Shown: one piece after another, positions 1-52,945 of the stretch
Layout: the number at the start of each line of letters is the position of its first letter
Numbering within the stretch: position 1 is the stretch's first letter
NCBI GenBank assembly: GCA_016181175.1
Contig: JACOZV010000004.1
Coordinates: 73,718-126,662 of the forward strand
DNA length: 52,945 bases
Source: Candidatus Yanofskybacteria bacterium
Lineage (GTDB): Bacteria > Patescibacteriota > Minisyncoccia > 2-02-FULL-40-12 > IGHO2-01-FULL-4-A
Direction: 5' to 3'
Program-made: the position numbers and the translations under genes
The notes under the pieces: generated by a model
Database searches by the model: none
The model's input: only the letters and a program-made list of their open reading frames with translations
Told to the model about the DNA's origin: nothing

Positions 1-827
1 TCTTCTGGCAATGGTTCGCGACCCAAGTCCTGCACTAAACGCCTCACCACCTGCTGGTACTTGTTAATGGTCTCAATCATATGCACCGGAATACGGATAG
101 TGCGAGCCTGATCGGCCAATGCACGGGTAATCGCCTGCCTTATCCACCAAGTTGCATAAGTAGAAAACTTGTAACCACGTTTATAATCAAACTTCTCCAC
201 TGCACGCGACAAGCCTATATTCCCCTCTTGGATCAAATCAAGCATTGTCAAATTGGCAGAACGGCCGACATATTTTTTGGCAATGGAAACCACGAGACGT
301 AAATTGGAAAGCATTAATTTCTGGCGTGCCGATTCGTCTCCTTTTTCAATTTTCTTTGCCAATTCTGCCTCTTCTTCACCGCGCAAAAGCGGATACTGGC
401 CAATCTCGCGCAAATACATCTGAACCGAATCCGAGCCGGCTTCTATCTGCTCTTCTTCAAGCTTTTTTTTATCTTCTTGTTCTTTGGTACGTTCCTCGGC
501 AAAAACCTTGCCAGTATCCATCACATTGATATTGGCCGCTTCCAACCGCTCATAAAGCCGCTCCAAACCTTCAATATCTTTTTCAACGTTAGGAAAAGCG
601 TTGAGAATTTCGGCTTCGGTAATAAATCCCCTATGTCTGCCCTTCTCTATCAGCCGCAAAACGACATCCTCGCTTATGACAGCCTTGGCAACTCTTGTTA
701 TTTTCTTTTCTTGCTTTTTCCTTGGCCTGCTTCGGTTTTTATTTTTTTTGCGCAACTTTAACACCACTTTCTTTTTGGTGGTTTTCTTTTTATTTATTTT
801 TTTTAATTTTTTAGATTTTTTTGGCAT
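1..827 (-). CDS. rpoD: RNA polymerase sigma-70 factor RpoD, N-terminal part (3' end runs off the left window edge)
   Basis: Own translation of the minus strand from ATG at 827: [10 protein letters not shown]...[81 protein letters not shown]. This is sigma-70 region 2. It is absent from the ORF track because there is no in-window stop. It lies directly downstream of dnaG, the classic dnaG-rpoD order. Confidence 0.9.
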
Positions 828-845
828 AGTTCACTGACTTTAATT

Positions 846-2648
846 TTATAGCTGCTTAGAAACCCTGGAAAACTCGGACACAAGCGCAACAAGTTTTGCT
901 TTTTCACCGCTCTTCTCGGCTGATTTTATATCATATTCCAGTTCAGCCAGCCGCGCGGTTATCTTGCGTTTTTTTATCTGACCGACTAATTTCTCAAATT
1001 CTTCACCCAGCTCTTGATCTTTAAAATCCTTCCACATTTCCTGTGATTTAAGATACGCAAATTCCAAATTCATGGGACTAATCGCCACAGTCGCCTCACC
1101 ACCTTCAAATCCAACTGCGTGAGTCAACTGCGCGATAACCGGGTCACTTTGTTCCAAATTAATTTTTTGTGTCAAATCTTTAAACTGCGGGGAAAGAAAC
1201 TCCTCGTTTTCTTTGCTGATTTTTTGAACTAGTTCGGGTTTTTTAATTATTAGTGAAAGCAAAACTTCCTCCTGAAAATCCAAATTGCCGGCCAATGATT
1301 TATTACTGGCATCTGTCGTCACTGCCGACTCTGGCAGGTCTTCTACAATCCTGGGTTTAACCGCGGTTAACTCTTGATACAAAACATCTTCTTTTGTCTT
1401 GAGTGCCAAAGCAATTTCACTTACCCAATGAGCTTGTTCTATTTTATTCGCCATTGAAGCAAGAAACGGCATAAGTTTCTGACTGAAGAGCTTTTTGCCC
1501 AATGCAGTGGCAAGGTCAAAAGAACTTTTGGCTGTTTCAAAATAAAAATCCATAAACGGTTTGGATTTTTGTGCGTATTCGGACCATTTTTCGCCGTACT
1601 TTTTAACGTAATCGGCGGGGTCCTTGAGATCAGACTCGCATATGGTAATTATACCAACATTAAATCCTTTGGCAAGAGCCAAATCCACACCCCGATCGGT
1701 TGCCATGGTACCGGCGTTATCGGCATCAAAACAAAGATCAAGATTATCAGTATATCTCTTGATTGTCTTGAAGTGACCATCAGTCAAGGCAGTACCGGAA
1801 GAAGCCACTACATGCTTAGCGCCGGCTTGATGCGACATGATAACATCCATGTTGCCTTCTACCACAAGACATCTGTCAGCGCGCCTAATATCTAGTTTTG
1901 CCCGATCAAGTCCGTAGAGTATGCGGCTTTTGTCGTAAATCGGTGTCTGCGGTGAATTAACATATTTTCCGACATTTTCCTGTTCTGCAAGCTCACCAAA
2001 AACCCTACCAGTGAATCCCGCAACTTGGCTATTTATATCAAAAATTGGAAACATAATCCGTGAACGGAATCTATCAAAGTAACCACCGGCGTCTTTCTTA
2101 ACAATCAAACCAGCATTAAAGATTTCGCCATTATCATAACTTCGCCCAAGGAATTCATAAAGCGCACTCCACGATTCCGGCGCGTAACCAAGATGAAATT
2201 CTTTAATCGATTCCTCGGTTAATCCCCTCTCGCACAAATAAGCAAGCGCCTGCCTCCCGACATATGACTCATGCAGCTGCTTCTCAAAAAACCTCATCGC
2301 AAGTTCGCACACTTCGTACAGTTTGGTCTTGGCGCTCTGATATTCTTCATATTCTGGGCTTTGGCGCTCAAGTTTAACCCCGGCACGGGCCGCCAGTATA
2401 CGCAAAGCTTCCGGAAATTCAACACCTTCAATCTGTTTAACAAAGCCGAATGCGTCACCTCCCAAATTGCATCCAAAACAGTGCCAAATCTGCCGTTCCG
2501 GCGAAACAAAAAACGAGCCGGATTTCTCGTTGTGAAACGGACAGCGCGCCTTGTAGTTAATCCCCGATTTCTGCAGTTTCAAATAACCAGAAATCAGGTC
2601 AACTATGTCAACCTTCTCTTTTATTTGGTCAATTACACTACCAGCCAT
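846..2648 (-). CDS. dnaG: DNA primase DnaG
   Basis: 600-aa ORF. N-terminal CHC2 zinc finger (CPFHNEKSGSFFVSPERQIWHCFGC), a TOPRIM region (VVEGNMDV...DADNAG) and a C-terminal helical domain. Confidence 0.93.
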   Translation of the reverse strand: MAGSVIDQIKEKVDIVDLISGYLKLQKSGINYKARCPFHNEKSGSFFVSPERQIWHCFGCNLGGDAFGFVKQIEGVEFPEALRILAARAGVKLERQSPEYEEYQSAKTKLYEVCELAMRFFEKQLHESYVGRQALAYLCERGLTEESIKEFHLGYAPESWSALYEFLGRSYDNGEIFNAGLIVKKDAGGYFDRFRSRIMFPIFDINSQVAGFTGRVFGELAEQENVGKYVNSPQTPIYDKSRILYGLDRAKLDIRRADRCLVVEGNMDVIMSHQAGAKHVVASSGTALTDGHFKTIKRYTDNLDLCFDADNAGTMATDRGVDLALAKGFNVGIITICESDLKDPADYVKKYGEKWSEYAQKSKPFMDFYFETAKSSFDLATALGKKLFSQKLMPFLASMANKIEQAHWVSEIALALKTKEDVLYQELTAVKPRIVEDLPESAVTTDASNKSLAGNLDFQEEVLLSLIIKKPELVQKISKENEEFLSPQFKDLTQKINLEQSDPVIAQLTHAVGFEGGEATVAISPMNLEFAYLKSQEMWKDFKDQELGEEFEKLVGQIKKRKITARLAELEYDIKSAEKSGEKAKLVALVSEFSRVSKQL

Positions 2649-2756
2649 TATTACCTATTATAATCACATATTTAAAATAAAAACAAAGACAATTTATTAA
2701 AAGTTTTTATACCAATGGATTTTGATGGTCAAAAAGTTATCCACAGGCAGTAGTTG

Positions 2757-2785
2757 TTGACAAATTTTCGGGGCTGGAATAGTAT
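2757..2785 (+). promoter_or_regulatory. Candidate sigma-70 promoter of nrtR (TTGACA-17 nt-TAGTAT)
   Basis: TTGACA at 2757-2762, 17-nt spacer, TAGTAT at 2780-2785, about 20 nt upstream of the nrtR ATG. Confidence 0.35.
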
Positions 2786-2805
2786 GTGTATATTATACGC
2801 TAACT

Positions 2806-3486
2806 ATGGAAAAACGGCCCAAAAACTTAAGATTTGCAGTGCTGGCTGCCGATACCGCTATTTTTAAATTTACAAACGGGAGGTTACTGGTACGCCTTAT
2901 CAAAGTTAATCGCCCTCCCCATTTTACAAACCACTGGGGCCTACCCGGCGGCTTAATACTTCCAAAAGAAACCGCAGACGAAGCAGCACGCAGACACTCT
3001 CGTGAAAAAGGCGCTATAAAGCAAATGTATCTTGAGCAACTTTATACTTTTAGCGGCATAAATAGAGACCCTCGCGGCAGAGTTGTTGCTGTAGCATATC
3101 TGGCCATTGACAAAAAAAATGATATTAACTATAACTTAGGAACTACTCCCGAAAATAGTCCGTGCTGGTTTTCAATAAAAAAACTGCCCCGTCTAGCCTA
3201 CGACCACAAAAAAATAATCCAAGTCGCACTTGAAAGGCTGCGTGCAAAACTTTCCTATACTAATATAGCTTTCGCGCTGTTGCCAAACGAATTTACTTTC
3301 GGAGAATTGCGGAATCTCTACGAAATAATTTTAGGACGCCGGTTTGACAGGCGTAATTTCAGAAAAAAGTTTCTTTCGCTTGATTTAATAAGACCCACTG
3401 AAAAAGAAAGGCTCGGCGCGGCGAATAGACCTGCCGCGTTATACCGTTTCCGCAAACAATCATTAACCGTTGCTAATATAATTTGA
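2806..3486 (+). CDS. nrtR: Nudix-related transcriptional regulator of NAD metabolism (NrtR family)
   Basis: 226 aa. N-terminal degenerate Nudix fold (WGLPGG...ETADEAARRHSREKGAI) plus a C-terminal winged-helix-like domain (FTFGELRNLYEIILGRRFDRRNFRKKF). It sits directly upstream of nadM-nadV, the known NrtR regulon context. Confidence 0.7.
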   Translation: MEKRPKNLRFAVLAADTAIFKFTNGRLLVRLIKVNRPPHFTNHWGLPGGLILPKETADEAARRHSREKGAIKQMYLEQLYTFSGINRDPRGRVVAVAYLAIDKKNDINYNLGTTPENSPCWFSIKKLPRLAYDHKKIIQVALERLRAKLSYTNIAFALLPNEFTFGELRNLYEIILGRRFDRRNFRKKFLSLDLIRPTEKERLGAANRPAALYRFRKQSLTVANII

Positions 3487-3503
3487 AATAGGAATTAACA
3501 GCT

Positions 3504-3545
3504 GGGGTCGGGACATGGACGACTTGTTGTCTATATCCCGGCTCC
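3504..3545 (+). promoter_or_regulatory. Long imperfect palindrome / RNA hairpin between nrtR and nadM (operator or intercistronic hairpin)
   Basis: GGGGTCGGGACATGGACGA-CTTG-TTGTCTATATCCCGGCTCC. About 19 pairs with one mismatch if G.T pairs are allowed. The four G.T pairs exist only on the + strand. Confidence 0.4.
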
Positions 3546-3598
3546 GGAATTGAAGCCGAGTGTTATTTAAAAATTTATAAAAAATTAAGGGAGGATAT

Positions 3599-4510
3599 GT
3601 GAACAAAGTCGGCGTAGTAGTAGGAAGATTCCAGGTAGATTCCCCCCATGAGGGACACCGCATGCTTCTTGAAGAAGTACACAAAAAACACGGAAAAGTT
3701 TTAATCTGCCTTGGCTGCTCCCCTGTACGGCTTTCACCAGATGATCCGCTGGATTACCCGACAAGGGCCAGAATGATGCAAACAGCTTTTCCTTGGGCCA
3801 CCATTGTCCCTCTTGAAGATTACGACTCAGATGAAAAGTGGTCTCAAAATCTAGATACTGTCATTGCCAAAACATTTCCGACCGATAGCGCAATATTATA
3901 CGGCTCCCGTGAAAGCTTTATACCAAGATATTCTGGAAAATGGCCAACCAAGGAAATAGAGACGATTACCGTTCCGTCCGGAACGGATCTACGTAGAAAA
4001 ATAGCCCAAAGTGTCCGGGATTCCAGGGATTTCCGCGCGGGGGTTATTTACGCCTGCGCTAATCGTTTCCCAATTTCCTATCAAACTGTGGACATAGGGA
4101 TAATACAAAAATCTACCGACGGCAAACCAGAAAAAGTCCTTCTGTGCAGAAAAAGTGGCGAAGACGGATTACGGTTTATCGGCGGGTTCATGGAACCAGG
4201 AGATGATAATTTGGAAACCAGAGCAAAGCGCGAGGTTTTTGAAGAAGCAAATATTGAAATCAGGGAATTGGAACCGATTGGCTCAATGCCAGTAGACGAC
4301 TGGCGTTATCGTGGACGAAATGACGGTATAATGACCTTTCTCTTTGCCGCGACATACATCTTCGGAAGTCCGCAAGCCGGCGATGACGTGGAAGAAGTTC
4401 GCTGGGTTAGGCTTGAATCTTTACCGAGATGCCTGACCAAAGAACACCAGCCGCTTGGCATTCGTTTTCTTGAACATATTAAAGAACAAAACGAAAGGAG
4501 GAAATCATGA
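3599..4510 (+). CDS. nadM: Bifunctional NMN adenylyltransferase / ADP-ribose pyrophosphatase (NadM-Nudix)
   Basis: GTG start 4 nt after AAGGGAGGA. N-terminal GRFQ..PHEGH nucleotidyltransferase motif. C-terminal Nudix box GGFMEPGDDNLETRAKREVFEEANIE. The stop overlaps the nadV start (ATGA). Confidence 0.8.
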   Translation: MNKVGVVVGRFQVDSPHEGHRMLLEEVHKKHGKVLICLGCSPVRLSPDDPLDYPTRARMMQTAFPWATIVPLEDYDSDEKWSQNLDTVIAKTFPTDSAILYGSRESFIPRYSGKWPTKEIETITVPSGTDLRRKIAQSVRDSRDFRAGVIYACANRFPISYQTVDIGIIQKSTDGKPEKVLLCRKSGEDGLRFIGGFMEPGDDNLETRAKREVFEEANIEIRELEPIGSMPVDDWRYRGRNDGIMTFLFAATYIFGSPQAGDDVEEVRWVRLESLPRCLTKEHQPLGIRFLEHIKEQNERRKS

Positions 4511-5931
4511 CGAACAAAACAATTACAAACCGAACAAGCAACGAACACAATATTATTAAATTGACCGACAGTTACAAGGTAACCCACTTTAGACAATACC
4601 CGCCGAACACCACGCATGTTTATTCTTATTTTGAGAGCAGAGGTGGACGCTGGCCGGAAGTTACTTTTTTTGGTCTACAATACATCCTGAAGCATTATTT
4701 TGCCGGCGTTCAGGTAACTTACGAAAAAATAGCAGAAGCCGACGAATACTTCAAAAAACATTTTGGCAACAACGCAATTTTCAACGAAGCCGGTTGGAAA
4801 CACATCGTAAACGAACATGGCGGACGCCTGCCCATCTCCATCAAAGCCATACCTGAAGGCACGACTGTCCCTGTTTCTAATGTTCTTATGACATTTGAAA
4901 ATACTGATCCAAAATGCTGGTGGCTCCCCAATTATCTTGAAACATTGGCGGTACAGGTTTGGTATCCGACCACGGTTTGCACCAATAGTCGGATGTCACG
5001 AAAACTTATACTTAGACACTTGGAAGAAACCGGCGATCCAAACTTGGTTGATTTTAAACTTCACGATTTCGGTTTCCGCGGCAGCACATCGGTGGAATCA
5101 GCTGGAATTGGCGGAGCAGCACATTTGGTCAGTTTTAAGGGGACCGACACTCTGGCCGCGATTGATATTGCCAGCAATTACTATCATGAAGACATGGCCG
5201 GATTTTCAATTCCAGCGGCAGAACACAGCACGATAACCGCCTGGGGCAAAGAATACGAAAGCTATGCCTATGAAAACATGCTAAAACAATTCTCTACCGG
5301 TCTTGTGGCAGTGGTAAGCGACAGTTACGACGTCTTTAACGCCTGCATGAATATCTGGGGAAAAAAGTTACGCGCCAAAGTGATGGGAAGAGACGGCACT
5401 CTGGTTATTCGCCCCGACAGCGGACATCCTCCAGAAATAGTTGTGCAGGTTTTGGACATCCTAGGCGAGGCTTTCGGATGCACTGTAAATAAAAGGGGGT
5501 ATCGTGTTCTTGATCCGCATGTGCGAGTCATCCAGGGAGACGGCATAGACCACGACATGATCGGTTCGGTTCTGGAAGCAATGAAAAATGCCAACTGGTC
5601 TGCGGACAATATCGCTTTTGGTTCTGGCGGTGGATTACTACAAAAAGTGAACCGTGATTCACAAAAATTCGCCTTCAAATGTAGTGCGATACGCGTTGAA
5701 ACATCTTGCGTAGGCGCAAGATGGCTTAATGTTTCAAAAGATCCGGTTACAGATCACCAGAAAAAGTCCAAAGCCGGACGTTTGTCCCTCGTACGAGACA
5801 TGGACGGCTCATTTAAAACTGTACAAGCCAGTGACAATGTTCTGCCAGATGAGCTAAAGGAAGTGTTCCGCGACGGTTCACTCCTAGTTGATGAAACCTT
5901 CAGCCAAATTCGCGAGAGAGCAAAAACATAA
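4507..5931 (+). CDS. nadV: Nicotinamide phosphoribosyltransferase (NAMPT/NadV)
   Basis: 474 aa with typical NAMPT strings: LTDSYKVTHFRQYP, FGFRGSTS, RPDSGHP, VIQGDGI. Confidence 0.9.
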   Translation: MTNKTITNRTSNEHNIIKLTDSYKVTHFRQYPPNTTHVYSYFESRGGRWPEVTFFGLQYILKHYFAGVQVTYEKIAEADEYFKKHFGNNAIFNEAGWKHIVNEHGGRLPISIKAIPEGTTVPVSNVLMTFENTDPKCWWLPNYLETLAVQVWYPTTVCTNSRMSRKLILRHLEETGDPNLVDFKLHDFGFRGSTSVESAGIGGAAHLVSFKGTDTLAAIDIASNYYHEDMAGFSIPAAEHSTITAWGKEYESYAYENMLKQFSTGLVAVVSDSYDVFNACMNIWGKKLRAKVMGRDGTLVIRPDSGHPPEIVVQVLDILGEAFGCTVNKRGYRVLDPHVRVIQGDGIDHDMIGSVLEAMKNANWSADNIAFGSGGGLLQKVNRDSQKFAFKCSAIRVETSCVGARWLNVSKDPVTDHQKKSKAGRLSLVRDMDGSFKTVQASDNVLPDELKEVFRDGSLLVDETFSQIRERAKT

Positions 5932-5951
5932 CAAAAACGTAACGAGAACTT

Positions 5952-5975
5952 GCTGCCACAAATGGCAGCTTTTTA
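5952..5975 (+). terminator. Intrinsic terminator after nadV
   Basis: GCTGCCA-caaa-TGGCAGC followed by TTTTT. Confidence 0.55.
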
Positions 5976-5999
5976 TTGCAAAAAAAAGGTGAGTTCCTC

Positions 6000-6027
6000 T
6001 TGCATTTTTAAAAAATGATGTTATTAT
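6000..6027 (+). promoter_or_regulatory. Candidate promoter of the acyl-CoA dehydrogenase gene (TTGCAT-16-TATTAT)
   Basis: TTGCAT at 6000-6005 and TATTAT at 6022-6027, upstream of the GGGGGGAG Shine-Dalgarno (SD) sequence and ATG 6065. Confidence 0.35.
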
Positions 6028-6064
6028 AAGCCTGCTGCAGTTTTTTAACAATTTGGGGGGGAGT

Positions 6065-7228
6065 ATGAACAAAGTGTTGCAAAGAAGCATATACCGCGAA
6101 GACTTGCTCCACATCGCAAATGAGGTCAGGGAATTCTCTCTTCAAGAAGTCCAGCCACATATTAATTTAAAAAATGAGTCGGAAAAGAAAAAAATTTTCA
6201 TGGAAAATATAGTCGCCGCAATGGCAAAATGCGGATATCTCGGCGCCCTAATACCAGAAGATTACGGTGGCATGGGCTATACGCTTACGGAATTCCTGCC
6301 GGTTATTGAGGGAATAGCGGCATTTTCAGGATCATTGGCACTGACCCTTGCCGGCCACAATCTTGCCGTTTCACACATTTTGCAAGCCGGCAGTGAAGAA
6401 CAAAAGCAAAAATATCTGCCTCGGCTTGCATCCGGAGAATTGGGCGCTTGGTGTTTAACAGAGCCCGGAGCAGGCTCTAACGCTTTTGGGGGAATGAAAT
6501 CAATGCTGGAACAAACAGAAGCAGAACTTTGGAAACTTGATGCCTTAAAAACTTTTATCACCAACGGCTGCCATGCGGGCATTTACGTCGTAACGGCGCG
6601 CGGCAAAAATAACAGCAACCAGCTTGGTATTTCTGCTTGTATTGTTGAAAAAGAAAAACATTGCCAAAACATTAAGGCACGGCCTCTTGGTAAAAAAATG
6701 GGGATGAATGAAAGCGATACGGCCGAAATTATTTTTGACGGCCTGAATGTTGAAATAAAAGATTTGCTTGGTTACCCCGGCCAAGCTCAAGAATCAATCA
6801 AAGCGGTACTTCGGCGAGGGCGTCTTGCAATAGCGGGATTTGCCCTTGGATTGGCAAGAGACTCGCTAGAACGCGCTATTGCATATACACCCATAAGAAT
6901 GGTTTCTGGTGGTAGCCTATTCAATAAGCAGTTGACGCAAGCAAAACTTGCAAAGATGGATTGCCAGCTATGGATCGCTTGGCAGGCAACACTGGCAGCT
7001 GCCCGACTGGCTGACGAAAATCTTCCTTTTGAAAATGAGGCCAGCAAAGCTAAATTAACAGCTAGTGAGATTGCTATTGACGTTTGTCATGAAGCAATAC
7101 AGCTTGTGGGTGGAACTGGTTATATGGAAGAAAGCAAGGTAGAAGGCAACTTCCGCGATGCACGGCTCTTGACCATAGGCGAAGGCACTTCCGAGATCTT
7201 ATTGCTATCCATCGCAAAAAAGTTATAA
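6065..7228 (+). CDS. Acyl-CoA dehydrogenase family protein
   Basis: ACAD hallmarks: LTEPGAGSN, FITNG, and a C-terminal GG.GY...R..RDARLLTIGEGTSEI. The ATG at 6065 is preferred over the track TTG at 6053 because it follows GGGGGGAG. Confidence 0.85.
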   Translation: MNKVLQRSIYREDLLHIANEVREFSLQEVQPHINLKNESEKKKIFMENIVAAMAKCGYLGALIPEDYGGMGYTLTEFLPVIEGIAAFSGSLALTLAGHNLAVSHILQAGSEEQKQKYLPRLASGELGAWCLTEPGAGSNAFGGMKSMLEQTEAELWKLDALKTFITNGCHAGIYVVTARGKNNSNQLGISACIVEKEKHCQNIKARPLGKKMGMNESDTAEIIFDGLNVEIKDLLGYPGQAQESIKAVLRRGRLAIAGFALGLARDSLERAIAYTPIRMVSGGSLFNKQLTQAKLAKMDCQLWIAWQATLAAARLADENLPFENEASKAKLTASEIAIDVCHEAIQLVGGTGYMEESKVEGNFRDARLLTIGEGTSEILLLSIAKKL

Positions 7229-7250
7229 TTTTTATTCGGTATTTTTTACA

Positions 7251-7276
7251 AATCTCTCAACGTGAGAGATTTTTTA
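7251..7276 (+). terminator. Intrinsic terminator after the ACAD gene
   Basis: AATCTCTC-aacgt-GAGAGATT followed by TTTTT. Confidence 0.55.
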
Positions 7277-7352
7277 TAACGATAAATACATATTGACAAA
7301 CGATAAGCAAATAAATTAAGATGAAAATATAAAAAATTTATAAGAACCACAC

Positions 7353-7799
7353 ATGAAAAGAAGCTCGACAATATTTCTTCAGGTAGTCATTGTGCTCATT
7401 GGCATCGTGGCGCTGGCCATCATGATCAGGTTTCCATTGACCGAGGGGAGAGCCGCAAACTTAGACCTGTTTAGTATTTAATCTATCGCATTTTTTGTTG
7501 CCCTATATCAAGCGTTCAAATTGCTCGGATATATCGGGCAAAATAAAGTATTCTCACTAGACTCTGTAAAGGCTTTAAGGACTATAAAGTATTGCGCAAT
7601 CGTATTGAGTATCTTAATTGTGATGTCAGCACTATACATAAGGATATTTCATGCTGAAGGTGACGATCCAGCGGGTTTTATTGCCGTGTCTATTGTGACT
7701 ACTTTTATTTCTATCGTAATCGCCACCGCCGTGGCCGTGTTTGAAAAAACTTTACAAAGTGCCATCGATATAAAGTCCGAGAACGATTTAACCATTTAA
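7353..7799 (+). pseudogene. DUF2975-like small membrane protein interrupted by an in-frame TAA (7479-7481)
   Basis: ATG 7353 gives MKRSSTIFLQVVIVLIGIVALAIMIRFPLTEGRAANLDLFSI. A TAA follows, and then the same frame continues SIAFFVALYQAFKLLGYIGQNKVF... into track ORF 7521..7799. The combined 149 codons, with 4 predicted TM segments, match the usual partner of the downstream YozG-type HTH. Confidence 0.55.
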
Positions 7800-7803
7800 G
7801 GCT

Positions 7804-8007
7804 ATGGCAATCATCATTAACATTGACGTCATGTTAGCAAAACGGAAGATGAGTGTCACCGAGCTTGCCGAGAAAGTTGGCATCACAATGGCCAATATTT
7901 CCGTCTTGAAAAATGGCAAGGCAAAAGCTGTTAGATTGGGAACTTTAGAAGCAATCTGCCGGGCATTGGAATGTCAACCTGGAGATATTTTGGAATATAA
8001 AAATTAA
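7804..8007 (+). CDS. Small XRE/Cro-type HTH transcriptional regulator (YozG-like)
   Basis: 67 aa: DVMLAKRKMSVTELAEKVGITMANISVLKNGKAKAVRLGTLEAICRALECQPGDILEY. This is the canonical YozG-like sequence and sits immediately after the DUF2975 gene. Confidence 0.85.
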   Translation: MAIIINIDVMLAKRKMSVTELAEKVGITMANISVLKNGKAKAVRLGTLEAICRALECQPGDILEYKN

Positions 8008-8067
8008 GAACGAGCGCGTCGAGCTCAAAAAGTTTTGTGGATTGCTTCGATTCAAACTCGGTAATCT

Positions 8068-8086
8068 GGCGGAAGGGGTGGGATTC
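8068..8086 (-). repeat. 19-bp duplicate of the 3' end of tRNA-Ser (att-like direct repeat)
   Basis: GGCGGAAGGGGTGGGATTC at 8068-8086 is identical to 8250-8268, which is the acceptor 3' strand plus part of the T-arm of the tRNA-Ser gene. Confidence 0.7.
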
Positions 8087-8251
8087 CTGTTCCTTTGAAA
8101 TTTTAGGTAACAAGTTACATCTAAAATTTCTCACCCACAGCCTGGGTTTTCAAAAATATAAAGCAGTTTATATTTTTGAAATACCCTTCGAATCCCACAA
8201 CATCATTATGCCAATTATTGACATAGCATCGTATGTCAATAATTGTCAAGG

Positions 8252-8336
8252 CGGAAGGGGTGGGATTCGAACCCACGGGACCCGTTAAGGTCACGGCTTT
8301 CCAAGCCGTTCCGTTAGACCGCTCCGGCACCCTTCC
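8252..8336 (-). tRNA. tRNA-Ser (anticodon GGA)
   Basis: Reverse complement: GGAAGGGTGCCGGAGCGGTCTAACGGAACGGCTTGGAAAGCCGTGACCTTAACGGGTCCCGTGGGTTCGAATCCCACCCCTTCCG. 7-bp acceptor stem, anticodon loop TTGGAAA, long variable arm, GTTCGAATC T-loop. No complete CCA is encoded. Confidence 0.9.
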
Positions 8337-8352
8337 ATAAATTTTAGTTATA

Positions 8353-9246
8353 TCACATCTTCATCCCGCGTAAAATTCTGATTCTTTCCTCAAGAGGCGG
8401 ATGGGTGCTGAACAATTTTGCCAACCAATTAGTACCTTCCTTTCCCTTGAACGGCGATGAAATAAAAAGATGGGCCGTGGCATTGTGGGCATGTTTGAGG
8501 TGGGAGTGATCATTACCGATTTTTTCAAGAGCAGAAGCCAAACCATCTGGAAAACGGGTCAGCAAAGCGCCTGAAGCATCAGCAAGATATTCGCGCTTCC
8601 GAGAAACAGCCAGGTGAATAAGTGTTGAAGCCAACGGAGCCAGAATCGCTACGAACAAACCAACAAAGAGCAATATACCGCTACCGCGATTGTCGTCGTC
8701 GTGTCCGCCCCAAAAACTCACTCGCAAAAACCAGTCGGCGACAATCGCCATTACGCCCGCTAAAACCACGACAACCGTTGAAACCAATATATCGCGATTG
8801 CCAATATGAGATAACTCATGGGCTAAAACACCCTCCAATTCTTCGTTCTGCAACTTCTCTAAAGCGCCGGCCGTAACCGCAATGGCGGCATGTTTGGGAT
8901 CGCGACCAGTGGCAAAAGCATTAATTTGCGGGGAATCAATTTTATAAACCTTCGGCATGGGCAAGCCAGCAGTAATAGATAGGTTTTCAATCATGCGATG
9001 TAGATATAAGTCTTCTTCGCGCTTTGTTGGTTTGGCTCCCGACATGGATAAAGCAATTTTGGCCGAGTTCCAGTAGGCAACAACGTTCATTACTATTGCC
9101 AAAATAATCGCAAAATACAGAATCTGAGGCGCTTGCAAAAAATAGCCGGCCAGCCAACCCAACCCAATTATTAAAATCAAAAACATTGTTATCAACAACC
9201 ATGTTTTACGTATATTTGAATCTTTTTGTTGGTAGAGATTAATCAT
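8353..9246 (-). CDS. htpX: Zinc metalloprotease HtpX (peptidase M48)
   Basis: 297 aa, multiple TM segments, HELSHIGNRD (HExxH) motif, typical HtpX N-terminus. Confidence 0.9.
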   Translation of the reverse strand: MINLYQQKDSNIRKTWLLITMFLILIIGLGWLAGYFLQAPQILYFAIILAIVMNVVAYWNSAKIALSMSGAKPTKREEDLYLHRMIENLSITAGLPMPKVYKIDSPQINAFATGRDPKHAAIAVTAGALEKLQNEELEGVLAHELSHIGNRDILVSTVVVVLAGVMAIVADWFLRVSFWGGHDDDNRGSGILLFVGLFVAILAPLASTLIHLAVSRKREYLADASGALLTRFPDGLASALEKIGNDHSHLKHAHNATAHLFISSPFKGKEGTNWLAKLFSTHPPLEERIRILRGMKM

Positions 9247-10877
9247 TTACTGGCTGCGGCTTTGATAAAACTTCTGAATATCGGGTGCGGGTTGAACGGG
9301 CGAGATTTAAGTTCGGGGTGGAATTGAGTGGCAACAAAAAATTTATGTTTCGGCAATTCTATAATTTCCACCAGGTTTTTATCGGGATTAATCCCCGATC
9401 TTATCAAACCCCCTTTCTCAAGTTCGTCCAGGTATTTATTGTTGACCTCATACCTGTGCCGGTGCCGCTCACAAATCATGTCTGAACCAAATATTTTGTG
9501 CGCCAACGTGCCGTTTTTTATTTCACAAACATAGCCGCCAAGCCGCATCGTACCACCTAGATTTTTGTTTGCAATGTTAGCTAATTGTTCACTCATTGTG
9601 CAAATTACCGGGTGTGCTGTCTCCGGTTTTATCTCGGTAGTATGCGCTCCTTTCAGGCCACAGACATTCCTGGCAAATTCAACAACAGCAAGTTGCAAAC
9701 CATAACATAAGCCCAGAAAAGGAATATTCCTGGTTCGCGCAAAATTTATGACTTTAATTTTGCCCTCAACGCCACGCGAACCAAATCCACCGGGTACAAC
9801 TATCCCGTCAAATTCCTTTAACCGTGCCAAGGCACGATTGCTTTTTTCATATTCTTCTGCATTAAGCCAAGTGATAACCGGCCTGCGATTATTGGCCCAA
9901 GCGGCGTGTTTGACTGCCTCTATGACCGATATGTAAGAATCAGCAAGAATAAAATCACCGCTTGCAAAATATTTTCCGACTATGCCTATTTTTACCGGCA
10001 TTAGTTTTTTATTTCTAATTTTATTTACCAGATTTTTCCATTTGAAAAAGTCCTTTTTTGCGCCAGTCAGGCCAAAATGGCCTAAAATTCTTAGACCCAG
10101 CTTGTCTTTTTCAAAATTGACGGGTATCTCATAAATTGATTCGACATCCGGTGCAGATATTATATCTTGCTCCGCCACACCGCAAAAAACGGATATTTTT
10201 TTCTTGCGTTCACTGTCTAGCGAAACTGATGATCTGGCAATAACCATATCCGGCTGTATGCCGGACATATTGAGGGTACGGACCGCATATTGAGTTGGCT
10301 TGGTCTTCATTTCGCCAACCATCTGCGGTATCGGCAAATAGCTCACCAGCAAAAACAAAACATTAGCCGATTCGGCAAGTTTCAACATTCTAGCGGCTTC
10401 AAGAAACAGGAGGTTCTGATACTCACCCACCGTTCCGCCTATTTCCACAAGGACAAAATCAGCCCTATTCAGTCTGGCTGCGTTTTTAATCCTACTTATG
10501 ACCTCATTGGGTACGTCCGGAACGACCTCTACACATCTTCCGCCATATTCAAGATTCCTTTCCTTTTGAATTACCGCCTGATAAACAGAACCGGTAGTCA
10601 TATAATTGGTCTTCAGAATATTTTGATCCAAAAATCTTTCGTAATTCCCTATGTCCTGATCGCATTCTAAGCCATCTTCGGTAACAAAAACTTCTCCGTG
10701 TTCAACCGGGTTCATGGTTCCAGCATCTACGTTTATGTATGGGTCAATTTTTACGGCTGTTACGGAAAAGCCGTATTCCTTAAGAATACGGCCTATGGAC
10801 GCGGTTGCCACGCCCTTGCCCACGCCGGACATCACTCCCCCGGCTACAAATATGTATTTGGTTTTATTTGAAGTCAT
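9243..10877 (-). CDS. pyrG: CTP synthase
   Basis: KYIFVAGGVMSGVGKG N-terminus and a glutamine amidotransferase domain (GLCYGLQ...HRHRYEVN). The ATG at 10877 is preferred over the track GTG at 10892. Confidence 0.95.
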   Translation of the reverse strand: MTSNKTKYIFVAGGVMSGVGKGVATASIGRILKEYGFSVTAVKIDPYINVDAGTMNPVEHGEVFVTEDGLECDQDIGNYERFLDQNILKTNYMTTGSVYQAVIQKERNLEYGGRCVEVVPDVPNEVISRIKNAARLNRADFVLVEIGGTVGEYQNLLFLEAARMLKLAESANVLFLLVSYLPIPQMVGEMKTKPTQYAVRTLNMSGIQPDMVIARSSVSLDSERKKKISVFCGVAEQDIISAPDVESIYEIPVNFEKDKLGLRILGHFGLTGAKKDFFKWKNLVNKIRNKKLMPVKIGIVGKYFASGDFILADSYISVIEAVKHAAWANNRRPVITWLNAEEYEKSNRALARLKEFDGIVVPGGFGSRGVEGKIKVINFARTRNIPFLGLCYGLQLAVVEFARNVCGLKGAHTTEIKPETAHPVICTMSEQLANIANKNLGGTMRLGGYVCEIKNGTLAHKIFGSDMICERHRHRYEVNNKYLDELEKGGLIRSGINPDKNLVEIIELPKHKFFVATQFHPELKSRPFNPHPIFRSFIKAAASK

Positions 10878-10898
10878 AAAAGTTATCTGCACAAACTA

Positions 10899-11090
10899 TC
10901 AAAAATTACAAACCCCAAGCCGATACCAATCGGCGGTTTTTATCGTTCGCAAATTAACAAGATAGACTTCCAGCGAAGCGAGTTTCCCGGCGGAGGCGCG
11001 CGCGTTTTGCGCCTGTCCCGAAGGGCCAGCAAAACACGCGCGCGTAGCCGGAAAATAAACTATTTTGCTGTTTCAGTTTGTAATTTTTGA
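10899..11090 (+). repeat. TIR-bounded structured intergenic element, copy A (MITE-like)
   Basis: Starts TCAAAAATTACAAACC and ends GTTTGTAATTTTTGA. Hairpin 1 is GCCGAT-acca-ATCGGC. Hairpin 2 is at 10987-11051. No ORF. Its hairpin/TIR parts are near-identical to copy C. Confidence 0.75.
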
Positions 11091-11095
11091 TGAAA

Positions 11096-11650
11096 TTAAA
11101 AGCTAACCTTCACCGGTTCTTTTTCGGCGGAATTGCCAAGCTCGAAAAACTGTTCTTTTTTAAATCCGAACATTGAGGCAACCATATTGGTCGGGACCTG
11201 CTCAATCTTGGTATTGAGGGTCAGAACATTGGTATTGTAGAATCGACGAGCAGCTTGGATTTTATTTTCGGTATCGGACAATTCATCCTGCAATTTAGCA
11301 AAATTCTCCGAAGCGCGCAGAGTCGGGTATGCTTCGGTCAAAGCAAAAAGATTCTTAAGGGCACCTGACAGTATATTCTCGGCTTGACCGTGCTCGGCCA
11401 CGCCATGCGCTCCCATAGCGGCAGAACGCGCCTTTATCACTCTTTCAAAAACATCTTTTTCGTGGCTAGCATAACCCTTTACGGTTTCAACAAGGTTTGG
11501 AATTAAGTCGTACCGCCTCTTTAACTGGACATCAATATCTGACCATGACTCTTTAACACGATTACGCGATCTGACTAGCGCGTTAAAAGCCCCGGCCAAC
11601 CACAAAACCACCACAGCCACGATTATTAAAATTATATATGTAATTGACAT
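11096..11650 (-). CDS. lemA: LemA family protein
   Basis: 184 aa. N-terminal TM segment plus LemA signature (RYDLIPNLVETVKGYA.HE...F..V..AR, RRFYN). Confidence 0.9.
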   Translation of the reverse strand: MSITYIILIIVAVVVLWLAGAFNALVRSRNRVKESWSDIDVQLKRRYDLIPNLVETVKGYASHEKDVFERVIKARSAAMGAHGVAEHGQAENILSGALKNLFALTEAYPTLRASENFAKLQDELSDTENKIQAARRFYNTNVLTLNTKIEQVPTNMVASMFGFKKEQFFELGNSAEKEPVKVSF

Positions 11651-11652
11651 AA

Positions 11653-12000
11653 TTAAGATTTGACAAAAACCGCGTTTTCTAATTTATCAACTCGCTTTTT
11701 AACCTGCTTAATTTCTCTGTTTAGCGACACATCCAAATTTTCTACCTTATTTACCACTCCGATAAGCTCTGATTCTATACGATCAACCTTGTTTTCAAGA
11801 ACATCAAACCTGCCGTCCATATCCTCAAATCTCTTATCTATCTGCCCAAATCTTTTATCTACTTGCCCAAATCTTTTATCTACTTGCTCAAATCTTTTAT
11901 CTACTTGCTCAAATCTCTTATCTACAGCATTAAAACCATTGCCTACCATTAGGGCCAATTTATCTAAAGTCATTTTGCCTTTTTTATTTTTCTCTGCCAT
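11653..12000 (-). CDS. Small coiled-coil protein with tandem heptad repeats (VDKRFEQ)x5
   Basis: The ATG at 12000 (MAEKNKKGKMTLDKL...) avoids overlap with fusA. Sequence AVDKRFEQVDKRFEQVDKRFGQVDKRFGQIDKRFEDMDGRFDV is followed by coiled-coil sequence. Function unknown. Confidence 0.55.
   Translation of the reverse strand: MAEKNKKGKMTLDKLALMVGNGFNAVDKRFEQVDKRFEQVDKRFGQVDKRFGQIDKRFEDMDGRFDVLENKVDRIESELIGVVNKVENLDVSLNREIKQVKKRVDKLENAVFVKS
11826..11930. repeat. 21-bp tandem repeat x5 (coding, heptad repeats)
   Basis: CAAATCT(C/T)TTATCTA(C/T)(T/C)TGC(C/T) repeated head-to-tail five times. Copies 3 and 4 are identical. Confidence 0.85.
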
Positions 12001-12037
12001 TACAATTAACCTTAACAAAAAGGAGTGTGTCGTGCAA

Positions 12038-14146
12038 CTATTTTTTGCCTTCTTTAATTTGCTCGGCGATATTATTCGGGACTTCTTCATAATGGTCAAA
12101 CTCCATCGTGTAAGTCCCCCTGCCTTCGCTAAGAGAGCGGATTGTGGTGGCATAACCAAACATTTCCGAGAGAGGAACCTTGGCATCAATCACCTTGAGG
12201 TTGAGCGGTGAACGGTCGGACATCTGTTCAATTCTGCCTCGGCGTGAGTTAAGATCGCCTGTGGCCTCACCCAAGAATTTGTCTGGCACAATGACTTCAA
12301 CTTTCATAATCGGTTCTAGCAATACTGGTTTGGCGCGTCTTGTGGCTTCCTGCAATCCCATGACTGCGGCAATCTTAAAGGCAATTTCTGAAGAATCCAC
12401 TTCATGGTAGGTGCCGTCATATAAAGTAACTTTTAAATCAACCAAAGGATAACCGGCTATCACGCCCTTATCCAACGCTTCATGAACACCCTTCTCAACG
12501 GCAGGGATAAATTCCTGCGGGATAACACCACTTCTGATCGCATCAACAAATTCAAAACCACCGCCACGCTCCTGCGGTTCAACTCGCAACCAAACATGAC
12601 CGTATTGACCACGTCCGCCCGACTGTCTGATATATTTACCCTCTGCTTGGGCTGTTTCCCTGATTGTTTCTTTATAAGCAACCTGGGGGCGGCCCACATT
12701 GGCACCAACACTAAACTCCCGTTTCATACGATCAACAATAATATCCAAATGTAATTCGCCCATGCCAGAAATTATTGTTTCAGCTGTCTCCTCGTCTGTC
12801 TTTATCCTAAATGTCGGATCCTCGTCCGAAAGCTTCTTGAGTGCCAAACTCATTTTTTCCTGGTCTGCTTTTGTTTTGGGCTCTATACGCAAAGAAATAA
12901 CCGGCTCCGGAAAAACTATTTTTTCAAGAATAATAGAATTGTTCTGATCGCAAAGCGTATCTCCGGTTTTGGTCGCCTTGAGTCCCACCGTAGCCGCAAT
13001 TCCTCCTGTAAAAACTTCTTTTATTTCCTCACGGTCATTGGCACGCATACGAAGGATTCTTCCAATTCTTTCTTGTTGACCAGTAGAACTATTTAGAACA
13101 TAGGAACCAGCAATAAGCACGCCTGAATAGACTCTAAAAAATGTTAGTTGACCAACATATGGATCAGTAGCAACCTTGAAGGCTAGCGCAGAGAACGGAG
13201 CAGCATCACTTGGTTCACGGCTAAGCTCGCTGCTAGTTTTGGGATCAATTCCTTTGACTGGCGGTTTGTCTACGGGTGAAGGCAGATAATCCACGACACC
13301 ATCCAAAACAAACTGCACGCCCTTATCACGCAAAGCCGAACCAGCAAAAACGGGCACTAGCTTATTTTCAATTGTTGCCTTACGCAAAATCTTCTTAAGT
13401 CGTTCGGTTGTAATTTCTTTGCCTTCAAGATATTCAGACATTGTCTCATCGTCATGTTCAACAATTTTCTCAATTAACTCGGCTCTCAATAATTCTGCTC
13501 GCTTGCGCAGGTCTTCAGATGGTATTTCAGCCTCAACGACACGCTCTCCGTGCTCACCCTCAAATCTGAAATACTTCATATCAAGAAGATTAACGACACC
13601 CTGGAATTGATCCTCTTCACCGTCGGGAATCTGCACACGAACAGCATTAGGCGTTAGACGCTCAAGAATTGATCTATAGGAACGGTCGAAAGATGCACCA
13701 AGACGATCCAGCTTATTTATAAAACAAATTCTTGGCACGCCGTATTCATCGGCATAACGCCAATTTGTTTCCGATTGCGGTTCTACGCCGGCAACGCCGT
13801 CAAAAACGACAACTGCACCGTCAAGAACGCGCAATGATCGCTTTACCTCAACCGTAAAATCTATATGGCCCGGCGTATCTATAATATTAATACGATGCTC
13901 GGTGTCTTTGTTTTTGGTCATACCGGTCGGCACCCAATAGCAAGTAACCGCGGCGGCGGTAATGGTAATACCGCGCTCACGCTCTTGTTCCATCCAATCG
14001 GTTACGGTTTCGCCCTCGTGTACCTCTCCGATTTTGTGAGATACGCCGGTGTAAAACAAAACGCGCTCGGTAACAGTAGTTTTGCCGGCGTCAATGTGAG
14101 CTATTATTCCAATGTTTCTAATTTTTTCTATTAAAAAATCTGCCAT
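12038..14146 (-). CDS. fusA: Translation elongation factor G
   Basis: 702 aa. [10 protein letters not shown]1 motif, DTPGH, NKLD, and full EF-G domain order. Confidence 0.95.
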
Positions 14147-14360
14147 TGATTTTTGATTTACTGTAAAAATAAAGAAAAAAGCTATAAAGCCATGGGGCTA
14201 TATAGCCATAGTGCCTCTTTTAATAGTAGCAAATCCAGCGATTGAGTCAATTTTTCTAAAGGTTAGAAAAATAAACTGAAAACAACCCGTCAGAAATTTA
14301 ATGACCTTATGGGCATTTTTGTTGCAAAAAATAAATACGTGTGTTAAATTGCTAGTTATT

Positions 14361-14636
14361 ATGCCAATAACTAAGTCGGCCCAAAAGGCCCTAAGGCAAT
14401 CAAAAAGAAGAAAACTTCAGAACTCCAGGCGGAAAACAAAATTCCGCTCTTTGGTTAAGGAATTCAGACAGACTGTCGCAGCAAAGGATTTTGATAAGGC
14501 AAAACAGATATTGCCGGCAGTTTACAAGGCGCTAGACAAGGCTGCCAAAACAAATGCCATTAAAAAAAATAGGGCCAGTCGATTGAAATCCAGGCTAACA
14601 AAATCATTAAGCCAAAATAAAAAAACTCCGAGCTAA
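14361..14636 (+). CDS. rpsT: 30S ribosomal protein S20
   Basis: MPITKSAQKALRQSKRRKLQNSRRKT... is a typical S20 N-terminus. The ATG at 14361 is preferred over the track start at 14301. Confidence 0.9.
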   Translation: MPITKSAQKALRQSKRRKLQNSRRKTKFRSLVKEFRQTVAAKDFDKAKQILPAVYKALDKAAKTNAIKKNRASRLKSRLTKSLSQNKKTPS

Positions 14637-14651
14637 ACTCGGAGTTTTTTT
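14621..14651. terminator. Intrinsic terminator between convergent rpsT and the 14665 gene
   Basis: A-run, CTCCGAG-ctaaa-CTCGGAG, T-run. The rpsT stop codon lies in the loop. Confidence 0.7.
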
Positions 14652-14664
14652 ATTTACTGGCCAT

Positions 14665-15216
14665 TTAAGGAGTTGCTGTGGGAGTCGGCGATCCGGCAGG
14701 ACTTACCGACGGACTAAAGGTTGGCATTGGTTTGTTGGCCCTACACGCCTTATAAGTCCTCTCTGCAAGTTTCCATGCATTTTCTGCGGCTTTTTTATCT
14801 AAGGCAAATTTAACTTGAATGGTTTTCTTGGCAGTCTGGTATTTCTTCTTGGCATCCTTGCTTTTGTCGGAAGCATTCCAGGCAGCACGCGCGGTTTCCA
14901 TTGATGCTAAGTATTCCTTTCGCGCTCCTTCCTTGGCATTTTTCCAGGCTTGTCTTGCCCTCTCAAACGGTTCTTTGCAAGATTCTTTTCTGGCTTTCTC
15001 AACTCGTTTTTGTTCCTTTTTGACCTCGGCTTCCAGCTTTTTTTCTTCTGCCTTAACACGACCCCTGTTTTCGTCTGACTTGGGAGTTTTACTGGGAGTG
15101 GGACTGACAATTACAGTTGGAGTCGAAGTCGGCGTTGGGCTTACGTCATCTGCAAAAGCCGTAAATGCCGAAAACGCAATCGCCAACGAAACGGTCGTTG
15201 AAACTACTCTCTTCAT
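14665..15216 (-). CDS. Secreted Lys/Ala-rich hypothetical protein
   Basis: Signal-peptide-like N-terminus (MKRVVSTTVSLAIAFSAFTAFA), Pro/Thr/Ser linkers at both ends and a charged helical core. I recognise no family. Confidence 0.55.
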   Translation of the reverse strand: MKRVVSTTVSLAIAFSAFTAFADDVSPTPTSTPTVIVSPTPSKTPKSDENRGRVKAEEKKLEAEVKKEQKRVEKARKESCKEPFERARQAWKNAKEGARKEYLASMETARAAWNASDKSKDAKKKYQTAKKTIQVKFALDKKAAENAWKLAERTYKACRANKPMPTFSPSVSPAGSPTPTATP

Positions 15217-15402
15217 AAATCTTAAAAATGGTCTGGGAATTTGAACTAATCAGCCAAGCTGATTGGTTATTCAAAACCTAAACCGATTGATTAGTTTACT
15301 TAAAACTCGCGGTTTCTCGACGCAACCGCTATGTTTAATTATAGCAGTAAACCAAGCGGTGGCAAAGCATGTTGAAAACAGCCAAAAGTAGGAAAGATAG
15401 TC

Positions 15403-16497
15403 CTATCCGTGCCTGGAAATGTTTAAAACGATTCCCAAACCGGCCATAATAGATACCAAAGCCGAACTGCCAAAACTTATAAATGGCAAAGGCAGTCCTG
15501 TAAGCGGAATCATGCCGGAGATGGCAAATATATTAATAAGCGCTTGGCCGCAAACCCAAGTTGTTACGCCCAGAACCAGCAGTTCGCCGAATTGATTGCT
15601 TACGGTCTTGGCAATATTTATCATGGCTAGCGACAAGGCCAAAAACAGCGAGAGAAGAAAAGCCCCGCCAACAAGGCCAAGCTCTTCAACAACTATCGCG
15701 AAAATTGAGTCGCCTACCGGTTCGGGAAGGAAATTTATTTTTTGTCGGCTTTGGCCGAACCCCAAGCCAAAAATACCGCCGGAACCTATTCCCAGAAGAG
15801 CCTGGTTAATATGATAAGAAGTATCTTGTTTATCGGACGAAGGATTAAAAAAGGCCTTAAGTCGGTCAAATCTATACGGCTCAACGACCGATAGCGCGCC
15901 AAGTAAAATACCCGCGACTAGAATTAAAACAACAAAGTGAGAAAATTTGGCGCCTGCAAAAAAGTACATTGACAAAGCAATTAAGGCAACCAAAACCAAC
16001 GTTCCCATATCCGGTTGGGATAATAGCAAAACACCAACGAAACCAAGCACCAACAGAAACGGGGCCAATGATTGTATCCTTTCTCCTATTCGTCCGTCTC
16101 GCCTGCTGAACCATGCGGCCAGATAAATAACAAGTGAGAGCTTCAGCACCTCCGAAGGTTGGAATGTAAAAATTTTTAGATCCAACCACCTTTGCGCCCC
16201 TCTCAAGCCATAGCCGATACCCGGCACGAAAACCAACACCATCAAACCGATTACCGCAACCAAAAGTGGCAAAGCAATTTTTTTCCAAAATTTGTAATTT
16301 ATCCTGGAAAAAAGTAAAAAGAGGGCCAAACCAGGCAAAACACCATAGAGAAACTGGTGGAGAAAATAGTAAGAAGGCGAACCGAAGCGTTTCTGTCCTT
16401 CAACTACGCCAGCGGAAGAAAGCATAACCAAACCAAAAACAATCAGAATAAAAACCAGTATCGTCAAGGTTTTACCAGATTTGGAAATCTGCATCAT
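15403..16497 (-). CDS. ftsW: SEDS-family peptidoglycan glycosyltransferase (FtsW/RodA)
   Basis: 364 aa with about 10 TM segments and typical FtsW/RodA motifs (QPSE..K, PDMGT, LPEP.GDSIFA). The FtsW versus RodA assignment is uncertain. Confidence 0.85.
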   Translation of the reverse strand: MMQISKSGKTLTILVFILIVFGLVMLSSAGVVEGQKRFGSPSYYFLHQFLYGVLPGLALFLLFSRINYKFWKKIALPLLVAVIGLMVLVFVPGIGYGLRGAQRWLDLKIFTFQPSEVLKLSLVIYLAAWFSRRDGRIGERIQSLAPFLLVLGFVGVLLLSQPDMGTLVLVALIALSMYFFAGAKFSHFVVLILVAGILLGALSVVEPYRFDRLKAFFNPSSDKQDTSYHINQALLGIGSGGIFGLGFGQSRQKINFLPEPVGDSIFAIVVEELGLVGGAFLLSLFLALSLAMINIAKTVSNQFGELLVLGVTTWVCGQALINIFAISGMIPLTGLPLPFISFGSSALVSIMAGLGIVLNISRHG

Positions 16498-16513
16498 GGT
16501 AGAGGCCGATTTA

Positions 16514-16713
16514 TTAAAATTACAAACTTAACTGGTAGAAAAATTTATCTACCGGCTACGTGCACGTGTTTTGCTGGTCCTTCGGGACAGGCGCAAAACG
16601 CGCACGCCTCCACCGGTAAATAACATCCCCTTCTTAGTAATTATAAAAGTGATAAAAATCACCCCGACATCCGCCTGCTGGCGGAGTCGGGGGTTCCCGG
16701 TTTGTAATTTTAA
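16514..16713 (-). repeat. TIR-bounded structured intergenic element, copy B (opposite orientation to A and C)
   Basis: AAAATTACAAAC at 16516-16527 and GTTTGTAATTTT at 16700-16711. Hairpin 2 at 16552-16616 carries an apical C(TTCG)G at 16581-16584 on the + strand. Confidence 0.7.
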
Positions 16714-16833
16714 GGGGTCAGCCACAAAACATTACTAACTAAATTTTACGGCAAAATTCTGGTTTGGGAAAGATGGCTGAAAAAAACAAAAACCGCTTCC
16801 AGTGAAGCGGCATGACAGTAAAGACAAACAAGC

Positions 16834-17388
16834 CTAGCAGTCTCGTTTAACAGGAATAGGTTCCAGCCGTGGCTGGGGTGCAAATAGTCCTTCAACCCAT
16901 TTGCGAACCTTGCTTTTGCCGGGTGGAAGCGGGACAACCACCACAAAATAATTATAAATTGACAAGCCAATAAAAAAACCGACTCTGGCAACTACTTCTA
17001 GTATTAAGTAGCGGGTTTCATAAATATACAATGGCAAAAAAATAATTTCAAAAACTACCCAAGACAAACAGTAAATCCTGAACCAAAAATTATTTCTTTC
17101 TAGCTTTACAACTTCTGACGAAAAAAGGTTCTCTTCTGCTTTGTTGCATTTTTGAATCGAGGGACCAAATATCAAAACACTAAAGATAAGAATGGCTATA
17201 TCAAACATGTTGCTTTTAACCGTCAAAAAAGGTAAAAAATAATTTATAACCCGAACAAATGTTCCAAAAATGGCAAGAAAGATCCCCATTTTGGCAAAGA
17301 AATAGCATGTCAGCCCGGTTAATTTTTGGAACCAATGGCTGAATTTTGTAAGTTTTTCAATGATCTTACTATCCAGAGCTCGCAACAT
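16834..17388 (-). CDS. Hypothetical integral membrane protein
   Basis: 184-aa ORF with about 4 hydrophobic segments. No recognisable family. Confidence 0.45.
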   Translation of the reverse strand: MLRALDSKIIEKLTKFSHWFQKLTGLTCYFFAKMGIFLAIFGTFVRVINYFLPFLTVKSNMFDIAILIFSVLIFGPSIQKCNKAEENLFSSEVVKLERNNFWFRIYCLSWVVFEIIFLPLYIYETRYLILEVVARVGFFIGLSIYNYFVVVVPLPPGKSKVRKWVEGLFAPQPRLEPIPVKRDC

Positions 17389-17454
17389 CTCATCCCCCTA
17401 GCAACTTATAGATATAAGAATTATGCTAACATTTTATTAATTTATAGTCAAGTT

Positions 17455-18522
17455 TCAAAACAATGGCGGTATTTTTGAGTCTACCAAAAAAATTATCAGT
17501 CCGATTATTGCTCCTATTGCGCTGATCATCCAGAATCGCATAGTTACTTGCGTCTCTGGCCAGCCGCGGGCCTCAAAGTGATGGTGAATCGGCGTGGAAA
17601 GAAAAATCTTCTTGCCCCGCAACCGCTTAGATGACAGCTGAATAATTACCGACAACGACTCAATTATGAATACTGCCCCAATCGGTATTAAAAGAAGTGG
17701 CGTATTGGTAAGCATCGCAATAATGCCCAACACCACACCCAAAGACATTGAGCCGGTATCGCCCATGAAAAATCTGGCCGGAAAAATGTTATACCACAAA
17801 AATGCTATCAGCGCGCCCATTATTGCCGCTATAAAAGTCACTAGATCCATCCTGCCCTGGTCAAAAGCAATGGCGCCGTAAGCGGCAAACATGGTTAGAA
17901 ATGTACCTGCCGCCAAACCGTCCAGACCGTCTGTTTCGTTGGCAGAAAATGAAGTGGCGACAATAACCAAAATAAAGAATGGTATATACCACCAGCCAAT
18001 GGTAAAATCCCCAAGAAACGGAATATTTAAAGAATTGAAGCCGAGCTTATAGAAAAACCACCAAGCGCCGCCTGCGGCCACTACCGTGTAAAGCAACAGA
18101 CGGTATTTCATCCTTAACCCGCCGCCTTTAGGACCGATGCGCATAACGCCCAAAATGTCATCGGCCAATCCAACCAACGCCGCGACAGCCAAAGCACCCA
18201 ACGGCAGCCAGGTTTGACCACGAGAAAAAAAATTAACACGCGACCAAAAACCGTCAACAGATTTGGAAAGATACCAGAAAAGCAAGGTCAAAATTGTCAC
18301 TGTAACCCAAATTAAAACTCCGCCCATAGTCGGAGTACCCTCCTTTGACTTGTGAAGCCGATTAAAAATCGGAGCGCCTTCAGCGCGCAGTTGTTTCCCC
18401 ATCTTGTACTTATACAGAATCTTCATCCAAAGCGGCGTCAGCGCCAGGGAAACAAAAAACGCCAGTGCCGCCACCACGAAAACTCTAACTACATTAAAAA
18501 TTGTGAAAATATTTTCTGCCAT
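17455..18522 (-). CDS. mraY: Phospho-N-acetylmuramoyl-pentapeptide transferase
   Basis: 355 aa. MraY motifs: TPTMGG, NETDGLDGLA, GDTGS, HHHFE. Confidence 0.93.
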   Translation of the reverse strand: MAENIFTIFNVVRVFVVAALAFFVSLALTPLWMKILYKYKMGKQLRAEGAPIFNRLHKSKEGTPTMGGVLIWVTVTILTLLFWYLSKSVDGFWSRVNFFSRGQTWLPLGALAVAALVGLADDILGVMRIGPKGGGLRMKYRLLLYTVVAAGGAWWFFYKLGFNSLNIPFLGDFTIGWWYIPFFILVIVATSFSANETDGLDGLAAGTFLTMFAAYGAIAFDQGRMDLVTFIAAIMGALIAFLWYNIFPARFFMGDTGSMSLGVVLGIIAMLTNTPLLLIPIGAVFIIESLSVIIQLSSKRLRGKKIFLSTPIHHHFEARGWPETQVTMRFWMISAIGAIIGLIIFLVDSKIPPLF

Positions 18523-19461
18523 TTATTCCCAGCTATAAGCTGTCTTTCCCCATTCGATTAGCTTCTCGGTTTCTCCAAAACGATTCTGCGAACCAAGTAC
18601 TACGGAAATGAGGCCGTCGCCAACGTTGTCTAATCCGACCTCAAGAACCATTGTGCCAAGGGCATTGTCCGTATATCCGGTTTTACCGATTATAATCCCC
18701 CGAATCTGGTTAAGCAATTGATTGGTATTAACCAAGTGGTGCGGTATCCTGCCATCCGCAGAACTCACGTCCATCGTTGTTGCTTTTAGTGTTCCGGAAA
18801 TTAACTCGTAACTTTTGGCGTAACTAACCAATTTTATCAAATCTGAAGCAGTTGAAAAAGCATCATAATCATCCAAACCCGCCGGATCAGTAAATTTGCT
18901 GTTGGCCATACCCAAGTTTTGGGCTTTTTCATTCATTTTGGCAACAAAATCGATGCCCAATTTTTGCGCTTCAGTGGCCAAGGTCAATGCCGCGTCATTT
19001 GACGATTTAACAAGCATAATCTTAAAAAGATCAGCCACGCGCAATTGTTCGTTTTTAAAAAGATCGGCACCATTACCATCCACGTTTATAGACTCCACCG
19101 GCACGGAAAAAATTTGATTAAGATCCAAGTTCTCTAAAACCACAATGGCACTCATTAGCTTAGTAATTGAAGCGATGGGCAATCTTTTGTTGATATTTTT
19201 TGCAAAAAGAAAACGTCCGGATTTAACGTCAACCAAAGCAGCGGCTCTAGCTTCGATTTCCGGTTCCGGCACATTAAAATCTCTGACCGGTGAATAGCTA
19301 ATTTCTGAAACCGGCAAAAGGAATGCTTGTTGTCCTTCACTTGGCGGTTGAACCGCCAAGTTGGTGTTTGGGACATCTACCGGATATCCGAAAATAAAAA
19401 AAACCGCCCCACTGACCAACCCGCCCAAAACAATTGTAAATAAGATTACATTTGGCCTCAT
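18523..19461 (-). CDS. D-alanyl-D-alanine carboxypeptidase (peptidase S11)
   Basis: N-terminal TM anchor. SITKLM (SxxK), SSND (SxN) and KTGYT (KTG) motifs appear in the correct order. Confidence 0.85.
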   Translation of the reverse strand: MRPNVILFTIVLGGLVSGAVFFIFGYPVDVPNTNLAVQPPSEGQQAFLLPVSEISYSPVRDFNVPEPEIEARAAALVDVKSGRFLFAKNINKRLPIASITKLMSAIVVLENLDLNQIFSVPVESINVDGNGADLFKNEQLRVADLFKIMLVKSSNDAALTLATEAQKLGIDFVAKMNEKAQNLGMANSKFTDPAGLDDYDAFSTASDLIKLVSYAKSYELISGTLKATTMDVSSADGRIPHHLVNTNQLLNQIRGIIIGKTGYTDNALGTMVLEVGLDNVGDGLISVVLGSQNRFGETEKLIEWGKTAYSWE

Positions 19462-19490
19462 TTAATTTAAGCTTGGAAGAGCGAACCCCG

Positions 19491-19681
19491 TCAAAAATTA
19501 CAAACCCCAAGCCGATACCAATCGGCGGTTTTTATCGTTCATAGATTGATAAGAAAGGTGCTAGCCCGACGGATGTACCGGCGGAGGCGCGCGCGTTTTG
19601 CGCCTGTCCCGAAGGGCCAGCAAAACACGCGCGCGTAGCCGGTAAATAAAGTTTTGTGCTAATTAAGTTTGTAATTTTTGA
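19491..19681 (+). repeat. TIR-bounded structured intergenic element, copy C
   Basis: Same termini and the same two hairpins as copy A. The central spacer has diverged. The inverted repeat extends to CCGTC/GACGG (19488-19684). Confidence 0.75.
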
Positions 19682-19693
19682 CGGAGGCGAGCG

Positions 19694-21082
19694 TCATTTT
19701 TTAATTTGTAAATGCAGTTCTTTTAGCTGTTTTTCTTCCAACTCGGAAGGGCTATCCATCATAAGATCTCTTGCGTCACCGGTTTTGGGAAAAGCAATCA
19801 CTTCGCGTATATTCGGTTCTCCAACCAATACCGCCACCAGCCGATCCAATCCCCAAGCAATACCACCATGCGGCGGCGCGCCGTAGGATAAGGCGTCCAG
19901 CATGTGCCCAAAGTTTTTGACAGTTCTTTCTTCTTCAAACCCAATTATCTCAAAAACTTTTTTCAAAGCTTCGGCTTGATGGTTGCGGATGCTCCCGCCT
20001 CCGATTTCAAAACCATTTAATATCACGTCGTATTGTGTCGTTAAAATCTCGCCGATATTTTTCTTTTCCATTAACCATTCCGAATGCTCCGGCCTAGGCG
20101 CGGAAAAAGGATTATGAGTGAATGTCCACTCGCCATTATCAGTTTTTTCAAAAAAAGGAAAATCAATAATCCAGCAAAATGCCAAAAGGTTAGGGTCATC
20201 GGGATGCTCGCGCAAGTCAGGTCTGTCAGTACCATATTTTTCCATTGCCTCTTTGTGGGTTAGCCGCGGAAATGGAACTTCTTGAATTTTTTTATCGGGC
20301 ATAATGTTTTTAATCAGTTCGATCAATAAGGACTCGTTCACAACCATCACATCTTCGCGTTCCACAAATGACATTTCCAAATCAAGCTGGGTAAATTCCG
20401 GCTGTCTGTCACCGCGGGTATCTTCGTCACGAAAACAGCGAGCAATCTGGAAATACTTTTCGATACCGGCAACCATCAATAACTGTTTGTATTGCTGTGG
20501 TGATTGCGGCAAAGCATAAAATTTACCAGAATATAAGCGAGAAGGCACCACGTAATCACGCGCACCTTCGGGAGTAGATTTAGTAAGTATCGGGGTTTCA
20601 ACTTCAATAAAGCCCCTTCCGTCCAAGTAATCGCGAATAAATTTTGTTACTTTGTGGCGTAAAATCATATTTTTTTGCATCCTTTCGCGCCTTAAATCAA
20701 GATAACGGTATTTCATCCTGTGGTCCTCGCCTATTTCCCGCCCATCAGTATCCAGCGCAAATGGCGGAGTAACCGCTTGGTTTAAAACCTCCAAAGATTC
20801 AGGCTGAATCTCTATTTTGCCGGTTTCTATTTCATCGTTAACCATCGCCTCCGGCCTTGCCGCCACCTTGCCAATAATTTTCAAAACCCATTCCGAGCGT
20901 AATGTGTTCGCAGTTTCGTATAGTTCTTTTTGTTGCGGCGTAAAAACAACCTGGACAACCCCGGATCGGTCGCGCAAATCAATAAAAATAATTTTGCCGT
21001 GATCTCGACGGCCATGCACCCAGCCAAAAAGCTCCGCATCTTCACCAATCTTATTTTTTGTTTCCGCAATTAGAGTTCGCAT
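19694..21082 (-). CDS. aspS: Aspartate--tRNA ligase, bacterial-type motifs but lacking the GAD insertion domain
   Basis: 462 aa. OB-fold N-terminus, motif 2 FRDEDTRGDRQPEFTQLDLEMSF and motif 3 GGIAWGLDRL. Only about 10 residues separate GTDRPDLR from FCWIIDFPFF. Confidence 0.92.
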   Translation of the reverse strand: MRTLIAETKNKIGEDAELFGWVHGRRDHGKIIFIDLRDRSGVVQVVFTPQQKELYETANTLRSEWVLKIIGKVAARPEAMVNDEIETGKIEIQPESLEVLNQAVTPPFALDTDGREIGEDHRMKYRYLDLRRERMQKNMILRHKVTKFIRDYLDGRGFIEVETPILTKSTPEGARDYVVPSRLYSGKFYALPQSPQQYKQLLMVAGIEKYFQIARCFRDEDTRGDRQPEFTQLDLEMSFVEREDVMVVNESLLIELIKNIMPDKKIQEVPFPRLTHKEAMEKYGTDRPDLREHPDDPNLLAFCWIIDFPFFEKTDNGEWTFTHNPFSAPRPEHSEWLMEKKNIGEILTTQYDVILNGFEIGGGSIRNHQAEALKKVFEIIGFEEERTVKNFGHMLDALSYGAPPHGGIAWGLDRLVAVLVGEPNIREVIAFPKTGDARDLMMDSPSELEEKQLKELHLQIKK

Positions 21083-21114
21083 TTAACCTAATAGTATTAT
21101 AAAAAACAAAACTA

Positions 21115-21148
21115 GGCAAAATGAAAACAGGATTTTCATCCTGTTTTA
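21115..21148 (-). terminator. Intrinsic terminator after the TonB_C gene
   Basis: Minus strand: AAAACAGGAT-gaaa-ATCCTGTTTT then CATTTT. The stem overlaps the stop codon. Confidence 0.55.
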
Positions 21149-22072
21149 AAGCAACCTGAATATTACCTCAATGATAACGCTGACAATAACGGGTTTGTCT
21201 TCTTTGGTTCCGGGTTTAAATTTCCATTGTTTTACCGCTTCAACCGCTCTTTCGTCTAACCTTAAACCCAAACCTCTGCGAACCAAAACTTTTCTGACAT
21301 TACCATTGGTATCTATTTCCACGTAAAGAATAACTGTGCCTTGAAGTTTTGCCTTGCGAGCTTCGTCGGAATATTCCGGGTTAATTTTTTTTAAAAGTTG
21401 CGGAGGTTCCACACCGTTGCCAACTCCCAACGCGTCTCCGCCCATACCACCGTCTGATCCGGGACCAATGCCGGAACCAGTACCAGATCCGACTCCACCG
21501 CCGCTGCCAGTACCGATACCCCCGCCGAAACCGGGACCGTTTGACGGCAGAACAATATTCCCCAAAATATCCCCCAGCGGTCCAAGACTGACAGGCGGCT
21601 GTTTTAATTCCGGGGGCACGATTACACTCGGCTCCATAGCCAGTTTTGGCACATCATTTCTAATTTTCACCGATGGCGGTGTAAATTGCTTTAAAGAGAA
21701 TTTGGGCGGGTTGCCCTTACTTGCCGGCTGAGGCGACCTATCGCCCCCACCGCCACCGCCTCCGGTTTTTTTAGTCTGCGGAAGATAGATTGCGCTATTA
21801 TTAGGCAAAATTATAAAAACTTCTGATGAAGTTACCGGTTTTTTGTTAAAAAGACCAGACTCTCCGGCAACAAAAACACACACCACCACGATAACGTGGG
21901 CAATACCCGACAATAGTAATCCCTTCTTTGGGTTGTGCCTGCTTAAAATATCTTTAACGGGTATTGGGCTTGAGGTAACGACAAGAGGCGGGTCTTTGCC
22001 TCTTTTTTTAAGGAACCGGCCCAAGAACTCACCCAATTCAGAAAAAACTCTCTTTTCTTCTGTTAAAAACAT
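21146..22072 (-). CDS. TonB C-terminal-domain protein with Gly-rich linker
   Basis: A single TM segment (LLLSGIAHVIVVVCVFVA), Gly-rich low-complexity sequence, and a C-terminal PEYSDEARKAKLQGTVILYVEIDTNGNV...AVEAVKQWKFKPG that matches the TonB_C fold signature. Confidence 0.65.
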   Translation of the reverse strand: MFLTEEKRVFSELGEFLGRFLKKRGKDPPLVVTSSPIPVKDILSRHNPKKGLLLSGIAHVIVVVCVFVAGESGLFNKKPVTSSEVFIILPNNSAIYLPQTKKTGGGGGGGDRSPQPASKGNPPKFSLKQFTPPSVKIRNDVPKLAMEPSVIVPPELKQPPVSLGPLGDILGNIVLPSNGPGFGGGIGTGSGGGVGSGTGSGIGPGSDGGMGGDALGVGNGVEPPQLLKKINPEYSDEARKAKLQGTVILYVEIDTNGNVRKVLVRRGLGLRLDERAVEAVKQWKFKPGTKEDKPVIVSVIIEVIFRLL

Positions 22073-22140
22073 TGCCTTCCTTACATTTCTTGAACCAATC
22101 AGTTGTTATAACTATCATCCGCTGATTTGAAAGTTTGTCA

Positions 22141-22257
22141 ACCCCGTTAGAAGTCGCCCTTACTGGTTTATTTTCAACAACTATTAATAACTTAAAAGTT
22201 TACCGAAACAGTTTTAACTTATGCATAAGGCTGCACAGCAGCGACTTCTAACGGGGT
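22141..22257. repeat. 17-bp perfect inverted repeat enclosing an 83-bp AT-rich segment
   Basis: ACCCCGTTAGAAGTCGC at 22141-22157 and GCGACTTCTAACGGGGT at 22241-22257. The interior contains the palindrome CTTATGCATAAG. Confidence 0.8.
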
Positions 22258-22284
22258 CAATATCAACAAGCAACGCTCAAAAAT

Positions 22285-22312
22285 AAAACACCGCGCTCAA
22301 GCGCGGTGTTTT
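22285..22312 (-). terminator. Intrinsic terminator after rpsG
   Basis: AAAACACCGCGC-ttga-GCGCGGTGTTTT followed by ATTTTT on the minus strand. Confidence 0.75.
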
Positions 22313-22326
22313 ATTGAATCAAATCA

Positions 22327-22794
22327 TTACCAGGCAAAGTGGGCAAAAGCCTTATTGGCTTCGGCCATTCTGTGAGTGTCCGTTTTCTTTTTTATCGCCA
22401 CTCCGGTGTTGTTATACGCATTGATAATTTCTTGAGCTAATTTTTCCTGCATCGGCTTACCCTTTTGACTACGGGCCGCATCAATAATCCACCTAAAAGC
22501 TAACGCCATTTTACGTTCCCCTCTCACTTCGTAGGGAACCTGATAATTAGCACCGCCGATTCTGCGAGACTTGAGTTCAAGCTGTGGCCCAGCGTTATTC
22601 AATGCCATATCAAGCACTTCCAGGGCTGGTTTTTTAATTTCCTTTTCTGCGCGCTCCAAAGCCCCGTAGACAATCTTCTCCGCCGTAGACCTCTTGCCAC
22701 TACTCATCACCTTATTGATTAACTTAACAACCAAAAGAGATGAGTACTTATAATCCGGCTCAACTATTATTTTTTTCTTTATTGGTTTGCGCAT
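22327..22794 (-). CDS. rpsG: 30S ribosomal protein S7
   Basis: 155 aa with canonical S7 sequence (PD.KY.S.LV..LIN.VM..GK...AEKIVY). Confidence 0.95.
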
Positions 22795-22796
22795 TT

Positions 22797-23207
22797 TTAT
22801 TTGGGTCTTTTGGCTCCATACTTACTTCTGCCCCTGCGTCTTGCATCAACTCCAGCGGAATCTAGGCGGCCGCGTACTATGTGATACTGGACGCCAGGCA
22901 AGTCCTTGACTCTACCGCCACGCAATGTAACCACAGAGTGTTCTTGCAAATTATGTCCTACACCGGGAATATAAGCCGTTACTTCCATGCCATTAGTCAA
23001 TCTAACACGAGCAAATTTACGCAATGCAGAATTTGGCTTTTTTGGTGTCATGGTGCCAACTTTTATCGCTACTCCGCGCTTGAAAGGTGCATTAAAAAAA
23101 ATGGGTTTATTCTCAAGGCTGTTGAAACCAAACGACAAAGCCGGCGATCTTGTTTTCGTTTTAGCCCTGCTACGAGGATGTTTTAATAACTGATTTATTG
23201 TAGGCAT
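22797..23207 (-). CDS. rpsL: 30S ribosomal protein S12
   Basis: MPTINQLLK...[51 protein letters not shown]. Confidence 0.95.
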
Positions 23208-23249
23208 TTTATCTTTACAATTAGGCTACATTAAAAGGCGTTTTCGCCT

Positions 23250-23858
23250 TTATCCAATTATAATCCTAAATAATAAATTAATCAAGGGAAAAAGTAGAGG
23301 GAAAATAAAAATTAAAAAGATAATAAAAAGTATAAAATTATACCGCAACATGAATACCTTAACCGCCGTAAATCTAGCCGGTAAAAATGTCAGTAATAAC
23401 CAGTGGCCATCCAGAGGCGGAATTGGCATTAAATTAAAGATTGCGAGCGTCAAATTAAGCAATACAATAAAAGATAGGAGTTGCGGCAATACGGTCGCCT
23501 CAAGAGATGCAGGCAAAAATCTTATCAAAGTTCCAAATAAAATGGCAATTATTATATTAACTGCAGGGCCCGCAAAAGCCACCTTGGCCGGGCCAAATTT
23601 TCTATCATTCAAGTTGGCCGGATTATATGGCACCGGTTTAGCATAACCAAAAACAAAACCACCGGCCCAAAAAGTAAAGAGCGGTAAAAGCACGGAACCA
23701 AACCAATCAAGATGTTTGAGGGGATTTAATGTAATCCTGCCCAGGTCTTTGGCTGTATCATCGCCCATACTATGAGCAATCACGCCATGGGATACTTCGT
23801 GTAAAACAACCGAAAACAAGACAACGATTATATTAAATAATCCGATAACCAATGACAT
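23250..23858 (-). CDS. Site-2 protease family (peptidase M50) membrane protein
   Basis: HEVSHGVIAH (HExxH) within the first TM region, a later NLMPIPPLDG motif, and about 6 TM segments. Confidence 0.75.
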   Translation of the reverse strand: MSLVIGLFNIIVVLFSVVLHEVSHGVIAHSMGDDTAKDLGRITLNPLKHLDWFGSVLLPLFTFWAGGFVFGYAKPVPYNPANLNDRKFGPAKVAFAGPAVNIIIAILFGTLIRFLPASLEATVLPQLLSFIVLLNLTLAIFNLMPIPPLDGHWLLLTFLPARFTAVKVFMLRYNFILFIIFLIFIFPLLFPLINLLFRIIIG

Positions 23859-23898
23859 ATACTTGCAAGATTAGCAATTTTAAGTTAATGTGTAAACC

Positions 23899-24081
23899 AT
23901 GACCAGATGTCCGCGTTGCGGCAAAAAACCGGTGATGGCAAATAAACGCAAACTTTTGCGCGGTCATTATAATCCCGTAAATCGCTATCGCAAATATCCC
24001 AATCTGCAGTGGGCCAACATTGACGGCAAACGCATCATGATTTGCACCTCGTGTATTAAAACACTTGGCAAAATAAAATAG
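23899..24081 (+). CDS. rpmB: 50S ribosomal protein L28 (zinc-ribbon variant)
   Basis: MTRCPRCGKKPVMANKR...RYRKYPNLQW fits the L28 pattern M.R.C..GK.p..gN...R..PNLq. It has two CxxC pairs. Confidence 0.65.
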   Translation: MTRCPRCGKKPVMANKRKLLRGHYNPVNRYRKYPNLQWANIDGKRIMICTSCIKTLGKIK

Positions 24082-24085
24082 GGCA

Positions 24086-24156
24086 CGGGGTATAGTGCAA
24101 CGGTAGCACGAGTCCATGGGGTGGATTTAGTCCCGGTTCGAATCCGGGTACCCCGA
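24086..24156 (+). tRNA. tRNA-Pro (anticodon GGG)
   Basis: CGGGGTA-TA-GTGC-AACGGTA-GCAC-G-AGTCC-ATGGGGT-GGATT-TAGT-CCCGG-TTCGAAT-CCGGG-TACCCCG-A. G37 is consistent with tRNA-Pro. No CCA is encoded. Confidence 0.85.
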
Positions 24157-24162
24157 CATGTT

Positions 24163-24200
24163 ATAACAAAAACCGGCCATACGTGGTCGGTTTTTGTTAT
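24163..24200. terminator. Bidirectional hairpin terminator between tRNA-Pro and the convergent Nudix gene
   Basis: ATAACAAAAACCG-gccatacgtggt-CGGTTTTTGTTAT, a 13-bp stem with A/T runs on both sides. Confidence 0.65.
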
Positions 24201-24215
24201 AATGAGCTTTTTAGT

Positions 24216-24701
24216 TCAAAATCTTTGCCATTCAGTTTTTTTACTCTTGCGTTGATTTTCAGCCATTAGTAATTCATCATATATACCATCGATAAGTTTG
24301 TAATTTACGGCTTCTTCGAGTGTAACCCACTGGAATTGATCGGTTTCGTCCGGCTGTAACACAACATCGCCAGACTGATAATCGGCTAAACAAGAAATGA
24401 CCAGCGAAGGATTGCCATCACCATGCACCGTAGCCAAACTTGTCACATATGCGATATTTGTAATATCCAAACCAACTTCTTCTTTCACTTCACGCCGCAG
24501 AACTTTTTCAAGAACATTGTACCAATAGTCAGTCGTGTCTTTGGGTAAGTTTATGTAATCATCTGTTTCCAATTTACCGCCGGGCACAGTCCACATCCCA
24601 GGAAAGCGTTTTTTGTTGAAAGAACGGCGAGTAATCAAATATTTGCCGTCTTTAACGATAATTGCTGTAATAGCCACTTCGTGTAAAAATTTATTATCCA
24701 T
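24216..24701 (-). CDS. Nudix hydrolase
   Basis: Nudix box GGKLETDDYINLPKD...REVKEEVGL. 161 aa. Confidence 0.8.
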   Translation of the reverse strand: MDNKFLHEVAITAIIVKDGKYLITRRSFNKKRFPGMWTVPGGKLETDDYINLPKDTTDYWYNVLEKVLRREVKEEVGLDITNIAYVTSLATVHGDGNPSLVISCLADYQSGDVVLQPDETDQFQWVTLEEAVNYKLIDGIYDELLMAENQRKSKKTEWQRF

Positions 24702-24729
24702 ATTAAAATTTATAAAAAATTTAAAAGCT

Positions 24730-25233
24730 TTAATCTTCTTTTAGAGTAAATTTCGTATACGACGGCTTGTGATTTACCAACTCTTCGTGTTTAAACCAAA
24801 CGCTTATTTCCGCCTCTGCCTCTTCGGGTGAAGCCGAGGCGTGAATAAGATTGAAAACTCCGATTTTTTTATCATCGGCATAGCCATATGAAACATGGGT
24901 ATAATCCCCCCTGATGGTACCCGGGACGGCAACCTTGGGTTCGGTGGCACCGACCATTTTTCTGGCAACTTCAACCATCTCCACACCTTCAAGAACCAAA
25001 GCAACAATCGGACCAGAAATTAACATGTCAATCATTCTTTGTCTGATTGTCTCCCCCCTCCTTTGAGCCAGGTCTTCCGTATAATGTTTCATGGCAGTAT
25101 CTTTTTCAGATACCAACATCTTCAGACCAACAATCTTAACGCCAACACGTTCAAATCTGGTGATTATCTCACCTATTATTCCCCTATCTAGAGCGTCTGG
25201 TTTTAATAAAATTAGTGTTCTTTGTAATATCAT
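24730..25233 (-). CDS. ndk: Nucleoside-diphosphate kinase
   Basis: RTLILLKPDALDRGIIGEIITRFE..G.KIVGLKM and the catalytic His region NLIHAS. Confidence 0.9.
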   Translation of the reverse strand: MILQRTLILLKPDALDRGIIGEIITRFERVGVKIVGLKMLVSEKDTAMKHYTEDLAQRRGETIRQRMIDMLISGPIVALVLEGVEMVEVARKMVGATEPKVAVPGTIRGDYTHVSYGYADDKKIGVFNLIHASASPEEAEAEISVWFKHEELVNHKPSYTKFTLKED

Positions 25234-25279
25234 GGTTTTAGTTAACTATTTTGAGCTTGAAGAATAATGTCTTATAGCA

Positions 25280-25380
25280 CCGTTGAAAGGGTGGATTGCA
25301 TGGTCACCGAGCAGTATAATGGTTGAACTGCGAGGTGAATCCACGCTTTCAACGGAGCGACGCAACCTCGCTGGGGTTGC
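25280..25380 (-). promoter_or_regulatory. Highly structured ~100-nt segment between the MBL gene and ndk (candidate leader or processing RNA)
   Basis: The 18-nt arms CCGTTGAAAGGGTGGATT (25280-25297) and AATCCACGCTTTCAACGG (25338-25355) have one mismatch. They enclose a nested hairpin CACCGAGCAG/CTGCGAGGTG. A second hairpin GCAACC-tcgctgg-GGTTGC lies at 25362-25380. Confidence 0.35.
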
Positions 25381-25398
25381 TAGCGGTGATAGAAAGCA

Positions 25399-26283
25399 TT
25401 ATTCATCAAGCTCAATTTCATAATTTTGACCATCCAATATTAATTCCACCACGCCATCAATATCCGTCCGATAATATTTTATATCATATTTTTTAAGCCG
25501 ATCCAAGATTCCTTGATAAGGAAGGCCATATTTATTTTTCTTTCCGACTTCAATAAAAGCCACCTCGGGATTAACTGTTTTCAAAAAATCCTCCGTCGTA
25601 GATGTTTTACTGCCATGGTGACCTATCTTTAAAAATTGGGCGCTTAAACTGGCTCCACTGGCCAGAAGCTTATATTCAATCTTGGCCTCGGCATCGCCCA
25701 TAAACAATATGCCGTCGTCGCCGTAGTCCAGGCGCAATACCACCATTGCATCATGCGAATTTCTAAGCGATGCGTCATCAGCATCAGGATCGGGCGGAGA
25801 CAAAATTGTAAGTTTCGCCCCGCCGCCTAAGTCAATAATTTGTCCGGCTTCTGCTTGAGTAGTTATAAATGAAGATTTTTCTTTATTCCATTCGGCATAG
25901 TCTGCCGTATTATACGAGGTATAATTTTCAATTATCTGTCCGACTTCGTATTTTTTTAAAATCTCAATTAATCCTGCAACATGATCAGCATGAGGATGTG
26001 TCAGTATAACCAAATCAATTGATTGGTCATAAAACGGCATAATCCTGCCAAGCTCTTGCAGAATTCTGCCGTCCGGTCCCCCATCAATAAGCACTTGGTT
26101 GCCATTAAAATCTATTAGTTCGGCATCACCTTGTCCTACGTCAAGAAAATAAACATGCAACAGGCCATCGCTTTGAGCCCCGGCATTAACGGCGACAAAA
26201 CTTAAAACAACAGCGGCAGTTATGAAAATGAAAACTGACCACTCAAGTTTGGATAACTTACGCAAAGACAGTGAAGCTGGCAT
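25399..26283 (-). CDS. Membrane-anchored MBL-fold metallo-hydrolase (stand-alone ComEC C-terminal-type domain)
   Basis: N-terminal TM anchor, HPHADHVAG metallo-beta-lactamase motif and a later GHHGS. It lies immediately downstream of comEC. Confidence 0.8.
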   Translation of the reverse strand: MPASLSLRKLSKLEWSVFIFITAAVVLSFVAVNAGAQSDGLLHVYFLDVGQGDAELIDFNGNQVLIDGGPDGRILQELGRIMPFYDQSIDLVILTHPHADHVAGLIEILKKYEVGQIIENYTSYNTADYAEWNKEKSSFITTQAEAGQIIDLGGGAKLTILSPPDPDADDASLRNSHDAMVVLRLDYGDDGILFMGDAEAKIEYKLLASGASLSAQFLKIGHHGSKTSTTEDFLKTVNPEVAFIEVGKKNKYGLPYQGILDRLKKYDIKYYRTDIDGVVELILDGQNYEIELDE

Positions 26284-26308
26284 TAGTTCCTCATAACATA
26301 AAAGTTCA

Positions 26309-27865
26309 TCACTTGGAAAGGACTTTTTGTTTTTTTGTTAAACTTCTCAAAAACCATACCAAAATACAGTAGGACACTAACAACATCGGCCAGCTAAAAC
26401 TAATCGCAAGCGTAGCCCAACTTGGCGCCGCCAACAATTTAATAATCTTGAGCTCTATGGTAGTTAATAACCAAGCAAAATAACCGAAAAATTGTCCTAA
26501 AAACGGCATGATTATGCCGATAAGGCCACTAATAAAGCCCAGAAGCATGGCAAACGGTATGGTCGGCAAAATGATAATATTAGCAGGCAACGAAGTTAAA
26601 GAAAAATTTTTAAAATAGTAAATCAAGAGCGGCAGAACTAAGAGTTGAGCCGATACCGTCATGGCAAATGTTTCACGCAAGTTAAATAACCTGGGCAGTT
26701 TTGTAAAATATTTTTCAAGGACCGGAAACACGTAGATGAGTCCGAGCGTCGCCGCGAAAGACAATTGAAAACCTATGTCATAACGCAAAATGGCTGGATT
26801 AATCAAAATCATTACCGCGCCGGCAAGGGTTATCGCATTGCGCGGATCACTCAATCTCCCCTCTCTCTGTGCCAGCAAAACTAAAGAACCCATAATAGAC
26901 GCCCGCACCACAGAAGCCTGCGCTCCTGTCAAAACAGTAAACATGGCCACACCAATTAATGAGAACCAAAAAGCCGTCTGCCTCCTTAAAAACAAAATAA
27001 AAAAAGAGGAAATAACCATGACCACTATCGTAATATTGTAACCAGACACCGCGAGAATGTGGCTGGTGCCGGTACGAGAAAAATCGTCTTTAACGTCTTG
27101 CGGAATCTGTGAGCGACTGCCAAGAAGTATCCCGTTGATAAACACCGCGTTGGGTTCGGCGATTGATCTGGTAATTGAGTCTTCAAACGTTTTTTTAAGG
27201 ACAAAGATTTTTTTAAAAATTAAGATTTTTGCATATTCATACTTACTTAGGAGTTGAACTCCTAAGTTGTCTGCAATTTTAATCTCCGGATAAAAAAGCG
27301 TGGTGTATATTCTGTCTTTAGCCAGATAAGAAATGTAATCAAAGTCATCAAAATTTTCAGGTTTTTTAATATTGCCGTAAACCCACAGTTGATCACCATA
27401 CTGATACCTGGGATAGAGTTCTGTTGTAATCAAAACTCTCTCTTCGACCACAACCATGTATGGCGGCACGTTTAGTTGTTTCGCATAAAAAGAAAACCTC
27501 TGCTTATTGCCGATGACTTCAGGTTCATTAGATATATAGCCCAAAATGGTAACTTTTATGGGATGTTTGTTCTGCGGATCTACAACCCGTTCTTGTGCTT
27601 CAGCAAACTTTTGGAGATTGTGAGTCTTGGAGTTAACGGCATTATAACGCAAAACTCCAGCAAAAAAGAAAAGGGTCACGAAAGCGGCAAAAGCCAATTT
27701 GACGTTAAGCAAACCGGAGTCACGACGGTAGAAAATGGCGATAAGCGCCGCGCAGATTACGGCCGCAACCAAAGCTGTGATTTTTGAAATATTAAAAAAC
27801 GAACCGGCAAAAATGCCGAGAACAAAAGAAAGGAGAATATAAAAAAATATCTGTGAACGATGCAT
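26309..27865 (-). CDS. comEC: ComEC/Rec2 DNA internalisation channel (DUF4131 plus Competence domains, no MBL domain)
   Basis: Polytopic membrane protein with the typical core GTSHILAVSGYNITIV...GAQASVVRASIMG. The ATG at 27865 (MHRSQIFFY) is preferred over the track start at 27895, which lies inside repeat copy D. Confidence 0.85.
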   Translation of the reverse strand: MHRSQIFFYILLSFVLGIFAGSFFNISKITALVAAVICAALIAIFYRRDSGLLNVKLAFAAFVTLFFFAGVLRYNAVNSKTHNLQKFAEAQERVVDPQNKHPIKVTILGYISNEPEVIGNKQRFSFYAKQLNVPPYMVVVEERVLITTELYPRYQYGDQLWVYGNIKKPENFDDFDYISYLAKDRIYTTLFYPEIKIADNLGVQLLSKYEYAKILIFKKIFVLKKTFEDSITRSIAEPNAVFINGILLGSRSQIPQDVKDDFSRTGTSHILAVSGYNITIVVMVISSFFILFLRRQTAFWFSLIGVAMFTVLTGAQASVVRASIMGSLVLLAQREGRLSDPRNAITLAGAVMILINPAILRYDIGFQLSFAATLGLIYVFPVLEKYFTKLPRLFNLRETFAMTVSAQLLVLPLLIYYFKNFSLTSLPANIIILPTIPFAMLLGFISGLIGIIMPFLGQFFGYFAWLLTTIELKIIKLLAAPSWATLAISFSWPMLLVSYCILVWFLRSLTKKQKVLSK

Positions 27866-27878
27866 GGTGTTCGTTGTA

Positions 27879-28071
27879 TCAAAATTACAAACCAACCTAT
27901 ACCGAAGAGCTCGATAACCAGCTACGCGAGTTCTTTTTGTTCAATCCACCCGATTACGGGATTTTTCACAAAAAGCCTCGCCTACGCCGAAATAACATCC
28001 TCTCGGTATTGATTATCTAGTTGCTAAACGCACGCCCATCTGCTGATGGGCTTGGGGTTTGTAATTTTTGA
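27879..28071 (-). repeat. TIR-bounded structured intergenic element, copy D (divergent interior)
   Basis: TCAAAATTACAAACC at 27879-27893 and GTTTGTAATTTTTGA at 28057-28071. Hairpin 1 is GCCCATC-agca-GATGGGC (read on the minus strand). Hairpin 2 has the same geometry as in the other copies but a different sequence. Confidence 0.65.
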
Positions 28072-28141
28072 AAAATGGCTCCCCAAACTTGAATTAAAAT
28101 GGCTTAAAATATAAGTTTTTTGATAATTTTGACCCAAACAC

Positions 28142-28170
28142 TTGACAATGCCCTAGCGATTTGCTATACT
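28142..28170 (+). promoter_or_regulatory. Near-consensus sigma-70 promoter (TTGACA-17-TATACT) driving the small RNA
   Basis: TTGACA at 28142-28147, exact 17-nt spacer, TATACT at 28165-28170. There is no + strand ORF downstream. Confidence 0.55.
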
Positions 28171-28176
28171 TAAATT

Positions 28177-28290
28177 ACAATAAGCAAGGTCTAGGAGGCA
28201 GGTATTCCGGGCAGCCAATCGCGACCCCCTAGCACATAAGCCCCGGCCGGCATAAGTCGCGACCCCACTGCAGAAACGTGGGGTTTTTTA
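28177..28290 (+). ncRNA. Orphan small RNA (~110 nt) of unknown class
   Basis: Bounded by the promoter above and the terminator CCCCAC-tgcagaaac-GTGGGG plus a T-run (28263-28289). The interior has CTAGGAGG/CCCCCTAG pairing and a duplicated TCGCGACCCC box. Both flanking protein genes are on the opposite strand. Confidence 0.5.
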
Positions 28291-28299
28291 TTTTTTAAA

Positions 28300-28878
28300 C
28301 TATGTCAGCGCGGCTAATTCTTTTAAGACCGACTCAAAGGCATTAATTGCGAATAATGCCTGCTGGTGGGTCAGGCGGAAGTTGGCGTCGTGAACCAACA
28401 GATTGCGAAGTTTGTGGGCATCCCAGAGATATTGGAGATTGATTATCTGATCTGGCTTGATGAGCATCAAGCGTTCTCCCATTGATTCTCCGACGAAACC
28501 GGCGGTTTTCAGGACATCATCAACAAATTTATCGGCCTCAATTACGGCCAGTTTCCACTCGGCCTCAACAAAAGAATCAACGTGCCGTCTTATTTCCTGC
28601 CAACGGTTATCATAAGCCGTTACCGCTTCAACCGGCAGATTAAATTCACCTTTTATCCCAACCAATTCTTCTTTCAATGTGCCCAAAGTCCACAGTTTGC
28701 GGATCACTATCACAAAAATTGTTCCAAAAATAACTGTCAAAATTATCGCCACCGTTTTAATGTCAACAATAAGTCCGTGATAATCAAAATTGCTTAAAAA
28801 ATTCAAGGCCGTATCAAAAATCTGCGCCAATTGAGGAGAAACGTCTGTGCCGGAAATTGTGGCTGGTAATTGTGTCAT
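28300..28878 (-). CDS. Hypothetical single-pass membrane protein
   Basis: 192-aa ORF with one TM segment (VAIILTVIFGTIFVIVI) and a helical C-terminal domain. No family recognised. Confidence 0.5.
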   Translation of the reverse strand: MTQLPATISGTDVSPQLAQIFDTALNFLSNFDYHGLIVDIKTVAIILTVIFGTIFVIVIRKLWTLGTLKEELVGIKGEFNLPVEAVTAYDNRWQEIRRHVDSFVEAEWKLAVIEADKFVDDVLKTAGFVGESMGERLMLIKPDQIINLQYLWDAHKLRNLLVHDANFRLTHQQALFAINAFESVLKELAALT

Positions 28879-28881
28879 ATT

Positions 28882-30327
28882 TTATTTCAACGATTCTTCT
28901 AGTTGGAATGCTACTTGCAAAAGCCTTGCTTCGTCAAAATGCTTGGCGACTATCTGGAAACCAACTGGCAGTTTTTTGTTGACCACCTCTGCAAAACCGC
29001 ACGGCAAGGAAACTGCAGGCAAACCGGCAAGGTTTATCGGCGAGGTGTAGATATCAGCAAGATAGGCCGACAAAGGATTATCAAGTTCGTTGAGTTTGGG
29101 CGCAACCGTAGGCATCGTGGGGCCAACGACAACGTCATATTTTTCAAAAATCCTGTCGAAATCTTTTTTAATCAAGGCCCTAACTTTTTGGGCTTTAAGG
29201 TAATAGGCGTCGTAATAACCCGCTGAAAGGGCATAAGTTCCCAGCATAATCCTCCTCTTAACTTCATCACCCAGTCCATTTGCTCTCGTTTCTAAATACG
29301 TGTCCAACAAGTTTTCTGCTTTTTTTGACGATAGACCATACCTCATCCCATCATATCTTGCCAGATTTGCCGAAACTTCAGACGACACAATTATATAATA
29401 AGTCGCGATCGCATAATCAATCATCGGCAAACTTACCTGATCAACATGAGCACCGAGTAATTCAAGTTTGGCAATTGCGGCCTGCACCAAATTATTCACT
29501 TGGCTGTCCAGACCTTCAGTAAAAAATTCTTTAGGCACAGCCACTTTTAAACCAGCTATCGGCTTTTTCAGATTGGCGGTGTAGTCCGGCAACTCACGAT
29601 ACGAGCTGTTCGGCATTGAGCTCACGACCGAAATGCTGGTTGAATCAGCTTGGTCATGTCCGGCAATGGTGTTAAGTACAATTGCCACATCTTCAACTGT
29701 TTTGGTGATCGGCCCGATTTGATCAAGGCTTGAAGCCATAGCAATTAAGCCGTGACGTGAAACCAGTCCGTAGGTCGGCTTAAGGCCCACAACGCCGCAC
29801 CAAGCGGCTGGAGCACGGATAGAACCGCCTGTATCAGAGCCGAGGGCATAAACCGCAAGGCCTGCGGCAACCGCCGCCCCGGATCCGCTTGATGAGCCGC
29901 CGGCAACACGCATATTGTCGTGAGGATTCAGTGTGGGTCCAAAAGCGGATTTCTCCCCTGTCGCACCCATGGCAAATTCATCAAGATTCGTCTTACCAAG
30001 AAAAACCGCTCCGGCATTTTTTAACTTCGTTATGACTGTTGCATCATAGGGCGCAATGTAATTTTCTAAAATTCTTGACGCCGCTGTGCATTTTTCTCCT
30101 TCAATTAAGATATTATCCTTAACCGCGCATGGTATTCCAGTTAAAGGAGACACAAGAGTCCGAAATTTAGAATCTGGGAGAGGGTCAAAAATTGAAAGAT
30201 ACGCGTTGAATTTTGGGTTTTCTTTCTTGGCAAGTTTTTGATACTCTGCAGTAATTTCCTCAACCGAAAACTCACCCCTTTTCAAACCCTCATTGATAGA
30301 TTTAATTGTGTAATCACTAATATTCAC
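28882..30327 (-). CDS. gatA: Asp/Glu-tRNA(Asn/Gln) amidotransferase subunit A
   Basis: Amidase signature GGSSSGSGAAVAAG...GSDTGGSIR. 481 aa. Downstream of gatC. Confidence 0.93.
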   Translation of the reverse strand: MNISDYTIKSINEGLKRGEFSVEEITAEYQKLAKKENPKFNAYLSIFDPLPDSKFRTLVSPLTGIPCAVKDNILIEGEKCTAASRILENYIAPYDATVITKLKNAGAVFLGKTNLDEFAMGATGEKSAFGPTLNPHDNMRVAGGSSSGSGAAVAAGLAVYALGSDTGGSIRAPAAWCGVVGLKPTYGLVSRHGLIAMASSLDQIGPITKTVEDVAIVLNTIAGHDQADSTSISVVSSMPNSSYRELPDYTANLKKPIAGLKVAVPKEFFTEGLDSQVNNLVQAAIAKLELLGAHVDQVSLPMIDYAIATYYIIVSSEVSANLARYDGMRYGLSSKKAENLLDTYLETRANGLGDEVKRRIMLGTYALSAGYYDAYYLKAQKVRALIKKDFDRIFEKYDVVVGPTMPTVAPKLNELDNPLSAYLADIYTSPINLAGLPAVSLPCGFAEVVNKKLPVGFQIVAKHFDEARLLQVAFQLEESLK

Positions 30328-30375
30328 TAGGTATTGATTTTACCCCGTTATAAGTTTAATTCGTGCCACATTATC

Positions 30376-30738
30376 CTACTTCCCGCGATTACTTATAACG
30401 GAATGAACTTTAACAAAATTGCCCTTGCTGTCCGGGGCCATTTCAACAAGTTTTACAGCTTTAGCCACTTGATCTTCCAACGACTTTTTCATTGATTCAC
30501 CCAGCACCACTTTGGGTAGCCACAAAGTGGTGCTGGGTTCATCTTTCCGTAAAACATTCTCAAGCCCAGCGTTTTGGGTAACCAACCGTGCATCATCTGT
30601 GTTAACTTCTTTTAACTTATCAATATAACTCAAAATCGCCCCAAGCTCTTCGGCTATTTTTTGCTTTTCTTTCTCGGCCAATTTGATCCTTGCTAAACTA
30701 GCCACATGCTCTATTTCTTTTTTGGAAATTTCAGCCAT
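30376..30738 (-). CDS. gatC: Asp/Glu-tRNA(Asn/Gln) amidotransferase subunit C (with C-terminal extension)
   Basis: I.HVASLARIKL.E.E......L..IL.YIDKL.EV.T is typical GatC. The protein is about 25 aa longer than usual. Confidence 0.8.
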   Translation of the reverse strand: MAEISKKEIEHVASLARIKLAEKEKQKIAEELGAILSYIDKLKEVNTDDARLVTQNAGLENVLRKDEPSTTLWLPKVVLGESMKKSLEDQVAKAVKLVEMAPDSKGNFVKVHSVISNRGK

Positions 30739-30742
30739 GGTA

Positions 30743-32764
<2,022 letters not shown>

Positions 32765-32791
32765 TTAAAATTATCACATTTTAGAGTAAAA

Positions 32792-32822
32792 CAAAAGCCC
32801 GGATATTGTCCTGGGGCTTTTA
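32792..32822 (-). terminator. Probable terminator after the 817-aa secreted protein gene
   Basis: Minus strand: AAAAGCCCCAGGA-caat-ATCCGGGCTTTTGTTTT (imperfect stem plus T-run). Confidence 0.5.
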
Positions 32823-32863
32823 ATTTTTACGGCGTTTTGCTTCTATTTTCTAGATTCTAGATT

Positions 32864-35317
32864 CTATTTGGGGCTCACCTCTTTCCAAATTGGAATAGGA
32901 CGTTCAACACCAACAGGCTTTGTGAGAGAACAAGAAAAGCCGTCTTTATCGGTAGCCGTCTCGGTAACATTGTATATTCCTTGACTTATATAAGCATGGG
33001 TTGGATTCTGAATGGTAGACGATCCCCCATCTCCAAAAACCCAGCTCCAGCCACGCTGTCCTTGACTGCTACCGTCAAAAAACTGGGTCAGATCGGAGAA
33101 CTGAATCTGTTGATCAATCACCGGTTTGGCCGGTAACCATGAAAAATTCACGCTGGGATAAGCATGTTTTGGAGTTTTCCAAGATTGGGATTGCGTCCAG
33201 CCGGAAACTGCATCTTGAGAATCCCAAACTCGGACTCTTGATTTATAAGTAACGCCAAACTGCAACGGACTGGCAAAATATGAAGTTCCACTGGAACTAA
33301 CTTTGCCGGAATCAATTTCAGGGTTCTGGAATGAGCCCTGATCATCAACTTGAACTTGATAGGCAGATTGCGTATCGCCATCAGGATCAGAATAAATCCA
33401 GTTAATAATGGCAGCCGGACCTGAAACACAGTAATCCGGCTCGGCAACGGTAACCGAGGTAACAGACGGAGAAGAATTGGGCGGTGGGACAGAGGAGGTG
33501 TAAATGGTAAAAATAATCCGGCCTCCGCTTTCCATGACTTGGCTTACAGGTCCGTCATTCGAAGTAGAAGAACAAGAACCTTGTGAAAAATTATTAGGAT
33601 CGTTCCCCTCAACTGGGTAGCCGCCGATGCAGCTTTGGGCAGAAATCGAAGAAACCGTTTCACCCGCTGCTGGAGTATAGGTCAGGGTATATGTCGCACC
33701 GGCTCCCAACATGCCATAATAAAAAGAGTTTAAGGTATTAGAACTAGCTGGGGGCAAATTACCAGAAACAGGCGTGATAGTATAAGTTCCATCCAAAGAA
33801 CTTTGATTTGACATCACTTTTATTCTGGTATTCCTAAAATGAGCTATAAATGAGTCGGAATCCGTGCCTACGCAGCTATCTTTACCCGGGCTACTGCCGA
33901 CACATTGAAAAGCACTCCATGCGTCATTCTGTATATTATTTCCTTCCGGGTCAGTAAAACCAAACACTGCCGCCCAATCGTAACCAACGCCCAAAGGTGG
34001 CTGTGGCGAAGTAAAATAAGCAGACCAATTATTCCTCATGAGAGGACGCCAAAAACCGCTTGGGATTATTTCCCTGTGCCAGTCGGAATATGGAACAGCA
34101 TAATTATAAGTAAAGGAAACACCACTAAAAGAAAACTCCCCAGCCCCATTATCCATCAGTGAATCAAAAGTTACTCCGACATGAGCTTCAACTGAAAACG
34201 TCGCGGAAGCGGAAGATGAACTTGTCGGAGCCACGTTGCAAGCATTCAGTGGCGGTTCAACATCGGTAAAGTTTACGGTTTGAGTCCAATTGCCCATGTC
34301 CCCAGGCGTCCATCCGCTGGCGGCCACCCAAAGAGTGCCGTCAGAACCCACCGGCGCATTTCCCAAATAACAATTTTCAATAACAGGGACGCCGTTTAGT
34401 GTAGAACTCCACAAAACGTAATGGTTGGGAGGACCGCCTGTAATGCCATACTGGGTCTGGTCTCCACCGGTAGTATAAATAGCCCACGGATGGTCCGTCT
34501 CGCTAAAAAAAGTGTCGGTACAGCAATTTATGTGCAATAGCGTAGGAAGGGTTGAGGCAACCCTGACCGTTGCCACTGTTGAAGCAAAACCACCGCCCCC
34601 CTGAACTGTATAAGTAAATTCGTAAGTATAACTTGCTTGGCAATCGGCAATCTGACTGGGTGGAATACTTCCCGAAGTTCCGGAAATATCCGGAAACGAA
34701 CCGCTGATAGTACCGCAAGCATCTTGCGAAATATTATCACCAGAGGCGTTTTTTATCTGAAGCTGGGTACTGCCCGAATCCGCATCGGTAGAATCCCATT
34801 CATATTCAACGTAGGTATTGACATTAACTAGAATATCAGTTGAATCGTTGACGGTAAGAGTAGCAGTTGGCGGTGGTGTTGGCGTAGGAGTCGGGGTGGG
34901 CGTGGGAGTGGGGGTGGGTGTGGGGGTTGGGGTCGGCGCCGGAAAAGCCTGAATCGTTACAGGGCCATAATCCACTCGGTTGTCCCAGTTAGCGTCATGA
35001 GTTACCAAAGTAACATCATAATATTGATTAACTTCAGTTAAAAACTCGCTATATATAGAACTGTTTGGTGGATATTCGTAAGAGTCCAATATCCCAACAC
35101 CGGTTTTAGAATACCAATAATACAATTGCCCCACCCAACCGTCCGATAATCCATTTGTATCGCCCGTAACCGAGGTTATGCAATCATTTTCACCGGGTGG
35201 CACGGTGCAATTTCCGCCAACAAGCGACGTGGCACTGGCAAAATGAGGTGTAATAAAAAATATCAGCGCAGAAACAGCTAGAAATAAAATTAAACCGTGA
35301 TTTTTAAAATTATTCAT
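32864..35317 (-). CDS. Large secreted surface protein: signal peptide, (PT)n linker, unknown central domains, FN3-like and C-terminal PKD domain
   Basis: The N-terminus has a signal/TM segment. APTPTPTPTPTPTPTPTPTPPPTA is encoded at about 34869-34940. Near the C-terminus there is an FN3-like segment (QSAYQVQVDD...SGKVSSSGTSY...YKSRVRVWDSQDAVSGW). The PKD signature is WVFGDGGSS..QNPTHAY...G.Y.V..TATD..G. Confidence 0.7.
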   Translation of the reverse strand: MNNFKNHGLILFLAVSALIFFITPHFASATSLVGGNCTVPPGENDCITSVTGDTNGLSDGWVGQLYYWYSKTGVGILDSYEYPPNSSIYSEFLTEVNQYYDVTLVTHDANWDNRVDYGPVTIQAFPAPTPTPTPTPTPTPTPTPTPTPPPTATLTVNDSTDILVNVNTYVEYEWDSTDADSGSTQLQIKNASGDNISQDACGTISGSFPDISGTSGSIPPSQIADCQASYTYEFTYTVQGGGGFASTVATVRVASTLPTLLHINCCTDTFFSETDHPWAIYTTGGDQTQYGITGGPPNHYVLWSSTLNGVPVIENCYLGNAPVGSDGTLWVAASGWTPGDMGNWTQTVNFTDVEPPLNACNVAPTSSSSASATFSVEAHVGVTFDSLMDNGAGEFSFSGVSFTYNYAVPYSDWHREIIPSGFWRPLMRNNWSAYFTSPQPPLGVGYDWAAVFGFTDPEGNNIQNDAWSAFQCVGSSPGKDSCVGTDSDSFIAHFRNTRIKVMSNQSSLDGTYTITPVSGNLPPASSNTLNSFYYGMLGAGATYTLTYTPAAGETVSSISAQSCIGGYPVEGNDPNNFSQGSCSSTSNDGPVSQVMESGGRIIFTIYTSSVPPPNSSPSVTSVTVAEPDYCVSGPAAIINWIYSDPDGDTQSAYQVQVDDQGSFQNPEIDSGKVSSSGTSYFASPLQFGVTYKSRVRVWDSQDAVSGWTQSQSWKTPKHAYPSVNFSWLPAKPVIDQQIQFSDLTQFFDGSSQGQRGWSWVFGDGGSSTIQNPTHAYISQGIYNVTETATDKDGFSCSLTKPVGVERPIPIWKEVSPK

Positions 35318-35771
35318 TGGCCGTATAAATTAAAGTTACCAGAATTTGGTCAATTATTTCTCTTTTTTGGACGATTACCGTAATCTGCGCGTTTTTATTC
35401 GGCAAAGAATTGACCTGCAAAATTTTTGATACTATCGGGGCGTTATTGGAACGCGAAGATTCCTCGGTAAAACTGATGCCATGTTCGTTAAAATAATTTT
35501 TGTATATCTTCAAGGCTTCATCCATACTTTTGGCCGTTTCATAAACGATCGTATACTGCTTATCAACGGGCCCCGGACGGTATACGTAAAAATTACTAAG
35601 CAGATTCTCTTTTTCTAAAGGAAAATCCTCAAAAAAGGAAGGAATCTTGTCTAACTTAATGGGAACCGCATATTGTTTGTCTGGCTTATTATAAAACAAA
35701 AAAAACCAGACCAAGGTGCTGGCAATAACAGCTAATAAAATTATTATGAAACTTTTTCTATTTTTGAGCAT
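35310..35771 (-). CDS. Hypothetical membrane-anchored protein
   Basis: 153 aa with an N-terminal TM segment (FIIILLAVIASTLVWFFLF). No recognised family. It overlaps the start of the downstream large gene by 8 nt. Confidence 0.45.
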   Translation of the reverse strand: MLKNRKSFIIILLAVIASTLVWFFLFYNKPDKQYAVPIKLDKIPSFFEDFPLEKENLLSNFYVYRPGPVDKQYTIVYETAKSMDEALKIYKNYFNEHGISFTEESSRSNNAPIVSKILQVNSLPNKNAQITVIVQKREIIDQILVTLIYTANE

Positions 35772-35859
35772 TGAAAATCAAAAAATCAAATAATCTATTG
35801 TTTAATTATAACTTTGTAAAATCAGGACAGCAACCAAATCTTATCAACACAGATGTAAT

Positions 35860-35895
35860 TTAAAATAAAAACAAACCCCCGCTACATGCCGGGGG
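35860..35895 (-). terminator. Probable terminator overlapping the stop codon of the 35882 gene
   Basis: Minus strand: CCCCCG-gcatgtag-CGGGGG followed by TTTGTTTTTATTTT. Confidence 0.5.
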
Positions 35896-37282
35896 CGCCG
35901 ATAAAAATCGGCTGAAAGTTGCTGTTGTTTACTCTGATATACGCTGTCTTACCCTCAAGTTCAGGCAAAACAGGTAACCGGGCATTGATCTGCCCTGCCG
36001 AAGTGTACAAAATTTCTGCTTCGGCATAACTCGCTCCATTAACGGTCAGTTGGACGCGCGTACTACCGATTTCTTCGGGAAGATTATTCCCGTAGATTTC
36101 AATAATACTGCCGGATTGTGTTTGGCGTTCATGGGTCGCATTGTCTATCACGCCCCCGACGTTTATGCGGGGCAATCTGTCACCCAGAATCTCTTTCATA
36201 AATGCTCCTTGCTGGGTCATATTGCCGGAGCCGTCATAATCACCGAAAAAACCCAGCCAACCCTCATCGGTGTTGTACAGGTTCCATTTCACCGCCAAGA
36301 CGATATCGGAATTTTCTGAAATGGCATCGTATGCGTATCTCAACAGGTCCGCCTCATAGGTGTAATGGATTCCAAATTCACCAATGAACAACTTCTCGGC
36401 TATCCCATTGGCTTTGATGAAATCCAGAATCTTACCTGCATCATTCTTAACTCGCAAGTAAACATCAAGTGGAGTAGTTCCCGTGCCGGATCGCCACATA
36501 GATTGCCAGCTTGAAAAACTTACCAGATCGACTACCAAACCACGCTGAGCCATTTGCCACAACACGGATTTTTCCAGCTGGTTGTTCAGAAGTCCAACAA
36601 CATTTGCCGTCTCAACGGCATTGAAAAACTTCACGGAACTCCCTGCTTCTCCGGCTCTTTCCCTGCCCCGCAAGACACCACGCTGTCTTGCTTCAATGTA
36701 ATCCAGATAGCTCTGCCACTGCACGGTCTTGTTGATGTCGGGATCCAAAGAGCTGATATTGATTTGGAGGCTGTTCTCAACCTCCCAGTCCTTGATTATT
36801 ATGTTTTTGGTCTGGCCGTTGCAAACGGTCGCAACGTATAAAACCAGATCCGCAAATTCCGCCGACACTATTTCTAGAAGTTGACTCCTCAACACTGGAT
36901 CCTGTGGCAGATTTCTGAACATGGTTGGGTATGTCGCCCAATCAAACGCCGTTATCACGACTGTTGAAAAGCCAGGATCGCACAGCACTGCCGTGTAATC
37001 CGAACGGCGAGCCCTTAGGGTCAGGCTTGATGTTTCAAATCTTTCGCCAAGCTTGTAGTCCGAGTAGGGCGAAAGAACAATGTTGATAACCCGCGAGCCG
37101 CTCTCTTTGACACGCTCTGCGCCATCAAGAAGTGGCTCATTGGCTACTGCAAGATGCACGCCGCCCCAGTGGTAGATCCCCAGGCGGTCTCTGATGTCGC
37201 TCGGGGTTTCCATTTGGGCCACAGCAGAGAGTACGCCGAAAACTGATAAGAAAACAACCAAAAAAACTGTCCTTTTTTTCAT
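35882..37282 (-). CDS. Secreted protein, possible TIM-barrel glycoside-hydrolase-like domain plus C-terminal IPT/TIG-like beta domain
   Basis: Signal peptide (MKKRTVFLVVFLSVFGVLSAVAQ). WEVENS and FIGEFG strings resemble GH clan-A catalytic Glu contexts. The functional call is weak. Confidence 0.4.
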   Translation of the reverse strand: MKKRTVFLVVFLSVFGVLSAVAQMETPSDIRDRLGIYHWGGVHLAVANEPLLDGAERVKESGSRVINIVLSPYSDYKLGERFETSSLTLRARRSDYTAVLCDPGFSTVVITAFDWATYPTMFRNLPQDPVLRSQLLEIVSAEFADLVLYVATVCNGQTKNIIIKDWEVENSLQINISSLDPDINKTVQWQSYLDYIEARQRGVLRGRERAGEAGSSVKFFNAVETANVVGLLNNQLEKSVLWQMAQRGLVVDLVSFSSWQSMWRSGTGTTPLDVYLRVKNDAGKILDFIKANGIAEKLFIGEFGIHYTYEADLLRYAYDAISENSDIVLAVKWNLYNTDEGWLGFFGDYDGSGNMTQQGAFMKEILGDRLPRINVGGVIDNATHERQTQSGSIIEIYGNNLPEEIGSTRVQLTVNGASYAEAEILYTSAGQINARLPVLPELEGKTAYIRVNNSNFQPIFIGAPGM

Positions 37283-37379
37283 GTTTTGCTCCTTGTAAAA
37301 GATCAGATTCTATGTATATATATTAACATATTTTCACTAAAAAGTAAATACGACTCGTATCTAGCCGTAATGATTCATC

Positions 37380-37404
37380 AAAAAGCCTTATTTTATGGCT
37401 TTTT
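37380..37404. terminator. Symmetric hairpin terminator at the end of the minor-pilin operon
   Basis: AAAAAGCC-ttattttat-GGCTTTTT. Confidence 0.5.
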
Positions 37405-37418
37405 CTTACACTGCTTAA

Positions 37419-37796
37419 TCAAATATTTACCTCAAGAGACCTGGTCACACCTTCATAGGTGCCTATTGATTTAATCGGGAGCGTTGAGCAATCGGCGGGT
37501 ATAAATAGCGCATTGGTATTGCCATTAATAAAGGTTGCGCCATTACTTAAAACTGGCATTTCCGCCGAACCAATACGGTTAACATACAAGCACCACTCCA
37601 CCCCGCTTTCCGCGGCATATAACGCCCCGGATGATCTTTTTATGTCGCTTGCGGTTCTTATTTTAGGAATGAAAATTGCAGAGAGTGTTAAGGTCATGGA
37701 TAAAAATATGCTCATCAAAAGCACAACCAAAATAACGGCTACCCCTTCTTGATTAGATTTTATATTTTGGGTTTTAGGTTTTAGATTAAAAACCAT
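37419..37796 (-). CDS. PilX-N-like minor pilus protein
   Basis: 125 aa. NQEGVAVILVVLLMSIFLSMTLTL resembles the PilX N-terminal hydrophobic segment. It is the last gene of the pseudopilin operon. Confidence 0.45.
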   Translation of the reverse strand: MVFNLKPKTQNIKSNQEGVAVILVVLLMSIFLSMTLTLSAIFIPKIRTASDIKRSSGALYAAESGVEWCLYVNRIGSAEMPVLSNGATFINGNTNALFIPADCSTLPIKSIGTYEGVTRSLEVNI

Positions 37797-37847
37797 AATT
37801 TAAGGCTGCGGGTTTTAGGGAATTAATTATTACCTATTACTCATTAA

Positions 37848-38366
37848 CTAATTCGAAAGAAATCTCTGCGACAGCGTGGTTTGAATATCAATTGTTGATT
37901 GCTGTTTGGTTTTTACGCTCTTAAGGCCGGCGATTATGGTTACCCGTGGCTGTTTTAGATCATCAATCGCTGTACCGGAAACACAAAACCTAAAATTGGT
38001 AAATTCAACCGTACTGGAATTCATTACACTATCAGTGCCATTCACATTGCGATGAATCGCATTACCAGAAAGAGAATACGTGATACTGCCGTTAACCGGG
38101 TGAGTAACATTCAAAATGGTAGCCGGAGTGGCAGGACAGTCTGTATCCGGACCGGCAATTTGGCTTACGCGAATTTCTTTAGCAATTGCTTCCAGCACAA
38201 AACTGGCGTTTTCTTCTGTATGTTGGGTGTTGAATGCCAGCCTTTGTAAATCCAAAGAACCGACAAAAACTCCGCCCATTAAAACCATGATTACCGAAAA
38301 TAACAAAATCACCAGTGTGGTTTCAATCAAGGTAAACCCTGTATTATGCTTTGGGTTCATTTGCAT
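37848..38366 (-). CDS. Prepilin-type N-terminal cleavage/methylation domain protein (minor pilin)
   Basis: MQMNPKHNTG/FTLIETTLVILLFSVIM has the class III signal with G-1, F+1 and E+5. The start at 38366 is preferred over 38396. Confidence 0.7.
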   Translation of the reverse strand: MQMNPKHNTGFTLIETTLVILLFSVIMVLMGGVFVGSLDLQRLAFNTQHTEENASFVLEAIAKEIRVSQIAGPDTDCPATPATILNVTHPVNGSITYSLSGNAIHRNVNGTDSVMNSSTVEFTNFRFCVSGTAIDDLKQPRVTIIAGLKSVKTKQQSTIDIQTTLSQRFLSN

Positions 38367-38386
38367 TTTTAGGCTAAGGCGAAGCG

Positions 38387-38905
38387 TTATTTCCAATTAA
38401 ACAAATGATCTTCGGCGCTGACAGATTTGGGTGCCGATCCTCTTTCAGTCCAAGTAACATCTACAACTATACTCTTTTCAACGCCGGTAACTTCCGTAAC
38501 AACGTCAATGGTGCGCTTAAACAGGGTATCGCCACCAGAATCGTAACTGAATAAGCCAGTAGCGGGGTCGCTTTTTAAATTGGGATTACTATCTAAAGTA
38601 AGCAATGCCTGCGAATCCCACTGAACTCTATAAGTACCGTCTGGAATTGACGTACCAAATGAATTTCCCAAAAACCAGTCGCGATCTCGTATATTCCTCA
38701 CAACCTCTATTCCCTCTTGTGCTAGGCCGCTGGCAATAAAATTATTTTTGATTGAAGTGGCGCTTCTGCTATTTGTTGTTAAAATAAAAGTTATCGCGGT
38801 AAAAGCCAGCCCAAAAATAAAAACAGCGATTAATATTTCGACGAGTGTAAACCCGGATTGGCCATGACCAAAAATTATTTTTCTATGAATTTTAGTTTGT
38901 GCCAT
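38387..38905 (-). CDS. Prepilin-type minor pilin (PilV-like)
   Basis: ...GHGQSG/FTLVEILIAVFIFGLAF class III signal. Confidence 0.7.
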   Translation of the reverse strand: MAQTKIHRKIIFGHGQSGFTLVEILIAVFIFGLAFTAITFILTTNSRSATSIKNNFIASGLAQEGIEVVRNIRDRDWFLGNSFGTSIPDGTYRVQWDSQALLTLDSNPNLKSDPATGLFSYDSGGDTLFKRTIDVVTEVTGVEKSIVVDVTWTERGSAPKSVSAEDHLFNWK

Positions 38906-39463
38906 TTATTCAGAGTCTATTTGTCCCGAACCGTAAATACTTATATCGGTGCATGTACTTTGATCACAATTTTGCTGATTTTTAAGTTGAACCGTGATAA
39001 CCGTTGGCGAGGCAGACAAAGAATAACTGTTGTTTAGGTAAACCTTTGGGTCAGGAGGTTCAAAAAAAACATCAAGGAAAGCGGACCTAATTTCCATATT
39101 AGAATTAATTAGCTTTTTTGTCTCTACAACCATGTCGCCCGCCTGATAATTACGCGTGATAACCGAAGAACACAGCCCGGAAACCGGCACCACCTTGGCG
39201 TAAATAGAATAAGAGTTTTGGTCCAAATAATGAACACCATAGCCACACGTTAAGTTACCCTGAAAACGGCTACCCGATAAAGCCATGGATTGCGCCCTTC
39301 TGATGTCTGACAAAATTACAGAAGCCGTTTGGTCGCGCGCCGTTTCACTCTCCGGAGAAACACCAAAATTAAAAATTAAAACCACTGAAAAAGTGGCAAT
39401 AATGGCAGAAATAACGAGAAGTTCAATTATAGTAAAACCTCTATTATTCATAATCCACTTCAA
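38906..39463 (-). CDS. Prepilin-type minor pilin (FimT/GspH-like)
   Basis: MKWIMNNRG/FTIIELLVISAIIATF class III signal. Confidence 0.7.
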   Translation of the reverse strand: MKWIMNNRGFTIIELLVISAIIATFSVVLIFNFGVSPESETARDQTASVILSDIRRAQSMALSGSRFQGNLTCGYGVHYLDQNSYSIYAKVVPVSGLCSSVITRNYQAGDMVVETKKLINSNMEIRSAFLDVFFEPPDPKVYLNNSYSLSASPTVITVQLKNQQNCDQSTCTDISIYGSGQIDSE

Positions 39464-39842
39464 TAAAATCGCCCGCTTTAATTCTTATCTTGTTTATATC
39501 CGACGTCTTGACCGGCTTACCATTCAAGTAAAAATGCCAGTCGTGATTTCCGAATTTAACCGCATCGCCTATTTTGGCCAAAACTACTGAGTTGTCTTCT
39601 CGCATTGAATATTTTAACTCAAAATTGTCTCCTAAAAAAGATGAATAAAGAGCTTCAAGAACGGTCATGTCGGTTACAACAGGCCCCTCAAACTTTCTGC
39701 TTTGACCATCGGGGAAGTTTATGCTCAACTGCGCGTTCATGGCGTTACGTGACAAGTCTACTTTAAAATAAAAAAGTGCCGCGCCCAAAACCAAAACAAC
39801 CGCTATCCACGTCAAATGTTTTTTTGATAACTCGCTTTTCAT
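39444..39842 (-). CDS. Membrane-anchored DUF4430-like protein
   Basis: N-terminal TM segment. The C-terminal WHFYLNGKPV...IRIKAGDFIEVDY resembles the DUF4430 beta-grasp signature. Assignment is from memory only. Confidence 0.4.
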   Translation of the reverse strand: MKSELSKKHLTWIAVVLVLGAALFYFKVDLSRNAMNAQLSINFPDGQSRKFEGPVVTDMTVLEALYSSFLGDNFELKYSMREDNSVVLAKIGDAVKFGNHDWHFYLNGKPVKTSDINKIRIKAGDFIEVDYE

Positions 39843-40669
39843 CTTAAAATAAACGACACTGAAAAGAAAATGGGTTTAATTTTTTCCAATATTACCCGAC
39901 CAAAGAAAAAATAAACAGTTGCCGAAAAACCAATAAATGCCCCGAATGGTAGTTTGGTCTTCAGGTTAGCACGACGTCCTATTAACAAAATCAAACCAAC
40001 AACTGACCCAACCGCCACAGCACCGTAAAAAATAATTAATCCGCCCCAAAAACCAAAAATTAATCCGATCAGACCTGCAAATTTAGCATCACCCAGTCCA
40101 AGCCAAACCCCCTTTGACAAAAACCAAACAAAAAAGAGAATTGAGAATAAAACAATCGCGCCTAAAAAATTATTAAAAGAAAAAACATTAAAAACGCGGC
40201 CAACTGAAAAATATTCTAAAATTCCATAAGCAAGGATGCCGGTCAGCATCACCAACATAACGGAATCCGGCAAAATAAAATTTTTAAGGTCAATGAGGGC
40301 GAGTGCAAACAATGCTTCCAGAATAAAAATCGCGAACAGCCAATCAACAACCCCAACCTGGCCTAAAAAACGAAGGGCTAGCACAAAAATCACTCCGGAA
40401 TACAATTCTACCGCCGGGTATAGCCAGGAAATACGTTGTCGGCATTGCCGACAACGCGCTTTCAAAACAAAAAAACTAAAGACCGGAATTAGATCATACC
40501 ACGATAGTTTTTTACGGCAGTTTGGACAAGCAGACCGTCCCCAAAAAATTCCTTGCCCGCGAGGAATTCTGTAAATAACAACATTAACAAAACTACCCAC
40601 CATCAAACCGAGAAAAAATCCCATTAGAGGTAGCGGCAGTAACACATAAGTAAAACCTGCATTCACCAT
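39839..40669 (-). CDS. pilD: Prepilin peptidase / N-methyltransferase (A24 family)
   Basis: Zn-binding CPNCRKKL...CRQCRQRISWLYP, polytopic, with conserved Asp contexts (LGLGDAKF). Confidence 0.9.
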   Translation of the reverse strand: MVNAGFTYVLLPLPLMGFFLGLMVGSFVNVVIYRIPRGQGIFWGRSACPNCRKKLSWYDLIPVFSFFVLKARCRQCRQRISWLYPAVELYSGVIFVLALRFLGQVGVVDWLFAIFILEALFALALIDLKNFILPDSVMLVMLTGILAYGILEYFSVGRVFNVFSFNNFLGAIVLFSILFFVWFLSKGVWLGLGDAKFAGLIGLIFGFWGGLIIFYGAVAVGSVVGLILLIGRRANLKTKLPFGAFIGFSATVYFFFGRVILEKIKPIFFSVSFILR

Positions 40670-40754
40670 TTATTTCTGCTAAACATTAATTTTGATTTAT
40701 AAACACGCTGAGCTACCTCTAATGGGATAAAAATATAAACAAACCACAACAAAA

Positions 40755-40824
40755 CGTATTAAGGGGTTAGTATTAAGTATTAGGGGTAATTTTTAATTTC
40801 TGGTCTTACCATAATACTTAATAC
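40755..40824 (+). repeat. Pilus-operon hairpin repeat, copy T1
   Basis: GTATTAAGGGGTTAGTATTAAGTATTAGGGGTA...TACCATAATACTTAATACT. The arms AGTATTAAGTATTA and TAATACTTAATACT are inverted. Confidence 0.75.
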
Positions 40825-40848
40825 TGCATGCTGAACCCCACCCAGAAA

Positions 40849-41439
40849 TTATGGCTGGCCGGAATCGTAGATACAGTCACTCGCTGCGGTGTCGGTGCAA
40901 GCCTCTGTTCCTCCAGTCATAGCAGCACCGGACCATCCGGTTGAGTTGATATCGGTATCGTTATTAAGGGCATTAGTGTTTTTCTGTTCTAATTCCGCCC
41001 AAATCTGCATGCTTCTGGGAGTAGCAGCCGGATTCCACGCATAACCGTAACAGTTAAAAATACTTGAGACCGTACCAGCATAGGTGTCGGTGCAACCAGC
41101 CGCTATCGGATCATGTGGAATATTCACCAAGTATGTCGGTTTTAAACCTGTCATAACGTTGGTAGCCAAATAAGAACCGTTATCATCATAATAAAGTTCC
41201 AGGGCTGAACGAACCTGGTTTACGTCAGCAATACGCTTGGCATCTCTCGCTTTGGCTCTAGCTACGCCCAATTGCAACAATAGTAATGTTGCCAAAATTG
41301 AAATTATGGCAATAACAACCAAGAGTTCGACCAAGGTAAAACCCTTCGATTGGCTCAGGGCAAGTCCGTGAGAGCGATTCTTGCGTCCGCTTCCACCCGT
41401 GGGCCACTTTAGACCCAAAACACTTAAAAATATCGACAC
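40849..41439 (-). CDS. pilA: Major type IV pilin
   Basis: ...ALSQSKG/FTLVELLVVIAIISILATLLLLQLGVARAKARDAKR is the canonical pilin N-terminus. It has its own promoter. The start codon is uncertain (GTG at 41439 gives a 33-aa leader). Confidence 0.8.
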   Translation of the reverse strand: MSIFLSVLGLKWPTGGSGRKNRSHGLALSQSKGFTLVELLVVIAIISILATLLLLQLGVARAKARDAKRIADVNQVRSALELYYDDNGSYLATNVMTGLKPTYLVNIPHDPIAAGCTDTYAGTVSSIFNCYGYAWNPAATPRSMQIWAELEQKNTNALNNDTDINSTGWSGAAMTGGTEACTDTAASDCIYDSGQP

Positions 41440-41446
41440 TTTTTGA

Positions 41447-41482
41447 CTAGTTTCTAGTTTTATAAATTCTAGTTTCTAGTTT
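41447..41482 (-). promoter_or_regulatory. Direct repeats (CTAGTTT)2-N8-(CTAGTTT)2 in the pilA 5' leader
   Basis: CTAGTTTCTAGTTT at 41447-41460 and at 41469-41482, 22 bp centre to centre, 8-43 nt upstream of the pilA start. Confidence 0.45.
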
Positions 41483-41540
41483 CTAAACAATTAAAAACTG
41501 GCAACCAGATAAAAACTAAAACCACGTTTAATTACTAAAA

Positions 41541-41569
41541 TTATAATTTTTAAACGAGTTTAAATCAAC
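41541..41569 (-). promoter_or_regulatory. Near-consensus promoter of pilA (TTGATT-17-TATAAT)
   Basis: On the minus strand, TTGATT (41569-41564), a 17-nt spacer and TATAAT (41546-41541). Confidence 0.5.
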
Positions 41570-41600
41570 TTAAGTTATACACACCCTGCAATAATAAAAA

Positions 41601-41677
41601 AGTGTTAAGTATCAAGTATTATGGGAAAGTCACGAATTCATAATTCCCTTTAATACTTAATACTAGCCCCTTAATAC
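41601..41677 (-). repeat. Pilus-operon hairpin repeat, copy T2 (inverted orientation, followed by a T-run on the minus strand)
   Basis: Minus strand: GTATTAAGGGGCTAGTATTAAGTATTAAAGGGA...TCCCATAATACTTGATACTTAACACTTTTTT. It lies directly after the pilC stop. Confidence 0.75.
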
Positions 41678-41681
41678 CGCC

Positions 41682-42890
41682 TTACCCGGCCCCGACTAAA
41701 CTGTATATGGGCAACAGAACGGCTGACACCAAAAGGCCAACACCAATACCCAGAACTAAGATTAAAACCGGTTCAATAAGTTGGGAGAGGTTTTGAATGC
41801 TGTTTTCCGATTCGGTTTTATAAAAGTTAAATATGTTTTCAAGCACAAAATCTGTCTTTCCGGTTTTTTCTCCGATAATCAACATGGAACTTACCAAGGG
41901 GGGTATTTCGCTGTATTTTTCAAAAACTTGTGAAATGGTACCGCCACCCCTAACGTTTTCTTTGGCTTGTAGCAAGATTCCCCTGTATACGTCATTGCCC
42001 ACAACGTCGGCGGTAATACCTATTCCATCAAGGATCGGCACATCGGATTTTATCAGTGTTGCAAGCGTCTCGGCAATACGCGCCAAATAAAAATTTCTTG
42101 TTATCTCGCCAAATCGCGGCATTTTTATTTTAAAGTTATCAAAACGCTCACGTCCACGCGGAGTTTTGACGTAATAAACCAACATTGCAAACCCGCCCAC
42201 CATCAAGGTCACCAGTAAAAAAAGATACTTATTTATAAAACCGGTCACGGCCATCAAAACCCTTGTGGTAACGGGAATATCCGTAATACCGGCGTCATTT
42301 ATAACTGAAAGCAATTGCGGCAAAACTGTCGTCATTAAAAGCATCGTCACGATTACCATCGCAGAAAGAACAAACGCCGGATAAGCAAGCGCTCCTTTGA
42401 TTTTTGAATTTAGCGAAGCACTCCTTTCTAAATATTCTGCAAGATAAGTCAACGTAGTCTGAAGTTTACCAGTTGCCTCGCCGGCTCTTACCAAACTAAT
42501 GTAAAAACGATTAAAAACCTTGCTATGCTCGGCCAAAGCAACTGAAAGGGGCGCGCCTCCTTCAATTGATGACACAACGGTTGAAACAATTTTTTTAAAT
42601 GACCCTTTTTCAACTTGCCTAGAAAGAATGTGCAAACCCTCCACCAACGGCACATCCGCTTCAATCAATGTTGCCATTTGTCTGGTAAACAAAACTACGT
42701 CTTTGTGGGAGGGTCTGCTAAACATCGTCGTTATGTCGCGCGACAACAAACCCTTGCGGGTTTTCTCTAAACTCAAAATCGCCAGGTTCTTCTGGTGTAA
42801 AATATTTACTGCTTGATCTTCAGAGGGAGCTTCAATTTTGCCTGTAGTCAACTCCCCCGCTTGAGTTTTAGCCTGATATAAAAACTCCAA
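41682..42890 (-). CDS. pilC: Type IV pilus platform protein (GspF/PilC family)
   Basis: 402 aa with two T2SF repeats and 3 TM segments. The start is a TTG per the track. Confidence 0.9.
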   Translation of the reverse strand: MEFLYQAKTQAGELTTGKIEAPSEDQAVNILHQKNLAILSLEKTRKGLLSRDITTMFSRPSHKDVVLFTRQMATLIEADVPLVEGLHILSRQVEKGSFKKIVSTVVSSIEGGAPLSVALAEHSKVFNRFYISLVRAGEATGKLQTTLTYLAEYLERSASLNSKIKGALAYPAFVLSAMVIVTMLLMTTVLPQLLSVINDAGITDIPVTTRVLMAVTGFINKYLFLLVTLMVGGFAMLVYYVKTPRGRERFDNFKIKMPRFGEITRNFYLARIAETLATLIKSDVPILDGIGITADVVGNDVYRGILLQAKENVRGGGTISQVFEKYSEIPPLVSSMLIIGEKTGKTDFVLENIFNFYKTESENSIQNLSQLIEPVLILVLGIGVGLLVSAVLLPIYSLVGAG

Positions 42891-42893
42891 AAA

Positions 42894-42962
42894 GTATTAA
42901 GGGGTTAGTATTAAGTATAAAGTTAATTTGGGGTTTATCTTTTTACCATAATACATAATACT
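42894..42962 (+). repeat. Pilus-operon hairpin repeat, copy T3
   Basis: GTATTAAGGGGTTAGTATTAAGTATAAAGTTA...TACCATAATACATAATACT fills the pilT-pilC gap. Confidence 0.75.
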
Positions 42963-42967
42963 GATCC

Positions 42968-44059
42968 CTATTTTAGGAGAGTTCTCAATTCTGCTGGGTG
43001 TAATGAATAAAACTCCGCTTGTTCGTAAGAAATCTCGCCGCGCCGCACCAAGTCAGCCAAAGAACGATTTAAAGATACCATGCCAACATCGGAACCGGTA
43101 TCTATCATCAAATTCAGTTGTTGGACTTTCCCTTCGCGGATAATTGTCCTGACAGCTGGGGTCGCAATCATAACCTCTACAGCCGGAACTAATCCACCCT
43201 TTATGCGCGGAATCAATCTCATTGAAATAACACCGGAGATGGTATTTGCCAATTGGGATATTATTTGCCGTTGCTGTTGCGGAGGGAAAATATCAATAAT
43301 ACGCTCGATGCTTTGGGCTGCATTATTGGTGTGAAGAGACGCAAAAACCAGATGCCCAGTTTCTGCAGCAGTCACAGCGGTACTTACAGTATCATAATCC
43401 CGCATTTCACCCACCATTATTACGTTCACATTTTCACGAAACGTAGAACGTAGGGCCTTGTTGAAAGATATGGTGTCAAAGTAAACCTCTCTCTGGTCAA
43501 TTATGCTTTTATCTGGAGTAAAAACGTATTCAATCGGATCCTCAATGGTTATTATTTTCTCACCGCGCTCGTGATTTATCAGGTCTATCAGCGACGCCAG
43601 CGTCGTGGACTTGCCATGTCCGTTGGGGCCGACGACCAAAACAAATCCTTGAGACAATCTCGTAAATATCTTTAAAATCGGCGGCAAATTAAGTTCATCA
43701 ACCGTTTTAATTTCACTGGGAATAAGGCGAAAAGCAGCAGCAAAGTTGCCCCTGGTGTGATATAGATTCACCCTAAAACGCAGCTTATTGCTTAATTCAT
43801 AAGAAAAATCTAGTTCTTTTTCAGCTAAAAATTTTTCTTTAGGGCCATCGCTAACCAACGACAAAACCAAGTTGTTGAGCAACTGATTATCCAGGATCTT
43901 GCGATCGGTTAATGGCACTAGCCGCCAGTCAATGCGAATTGTCGGATAGTGTCCGGGCGATAAATGCAAATCAGAGCCACCCTTTTGGGCAGTTACCGTT
44001 AAAAGCTCATCTAACTGTTTTTTATAATTTTCGCTTTGTATGTTTTGTGATGTATCCAT
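42968..44059 (-). CDS. pilT: Type IV pilus retraction ATPase
   Basis: 363 aa. Walker A GPNGHGKST, an Asp box, Walker B and a PilT-type His box (ASLHTNNAAQ). Confidence 0.88.
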   Translation of the reverse strand: MDTSQNIQSENYKKQLDELLTVTAQKGGSDLHLSPGHYPTIRIDWRLVPLTDRKILDNQLLNNLVLSLVSDGPKEKFLAEKELDFSYELSNKLRFRVNLYHTRGNFAAAFRLIPSEIKTVDELNLPPILKIFTRLSQGFVLVVGPNGHGKSTTLASLIDLINHERGEKIITIEDPIEYVFTPDKSIIDQREVYFDTISFNKALRSTFRENVNVIMVGEMRDYDTVSTAVTAAETGHLVFASLHTNNAAQSIERIIDIFPPQQQRQIISQLANTISGVISMRLIPRIKGGLVPAVEVMIATPAVRTIIREGKVQQLNLMIDTGSDVGMVSLNRSLADLVRRGEISYEQAEFYSLHPAELRTLLK

Positions 44060-44139
44060 CCTCGCTCTAAATTTTTAATTTCCAATTTTTAATTTTTAAA
44101 TAAATCTTAATGTTTTAATTTTTAAACATTAGAAATTAT

Positions 44140-45819
44140 TTATAAAATTATAAAATTAAAAATTATACCCTGGCGTATCGCTTCTTTCCGCAATTCTTCC
44201 TCGGAAATATTTGTAAGGACTATTCTTTCCAGTTCATCGGTCATGGCCAATGTCTCAAACACACCCATCCTGCCCTTATAGGACTTGCCGTTACATTCCT
44301 TGCAACCTTCGCCAGGTTTAAATATTTCAAAATTACTCTTGGGCAACTCTTTTTGGGCGTCGGGCGGCATTTTATCTAACGCCTTCTTTATCATAAACTC
44401 TTCACCGGTGTTGGCTTTGGTTTTTATTTTGCAGGTTTGACATAATTTTCTGACCAACCTCTGAGCCACCGCCAAGTTAAGCGTCGGGGCAATCAGATAT
44501 TTTTCCACGCCCATATCAACTAACCTGGGAATGACGCCGATTGTATCGTTTGTGTGCAAGGTAGAAAGCACGACATGGCCGGTCAAAGATGCTTGAATCG
44601 CCAAACTGGCGGTTTCACCGTCTCTAATCTCGCCCACCATTATTACATCCGGGTCTTGCCTCAAGATATGCCTTAGGCCATTGGCGAAAGTGTAGTTAAT
44701 TTCTTCGTGCGTTTGCGACTGATTAATTCCGTTTATGTAGTATTCTATTGGATCCTCTAGGGTTACTATATTGATACCTTCGTCGTTAATCTCACGCAAC
44801 ACCGCCGCCAATGTGGTCGACTTGCCAGAACCGGTCGGCCCGGTAATAAGAATCTCACCGAACGGTTTGACTATGCTTTCACGAACTAAATCCAAAGACC
44901 TGCCCCCCAGTCCCAGATCAGTCAATTTAATGTCACCGACAAGCGGATCCAATATTCTCAATACAACCTTCTCGCCGTTTCTGGTGGGAAAAGTAGAAAC
45001 CCTAAAATCAACGCGCCTATCCCCCACCTTGGTAGAAAACCGGCCATCTTGTGCCAAGCGAGTTTCATCAATCTTAAGATCGGAGAGAATCTTAATCCTT
45101 GTAACTAGTGCGGACAACAAACCGGTGGGCAAAGAAAGGACGGTCTGCAAAACACCATCAACGCGGAATCTTAAGCGCACCCTATCTTCAAACGGCTCTA
45201 TGTGAATATCTGAAGCACGCGTCTCAACCGCGTGCTTAATGACGATGGCAACAATGCGAGTAACTGGCGCTTCAGCGGTTATTTCTTCCAAACCGCCAGT
45301 TTTCTCGGTAATTTTGAGTTCTTTTTGAGAAACCTCCTCTGATAATTGCTCCAATGCTCGACCGACCTCCGTTGTCAACGTGCGGACGCTTTTGCTTAAA
45401 TTGTCAAAATCCTTATAACTAATGAGGTATTTCTCTAAATTAAGACCGCGGTCGAAAGCTATAAACTTAACCGCTTCCAGCGCATCAATGTTTTCCGGAT
45501 TTACAACGCCCACCCTCAAAACAGAACTATCCCTGGCAAAAGGTAAAACTTTGTAAAAATTGATTATGTTTTCGGGGATATCTTTTACTACATCGCGATC
45601 AATTTCAACACCAGAAAGGTCAGCCACAGGAAGCTGATAAATCTGCGATTTTATCTTAAGAAGATCGGCATCGCTTATTATGCTCTTTCTAACTAAAACC
45701 TCTCCAAAGTCCTTTTGAATTGCAGATGCTTCATTTTCAACTTCATTTGCAACCCCCGAGCTTAAAAGTCCCTGGCGCAGAAGTTCCTCTATTAAAAGTT
45801 GCGGAAGTTGATACGGCAC
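44140..45819 (-). CDS. pilB: Type IV pilus assembly ATPase (GspE/PilB family), apparently C-terminally shortened
   Basis: N-terminal GspII_E-like domain, Walker A GPTGSGKST and a tetracysteine CQTC...CKEC. The GTG at 45819 (VPYQLPQLLIEELL) is preferred over the track start at 45867, which lies in a repeat hairpin. Confidence 0.85.
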   Translation of the reverse strand: MPYQLPQLLIEELLRQGLLSSGVANEVENEASAIQKDFGEVLVRKSIISDADLLKIKSQIYQLPVADLSGVEIDRDVVKDIPENIINFYKVLPFARDSSVLRVGVVNPENIDALEAVKFIAFDRGLNLEKYLISYKDFDNLSKSVRTLTTEVGRALEQLSEEVSQKELKITEKTGGLEEITAEAPVTRIVAIVIKHAVETRASDIHIEPFEDRVRLRFRVDGVLQTVLSLPTGLLSALVTRIKILSDLKIDETRLAQDGRFSTKVGDRRVDFRVSTFPTRNGEKVVLRILDPLVGDIKLTDLGLGGRSLDLVRESIVKPFGEILITGPTGSGKSTTLAAVLREINDEGINIVTLEDPIEYYINGINQSQTHEEINYTFANGLRHILRQDPDVIMVGEIRDGETASLAIQASLTGHVVLSTLHTNDTIGVIPRLVDMGVEKYLIAPTLNLAVAQRLVRKLCQTCKIKTKANTGEEFMIKKALDKMPPDAQKELPKSNFEIFKPGEGCKECNGKSYKGRMGVFETLAMTDELERIVLTNISEEELRKEAIRQGIIFNFIIL

Positions 45820-45839
45820 GTTTAAGTGGTAAGTAGCAA

Positions 45840-45915
45840 GTAGTAAGTGGCGGGCACGGGGCAACAAGTTTAATTTTGTTTTTTCGCGTGCTACGTTCTA
45901 CTTGCCACTTACTAC
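45840..45915. repeat. Intercistronic hairpin upstream of pilB (sequence variant of the T family geometry)
   Basis: GTAGTAAGTGGC at 45840-45851 and GCCACTTACTAC at 45904-45915, a 12-bp perfect inverted repeat. Confidence 0.6.
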
Positions 45916-45931
45916 GTATTGCAATGCTTCG

Positions 45932-46213
45932 TTAGAAGGGCGCGAAAATATCAATGCGACCAGTTGAGCCTGGCTGGACCGGTGATTCGCCGAAAATCCT
46001 AAGAGTTTTAAATATTAGGTTATCCAGACCAGAAAAATCAAGTTTTAAATCCTTGAACTTAGAAAAATTTACGTCGGTAAGACTTGCTGGCACAACCGAA
46101 ACGGATTGATCTTGTGATGTTTGGTTATAATAAAAATAACCCACAATTAAACCGAGTATGATAATCGCAAATAAAATTACCGGGCTTGTTGTATTTTTGG
46201 TTGGAGTAATCAT
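45932..46213 (-). CDS. Small single-pass membrane protein in the pilus operon
   Basis: ATG at 46213 (MITPTKNTTSPVILFAIIILGLIVGYFYY...). The track N-terminal extension runs through repeat T4 and was trimmed. Confidence 0.45.
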   Translation of the reverse strand: MITPTKNTTSPVILFAIIILGLIVGYFYYNQTSQDQSVSVVPASLTDVNFSKFKDLKLDFSGLDNLIFKTLRIFGESPVQPGSTGRIDIFAPF

Positions 46214-46218
46214 AAAAA

Positions 46219-46288
46219 GTATAAAGGGGTTAGTATTGAGTATTAAGGGAAATTTGGGATGCCCCCCATAATACATAATACTTGATAC
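46219..46288 (+). repeat. Pilus-operon hairpin repeat, copy T4
   Basis: GTATAAAGGGGTTAGTATTGAGTATTAAGGGA...CCCATAATACATAATACTTGATAC. Confidence 0.7.
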
Positions 46289-46298
46289 CAATCCCTTA

Positions 46299-46820
46299 CT
46301 ATTTCAGATAGTACGCGTTCATTTTAATTGTAAAGTTAACATTGCCTGGCGATGTGGTAGAGGCCGCTCCGGTAATCTCAAAGATGTCATAAAGCCGGAG
46401 ACTCTGTTCCAGAAGTTTTAGAAAGTTAACAAAAGAGGGATACGCCCCAACCAAATCAGCTCCAATTAAAATTTTCTTATATCCTATTTCACTGGTAACC
46501 GGCACTGCCGCGGTAGTCAAAACTGACAACTGCAACCCCGATTGTTCAGTTATCTTCTGAATACTGGATACTACTTCATCAATTTGCTTCTTTTCCGGTA
46601 TAAAAACCTTGATTTTGTTAATATCCGCTTGTCTGGACTGGGCTTGACGATTTAGTTCCTGAATTTTTTCAAAAACAAACGCTGTTTCTTTTAACACGAC
46701 CTTCCTGGAATTAACCGCTTCTTTGGTAACTTTGATTGCGTCGTATTGGGGCATGACCAAAACAAAAAGCAAAAGTAATCCCAAGGAAAAGATAATTGCG
46801 GCTAGCGTATTTTTTTCCAT
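46299..46820 (-). CDS. pilO: PilO-like pilus alignment protein
   Basis: N-terminal TM segment, coiled coil and a C-terminal ferredoxin-like part. Its position is after pilN. Confidence 0.6.
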   Translation of the reverse strand: MEKNTLAAIIFSLGLLLLFVLVMPQYDAIKVTKEAVNSRKVVLKETAFVFEKIQELNRQAQSRQADINKIKVFIPEKKQIDEVVSSIQKITEQSGLQLSVLTTAAVPVTSEIGYKKILIGADLVGAYPSFVNFLKLLEQSLRLYDIFEITGAASTTSPGNVNFTIKMNAYYLK

Positions 46821-46824
46821 TAAA

Positions 46825-47391
46825 CTATTTTGGGTTAACTTTAACCGTCAATCCGTCGGGTTTAAAAAATAATTGCATAGTTAATTCTACTTGTCCCGTG
46901 GGTTGGCTTTGAACTTTGTTTAAAATTATGTCGGTCACGGAATCAATCGTGTAAAAAGAAGCAATTTGCCTTGCAATGGTAGTATAATTTGCGGCAAGAG
47001 CGGTAATTAAGATCTTCTTGCCCAAAACGTCAACATTTATTGATTTAAACTGGACCTGCGGCTGTACCAAACTCTGAATTTTAGTAAAAGCCTCCGACAA
47101 CAAAAGGTGTGAACCTATCAGGGGATTTACTACGGCCAACTGTTGATTTAAATCCAAAAGCTTGGTCTCTGTATGCTTGTCTCTGGACTTTTCAAAATCA
47201 GACAACTGTTTATCAATTGATGACAACGTAGAAAGTAATGACTGCTTATAGAACACTAAGCCAAAATAAATACCCAGAAACAGCGCTAAAACGATAAAAC
47301 TCAAAACAAGGATTCTATTTTGACCCGGCAATTTAATTTCTATCTTTTTCCTTGTTTCAGGAAGAAGTTGTAACCCTCCTATGTCTGACAT
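46825..47391 (-). CDS. pilN: PilN-like pilus alignment protein
   Basis: Short cytoplasmic N-terminus, a TM segment (ILVLSFIVLALFLGIYFGLVF) and a coiled coil. Its position is after pilM. Confidence 0.6.
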   Translation of the reverse strand: MSDIGGLQLLPETRKKIEIKLPGQNRILVLSFIVLALFLGIYFGLVFYKQSLLSTLSSIDKQLSDFEKSRDKHTETKLLDLNQQLAVVNPLIGSHLLLSEAFTKIQSLVQPQVQFKSINVDVLGKKILITALAANYTTIARQIASFYTIDSVTDIILNKVQSQPTGQVELTMQLFFKPDGLTVKVNPK

Positions 47392-47476
47392 TAACCTATA
47401 CTCATTATACTACATGATGTCTGAATGCTTATTCACAACTAACCACATTTACAAAATTAAAATATTTTATTAAAAA

Positions 47477-48577
47477 TTATATTTCCCTCATTGCTAGTCC
47501 GATAGCTATAGAAAAAGTGGGATTAAGTTCAGAACGAATTTTGTCTAACCCCGGTGGCGTGATTAAACGGGCCAAGGGATTGCCAACGGCTAGTGGCAAA
47601 CCTAATTTGGCCCCAAAGTAATCCGCAAAATTGGGCATATTAGCCAAACCACCGACCAGAATTATTTTGGTAACCTTAGTATTTTTAAGTTCCTCGTAAC
47701 TATGTATGGTTTTTTTGGTTTCAAAAGCCATCATGTCAATCAGCGAACTCATAGCTTCCTGAATTACGTTATTATCAACGTCTTTGATACCGAAACTTCG
47801 TTTCAACTCCTCTGCTCTCTTTAGATTCACATTCAAAGATTTGGATATGGATTTGGTTATCTCAAATCCTCCAATCTCATAGTTGTGGCTAATTCTTTCG
47901 TACCCATTATCAACAATAAGAATTGAGGTGCTCCGTCCGCCAATATTTACTATCGCGACCGGACTAAGATCGTTTCCCAAAAGCGCCCTTATCAAAGCGG
48001 AATTCTCCAACTCAAGAGCGCGCAAATTCAGTCCGGCTGATTTCGTAATATTTTTATAACGTTCCGTTTCTTGCTTATGCACGGCAACAAGAAAAACCTC
48101 AACTGTGGGCGTTTTGGGGGTAGCTTGCTGGTTATTGATCTGCTGCTGCTGATTTTTGGTCGCTATGTTAATGATTGACCAATCCAGCACCACTTCATCA
48201 AGCGGTAGAGGTATGTACTTGCGCGCCTCAAAAGGAATCGTTTTGGCCATGTCTTTTTCTGAAAGATAAGGCATGGAAATAATAGTAGAAAAAGTAGAAA
48301 AGGTCGGTATGGATGCCACCGCCTCACGGGATTTGATTCCGGAACGTTTTATAACCTCGCGTATCCCCCATGCTAAATCCTGATCCGATAAATGAGCAGT
48401 CCTGGATACTTGTCTGCCAGAAGCGTTTAGCGTCTCCTCGATGGATTCCAGTTCGAAAAGGCCATAATTTTCAAGCTTAAAACGGCCGGATTCTTTTGAC
48501 AGTTCCACAATCTTAATTGAAGCCGTCCCGATGTCTATGCCGAGTTTTGATTTTGCTTTGAAACCGAAAAAATTCAT
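47477..48577 (-). CDS. pilM: Type IV pilus assembly ATPase-like protein PilM (actin fold)
   Basis: LGIDIGTASIKIVEL N-terminus, an internal GGRSTSI and a C-terminal ILVGGLA. Confidence 0.85.
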   Translation of the reverse strand: MNFFGFKAKSKLGIDIGTASIKIVELSKESGRFKLENYGLFELESIEETLNASGRQVSRTAHLSDQDLAWGIREVIKRSGIKSREAVASIPTFSTFSTIISMPYLSEKDMAKTIPFEARKYIPLPLDEVVLDWSIINIATKNQQQQINNQQATPKTPTVEVFLVAVHKQETERYKNITKSAGLNLRALELENSALIRALLGNDLSPVAIVNIGGRSTSILIVDNGYERISHNYEIGGFEITKSISKSLNVNLKRAEELKRSFGIKDVDNNVIQEAMSSLIDMMAFETKKTIHSYEELKNTKVTKIILVGGLANMPNFADYFGAKLGLPLAVGNPLARLITPPGLDKIRSELNPTFSIAIGLAMREI

Positions 48578-48589
48578 ACGTCTATTGTC

Positions 48590-48598
48590 ATTATACCA
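48590..48598 (-). promoter_or_regulatory. Extended -10 element (TGgTATAAT) upstream of pilM
   Basis: Minus strand TGGTATAAT, 12 nt before the pilM ATG. This implies a very short leader. Confidence 0.4.
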
Positions 48599-48621
48599 CT
48601 AGCTTGATAAATCTTATACAC

Positions 48622-49362
48622 ATGACCACATTAAAGAACTGGCTTCTTGATATCTTTTTCCCGCGGCACTGTTTGGGTTGTAATGTTTTGTTGCGGGAAA
48701 ATAAGCTTTCATATCTTTGCCAACATTGCCAAGCCGCGATCAAATTTAAAAATGACTTTGCCTGTGCTTTTTGCAGATCGCCCGTAAAAAATGGCAAAAC
48801 CTGCCAATTTTGTATTAAAGATCACTTTCTGGATAGGCTACTAGTCTCAACTTCATACGAAAACCCGCTTGCAGAAAAAAGTTTGAAAATGATGAAATAC
48901 AGATTTATCGCAATGCTTGCCGGTGACATTGCTGGTTTTATGGTTAAATACATGCAAAACAGCCTGATAAAAAAGCTGGGCATTGAAACAGGAACCGTTG
49001 TTGTGCCGGTACCGCTCCATCGCGAACGATTAAACTGGCGTGGATTCAACCAGTCAGAATTGATAGCTGTGAAAATCGCCGATAATTTCGAATGGCCCTT
49101 GGTCACGAACGAACTCAAACGAGTCCGAGCGAATAAACCGCAAATTGAAATGCCGGATCGTAATTCTCGTATAAAAAATATGAAAAATATTTTTCAATAT
49201 GCACCTGCGCGTGTAGGGTCGCCTGACATAAAAGGCAAAACCATTTTGCTTATTGATGATATTTCAACGACCGGTTCGACGCTTGACGATTGCGCCCGCG
49301 CCCTCAAGGGCGCGGGCGCAAAAAAAGTAATCGGATTCGTGTTCGCGAGAAACAAAATCTAA
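48622..49362 (+). CDS. comF: ComF family phosphoribosyltransferase-like competence protein
   Basis: N-terminal double CxxC zinc finger (CLGC...CQHC, CAFC...CQFC) and a C-terminal PRT motif ILLIDDISTTGSTL. The ATG at 48622 is preferred. Confidence 0.85.
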   Translation: MTTLKNWLLDIFFPRHCLGCNVLLRENKLSYLCQHCQAAIKFKNDFACAFCRSPVKNGKTCQFCIKDHFLDRLLVSTSYENPLAEKSLKMMKYRFIAMLAGDIAGFMVKYMQNSLIKKLGIETGTVVVPVPLHRERLNWRGFNQSELIAVKIADNFEWPLVTNELKRVRANKPQIEMPDRNSRIKNMKNIFQYAPARVGSPDIKGKTILLIDDISTTGSTLDDCARALKGAGAKKVIGFVFARNKI

Positions 49363-50231
49363 TCCAGTATCGTCTTTGCAATTTTATTTAACTCTTCGAG
49401 AGTCGAGAATTTGATTACTATGTTGCCTCCACTGGCACCAGTTCTGATAAAAACCGCCGCACCAAGATTTTTTGAAAGGTTTTGTTGGAGTTCTTCAAAT
49501 TTAGGACCGGAAACCGTTTGTTGACTGTTGGAATTATGTTCTTTGGCGACGTTTTCCAAATCGCGTACCGCAAAATTGCCAGTAAGAATACGTTTATACA
49601 TTTCGCGCTGTTTTTTCTCATCCTTGAACGAAAGCAGAGTGCGCGCATGAGTGCGGCTTATCTTACCTGCACGTAAGGCCAATTTGATATCAGCAGGCAG
49701 ACCAAGCAGCCGCATGGCATTCGCCACCACCTCACGGCTCTTGCCAACCTTATCGGCAATTTCTTTTTGCGTAAGTTTAAATTCGCTTGCCAGACGGGAA
49801 TATGCTTCCGATTCTTCAAGTGGATTGAGATCCTCACGCTGAATATTTTCAACCAAAGCAACCTCCAGCTTAAGACGGCCTTCATCAAAATTATCCTTAA
49901 CAATGGCCGGAACATGAGGTAAACCGGCTATCTTAGCCGCACGCCAACGCCGTTCACCGGCAACAATCTCATAAGTCACGTCCAATCCCCTATCTGTTTC
50001 GTGTTCCATTTTAGACACCAGTAAAGGCTGTAATATACCGTATTTTTTTATTGACGCCGCTAGCTCTTTGAGTCCGTCTTTATCAAAGTCATGCCTCGGC
50101 TGATTGGAATTAGGCCTGATCTTGTTTATCTCAATATAAAAAACGTTGTCCTGAATCTTTGGCGTAATCTTATTTGTCTTGGCCGGTATCAGCGACTCAA
50201 GGCCGCGACCCAAACCGAATAGTTTTTTCAT
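49359..50231 (-). CDS. parB: Chromosome partitioning protein ParB
   Basis: MKKLFGLGRGLESLIP, the ParB box GERRWRAA and an HTH. The ATG at 50231 is preferred over the track start. Confidence 0.92.
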   Translation of the reverse strand: MKKLFGLGRGLESLIPAKTNKITPKIQDNVFYIEINKIRPNSNQPRHDFDKDGLKELAASIKKYGILQPLLVSKMEHETDRGLDVTYEIVAGERRWRAAKIAGLPHVPAIVKDNFDEGRLKLEVALVENIQREDLNPLEESEAYSRLASEFKLTQKEIADKVGKSREVVANAMRLLGLPADIKLALRAGKISRTHARTLLSFKDEKKQREMYKRILTGNFAVRDLENVAKEHNSNSQQTVSGPKFEELQQNLSKNLGAAVFIRTGASGGNIVIKFSTLEELNKIAKTILD

Positions 50232-50363
50232 CCCGTACGAGACAGGAAATGATTTACACAAGTAAATCATTTCCGTGCCTATCGATAAATTAGTTTATTA
50301 ATCCCGATTAGATAACTATTGTAACCTTTCCTTGTTATTAGCAAAGGCTGTCTCGTTCGGGAT

Positions 50364-51125
50364 TCATCCTATATTAATAATTTCCTCGGCTAACTCTTTA
50401 TATGCTTGCGCGCCCTTGGAATTTTCATCAAATTGCAGAATGGTTTTGCCGAATCCAGGCGCTTCAGCCAATGATACGGAACGCGGAATTATCGTTTCAA
50501 AAACATGGCCGGGAAAATTCTTTTTAACTTCGGCAACAATCTCATTAGCCAACTTATTCCTCTTATCATACATTGTAAGCAATACGCCAAGAATCTTCAA
50601 CTGCGGGTTGAGCGATGTCCTGACCATATCAATTGTTTTGAAAAGTTGCGTCAGTCCCTCAAGGGCATAGTATTCGCACTGCACCGGTACTATTACCTGT
50701 TCTGCAGCTGCCAAACCATTGATTGTAAGAAGACCCAGGGATGGCGGACTGTCTATGAGAATGTAATCGTAATTGGTGCGAATTTTATTAAGCGAATTTT
50801 TTAATTTAAACTCCCGCTCTTCCATATCAACCAGCTCAACCGTGGCACCGGCAAGACTTGGAGCTGACGGCAAAATGTCAAAACCAAAAAGCGACGTTTT
50901 TCTTATGATTGCTCCCGGCTCTTGATTGTCAACCAGTGTATGATAAAGATTAACGTGGTCTTCACCGAGATGCACTCCGAGTCCCGATGTTGCATTCGCC
51001 TGCGGATCAAGGTCCACCAACAAAACATACTTGCCTAGCGATGCTAAGTAAGCTCCAAGATTGTTGGCAGTCGTTGTTTTTCCAACTCCACCCTTAGCGT
51101 TGATAATTCCAATAACTCTTGCCAT
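50364..51125 (-). CDS. parA: Chromosome partitioning ATPase ParA/Soj
   Basis: Deviant Walker A NAKGGVGKTT. 253 aa. Upstream of parB. Confidence 0.93.
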   Translation of the reverse strand: MARVIGIINAKGGVGKTTTANNLGAYLASLGKYVLLVDLDPQANATSGLGVHLGEDHVNLYHTLVDNQEPGAIIRKTSLFGFDILPSAPSLAGATVELVDMEEREFKLKNSLNKIRTNYDYILIDSPPSLGLLTINGLAAAEQVIVPVQCEYYALEGLTQLFKTIDMVRTSLNPQLKILGVLLTMYDKRNKLANEIVAEVKKNFPGHVFETIIPRSVSLAEAPGFGKTILQFDENSKGAQAYKELAEEIINIG

Positions 51126-51223
51126 AGATATTTATATTTTATTCTTTTAATTGAAAAAGTGCAAAAAGTTTGGTATCTTTTAAAAGTAGCCGCTGTGGGT
51201 GAAAAACGGGCAAGCGCAGTTTT

Positions 51224-52825
51224 TCACGGACAACAAAAAGTTGCCCCGGCCACCACAGTAAACAGTTTTTTGACGAGGAATGGCCGAGAAATTAAAAGCC
51301 GCTGTGGTGGAATTGGCAGACACGCACGACTCAAAATCGTGTGCCGTAAGGCATGTCGGTTCGACTCCGACCAGCGGCACCACGTTGGAAAAGTCAATGC
51401 CTCGCCCCGCCTTCGGCGGGTCTCGGCGACCAAATCGTACGGATTTTTCGGGGCAAAAAGAAATTCCCGATTCCGGTTTTTCAGAAATGTTGCCATTTCG
51501 GAAAGATTTTCTGATTCAAGTAAATTAGTGGCTTGATTCAAGGATTTAACGAACTCACGAGCCGGTTCGAGCCAATACAAACCTTTTTGCTCAAAGTCGG
51601 TGATTTTCTCGTTTAACTCGACCTTTTGGCAAATGAGGGTATCTTTTTTAGCGGCGTATTCTTTTTGTGTAAGCGCGTCGTCAAGATATGCGTCAAGCAA
51701 TTTTTGGAGCCTCGTTTCAACTTGCCATAATTGCATTTTAAGATTTACCACCTCACCCATCGCTTGTTCCTTTGCCTGTTTTTCTTCCGTGTCTAACGCC
51801 GCCAAAACCTTTTCGGTATCTTGGCTCGACAAAGAAACTTTTTGAAGGAAGTTTTTGATTTGTTCCACTAACTGACTTTCATCAAGATATTTTTCTTGGC
51901 ACGCGCCTCGCTTTTTTGTACAGCGATAGTAAGTGTAAATACCGCCATTACCTTTTGCATATTGAGCAGTTATCGAGCAGCCGCACGAGGCGCACTTCAT
52001 AAGGCCAAGAAAAGGAAAGTTATGTTTCCTGTCCGGTCTCACTTTTCCGCGTTTCGTCATCACTTCCTGACATTGATCAAAAAGTTTCTTTGAGGTTAAC
52101 GGCTCGTGTGTTCCCTCAAAAATTTCTCCTTTGTATCGCATAAGCCCGATGTAAAAAGGATTTTGGAGAATATGCTGAACATTGCTCAATGATATTTTGT
52201 TTCCGGCATTCGTGAGCAACTTCTTTTTCTCACACCAATTTGCGAGAGCAATGAGAGGATATGCTCCAGTGGCATACATTTCAAAGATTTTCTTTACTAG
52301 AAGAGCTTTTTCGGTATCAAGATCAATACCGCGCGATTTGGGGTTATTGAGATAGCCCACCGGAGCCCAACTTGGCCATACTCCATTTCGTATCTTTTGT
52401 CGTAAACCCCTTTTTACGTTCTCTCGCAAATTATCCACAAAGTATTTACTCTGTCCAAAAGCAATGTTCAGCATAAATAATCCTTGTGGTGTCGGTTCAA
52501 ACCAGAAGCAGGGAAATTTGAGGGAACGAATCAAGCCGCGATCAACGAAGTGGATTATCTTCCCCCCATCGACCGAATTTCTTGCAAGACGATCTGGGTG
52601 CCACGAAATAATCCCGTCTGCTTTTCCCTGTTCCAAAAATGACAACATTTCTGCGAATTTAATTCGCCCGGGTTCTTTTGCGGTTTTGGCCTCTTGGAAA
52701 GAGGCGACAATTTCAAGTTTTTCTTTGGCGGCAAATTCTTTGAGCTCAACGAGTTGAGCTTCAATACTTAATACTTGACGGTCATCTTCTTCAGTACTTT
52801 TCCTCGCGTAGATGATGTATTTCAT
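51224..52825 (-). CDS. Large serine recombinase (resolvase catalytic domain, recombinase domain, zinc ribbon, coiled coil); 3' end uncertain
   Basis: N-terminus MKYIIYARKSTEEDDRQVLSIEAQ (catalytic Ser context) and a zinc ribbon CASCGCSITAQ...YYRC followed by a coiled coil. The last ~80 codons read through IR-L and antisense through tRNA-Leu (RWSESNRHA), so the true C-terminus is doubtful. Confidence 0.85.
   Translation of the reverse strand: MKYIIYARKSTEEDDRQVLSIEAQLVELKEFAAKEKLEIVASFQEAKTAKEPGRIKFAEMLSFLEQGKADGIISWHPDRLARNSVDGGKIIHFVDRGLIRSLKFPCFWFEPTPQGLFMLNIAFGQSKYFVDNLRENVKRGLRQKIRNGVWPSWAPVGYLNNPKSRGIDLDTEKALLVKKIFEMYATGAYPLIALANWCEKKKLLTNAGNKISLSNVQHILQNPFYIGLMRYKGEIFEGTHEPLTSKKLFDQCQEVMTKRGKVRPDRKHNFPFLGLMKCASCGCSITAQYAKGNGGIYTYYRCTKKRGACQEKYLDESQLVEQIKNFLQKVSLSSQDTEKVLAALDTEEKQAKEQAMGEVVNLKMQLWQVETRLQKLLDAYLDDALTQKEYAAKKDTLICQKVELNEKITDFEQKGLYWLEPAREFVKSLNQATNLLESENLSEMATFLKNRNREFLFAPKNPYDLVAETRRRRGEALTFPTWCRWSESNRHALRHTILSRACLPIPPQRLLISRPFLVKKLFTVVAGATFCCP
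51298..51382 (+). tRNA. tRNA-Leu (anticodon CAA), CCA encoded
   Basis: GCCGCTG-TG-GTGGAATTGGCAGACAC-G-CACGA-CTCAAAA-TCGTG-TGCCGTAAGGCATG-TCGG-TTCGACT-CCGA-CCAGCGGC-ACCA. Long variable arm, 7-bp acceptor stem. Confidence 0.9.
51401..51475. repeat. Left copy of a 75-bp perfect inverted repeat (IR-L), 18 bp after tRNA-Leu
   Basis: CTCGCCCCGCCTTCGGCGGGTCTCGGCGACCAAATCGTACGGATTTTTCGGGGCAAAAAGAAATTCCCGATTCCG is the exact reverse complement of 52871-52945. Confidence 0.9.
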
Positions 52826-52870
52826 AGTTTTGTTTAGTTAATTATTAAAATTTTTCTTTTCTGCTTCTAA

Positions 52871-52945
52871 CGGAATCGGGAATTTCTTTTTGCCCCGAAA
52901 AATCCGTACGATTTGGTCGCCGAGACCCGCCGAAGGCGGGGCGAG
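52871..52945. repeat. Right copy of the 75-bp inverted repeat (IR-R), truncated by the window end
   Basis: Exact reverse complement of 51401-51475. Identity stops at the inner boundary (52870 differs) and may continue beyond 52945. Confidence 0.9.

Follow-up and report, generated by a model that had tools for sequence, protein, structure and literature searches.

Four copies of a short, structured intergenic element were identified in the window, the 52,945-nt stretch of a Candidatus Yanofskybacteria (CPR) chromosome analysed here (GCA_016181175.1, contig JACOZV010000004.1, positions 73,718-126,662), and 12 further members were found outside it in related MAGs and metagenomes (Yanofskybacteria/Paceibacteria), which extended the family beyond the four copies of the preliminary description. 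On balance, we lean towards an undescribed, mosaic MITE-like family, that is, non-autonomous mobile elements bounded by terminal inverted repeats (TIRs) and mobilised in trans in Candidatus Yanofskybacteria and related Paceibacteria.

Structure of the element

The four window copies (191-202 bp each, ORF-less, two per orientation) were all delimited by exact AAAATTACAAAC / GTTTGTAATTTT ends. Copy A (10899-11090, + strand) was flanked by the CTP synthase start at 10877 and the LemA stop at 11096, ran antisense to the two genes, and comprised a left TIR (TCAAAAATTACAAAC, 10899-10913, +), a hairpin 1 (GCCGATACCAATCGGC) with a T-run in the shape of an intrinsic terminator (10919-10941, +), a 68-nt hairpin 2 (CCGGCGGAGGCG...CGCGTAGCCGG, 10986-11053, +) with covariation and a covariance-model hit of 93.4 bits, and a right TIR (GTTTGTAATTTTTGA, 11076-11090, +). 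Copy B (16514-16713, - strand) was sense to its flanking genes, with ~16 nt between it and the FtsW start downstream (TIRs 16514-16527 and 16700-16713; hairpin 1 ~16662-16692; hairpin 2 16550-16617). Copy C (19491-19681, + strand) was placed 12 nt from the AsnRS stop and 29 nt from the start of a DacA-like gene (TIRs 19491-19505 and 19667-19681; hairpin 1 19511-19526; hairpin 2 19577-19644). Copy D (27879-28071, - strand), the most divergent, was sense and had the ComEC ATG ~14 nt downstream (TIRs 27879-27892 and 28057-28071; hairpin 1 ~28034-28051, without a T-run; hairpin 2 27916-27991); its hairpin 2 folded as in the other copies from a different sequence.

Alignment and folding bore out the preliminary description as to the positions of the four copies, their orientations (A and C one way, B and D the other) and their common order of TIR, hairpin 1, spacer, hairpin 2 and TIR. 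The close match claimed for A and C outside their spacers was also recovered (88% identity, with the spacer as the main difference); B shared 68-70% identity with these two, and D 61-63% with each of the other three. Fold z-scores of the window copies ranged from -6.6 to -8.2. The elements were non-coding, as had been proposed: no conserved ORF was found among the family members compared, and a 25-codon frame over hairpin 2 of some copies was disrupted in D and in the L009 member. An independent assembly (L097, SRR12113430) matched the window at 100% identity over 17290-19520 and terminated within copy C, so the element is no artefact of a single assembly.

The 12-mer AAAATTACAAAC occurred exactly 8 times in the window, in every case at one of the eight element ends, and at ≤1 mismatch 12 window sites were found compared with 1.38 expected (0 of 100 shuffles reached 12). 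The complementary TIR arms spanned 14-18 nt in the window copies (A, ATCAAAAATTACAAAC; C, CCGTCAAAAATTACAAAC; B, TTAAAATTACAAAC) and 14-19 nt over the family, and the exact 12-nt core was present at 32/32 ends of the 16 members. The shared ~15-nt TIR first reported thus held for its identical inverted ends, but only the 12-nt core was invariant, since the outer 3-6 nt, which bring the repeat to 15-18 nt, differed among copies. No direct repeat indicative of a target-site duplication was seen at any of the 16-18 copies checked; the flanks adjoining the ends tended to complementarity (CCGTCA/TGACGG, CTCATCA/TGATGAG, ATATCA/TGATAT). The identical TIR also enclosed other cargo at L005 6944-7291 and L095 9622-9983, and such different cargos within the same TIR point to the ends as the recognised part.

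The two hairpins, which were unrelated to each other, varied in different ways. Hairpin 1 was represented by five mutually unrelated stem sequences in the 16 copies, 14 of which had a T-run (TTTTTATC) after a GC stem; this intrinsic-terminator-like form survived all five sequence replacements. Hairpin 2 was conserved as a structure of 68 nt, in which compensatory changes occurred and the internal loop (5'-GGAG / G(U/G)A-3') was itself conserved. In its alignment 94.6% of cells were paired and 11/24 pairs showed both-sided change; none of 500 shuffles reached the observed values on 4/5 measures, one of 500 did so for further pair types, and slid controls collapsed. Most one-sided changes, counted from the alignments, turned C into U, a change that G-U pairing accommodates on the forward strand but not on the reverse, and the forward-strand fold was the more stable in 14/15 copies, with a tie in L008b. 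This variation suits one strand better than the other and fits a single-strand structure (RNA or ssDNA). Hairpin 2 is probably a protein-binding or processing site, needed either for mobility or for the insertion to be tolerated. No sigma-70-type promoter was found within the elements. The loop motif GGCGGAGG was additionally observed in other palindromic elements (L008 7793-7961, L095 9790 and L099), and several further families of long-hairpin intergenic elements were noted in the same genome.

Distribution and occupancy of orthologous sites

In ~217 kb of CPR loci, 16 occurrences of hairpin 2 were detected, all within an exact TIR pair and none elsewhere. The members were 182-253 bp long, with a non-coding interior of 160-225 nt, and were confined to the very short spacers between genes, usually at a distance of 5-30 nt from a start or stop codon. 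In most copies 5-21 nt separated the hairpin 2-side end from the end of a gene (the distance to the called ORF boundary was greater in D and L013), the neighbouring genes of all copies were housekeeping genes, and the structure-bearing strand was antisense to the flanking genes in 9-10/16 copies. Contigs from independent assemblies broke within the element, as expected of a repeat.

The results revealed empty orthologous sites in close relatives, the comparison by which the preliminary description had proposed to judge mobility. Empty/filled contrasts were present at at least 5 sites among relatives ~90% identical in housekeeping proteins. The A-site was empty in L008 and L096, where the TAA of LemA was followed immediately by the ATG of CTP synthase, and the filled site carried 26 extra nt outside the TIRs, so that the difference exceeded the element itself. 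The B-site was empty in L008 and filled with different cargo in L095. The C-site was empty in L011 and L012 (15-nt junction gap) and in L095 held different cargo within the same outer ends and flanks. The D-site was empty in L098, and L099 kept the TIR and flank with other cargo. Relatives also bore copies at sites vacant in the window, such as the L008b site, which was likewise empty in L095 and L096. At three orthologous sites (B, C and D), the TIR and flank were retained around an interior of a different class, a difference not easily explained by independent transposition to the same nucleotide.

The closest relative of each copy was at a non-orthologous locus in another genome (87-89% identity), compared with only 63-73% identity for same-site copies across genomes, and subtypes cut across loci and genomes. 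Upstream of DacA, the element of the window ran antisense and those of L008 and L009 ran sense.

Origin of the family

In the mobile-element reading that we favour, a trans-acting enzyme (a transposase, or possibly a site-specific recombinase) would recognise the conserved ends and move the intervening segment, leaving no detectable duplication, and the inner modules would then be reassorted by recombination among copies. Hairpin 1 with its U-run has an intrinsic-terminator form on the forward strand, which gives the interior a polarity, and co-transcribed TIRs would shut the entire element into one long stem-loop. The element would then serve between genes as a terminator or RNA-processing block whose action depends on orientation, a proposal that fits the surplus of copies in the non-terminating orientation (9-10 vs 5-6).

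MITEs are defined as elements of <500 bp with TIRs of 4-30 bp that occupy AT-rich intergenic sites and lack a transposase; direct repeats flank young copies, and related IS mobilise them in trans (PMC10969869). The MITE fit proposed at the outset stood in that the elements were small (<500 bp), non-coding, TIR-bounded, intergenic, dispersed in multiple copies and both orientations, and polymorphic in insertion. It did not extend to flanking direct repeats, which were absent; a transposase was found neither among the called window ORFs nor in the parts of related loci that were covered. Two features exceed a plain MITE: the interior was a mosaic of structural modules with a covarying hairpin, and cargo was swapped at three sites. 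Because direct repeats decay with age (PMC10969869), the missing duplication does not exclude MITE membership.

The search for a mobilising enzyme covered all called window ORFs, ~20 of ~45 ORFs in related loci L001-L007, and, for the protein-anchored loci L008-L012 and L095-L100, the gene annotations computed beforehand. Neither an autonomous parent nor a transposase was found in the window or, in the related loci so covered, within a few kb of the copies. A longer ORF-bearing element with the same ends was likewise absent from the window and the examined parts of related loci. A TIR scan of viral contigs yielded chance singletons only, and no plasmid or phage match to the element was found. 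In Rfam, only three tRNAs passed the gathering score in the window and E-value scans of A and D gave chance hits only (<19 bits), which agrees with the preliminary description, where no RNA family could be named. The missing duplication, the complementary flanks, the lack of a transposase in the parts covered, the 26 extra nt at the A-site and the swapped cargo all count against the mobile-element reading, as does hairpin 2, whose structure is conserved more strongly than is usual in a purely selfish MITE.

That conservation bears on an unlikely but serious alternative, in which the element is a structured-RNA module of the host: an intergenic cassette of a terminator, a protein-binding or processing hairpin and a long closing stem, which selection would maintain for its part in punctuating operons or processing mRNA. 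It would spread through homologous recombination or the horizontal exchange of entire intergenic regions rather than through transposition. The covariation and fixed internal loop of hairpin 2, its forward-strand G-U bias, the retained terminator form of hairpin 1, the proximity of the hairpin 2-side end to gene ends, the shared GGCGGAGG loop and the other long-hairpin families of the genome are all consistent with such a module. However, a host module would not be expected to lie in both orientations to its flanking genes, with the structure-bearing strand mostly antisense, to keep ends invariant in sequence beyond mere complementarity, or to be patchily distributed among close relatives at essential genes; the lack of an internal promoter and of an Rfam match also weighs against it.

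The swapped cargos suggest a different and rather more doubtful account, in which the inverted ends are sites of a serine or tyrosine site-specific recombinase that inverts the segment, exchanges its cargo by double recombination, or both; read-through into the next gene downstream would then be gated by the direction in which the terminator-like hairpin 1 faces. Invertons such as E. coli fimS and the Mpi-controlled polysaccharide promoters of Bacteroides fragilis comprise 150-350 bp between short inverted repeats directly upstream of genes, and several loci per genome share one inverted-repeat consensus; they are fixed in position and bear promoters. The anatomy here matches theirs (~190 bp between inverted repeats of 12-18 bp, with 9-30 nt from the element's end to the start codon downstream), both orientations exist, as upstream of DacA, cargo differs within retained TIRs and flanks at the B-, C- and D-sites, and target-site duplications are absent. 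Large serine recombinases, the only such enzymes seen, are encoded at 51224-52825 of the window and in L009 and share 45% identity, but their genes adjoin no copy and have no link to the TIR. Correia elements have also been reported to invert (PMC10969869). On the other hand, the same cargo was never seen in both orientations between identical flanks, and orientation was the same in both same-population comparisons of assembled contigs (L097/window and L010/L009). Many orthologous sites were simply empty, with no TIR remnant, which requires insertion or deletion and makes inversion alone insufficient; no promoter was detected, and the essential housekeeping genes served would be odd targets for phase variation. 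We give a similarly low probability to the broader proposal of stable recombination slots in the spacers of ultra-small genomes, between which a site-specific recombinase would invert and exchange structured non-coding cargos of at least three classes (the hairpin-1/hairpin-2 cassette, 'module X' and ~350-nt cargos). Such slots would resemble Xer/dif module cassette exchange or invertons, but with non-coding RNA structures and in CPR bacteria, and, if real, would amount to a shufflable set of terminator and RNA-structure cassettes that rewires transcription between essential genes.

A single-strand (HUH/Y1, IS200/IS605-type) element, moving as ssDNA with one-strand hairpin recognition and duplication-free insertion, would account for the missing duplication, the strand-specific conservation of hairpin 2 and the subterminal hairpins close to both ends, but is very improbable, as IS200/IS605 elements are not known to have TIRs and have two similar end hairpins, whereas here the TIRs were perfect, hairpin 1 was not conserved in sequence and was unlike hairpin 2, neither TnpA nor TnpB turned up among the ORFs examined in the sampled loci, and no IS605/omega-RNA-type Rfam match was obtained.

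Known systems and significance

Correia elements (CREE/NEMIS) carry 26-bp TIRs and a TA duplication; the element described here has a 12-15 bp core, no visible duplication and a CPR host, shows no sequence similarity to them, and differs in its mosaic interior, which is assembled from interchangeable structural modules and includes a conserved hairpin with covariation. In other respects these archetypal bacterial MITEs of Neisseria are alike, being ~100-200 bp, non-coding, TIR-bounded and intergenic, often immediately beside the start or end of a gene; they lie in either orientation, and their occupancy varies among strains (PMC10969869). Their transcripts fold to a long stem-loop, and promoters, terminators, RNase III cleavage at the TIRs and inversion have been reported (PMC10969869). 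Pneumococcal BOX, RUP and SPRITE and enterobacterial BIME and ERIC are likewise small, interspersed, highly structured intergenic repeats, judged parasitic and co-transcribed with neighbours; BOX and BIME are modular mosaics, and SPRITE resembles a Rho-independent terminator (PMC3049150; PMC10969869). The sequences and taxa are unrelated, and here the same termini also flank entirely different cargos. To our knowledge, BOX and BIME have no strictly conserved bounding TIR. The Tn3-derived TIMEs have ~38-bp Tn3-type inverted repeats and 5-bp duplications, both absent here. The likeness is that in TIMEs, as in other mosaic non-autonomous transposons, pairs of transposon ends can mobilise any intervening DNA and give rise to mosaic non-autonomous elements (PMC4133298).

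MITE-type repeats in CPR/Patescibacteria have no report in the searchable literature, and a 2024 review of prokaryotic MITEs does not mention these bacteria (PMC10969869). The family described here is a dense set of structured repeats filling spacers beside essential genes (CTP synthase, FtsW, D-Ala-D-Ala carboxypeptidase and ComEC). Genomes of this group are ~1 Mb, tightly packed and usually called streamlined and repeat-poor. The differing occupancy of the family among genomes ~90% identical in protein sequence indicates that these lineages have active mobile or recombining non-coding DNA, and its copies break metagenomic assemblies at contig ends. The retained ends with swapped cargo hint at a recombination mechanism, and the conserved, covarying hairpin, whose internal loop is fixed, is a candidate site for protein binding. 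The repeats probably influence how transcription terminates and how mRNA is processed in these organisms.

Conserved ends and modular interior of the elements

We examined copies A (10899-11090, +), B (16514-16713, −), C (19491-19681, +) and D (27879-28071, −) and found all four as the preliminary description had reported. The 12-mer AAAATTACAAAC, the core of the terminal inverted repeat (TIR), occurs exactly eight times in the 52,945-base window, each time as an end of one of these elements; with up to one mismatch there are 12 window sites against 1.38 expected, a number reached in 0 of 100 shuffles. Because the 12-mer is confined to element ends, roles of the TIR as a general promoter, DNA-uptake sequence, parS or DnaA box were rejected. 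The complementary arms at the ends span 14-18 nt. Alignment in one orientation, with B and D reverse-complemented, agreed with the common layout claimed earlier: TIR, short GC-rich hairpin 1, spacer, long GC-rich hairpin 2, AT-rich tail of ~25 nt, TIR. Copies A and C are 88% identical, B shares 68-70% with A and C, and D shares 61-63% with the other three; all fold far better than shuffled controls (z-scores −6.6 to −8.2). A contig assembled independently from run SRR12113430 matches window 17290-19520 at 100% identity and breaks off within copy C, indicating that the element is real and acts as a repeat in assembly.

The interior was compared with that of members on related loci (L numbers; suffixes a and b mark separate copies on one locus). 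Hairpin 1 comprises five unrelated sequences, each a GC-rich stem-loop, with computed stabilities of −2.5 to −40 kcal/mol, the weakest value being that of a truncation of the L007 stem. In 14 of 16 copies, TTTTTATC or a sequence very like it comes next, and hairpin 1 with this T-run is, by predicted structure, of intrinsic-terminator form on the forward strand. The spacer is of two types, alpha and beta, and hairpin-1, spacer and hairpin-2 types combine differently among copies, which argues that copies recombine with one another. A frame of 25 codons that spans hairpin 2 in copies of the beta type was rejected as a hidden peptide, being truncated or out of frame in D and L009.

Hairpin 2 has a conserved base (CCGGC-GGAG-GCG ... 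CGC-G(U/G)A-GCCGG), and its upper stem is wholly different in D, L009 and L013 with pairing retained. In an alignment of 14 sequences, pairing covers 94.6% of cells, and both partners vary in 11 of 24 pairs; the observed covariation was reached by 0/500 shuffles in four of five measures and by 1/500 for further pair types, and the signal was destroyed by sliding partners. A hand count of one-sided substitutions gave ~8 C-to-U changes that yield G-U pairs on the forward strand and one or two tolerated on the reverse strand only, and in 14 of 15 copies the better fold is that of the forward strand (L008b is a tie). Pointing to the reverse strand instead are a conserved C-A mismatch in the stem and that strand's UUCG loop, and the assignment of hairpin 2 to the forward strand is therefore suggestive rather than settled. 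Its internal-loop motif GGCGGAGG recurs in other palindromic elements of these genomes. SRP-RNA-like or K-turn-like identities were discarded, with no model in support.

The covariation favours a structured-RNA module of the host. Against it, both orientations occur, occupancy beside essential genes is patchy, and no internal sigma-70 promoter was found by scan or by eye in the aligned spacers; we consider this explanation unlikely. On balance, at slightly better than even confidence, we read the elements as a new family (family 1) of non-autonomous, TIR-defined mobile elements, MITE-like as in PMC10969869 and moved in trans.

Distribution and site occupancy

One genome per species was searched for pairs of ends separated by 150-180 nt, which gave six true members, spread over three MAGs (two Yanofskybacteria, one 'Paceibacteria'), and one unrelated Omnitrophota match (L006). 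Two further members, L013 and L020, came from a metagenome scan, and loci fetched through protein homologues, which are unbiased regarding the TIR, contributed L008a, L008b, L009 and L095a. The search for further copies suggested earlier thus yielded members in related MAGs and metagenomes. Loci L006, L014-L019 and L021-L024, ten of them from the metagenome scan, were rejected as members: they carry the 12-mer without hairpin 2 and represent unrelated AT-rich repeats or other families. One of them, soil-metagenome locus L018, holds at 2370-2593 a perfect palindrome of ~200-220 nt whose outer ends, TCAAAAATTACAAAC, equal the family TIR and whose interior is unrelated. A covariance model of hairpin 2 found 16 instances in ~217 kb of CPR sequence, 16/16 within an exact TIR pair and none outside; L095a scored 90 bits although it was outside the training set.

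The Rfam/Infernal scan proposed in the preliminary description, run over the whole window at gathering scores, matched the elements to no family, and relaxed E-value scans of copies A and D, a small-RNA candidate and a second long-hairpin element, module X (both described below), gave nothing real. BLAST of copy A found no match among PLSDB plasmids or INPHARED phages. Viral contigs scanned with the 16-nt TIR gave 70 single matches, which is chance level; the sole apparent pair, L070, was dismissed, lying inside phage coding genes at 30% GC. A full-text literature search returned no paper that connects Patescibacteria or Yanofskybacteria with MITEs or inverted repeats.

Close protein relatives of the window genes are named Candidatus Yanofskybacteria, which makes the window part of a CPR (Patescibacteria) chromosome. 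Three relatives are syntenic with the window (L008/L098, L095/L099 and L096; MraY or CTP synthase 89-91% identical). From one site to the next, the genomes differ in occupancy, and the empty orthologous sites sought since the preliminary description were found. The LemA/CTP synthase site is filled in the window (A; the filled locus is 26 nt longer than the element alone accounts for) and, by other elements, in L095, and is empty in L008 and L096, where TAA is followed directly by ATG. The hyp/FtsW site is filled in the window (B) and L095 and empty in L008, which has a 56-nt spacer with its own small terminator, in intergenic DNA too diverged from the window for an exact empty-site alignment. 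The AsnRS/DacA site is filled in the window (C) and empty in L011 and L012 (15-nt gap), the site upstream of ComEC is filled in the window (D) and L099 and empty in L098, where GatA runs straight into ComEC, and the CTP synthase/M48 peptidase site is filled in L008 and empty in the window, L095 and L096. Each copy has its nearest relative at a non-orthologous locus of another genome (A and C with L003, 87-89%; B with L005a, 87%; L008a with L095a, 89%), and copies at the same site are merely 63-73% identical. In sequence comparison, this is the pattern of elements whose movement or conversion appears to outpace the divergence of the genomes.

Differing cargo between conserved ends and the possible mode of movement

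At three orthologous filled sites (B, C and D), the TIR and adjacent flank are conserved and the interior is of another kind. At the B-site, the window carries hairpin-1 type b with spacer beta and L095 type a' with spacer alpha+, both with unusual TTAAAATTAC ends; at the C-site, the window's hairpin-1/hairpin-2 cassette and the unrelated module X cargo of L095 both lie between CCGTCAAAAATT ... AATTTTTGACGGGGTTC; at the D-site, window D and a different, larger cargo in L099 share the ending GGTTTGTAATTTT(T)GATA.AAC...ATGCA. Ends of AAAATTACAAAC also enclose larger cargos of ~220-360 nt at L005 6941-7294 (fold z-score −12), L095 9622-9983 and L099 3775-3991 (one recognisable TIR only); those of L005 (6944-7291 by a slightly narrower delimitation) and L095 measure 350-360 nt. 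Inside these cargos lie another inverted repeat, nested within the first (CCCCCTAATTTTTCT / AGAAAAATTAGGGGG), and a GGCG(G/T)AGGGGG motif.

The target-site duplications that the preliminary description proposed to look for were not seen: no direct duplication was found at any copy, with several possible boundaries checked. The bases just outside the 12-mer are usually TCA...TGA, and farther out they are often complementary, not repeated (C, CCGTCA / TGACGG; L001, CTCATCA / TGATGAG; L007, ATATCA / TGATAT; L008a and L009, CTC / GAG). Likewise, the autonomous parent that it proposed to look for did not appear in the window or the related-locus ORFs examined: no transposase was detected by Pfam among all called window ORFs and 20 of the ~45 ORFs of L001-L007, or in the precomputed gene annotations of L008-L012 and L095-L100. 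The only recombinase-type genes in these ORFs were large serine recombinases in the window (51224-52825) and L009 (1491-3233), paralogues that are 45% identical and adjoin no copy. The window ORF (region 51190-52825) encodes 533 aa with Resolvase, Recombinase and Zn-ribbon domains and overlaps tRNA-Leu(CAA), which is encoded on the other strand; ~100 nt upstream, at ~51190, part of the tRNA-Leu 5' end is repeated (GCCGCTGTGG), and the region may be the edge of an integrated element.

Slots in which a recombinase inverts or exchanges cargo between the ends would account for both the missing duplication and the recurrence of the same ends around other cargo, but two same-population comparisons revealed no inversion and many sites are cleanly empty, making this explanation quite unlikely. 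An IS200/IS605-type single-strand element is very improbable, being contradicted by the perfect TIRs and the unrelated hairpins.

For the favoured MITE-like reading, the earlier MITE proposal holds in size, TIRs, copy number and insertion polymorphism and falls short in the target-site duplication, which in MITEs decays with age (PMC10969869). With that duplication missing and no autonomous partner found in the ORFs examined, we file the elements as MITE-like rather than proven MITEs. A simple cut-and-paste MITE also sits poorly with the 26 surplus nucleotides at the A-site and with conserved ends that enclose cargo of different kinds. An enzyme acting in trans would recognise the invariant ends and move the element, and the modular interior, with its terminator-shaped hairpin and conserved single-strand structure, would reassort through recombination between copies. 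The closest analogues are Correia elements, BIME/ERIC and the pneumococcal BOX/RUP/SPRITE repeats (PMC10969869, PMC3049150), and the anatomy resembles that of invertons; no sequence or model similarity to any of these was found.

Orientation and other structured repeats

Every neighbouring gene is a housekeeping gene, those adjoining A-D all lying on the minus strand (CTP synthase, LemA, EF-G, FtsW, MraY, D-Ala-D-Ala carboxypeptidase, an AsnRS-type synthetase and ComEC), with ribosomal proteins, a type IV pilus cluster and ParAB farther along. The elements almost fill their spacers: A lies 5 nt past the LemA stop and 22 nt ahead of the CTP synthase ATG, C 12 nt past the AsnRS stop and 29 nt ahead of the next gene, and B and D end ~14-16 nt ahead of the FtsW and ComEC start codons, respectively. 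Among family members, 9-10 are antisense to the flanking genes, with the terminator-like strand not the mRNA strand, and 5-6 are sense. The hairpin-2 end lies 5-12 nt past the upstream stop codon in antisense copies (129 nt in L001) and mostly 9-21 nt ahead of the downstream start codon in sense copies (45 nt in L013). In this small sample the non-terminating orientation is in excess, as would be expected if selection acts against terminating insertions within operons. The effect on the host would be orientation-dependent termination, and co-transcripts may form a long TIR-closed stem-loop, likely an RNase III-type substrate, as reported for the TIR stem-loop of Correia elements (PMC10969869).

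Two neighbouring features of the window were recorded separately. Between copy D and the next gene, 28142-28297 (+) contains a near-perfect sigma-70 promoter (TTGACA-N17-TATACT, with TG), a predicted GC-rich transcript of ~115 nt and a clean intrinsic terminator (CCCCACTGCAGAAACGTGGGGTTTTTTATTTTTT); antisense to all neighbours, it is a candidate orphan small-RNA gene. Between LemA and EF-G, an ORF with tandem 20-nt repeats at 11800-11930 (CAAATCTTTTATCTACTTGC and variants) probably encodes a repetitive coiled-coil protein.

Besides family 1, the window and its relatives contain other families of intergenic elements with long hairpins and TIRs at their ends. Module X (core GGATTGCATGGTCACCGAGCAGTATAAT...AATCC) lies at 25251-25415, between the NDK and metallo-beta-lactamase-fold genes, recurs at L008 18135-18300, L095 146-338 and 950-1119 and L099 6760-6900, and adjoins family-1 copies in L004 and L007; its cores are near-identical, and its outer arms are completely different yet complementary. 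A third family has two copies in intergenic spacers (22141-22257 and 40618-40728), with perfect 17-nt arms (ACCCCGTTAGAAGTCGC, ATCCCATTAGAGGTAGC) around an AT-rich interior of 77-83 nt. In three genomes, structured repeats have a hotspot in the syntenic block that runs from AsnRS to the M48 peptidase. After the AsnRS stop, L008 carries at 7775-7985 a near-perfect 210-nt palindrome with different ends (CAACGGTTTTCCTTGC; fold z-score −9.4), which combines the hairpin-2 internal-loop motif (GGC-GGAG-GCC ... GGC-GGA-GCC) with a module-X-like core. Extra hairpins lie within loops of hairpin 2, hairpin 1 and the spacer (L008 17899-18043, in hairpin 2 of L008b; L009 8790-8850; L008 8880-8920), and these hairpin-in-hairpin insertions in L008b, L009 and L008a suggest that loops tolerate insertions or are even targets for them. 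Together, the further families and the nested insertions indicate that structured repeats are a general feature of these supposedly streamlined genomes.

What the first reader, a model, noticed from the sequence alone, without database searches (positions are those of the whole stretch)
10987..11051. Compensatory substitutions keep both hairpins of the element folded; a UUCG tetraloop marks one strand
Hairpin 2:
- Copies A and C pair CGCGCGCG-TTTTGC with GCAAAA-(CA bulge)-CGCGCGCG, closed by CCGG/CCGG.
- Copy B (16552-16616) has CGTGCGCG opposite CGTGCACG. A C-to-T change on one arm is matched by G-to-A on the other, and one further pair becomes G.U.
- Copy D replaces the whole helix with CGAG-G-CTTTTTGT opposite ACAAAAAG-AA-CTCG. 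The sequence is different but the stem lengths and bulge position are the same.

Hairpin 1 likewise changes sequence while staying paired:
- A and C: GCCGAT-acca-ATCGGC
- B: CCGCC-agca-GGCGG nested inside CCCCGAC/GTCGGGG
- D: GCCCATC-agca-GATGGGC

The tip of hairpin 2 reads C(UUCG)G on the + strand in B (16581-16584) and on the minus strand in A and C.

Structure is therefore conserved while sequence is not. This points to selection on a folded nucleic acid, either an RNA or a single-stranded DNA intermediate, rather than simple repeat decay.
Basis: partly seen in the sequence, partly recalled or inferred. Interest (0 to 1): 0.75.

Follow-up and report, generated by a model that had tools for sequence, protein, structure and literature searches.

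The report
Structured inverted-repeat mobile element, Yanofskybacteria
The hairpin is one module of a ~190-base, non-coding repeat bounded by inverted ends that is scattered between housekeeping genes of a tiny groundwater bacterium, and its folding on one strand is kept by selection; this resembles known bacterial mini-transposons but is a family not described before.

Summary
Positions 10987-11051 are "hairpin 2" of a ~190-nt non-coding element bounded by 15-bp terminal inverted repeats (TCAAAAATTACAAAC...GTTTGTAATTTTTGA). The window holds four copies, all between housekeeping genes of a Candidatus Yanofskybacteria (CPR) genome. I collected 16 copies from five genomes or metagenomes.

- **Hairpin 2:** 94.6% of pair cells stay paired, and 10 of 14 inner pairs show double (compensatory) changes. 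Non-Watson-Crick cells are mostly G.U (15) rather than A.C (4), so one strand is the folded one. That strand also carries hairpin 1 plus a T-run.
- **Conservation:** A GNAG/GNAG internal loop at the hairpin foot and the inverted ends are about 95% conserved. Spacers are 54-71% conserved.
- **Hairpin 1:** a terminator-like module that is swapped between copies rather than slowly compensated.
- **Negatives:** no Rfam, plasmid, phage or literature match, no target-site duplication, no transposase found.
- **Related genomes:** they carry different interiors at the same junctions, or empty sites.

Best reading: a MITE/REPIN-like mobile repeat whose hairpin 2 is selected as a single-stranded recognition structure. 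Whether that strand is RNA or ssDNA is unresolved. It is a new variant of a known kind, of moderate interest.

The parts
10899..11090 (+). Copy A, whole element (192 nt). It lies between the lemA stop (11096) and the pyrG start (about 10877), antisense to both genes.
10899..10913 (.). Copy A, left terminal inverted repeat TCAAAAATTACAAAC.
   Evidence: The repeats are 92-96% conserved over 15 copies.
10919..10934 (+). Copy A, hairpin 1 (GCCGAT-ACCA-ATCGGC), followed by GGTTTTTATCG. This is a terminator-like module.
   Evidence: (flagged terminator-like)
10987..11051 (+). Copy A, hairpin 2 (the finding). Layout: foot helix CCGGC/GCCGG, internal loop GGAG/GUAG, (CG)n helix, C.A mismatch or CA bulge, UUUUGC/GCAAAA helix, variable tip.
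11076..11090 (.). Copy A, right terminal inverted repeat GTTTGTAATTTTTGA.
16514..16714 (-). Copy B, whole element, folded strand is the - strand. It ends 16 nt upstream of the ftsW ATG (16497), sense to the genes. Hairpin 1 is at 16663-16693 and hairpin 2 at 16552-16616. An orthologous copy is present in JACPNJ (L059 9765-9980).
19491..19681 (+). Copy C, whole element, between the class II aaRS (AsnRS-like) gene stop (19694) and the dacA-like gene start (19461), antisense to both. Hairpin 1 is at 19511-19526 and hairpin 2 at 19578-19642.
27879..28071 (-). Copy D, divergent copy, folded strand is the - strand. It ends about 13 nt upstream of the comEC ATG (27865). Hairpin 1 is at 28034-28051. 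Hairpin 2 is at 27918-27989, with a different inner stem but the same foot (CGGCGUAGGCG...CGCGUAGCUGG).

Best explanation
The finding is hairpin 2 of a ~190-bp non-coding, dispersed repeat of Candidatus Yanofskybacteria (CPR/Patescibacteria). I read the repeat as a non-autonomous mobile element in the style of MITEs and REPINs.

Anatomy, on the strand I call canonical (the + strand of A and C, the - strand of B and D):
- a 15-20-bp terminal inverted repeat;
- hairpin 1, a GC-rich stem followed by (G)TGATTTTTATC, which is an intrinsic-terminator module;
- an AT-rich spacer;
- hairpin 2;
- a second spacer;
- the other terminal inverted repeat.

Shown:
- The family is dispersed, intergenic and mosaic.
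- Sites are filled in some genomes and empty in others.
- The terminal repeats and hairpin 2 are far more conserved than the rest of the element.
- Hairpin 2 keeps pairing through double substitutions.
- Wobble pairs are tolerated on the canonical strand only.
- A two-fold symmetric unpaired foot motif is conserved in all stem types: 5'-C-GNA-G on both arms, read as GGAG/GUAG.

Inferred:
- Hairpin 2, with its GNAG-tagged foot, is the structure that an unidentified trans-acting protein recognises on the single-stranded canonical strand.
- This works like the way REP hairpins with an unpaired GTAG tag are recognised as ssDNA by RAYT-type HUH transposases. The absence of target-site duplications fits that picture.
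- The same strand is probably also transcribed. Hairpin 1 plus the T-run would stop incoming transcription, and in 'sense' copies hairpin 2 would sit in the 5' leader of ftsW, comEC or dacA.
- The terminal repeats serve as the ends for mobilisation or recombination. Modules, and even whole interiors, are exchanged between copies at these conserved segments.
For: - **Repeat family with inverted ends.**. 16 copies were found in the window, three Yanofskybacteria MAGs, one Paceibacteria MAG and metagenome contigs.
- **Genomic context.** All copies are intergenic and sit between housekeeping genes.
- **Covariation in hairpin 2.** 94.6% of cells are paired, 10 pairs changed on both sides, and 0/500 shuffles reached the observed values. 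RNAalifold independently predicts the same helices.
- **Strand asymmetry.** 15 G.U versus 4 A.C cells. Consensus energy is -34.1 against -26.9 kcal/mol on the other strand.
  - The asymmetry holds both in copies sense to the flanking genes and in copies antisense to them.
- **Conservation profile.** Terminal repeats 0.92-0.96, hairpin-2 foot 0.95-0.96, spacers 0.54-0.71.
  - A versus C: hairpin 2 65/65, terminal repeats 30/30, spacers 71-74% identical.
- **Hairpin 2 is tied to the element.** A covariance model of hairpin 2 finds it only inside these elements in 310 kb of related DNA.
- **Mosaicism.** L059 versus L062a are 97% identical in the left half and 56-84% in the right half, at different loci in different species.
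- **Site polymorphism.**
  - Sites A and B are empty in JACOZZ, and site B is empty in JBGGHI.
  - Site B is filled in JACPNJ.
  - Sites A, C and D in JACPNJ have homologous junctions but different interiors.
- **Shared ends.** The same terminal repeat bounds a second ~350-nt structured family.
- **Hairpin 1.** Flagged terminator-like on the canonical strand.
- **Precedent.** For GTAG-tagged REPs, G.T pairing, sub-families with complementary stem changes, and Y1 transposases associated with TIR families: PMC3733652.
Against: - No transposase of any kind (DDE, Y1/RAYT) was seen in the window or in about 310 kb of related loci. The only recombinase is a large serine recombinase at the window end.
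- No target-site duplication and no clean empty site with near-identical flanks were found, so mobility is inferred, not shown.
- The 5' tag is mostly GGAG, which is outside the reported GTAG degeneracy (GYAG, GYRG, GTRG, GTMG). The tag also occurs on both sides of the stem.
- Copies are 10-25% diverged, so there is no sign of a recent burst.
- Orthologous retention at all four sites in a species with about 83% protein identity could instead mean a host function.
- One conserved C.A mismatch in hairpin 2 and one in hairpin 1 of L003 would be wobble pairs on the other strand.
- Only about five independent hairpin-2 lineages are available, so covariation statistics are weak against phylogeny.
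Confidence: 0.5

Rival explanations
1. The element's main product is a structured RNA.
- An internal promoter in the AT-rich spacer (a GATAAT/TATAAT-like box about 12-16 nt after the T-run) would drive canonical-strand transcription through hairpin 2 and out of the right end.
- In sense copies this gives a structured 5' leader for ftsW, comEC or dacA.
- In antisense copies it gives an antisense RNA against the 3' end of the convergent gene.
- Hairpin 2 would be a protein-binding, processing or stability element, and mobility would be secondary or extinct.
For: - G.U asymmetry and the hairpin 1 + T-run lie on the same strand.
- The right end lies 10-20 nt from a start codon in the clearly sense copies (B, D, L059, L062a, L063; 45-55 nt in L003 and L012), or 5-12 nt from a stop codon in 7 antisense copies. 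The left-end gaps have a median of about 80 nt.
- In copy B a strong hairpin-1 terminator sits between an upstream promoter-like site (16770-16743) and ftsW, so ftsW needs a promoter or read-through inside the element.
- A -10-like hexamer sits at a fixed alignment position in about 11 of 16 copies.
- Genes of this genome use -10 boxes close to the ATG.
- The same four sites are occupied in a second species.
Against: - The sigma-70 scan found no promoter inside any copy, and -10-like hexamers are common in AT-rich DNA.
- Orientation relative to genes is mixed: 3 independent sense sites against 7 antisense.
- There is no Rfam match at any threshold.
- The tip loops are not classical RNA tetraloops on this strand.
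- No expression data are available.
Confidence: 0.3
2. There is no selection on folding. The complementary changes arise mechanically by template switching within quasi-palindromes or by gene conversion between copies, and the hairpins are passive palindromes of a decaying repeat.
For: - Palindrome correction is a known mutational route (established knowledge).
- Module swapping and mosaic copies show that recombination between copies is frequent.
- Hairpin 1 differences look like replacements.
Against: - Correction would erase unpaired features. Yet the GNAG/GNAG foot loop is kept in all stem types, and a mid-stem mismatch or loop is kept in most of them (not in L012).
- Half-steps are biased to G.U on one strand.
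- Hairpin 2 and the terminal repeats are identical between A and C while their spacers differ by 26-29%.
Confidence: 0.07
3. The arms act in double-stranded DNA as binding sites for a dimeric protein (an operator-like palindrome or a site-specific recombination site such as an integron attC or dif-like site), not as a folded strand.
For: - The terminal repeats are a perfect 15-bp palindromic pair.
- Junctions are conserved while interiors differ, which recalls cassette exchange.
Against: - The most conserved hairpin-2 bases (GNAG on both arms) are direct repeats in duplex DNA, not inverted ones. They make structural sense only in a folded strand.
- Strand-asymmetric wobbles are present.
- The ends do not fit the attC core sites RYYYAAC / GTTRRRY (direct reading).
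- Copies lie in both orientations between syntenic housekeeping genes, with no integrase next to them.
Confidence: 0.05

Closest known systems
Bacterial MITEs such as Correia/NEMIS (Neisseria), RUP and BOX (S. pneumoniae), and ERIC/IRU (reviews PMC10969869, PMC3184786, PMC2229807, listed; details from my own knowledge)
   Same: - Small size (about 100-250 bp) and non-coding.
- Terminal inverted repeats.
- Dispersed in intergenic DNA close to gene ends.
- Strongly folding as RNA.
- Can carry terminators or promoters.
- Mosaic, modular sub-families.
   Different: - No target-site duplication (Correia elements duplicate TA).
- No cognate insertion sequence found.
- No sequence similarity.
- An internal, off-centre hairpin with conserved unpaired motifs and strand-specific wobble pairs, rather than the whole element being one long palindrome.
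- The host is a CPR bacterium. Two full-text literature searches for such elements in CPR/Patescibacteria returned nothing relevant.
REP / REPIN elements with RAYT transposases, including GTAG-tagged REPs and TIR families linked to Y1 transposases ('TIRtrons') (PMC3733652; PMC3479197 and PMC3337134, listed)
   Same: - An extragenic GC-rich imperfect hairpin with an unpaired G-N-A-G tag at its foot.
- Sub-families with complementary stem changes.
- Frequent G.T pairs.
- No target-site duplication.
- Location just downstream of coding regions.
- Recognition expected on one DNA strand.
   Different: - REPs are 20-40 nt with one GTAG tag. Here the tagged hairpin is 55-70 nt, has tags on both arms (mostly GGAG on the 5' side and GUAG on the 3' side), is enclosed by a further helix, and is only one module of a 190-nt unit bounded by terminal inverted repeats.
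- No RAYT or Y1 gene was seen in the DNA available.
Rho-independent (intrinsic) transcription terminators
   Same: Hairpin 1 is a GC-rich stem with a 4-nt loop followed by a T-run on the canonical strand. Copies A and C are flagged by the consensus scan.
   Different: - In 7 of 10 unidirectional sites the terminator faces against the flanking genes.
- D and L004 lack the T-run.
- The tail TGATTTTTATC(AC) is itself a conserved motif.
Integron attC sites
   Same: Structure is conserved more than sequence, unpaired bases are conserved, and the site is read as a folded single strand.
   Different: - The core sites do not match.
- Copies are not in arrays with cassettes.
- Both orientations occur.
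- There is no integrase.
- Flanking genes are syntenic housekeeping genes.

Membership tests
MITE | Short (<~500 bp) non-coding unit with terminal inverted repeats | tested here: met
   The units are 182-253 nt with 15-bp perfect terminal repeats. There is no conserved ORF: the ATG in the spacer gives frames that differ between copies.
MITE | Multiple dispersed copies per genome | tested here: met
   Four copies lie in this 53-kb window, and at least 5 were found in the JACOZZ01 MAG.
MITE | Target-site duplication flanking each copy | tested here: not met
   No direct repeat of 2-10 bp is seen next to the ends in 17 elements. The flanks instead extend the inverted repeat by 2-8 variable bases.
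MITE | A parental insertion sequence with the same terminal repeats and a transposase | tested here: inconclusive
   No pair of terminal repeats encloses an ORF, and no transposase domain was found in the window or in about 310 kb of related loci (and the gene tables). Whole genomes could not be scanned.
MITE | Insertion polymorphism (filled versus empty sites) | tested here: inconclusive
   Sites A and B are empty in JACOZZ, and site B is empty in JBGGHI. The flanks are too diverged to define exact breakpoints.
REP/REPIN-RAYT | GC-rich imperfect palindrome with an unpaired GTAG (GYAG/GTRG) tag at one end | tested here: inconclusive
   The 3' side reads GUAG in 13 of 16 copies. The 5' side reads GGAG in 14 of 16, which is outside the reported degeneracy. 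Tags occur on both sides, and the hairpin is longer than a REP.
REP/REPIN-RAYT | A RAYT (Y1 HUH transposase) gene in the genome, flanked by the repeats | not testable with these tools
None was seen in the sampled loci.
Intrinsic terminator (hairpin 1) | GC-rich stem-loop immediately followed by a U-tract on the transcribed strand | tested here: met
   A and C are flagged. 13 of 16 copies have TTTT(T) within 2-4 nt of the stem. Actual termination was not tested.
Integron attC | R'' RYYYAAC and R' GTTRRRY core sites, in cassette arrays next to intI | tested here: not met
   The ends read TACAAAC and GTTTGTA. Copies are isolated, lie in both orientations, and sit between syntenic core genes.
Any Rfam RNA family | Match to a curated covariance model | tested here: not met
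   Only tRNAs reach the gathering threshold in the window and 11 loci. At E up to 10, 5 and 5, copy A, copy D and the related ~350-nt family gave only chance-level hits.

The most novel reading that the evidence does not exclude
The terminal repeats define fixed intergenic 'docking junctions' in CPR genomes. At these junctions, different structured cargos are exchanged: the 190-nt family with its GNAG-tagged hairpin, a 350-nt structured family, and others. A single-strand-specific enzyme not yet identified would drive the exchange. This would be a REP/RAYT-like or otherwise new ssDNA or RNA-guided cassette system in Patescibacteria, and its hairpin 2 would be a new class of protein-recognition motif, possibly doubling as a portable terminator-plus-leader unit for essential genes.
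Probability: 0.15. Interest if true: 0.75.

Novelty: new variant of a known kind. Interest (0 to 1): 0.5.

Why it matters
CPR/Patescibacteria have tiny, compact genomes, and the literature searches here found no description of such repeat elements in them. This window shows a structured repeat family that occupies several of the spaces between core genes (pyrG, ftsW, dacA, comEC).

- It is conserved in its ends and in one hairpin across species, and it is built from swappable modules.
- If the hairpin is an ssDNA recognition site, it extends REP/RAYT-type biology to the CPR.
- If the hairpin is an RNA, it is a new mobile cis-acting or antisense RNA module placed in front of cell-division and competence genes.
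- Either way, it gives a concrete and testable handle on gene punctuation and genome plasticity in organisms that cannot yet be grown alone.

Tried and rejected
- **Rfam.** Gathering threshold on the window and 11 loci, and permissive thresholds on A, D and the long family. Only tRNAs or noise came back.
- **Literature.** Searches for MITEs or repeats in CPR, and for the repeat sequence itself, found nothing relevant.
- **Plasmid and phage BLAST, and IMG/VR scans.** No match.
- **Small ORF.** Some copies have an ATG after a GGAGG-like box that would give a 25-26-aa peptide across hairpin 2. A has no ATG, C is in another frame and D stops early, so this is rejected (direct reading).
- **K-turn or sarcin-ricin reading of the foot loop.** The required GA on the opposing strand and the 3-nt bulge are not there, so this is rejected (direct reading).
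- **attC.** The core sites do not fit.
- **Target-site duplication.** None found.
- **Autonomous copy.** No distant pair of terminal repeats encloses an ORF.
- **Sigma-70 promoter inside the element.** None was flagged.
- **Bias relative to replication.** Copies are 2:2 on a window with uniformly negative GC skew.
- **Wasted search.** One homologue search went to a lineage-specific PKD protein.
- **Metagenome pattern scan.** It mostly returned an unrelated heptamer-array element, and only L012 was a true member.
- **Last relative fetched (L083).** It has no copy.
- **77-nt insert in hairpin 2 of L062b.** It occurs nowhere else in the fetched loci.

Full report
**What is at the coordinates**

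Positions 10987-11051 form a 65-nt imperfect hairpin. It is not a lone feature. It lies inside a 192-nt unit (10899-11090) bounded by perfect 15-bp terminal inverted repeats, TCAAAAATTACAAAC ... GTTTGTAATTTTTGA.

The window holds four such units:
- A, 10899-11090, + strand;
- B, 16514-16714, inverted;
- C, 19491-19681, + strand;
- D, 27879-28071, inverted and divergent inside.

The 12-mer core of the terminal repeat occurs 12 times (up to one mismatch) against 1.4 expected. Whole units fold with z-scores of -6.6 to -7.2 against dinucleotide shuffles on either strand.

This covers the arms of A, B, C and D, the hairpin-1 variants, and the UUCG at 16581-16584.

**Host and context**

The flanking genes are housekeeping genes, almost all on the - strand. 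They include pyrG, lemA, fusA, rpsT, ftsW, mraY, a D-Ala-D-Ala carboxypeptidase, a class II aaRS, comEC, gatA, ligA, type IV pilus genes and parAB.

Their closest relatives are Candidatus Yanofskybacteria MAGs. All four copies fill short intergenic spaces:
- A lies between lemA and pyrG.
- B lies 16 nt upstream of ftsW.
- C lies between the aaRS gene and the carboxypeptidase gene.
- D lies about 13 nt upstream of comEC.

No transposase is encoded in the window. The only recombinase is a large serine recombinase at the far end.

**More copies**

A pattern built from the two terminal repeats found copies in three genomes:
- two Yanofskybacteria MAGs, JACOZZ01 and JACPNJ01;
- one Paceibacteria MAG, JBGQJN01.

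The metagenome scan added one true member, L012. Its other hits belong to an unrelated element.

Syntenic loci of relatives were fetched through ftsW and ligA homologues. These gave further copies and also empty sites. In all there are 16 copies.

I call the + strand of A the canonical strand. On it the order is:
1. terminal repeat;
2. hairpin 1;
3. a T-rich box, (G)TGATTTTTATC;
4. an AT-rich spacer;
5. hairpin 2;
6. a second spacer;
7. terminal repeat.

**Hairpin 2**

A 15-sequence alignment (A3) with the helices foot, (CG)n and U/A gave these counts:
- 94.6% of cells form standard pairs.
- 10 of the 14 inner pairs have changes on both sides.
- All five measures exceeded every one of 500 shuffles.
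- Slid controls gave 31-59% paired. The highest value, at +2, reflects the CG repeat.

RNAalifold, run independently, predicts the same helices plus a tip helix, and 13 pairs show double changes.

Three stem types exist: type I (12 copies), the D/L063/L069 type, and L012. They share a U-rich/A-rich helix in two of the three types. All of them share the foot: 5'-CCGGC-G(G/U/A)AG-G... and ...C-G(U/G)AG-CCGG-3'. This can be drawn as a two-fold symmetric loop, C-GNA-G on both arms.

That loop and a mid-stem mismatch or loop are unpaired features. The foot loop survives in all lineages, and the mid-stem feature in all but L012. This argues against mere palindrome self-correction.

A caveat on register: the (CG)n helix can slip by two.

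**Which strand folds**

On the canonical strand the non-Watson-Crick cells are 15 G.U against 4 A.C. Two of the four A.C cells are at the dubious outermost pair. One depends on the register, and one lies in an internal loop.

Counted as distinct column events, this is about 9-11 against 1-3, which gives a one-sided binomial p of roughly 0.01-0.03 (my arithmetic).

The consensus energy is -34.1 kcal/mol on the canonical strand and -26.9 on the other, where many pairs become C.A. The tip helix of type I is GUCC/GGGC on the canonical strand, with a U.G wobble. The same position is a C.A mismatch on the UUCG strand.

The asymmetry holds in copies of either orientation relative to the flanking genes. 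The folded strand is therefore a property of the element, not of the host transcript.

This contradicts the idea that UUCG marks the functional strand. The tip is also not conserved: it reads GUAG, UAAU or other sequences elsewhere.

One conserved C.A in hairpin 2 and one in hairpin 1 of L003 point the other way. The inference is good but not absolute.

**Hairpin 1**

All copies except the degenerate L069 have a GC-rich hairpin at this place. At least five unrelated stems occur:
- GCCGAT/ATCGGC;
- a 13-bp stem starting CCCCGACTCCGCC;
- CCCCTCCCCAGTTTT...;
- GCCCAGCCTCACTTTTG...;
- an expanded form in L063.

Within the first class there is one double change, C-G to T-A in L059 and L062a, and one uncompensated half-step in L003. 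A and C are flagged as terminator-like on the canonical strand.

Hairpin 1 is best described as a swappable intrinsic-terminator module. It is not a helix evolving by stepwise compensation.

**Selection and mosaicism**

Majority-base conservation over the copies is:

| Segment | Conservation |
|---|---|
| Terminal repeats | 0.92-0.96 |
| Hairpin-2 foot | 0.95-0.96 |
| Rest of hairpin 2 | 0.84-0.89 |
| Hairpin 1 | 0.66 |
| Spacers | 0.54-0.71 |

A and C, in the same genome, are identical in hairpin 2 (65/65) and in the terminal repeats (30/30). They are only 71-74% identical in the spacers.

L059 (JACPNJ, upstream of ftsW) and L062a (JACOZZ, upstream of the carboxypeptidase gene) are 97% identical in the left half and 56-84% in the right half. 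Module combinations are reshuffled among copies.

The covariance model of hairpin 2 finds it nowhere outside these elements in 310 kb of related DNA.

**Sites in relatives**

- JACOZZ has lemA and pyrG abutting, so site A is empty. It has a plain terminator upstream of ftsW, so site B is empty.
- JBGGHI also lacks B.
- JACPNJ has B in the same place and orientation, but with a different hairpin 1 and an extra hairpin.

At sites A, C and D, JACPNJ has homologous junctions. The flank plus the first 10-16 bases of the terminal repeat match, but the interiors are different. They are other families that share CAAAAATTA, or a ~350-nt structured family that shares the full TCAAAAATTACAAACC.

No target-site duplication is visible. 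Instead the flanks prolong the inverted repeat by a few variable, sub-family-specific bases.

Copies are oriented sense to unidirectional flanking genes at 3 independent sites and antisense at 7. The right end sits in one of two places:
- 10-20 nt from a start codon in the clearly sense copies, and 45-55 nt in two others (L003, L012);
- 5-12 nt from the stop codon of a convergent gene in the antisense copies.

Gaps at the left end are larger, with a median of about 80 nt.

**What it most likely is**

The anatomy matches the class of small non-autonomous bacterial repeats: MITEs such as Correia, RUP and ERIC, and REP/REPIN elements.

Strict MITE membership fails on the target-site duplication and lacks a parental insertion sequence.

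The REP/RAYT comparison has points in its favour (PMC3733652):
- REPs are GC-rich imperfect hairpins with an unpaired GTAG tag.
- They show sub-families with complementary stem changes and frequent G.T pairs.
- They make no duplications.
- They are read as ssDNA by Y1 transposases.
- Some Y1 transposases are associated with TIR families.

Points against the REP/RAYT comparison:
- The 5' tag here is mostly GGAG.
- Tags flank both sides of the stem.
- The hairpin is longer than a REP.
- It is only one module of the element.
- No Y1 gene could be looked for genome-wide.

I therefore commit to a mobile-type repeat bounded by terminal inverted repeats, whose hairpin 2 is a single-strand recognition structure (confidence 0.5). 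An RNA-level role for the same strand is the main rival, or a complement (0.3). That role would be a terminator plus a structured leader or an antisense RNA.

Passive palindrome maintenance (0.07) and a duplex-DNA binding or recombination site (0.05) are unlikely, for the reasons given above.

**Novelty**

There is no Rfam family and no plasmid or phage similarity. Two targeted full-text literature searches found no paper on such elements in CPR bacteria.

It is a new family and a variant of a known kind of element. The unusual points are:
- the conserved GNAG-tagged, off-centre hairpin;
- the absence of target-site duplications;
- the apparent exchange of interiors at conserved junctions in front of essential genes.

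Without expression data or a partner enzyme, the mechanism remains inferred.

Noticed in passing
L059 15637-15999; L005 6941-7294; L080 ~15100-15222 (half copy at the site of window copy D): A second, ~350-nt strongly folding family is bounded by the same terminal repeat (TCAAAAATTACAAACC) plus a sub-terminal CCCCCTAATTTTTC/GAAAAATTAGGGGG repeat. It contains GGCG(G/T)AGG motifs like the hairpin-2 foot. Related interiors without the terminal repeat lie upstream of ftsW in L069 and upstream of comEC in L082. There is no Rfam match.
   Followed up: partly
L059 6166-6350 and L059 15227-15540: Two further repeat families share only the outer CAAAAATTA...TAATTTTTG ends. They sit at the orthologous positions of window copies C and A.
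   Followed up: partly
window 28142-28300 (+ strand): A near-consensus promoter (TTGACA-17-TATACT, with TG) is followed by a ~115-nt GC-rich stretch. The stretch ends in a terminator (CCCCACTGCAGAAACGTGGGG + T-run), next to copy D. This is a candidate unannotated small RNA gene with no Rfam hit. It has some resemblance to SRP RNA motifs (CAGGU...GCAGCCAA), from memory only.
   Followed up: partly
window 51401-51475 and 52871-52945: A 75-nt perfect inverted repeat brackets a large serine recombinase gene (51224-52825, - strand) beside tRNA-Leu (51298-51382). The second arm ends exactly at the window end. This could be an invertible or integrative element, or an assembly artefact.
   Followed up: no
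L009 2804-2987, L013 4804-4981, L028 483-666 and about 45 other metagenome loci: A different and widespread element: inverted arrays of degenerate heptamers (ACAAATT / AATTTGT) flanking two or three small hairpins with CCTTCGG-type loops and a terminator-like stem. It was picked up only because the heptamers contain my search word.
   Followed up: no
L062 ~15958-16026: A 77-nt palindromic insert sits inside the apical loop of hairpin 2 of one copy. It is not found elsewhere in the fetched loci. It suggests that hairpin loops are insertion targets.
   Followed up: partly
window, upstream of many genes (e.g. 2649-2680, 21083-21110, 47392-47420, 48578-48600): TGnTATAAT-type -10 boxes lie only 8-13 nt upstream of ATG, and Shine-Dalgarno sequences are rare. 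Transcripts in this organism would therefore be near-leaderless.
   Followed up: no
window 40751-46258: A repeated AAAAAGTATTAAGGGGTTAGTATTAAGTAT motif (3 direct copies plus an inverted copy) lies in the intergenic spaces of the type IV pilus gene cluster.
   Followed up: no
window 11804-11924: Five tandem 21-nt repeats (TCAAATCT(C/T)TTATCTA...) lie inside overlapping ORFs next to copy A.
   Followed up: no
L076-L079, L060, L061, L065 (Logan contigs): Short-read assemblies of the same or sister strains break inside the element upstream of ftsW or dacA. This is expected for a multi-copy repeat and is independent confirmation that the repeat is real.
   Followed up: partly

Follow-up and report, generated by a model that had tools for sequence, protein, structure and literature searches.

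The window (the whole stretch of 52,945 nucleotides analysed here) is best read as stopping partway through a mobile element that has integrated here and belongs to a large family found across the Patescibacteria, and we assign this reading a probability of roughly 0.75. The element would have been inserted at the 3′ end of a tRNA gene by a large serine recombinase (LSR), and it would carry one split and one intact copy of a long repeat. The family is apparently undescribed and is common in the ultra-small CPR/Patescibacteria. No description of it was found in the literature, and a scan of viral contigs (IMG/VR) gave no relatives.

The tRNA-Leu(CAA) gene is located at 51298..51382 on the + strand (ARAGORN, and Rfam tRNA with 56.9 bits) and is taken as the integration target, the attB-derived side of the junction. 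The last six nucleotides of this gene, GCACCA (tRNA nt 71-76; 51377..51382, + strand), form the core, the region with the putative crossover. Directly next to the core is the segment CGTTGGAAAAGTCAATG (51383..51399, + strand; the O arm), which is assigned as the element-side half-site of the junction, a P′-type arm of attP. The O arm is present in a single copy within the window, and its reverse complement contains the -35-like hexamer TTGACT. The left arm of the inverted repeat (IR-L, 51401..51475) starts after an 18-nt gap from the end of the tRNA (51382), and the right arm (IR-R, 52871..52945) is cut by the window end. The repeat finder gives both arms as 75 nt and 100% complementary, with 1395 nt between them, and chance origin of such a perfect repeat in 53 kb is impossible (~N^2 x 4^-75). 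The arms, the spacing of IR-L from the tRNA, and the extension of IR-R to the last base had all been reported in the initial annotation, and these coordinates hold with the repeat finder, ARAGORN and Rfam. The outer part of the left arm overlaps a GC-rich, hypervariable segment (h3, 51400..51431), which codes for ...TRRRRGEA in the window element and shows strong divergence among family members, with no codon periodicity. A role of h3 as a terminator or stable hairpin was rejected, as there are no terminator-like sites and the fold of a single arm has a z of -0.7. Short copies of the tRNA-Leu 5′ end, also noted earlier, do exist upstream (51188-51203 is 88% identical to 51297-51312), and such copies recur in the relative L001.

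The ORF of 533 codons at 51224..52825 (− strand), which crosses tRNA-Leu in antisense, is an LSR by its domain set of resolvase, recombinase domain and zinc ribbon. The Pfam matches are Resolvase (PF00239, E = 1.2e-21, residues 4-150), Recombinase (PF07508, E = 1.1e-17) and then Zn_ribbon_recom (PF13408, E = 3.1e-9). PHROG 95, integrase, matches with 6e-81, and the nearest solved structures are those of the SPbeta and A118 integrases. Ser10 (52796-52798), in the motif YARKST, is near-invariant over 24 aligned homologues, and the cysteine motif CASCGC...YYRCTKKRGxC is kept across the aligned homologues. In serine integrases directionality is controlled by a coiled-coil insertion in the zinc-ribbon domain; in the window recombinase, residues ~330-430 look rich in heptads, as judged by eye. 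An exact match to this recombinase was not found in the contig index. The gene also contains several internal complementary pairs located by the repeat finder, Pa (51482..51498 with 52637-52653), 51830-51845/52077-52092, and 52171-52186/52460-52475. These pairs are conserved with compensatory changes over 70 loci. A stretch denoted C/P1/N′ (52667..52731, + strand; codons ~28-53) has the palindrome P1, GCCTCTTGGAAAGAGGC, at 52689-52705. The leader of the gene, the alpha module AAAATTTTTCTTTTCTGCTTCTA (52847..52869, + strand), is located just inside IR-R.

The inner boundary of the repeat falls inside the ORF right after ...ATFLKN, as had been noticed earlier. The conclusion drawn from it, that the native C-terminus had been replaced, is not borne out by the homologues. 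The repeat codes for the tail RNREFLFAPKNPYDLVAE (51422..51475, − strand), and this tail is conserved in the homologue alignment and in 120 homologue tails. Column entropies at the three codon positions are 0.68/0.55/1.06 in the tail, compared to 0.84/0.53/1.24 in the gene body, and the periodicity stops after ...LVAE. As judged from this conservation, the repeat-coded tail is under coding constraint and the native C-terminus is not replaced, because the tail is conserved beside many different tRNAs and shows coding periodicity. The remainder of the ORF (51224..51421, − strand) is unconstrained read-through, which crosses h3 and the O arm, then the tRNA in antisense and finally the spacer upstream of it, and homologue tails beyond ...TWC vary with the adjoining tRNA.

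One module is missing from the window recombinase. An in-frame deletion of 21 nt (the beta′ module ATCGGCTCGAACCATATTTTA, seven codons, IGSNHIL) is located at 51475/51476, exactly at the inner repeat boundary. The module is present in nearly all homologues, and the deletion is also found in P0002 and L007. In the module map, the match to the recombinase C-terminus ends at query position 151. The window copy may be defective and may depart from the usual family layout further on, because the beta′ module is missing and the similarly deleted L007, its closest fellow with this deletion, also has no internal attP.

The inverted repeat is a feature of the family. Flanking sequence is long enough in ~62 related loci, which come from independent assemblies. 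In 44 of them, a repeat of 86-115 nt (most ~100 nt), with arms at least 94% identical, brackets the recombinase gene. The other ~18 informative loci deviate, with arms of different type, a deletion of the intact copy, or an absent arm. The 120 closest protein clusters are 69-89% identical and are spread over many candidate phyla, and homologue loci number roughly 7,700 in total. The initial annotation had suggested that the repeat may be longer than 75 nt and could include an inverted tRNA copy. The first part stands, as the ~100-nt repeat of the relatives extends through the 18-nt spacer into the last ~6 nucleotides of the tRNA (GCACCA). The second does not, as the sequence after GCACCA is a conserved T-arm-like mimic and normally not an inverted tRNA; L045 is the only locus with a real one in this position.

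The repeat of the window is closely matched in L004. The stretch from the O arm to the inner end is 99% identical to it over 99 nt, IR-R is 99% identical to its positions 25-104, and the window repeat together with the leader is 96-99% identical to the L004 counterpart. The full layout is present in L004, L002, L006 and L085, with mutual repeat identity of 96-100%. The family layout likely continues past base 52945 in the genome of the window, because it is seen in all four elements whose repeats are 98-99% identical to that of the window. The sequence CATTGACTTTTCCAACGTGGTGC followed by the D segment would be expected there.

The D segment does not correspond to any known RNA by similarity, because Rfam searches of the region and of the conserved upstream segment of L004 gave, between them, only the tRNA and chance-level matches. 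The flank was also considered as a small-protein gene and rejected, as its frames are open only through conservation of the DNA. The 'proteins' that match it are spurious calls of 32-79 residues.

The sequences at tRNA ends indicate how the element may be integrated. In the relatives, the outer end of the downstream repeat arm abuts 20 tRNA species, and the full element of 2.5-4.4 kb is found at tRNA gene 3′ ends. At four loci a block of ~2.5-3.4 kb fills the whole spacer between two adjacent tRNA genes. The element is proposed to hold two inverted copies of a ~210-nt repeat, with the order D_L-h2-D_R-core-O-h3-IR_L and attP in the center of each, flanked by ~80 nt of repeat on either side. 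Three types of junctions are observed among ~35 relatives, D_R-core-O (intact), D_R-core-host and tRNA-core-O, and they have only the 3-8-nt core, the tRNA end, in common. The window itself contains only the tRNA-core-O junction. The O arm is conserved as AGGAAAtgtCAA beside the core, both at the tRNA junction and in the internal intact copy, in 38-39 loci. The search for attB/attP-like sites suggested earlier gave an attP candidate, D_R-core-O, and an attB candidate, the tRNA end, with junctions in ~35 loci. The expectation that integration should produce direct repeats also agrees with the relatives, as those that are complete have a short direct core, 3-8 nt from the end of the tRNA, at their far side. 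The dyad symmetry of the attP arms gives a weak match by eye.

Moreover, a syntenic empty site is available for comparison. In L088, which keeps the ParA-ParB-ComF-PilM synteny, tRNA-Leu(CAA) is next to ParA and carries no element; a hairpin and then a PBP gene come after it. Homology of the occupied sites (the window and L001) to this empty site stops at ...GGCAC. The tRNA genes in L088 and at the far-end junction of L020 are native genes with no encoded CCA, and the CCA of the tRNA-Leu in the window is probably supplied by the element. One possibility raised in the initial annotation, that this is the margin of an integrated element which continues rightwards, agrees with both the family architecture and this empty tRNA-Leu site.

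D_R contains a motif resembling the tRNA T-loop, and in 31 of 36 loci its distance from the crossover exceeds that of the tRNA motif by exactly 5 nt. This offset agrees with the shift of the zinc-ribbon motif between attP and attB described for LSRs (PMC3783163). The junctions fit an attP x attB exchange at the discriminator/CCA. In L045, the recombinase gene is flanked on both sides by inward-facing tRNA ends, and from this arrangement the intact attP copy looks active.

We propose that the LSR places the element at the very 3′ terminus of the tRNA gene, in this case tRNA-Leu(CAA), through conservative recombination of attP with attB. The crossover would fall near tRNA nt 72-74, which comprise the final base of the acceptor, the discriminator and the C that opens the CCA; its exact dinucleotide is putative. 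The putative attP is ~50 bp long. One of its arms, D_R, would present GTTCGRAC, a copy of the tRNA T-loop motif displaced outwards by 5 bp relative to its position in real tRNAs, and the other would be O, the 17 nt after the tRNA in the window. In a presumed circular intermediate, the two repeat copies would divide a recombinase arc from a cassette arc. Integration would cut one of them, leaving its O-h3-IR_L half by the tRNA (IR-L, the 18-nt spacer and GCACCA in the window) and moving its D half to the far end. The second copy would stay intact upstream of the recombinase gene, with IR-R as its inner 75 nt. The inverted repeat would then arise from the internal second copy of the attachment region, and the inner ~54 nt of the repeat encode the conserved end of the recombinase. 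An excised circle or a second intact repeat was not found in any contig, and a scan of one metagenome for a closed junction of the recombinase unit found only a rearranged contig (L084). A directionality factor is not apparent. Although both attP copies have the same sequence, the split one is almost always that downstream of the gene.

Two other positions were considered for the crossover. The center of h3 was ruled out, with a complete h3 in each arm. The inner repeat boundaries, with a palindromic target for the bare recombinase unit, are kept only as a sub-hypothesis; the geometry of the alpha|beta junction fits, and no empty palindrome for such an event was found.

The inverted arms also have the geometry of an invertible cassette, as the initial annotation had pointed out. 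The 1.4-kb recombinase segment could be a working switch, flipped by the recombinase or by RecA between the 100-nt arms, with orientations that differ functionally, for example in recombinase expression. The gene would remain intact with the same ±100-nt context either way, because the arms carry its 3′ coding end and the leader-adjacent sequence, and the near-perfect identity of the arms implies ongoing exchange between them. A metagenome contig, L083 (protein P0091), does have the gene flipped relative to the cassette. However, this contig is only 2.6 kb long and may be a mis-join through the repeat. Only one of the 120 closest homologues (117 readable tails) reads into the D segment, and almost all others read into antisense-tRNA-like sequence. 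The orientation is one and the same in 39 of 39 loci with both flanks mapped. Moreover, the enzyme belongs to the large serine integrases rather than to the small invertases, and the length of the arms is four times that of the invertase sites known so far. We consider a working switch improbable. The D-coded peptide was also used to look for flipped isomers, but only calls of 32-79 residues came up and P0091 itself was missed, and hence this gives no measure of frequency.

The segment from repeat to repeat may be imagined instead as the mobile unit, an IS-like transposon with terminal inverted repeats of ~100 nt and a target next to CCA ends, with the D segment and the cassettes as mere neighbors. 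In L010 and L045 the repeat, gene and repeat are seen with no D segment or cassette in reach, and the transposase-like ORF ends within a terminal repeat, as in many IS elements. In 39 loci, however, the outer end of the upstream arm joins the conserved D segment and not target DNA, and in the four tRNA-tRNA spacers the block that fills them is complete and includes the cassette. The ends of the arms show no duplicated target, and the far end has a direct copy of the tRNA core. The arrangement in L045 is consistent with a second tRNA gene having recombined with the internal attP. An IS-like unit is very improbable on this evidence.

An assembly artefact, a fold-back or chimera at the contig end as had been allowed for earlier, is hardly credible: IR-R reaches the last base of the window and the related contigs L001, L019 and L064 likewise stop inside the upstream arm, but contig breaks inside a repeat are the usual behavior of assemblers, and the same repeat is found in the 44 related loci from independent assemblies and is internal to contigs of 20-239 kb that many different projects and assemblers produced.

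Returning to the integrated element, the relatives have one or two exchangeable single-gene cassettes beyond the intact repeat copy. Neither the far junction nor a cassette is present within the window, and the cassette part of its element probably lies past the window end. The cassette genes have functions in metabolism, transport, proteolysis and methylation, and cassettes have been exchanged between elements. The alpha module is duplicated in front of the cassette gene in the relatives, and the C/P1/N′ stretch recurs at their cassette boundaries with no other part of the recombinase gene. In 38 of 41 loci a sigma-70-like promoter pattern extends over the intact copy, and no split copy has it. 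The intact copy would form a predicted promoter, with the -35 in O and the -10 in D_R, facing the cassettes; we infer its function from this placement.

A tentative extension, which we regard as less likely than not, is that the family is a serine-recombinase counterpart of integrons on a platform that hops among tRNAs. The cassettes would be non-autonomous derivatives of the recombinase unit that keep its leader (alpha′), its 3′ end (beta′) and the N-pal-C′ stretch. Palindromic sites next to the recombinase gene would serve for their capture and exchange, and the promoter across the intact attP copy would drive their expression. The 2.5-4.4-kb platform would move among tRNA genes and CPR lineages through the common T-loop/CCA features. 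The duplicated, inverted attP and the long-range complementary pairs might allow a folded single-stranded transfer form or programmed inversions.

If the main reading is correct, an LSR that is general for tRNAs and reads the T-loop/CCA architecture would be a natural multi-site, feature-specific integrase, and its attP and attB can be written down for immediate testing. CPR bacteria have tiny genomes and few recognised mobile elements, and an abundant family carrying exchangeable genes could be one of the principal ways in which genes pass between them. The repeat would also explain the frequent breaks of CPR contigs behind tRNA genes, and the recombinases with odd tRNA-antisense C-termini produced by gene callers.

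The arrangement has similarities to several known systems. The invertible segments of Hin/Gin/Pin and the shufflons have a serine recombinase gene in or beside a segment with inverted sites, as here. However, those systems work through small invertases that carry a C-terminal HTH and act at ~26-bp sites with an enhancer, and both orientations are common in populations. The window recombinase is a 533-codon LSR, the arms in the family are ~100 nt long, the orientation in the family is almost fixed, and the PHROG 'DNA invertase' matches only the catalytic third of the recombinase. The match to IS607-family serine transposons is limited to the catalytic core (26.5 bits against a cut-off of 110), and the catalytic domain is N-terminal here, compared to the N-terminal HTH of the small IS607-family transposase, whose transposons also have no terminal inverted repeats.

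The organization of the cassettes resembles that of integrons. Both have a recombinase beside an array of promoterless-looking, functionally unrelated single-gene cassettes, repeated cassette boundary modules that contain palindromes, new cassettes at the recombinase-proximal position, and a promoter-like site directed into the array. In comparison with integrons (IntI tyrosine recombinase, attI, attC), the sole recombinase here is a serine enzyme, the arrays have one or two cassettes, and the whole platform is mobile and tRNA-targeted. The likeness is one of cassette organization only, and capture of cassettes in this family is putative. In the junction promoters of IS circles, the -35 and -10 are on opposite sides of the recombination point and the promoter exists only where the ends are joined, as with the predicted promoter of this family, and the res site of Tn3/gamma-delta is located between divergent recombinase and cargo genes, again as in this family. 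The joined copy differs from both in being permanent in the integrated element, and regulation by recombinase binding is a conjecture.

Tycheposons and other tRNA-targeting islands are also small cargo elements at tRNA genes, stacked in arrays, and a minority of tycheposon-like elements have a large serine recombinase. In contrast, tycheposons mostly use tyrosine recombinases tied to particular tRNAs, and many have replication genes. Their integration repeats a long portion of the tRNA in direct orientation, whereas only 3-8 nt are shared in this family and the T-arm is mimicked rather than copied. SCCmec, with CcrAB and CcrC, is another case of LSRs that use the 3′ end of a conserved, RNA-related housekeeping gene as the site for cargo cassettes, with tandem arrays possible as in this family. 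The best NCBIfam match of the window recombinase is CcrB, at 104.7 bits against a cut-off of 900 (XisF, 93.6 against 375; CcrA, 75.3 against 700). SCC elements are tens of kb in size and target rlmH, compared to the small elements at tRNAs here, and they have neither a long internal inverted repeat nor single-gene cassettes with repeated boundary modules.

The integrases of A118/LI, SPbeta (SprA), Bxb1 and phiC31 have their domain set in common with the window recombinase. Known large serine integrases are mostly described at a single protein-coding or intergenic site. Phage-type LSRs target one unique gene, whereas this family targets generic tRNA 3′ ends (20 species). The element is 2.5-4.4 kb and has no phage genes, its attP is duplicated, inverted and placed inside the 210-nt repeat, and the integrase ORF passes through the attachment region. 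The sites themselves are alike, with an attP of ~50 bp, a motif shift of 5 bp, and junctions that have only a short core in common.

The recombinase gene of the window (51224-52825, minus strand; 533 codons) encodes Resolvase, Recombinase and Zn_ribbon_recom domains. Among proteins of solved structure, the SPbeta and A118 serine integrases are nearest to it; the sequence also hits PHROG 95 'integrase' and scores far under the curated cut-offs for CcrA/B/C, XisF and IS607. This is a genuine large serine recombinase, with the integration logic of the serine integrases. The perfect 75-nt inverted repeat reported in the initial annotation was recovered by a repeat finder, with the two arms (IR-L, 51401-51475; IR-R, 52871-52945) being 100% complementary. 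The tRNA-Leu(CAA) gene (51298-51382) ends just before IR-L, leaving an 18-nt spacer between its CCA and the repeat, and IR-R terminates at the final base of the window.

The homologues of this recombinase number in the thousands. In the 120 closest clusters, identity is 69-89%, and almost all of them are from CPR/Patescibacteria assemblies. From species-representative genomes, 80 related loci (L numbers) were retrieved, about 62 of them with sufficient flank. An inverted repeat brackets the gene in 44 of these ~62 loci, with a length of 86-115 nt (most ~100 nt) and arms at least 94% identical. An assembly fold-back, suggested earlier for the contig end, is not borne out, as many of these repeats are internal to contigs of 20-239 kb that were produced by different projects and assemblers. 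Assemblers tend to stop contigs at a repeat, which explains why the contigs of L001, L019 and L064 end within the upstream arm, as the window does. At 99% identity to the L004 repeat, the window arms correspond to the innermost 75 nt of a repeat of ~100 nt. The repeat is thus longer than 75 nt, as had been suspected, and the copy in the relatives extends across the 18-nt spacer into GCACCA. Seven loci (L014, L028, L031, L034, L044, L049 and L059) are in bins labeled Gammaproteobacteria, Omnitrophota, Latescibacterota or Woesearchaeota by their record titles; contamination of these bins by CPR contigs is more likely than true hosts.

A typical complete relative, with the recombinase on the plus strand, reads from left to right: host DNA (1), the core TGGTGC (2), an inverted D segment, D_R' h2 D_L' (3), N', the reverse complement of recombinase nt ~82-119 (4), a single gene on the minus strand (5), alpha and then beta, copies of the recombinase leader and 3'-end module (6-7), C, the reverse complement of recombinase nt 138-158 (8), the D segment, D_L h2 D_R (9), GCACCA (10), the upstream arm, formed by O, the GC-rich variable segment h3 and IR_L (11), the leader alpha' (12), the recombinase gene with the module beta' at its end (13), the downstream arm (14), and TGGTGC as part of the tRNA on the minus strand (15). 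The D segment and its inverted copy are mostly 84-100% identical, so that both 100-nt pairs are halves of one ~210-nt repeat, with one intact copy (D-GCACCA-arm) and one split copy per element. The element is 2.45-4.4 kb long (median ~2.7 kb). In four loci the complete block occupies the spacer between two neighboring tRNA genes of like orientation (Ile/Ala, Ile/Val, Phe/Pro and Leu/Pro), and the gaps measure -1 to 14 nt.

The window has the junction of an integrated element on the tRNA side, made up of GCACCA, the 18-nt spacer and IR-L, and the start of the second repeat copy, IR-R. Only items 11-15 are present, without beta', and the other modules do not occur elsewhere in the 53 kb. The remainder of this element (attP/promoter, D segment, cassette and far junction) probably lies beyond base 52945.

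Each locus has three related junctions: an intact internal one, D_R-[..GCACCA]-O; one at the far end, D_R-[..GCA(C)(CA)]-host; and one at the tRNA, tRNA-[GCACCA]-O. A reciprocal exchange between attP (D_R/O) and attB (tRNA/downstream) yields just such products. The common core of 3-8 nt is located at the last acceptor base, the discriminator and CCA, and from the overlaps the crossover maps to about nt 72-74 of the tRNA. Among 34 loci, 20 tRNA species act as targets. D_R contains the T-loop motif GTTCGRAC; in 31 of 36 loci its distance from the core exceeds that of the real T-loop in the neighboring tRNA by exactly 5 nt. For the LI integrase, the zinc-ribbon-domain motif is 5 bp nearer the center in attB than in attP (Rutherford et al., PMC3783163), and the sites of the present family follow this 5-bp rule.

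The empty site for the lineage of the window is found in L088, a 733-kb scaffold with a ParA 87% identical and the same ParA-ParB-ComF-PilM synteny. Here, no element is present, and tRNA-Leu(CAA) is followed by ...GGGCA/CATTCC, a hairpin and a PBP gene. When the window and L001 are aligned to L088, homology stops directly after GGCAC. The native tRNA genes in L088 (6830-6850, ..GGGCA/CATTCC..) and L020 (4905-4925, ..GGGCA/CTTGAAAC..) have no encoded CCA, whereas occupied sites read ..GCACCA; the encoded CCA of the target tRNA therefore comes from the element. This applies where the native downstream sequence at the far junction does not begin with CCA, as for example in L020.

The host context of the window (47477-51125) is a typical CPR block of ParA, ParB, a ComF-like phosphoribosyltransferase and PilM, syntenic in L001, L086 and L088 and followed in relatives by type IV pilus genes. 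The integration site adjoins competence and pilus genes. The 5' end of tRNA-Leu recurs as short copies, direct and inverted (window 51188-51203 and 51250-51258; L001 1755-1775), in an extra segment of ~100 nt between ParA and the tRNA, which is absent from L088 and could be a tRNA-like remnant or a hairpin.

An integrated element has both recombinant junctions together with an intact, inverted attP copy. The most economical reading is a mobile form with two inverted copies of the 210-nt attP-bearing repeat, which would divide a recombinase arc from a cassette arc; integration would open one of the two copies. No excised circle was seen in the related contigs. The split copy is almost always the one downstream of the recombinase gene. 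The 3' coding end is on both arms, and the gene would thus stay intact if flipped. Orientation is nearly fixed among the 120 closest homologues, with one flipped case (protein P0091, locus L083), the contig of which (2.6 kb) may be a mis-join.

In L045 (5700-7650), tRNA 3' ends face inward on both sides of the recombinase gene, the upstream one belonging to a complete tRNA(CGC) and the downstream one to a tRNA 3' fragment adjoining tRNA-Ala(TGC), with no D segment or cassette within 6 kb. Recombination of the internal attP with a second tRNA gene, inverting a chromosome segment, would give this pattern, and from this locus the intact attP copy looks recombination-proficient.

The intact copy also looks like a promoter, judging from its conserved sequence. 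A sigma-70-like pattern (TTGaca, 17 nt, TAttcT) is present on the strand from O' to D_R' in 38 of 41 loci, directed into the cassette gene, and is never found in the split copy at the tRNA. In L004 (5848-5876, minus strand), the -35 element is in the O arm, the 17-nt spacer contains the crossover core, and the -10 element is in D_R. The arrangement resembles the junction promoters of IS circles.

The proposal that the native C-terminus of the recombinase had been replaced does not hold. An alignment of 24 homologues and the tails of 120 (117 readable) have a conserved end, ...FLKN(IGSNHIL)RNREFLFAPKNPYDLVAE, followed by a variable stretch and then ...L(T/Q)FPxWC, beyond which each protein enters a different antisense-tRNA peptide of the ..ESNxxP.. 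kind. Column entropies at codon positions 1/2/3 in 44 loci are 0.84/0.53/1.24 for the gene body and similar, 0.68/0.55/1.06, for the 18 repeat-coded codons, as compared to 1.31/0.97/1.08 for the variable stretch (h3) and 0.90/0.93/0.96 for the O arm and core. The selected protein end therefore falls within the repeat, at about ...LVAE (51422), and the last 66 codons of the window ORF are tolerated read-through.

What is truly unusual, exactly at the inner repeat boundary (51475/51476), is a 21-nt in-frame deletion of the beta' codons IGSNHIL in the window, also found in the Adlerbacteria homologues P0002 and L007. Among the ~18 deviating informative loci, L007, without beta' like the window, has additionally lost the internal attP and D segment; the arms are alike only over the inner 60 nt in L012 and differ in sequence type in L032 and L047, and one arm is lost in L065 and L051. 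The deletion may mark an immobilized sub-lineage, and given the missing beta' and the precedent of L007, the window's copy may be partly degenerate. Additional recombinase copies or fragments are located close to the elements in L012 (1-125), L036 (288-1652), L085 (1749-3467) and L052 (11429-12794). The cassette position of L012 is occupied by an inverted recombinase N-terminus, and the second large serine recombinase of L085 is 66% similar and 2 kb away.

Between the inverted D segment and alpha there is as a rule one space-filling ORF, mutually unrelated across loci. The products include dihydroorotate dehydrogenase, SAICAR synthetase, a short-chain dehydrogenase, a Na/Ca exchanger, a subtilase, three methyltransferases, an HNH protein and small membrane-anchored proteins. 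L002 and L004 are 98.6% identical over 278 nt of alpha-beta-C-D-arm, with recombinase genes only 86% identical and unrelated cargo; L020 and L029 are 86% identical across recombinase and flank, again with unrelated cargo; and the first cassette of L006 resembles the single cassette of L033 (80% over 1168 nt), with L006 having an additional cassette in the recombinase-proximal position. These comparisons provide evidence for cassette exchange. Tandem cassettes meet at alpha-beta-C-[palindrome]-N', an order colinear with recombinase nt 158-82 read in antisense, a stretch in which the gene carries a palindrome of its own (GCCTCTT-TCC-AAGAGGC). The cassettes thus resemble non-autonomous derivatives of the recombinase unit that retain its leader, 3' end and internal palindrome-centered stretch in circularly permuted order, which suggests site-specific recombination at the cassette level.

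The recombinase gene also has five conserved long-range complementary pairs (Pa-Pe) of 13-18 nt, nested and in series. They are located at CDS nt 173-188/1329-1344, 351-366/640-655, 393-406/577-590, 734-749/981-996 and 997-1009/1247-1259 in L004, and pairs are found at 51482-51498/52637-52653, 51830-51845/52077-52092 and 52171-52186/52460-52475 in the window. Watson-Crick pairing over 70 loci is 56-94% (86-94% for Pa, Pd and Pe), but only 11-55% after a shift of the partner by 1-3 columns, and compensatory double changes are found at several positions. There is no G-T versus A-C strand bias in the 70 loci. The pairs are candidates for mRNA structure, a single-stranded DNA fold or inversion sites. 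In L084 (1-1232; a 1.2-kb metagenome contig, coverage 5), the antisense N-terminal region of the recombinase is joined to the 3' end of the gene through an 18-nt internal repeat, GAATTGCCAACATTTCTG, followed directly by beta'-alpha', a cargo ORF, N and D_L. The junction is the one expected from inversion between the outermost pair, and the contig is either a rearranged element, with the recombinase body inverted and in tandem with the cassette, or a chimera.

No published description of this element family was found in full-text literature searches. SCCmec, tycheposons, integrons and invertible segments each have one aspect in common with the element, but it could be placed in none of these groups. 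The element differs from known systems in six respects: in targeting generic tRNA ends with a T-arm mimic in attP, in the duplication and inversion of its attP region, in the continuation of the recombinase ORF through the attachment region, in its very small size, in its lack of phage genes, and in its organization as single-gene cassettes.
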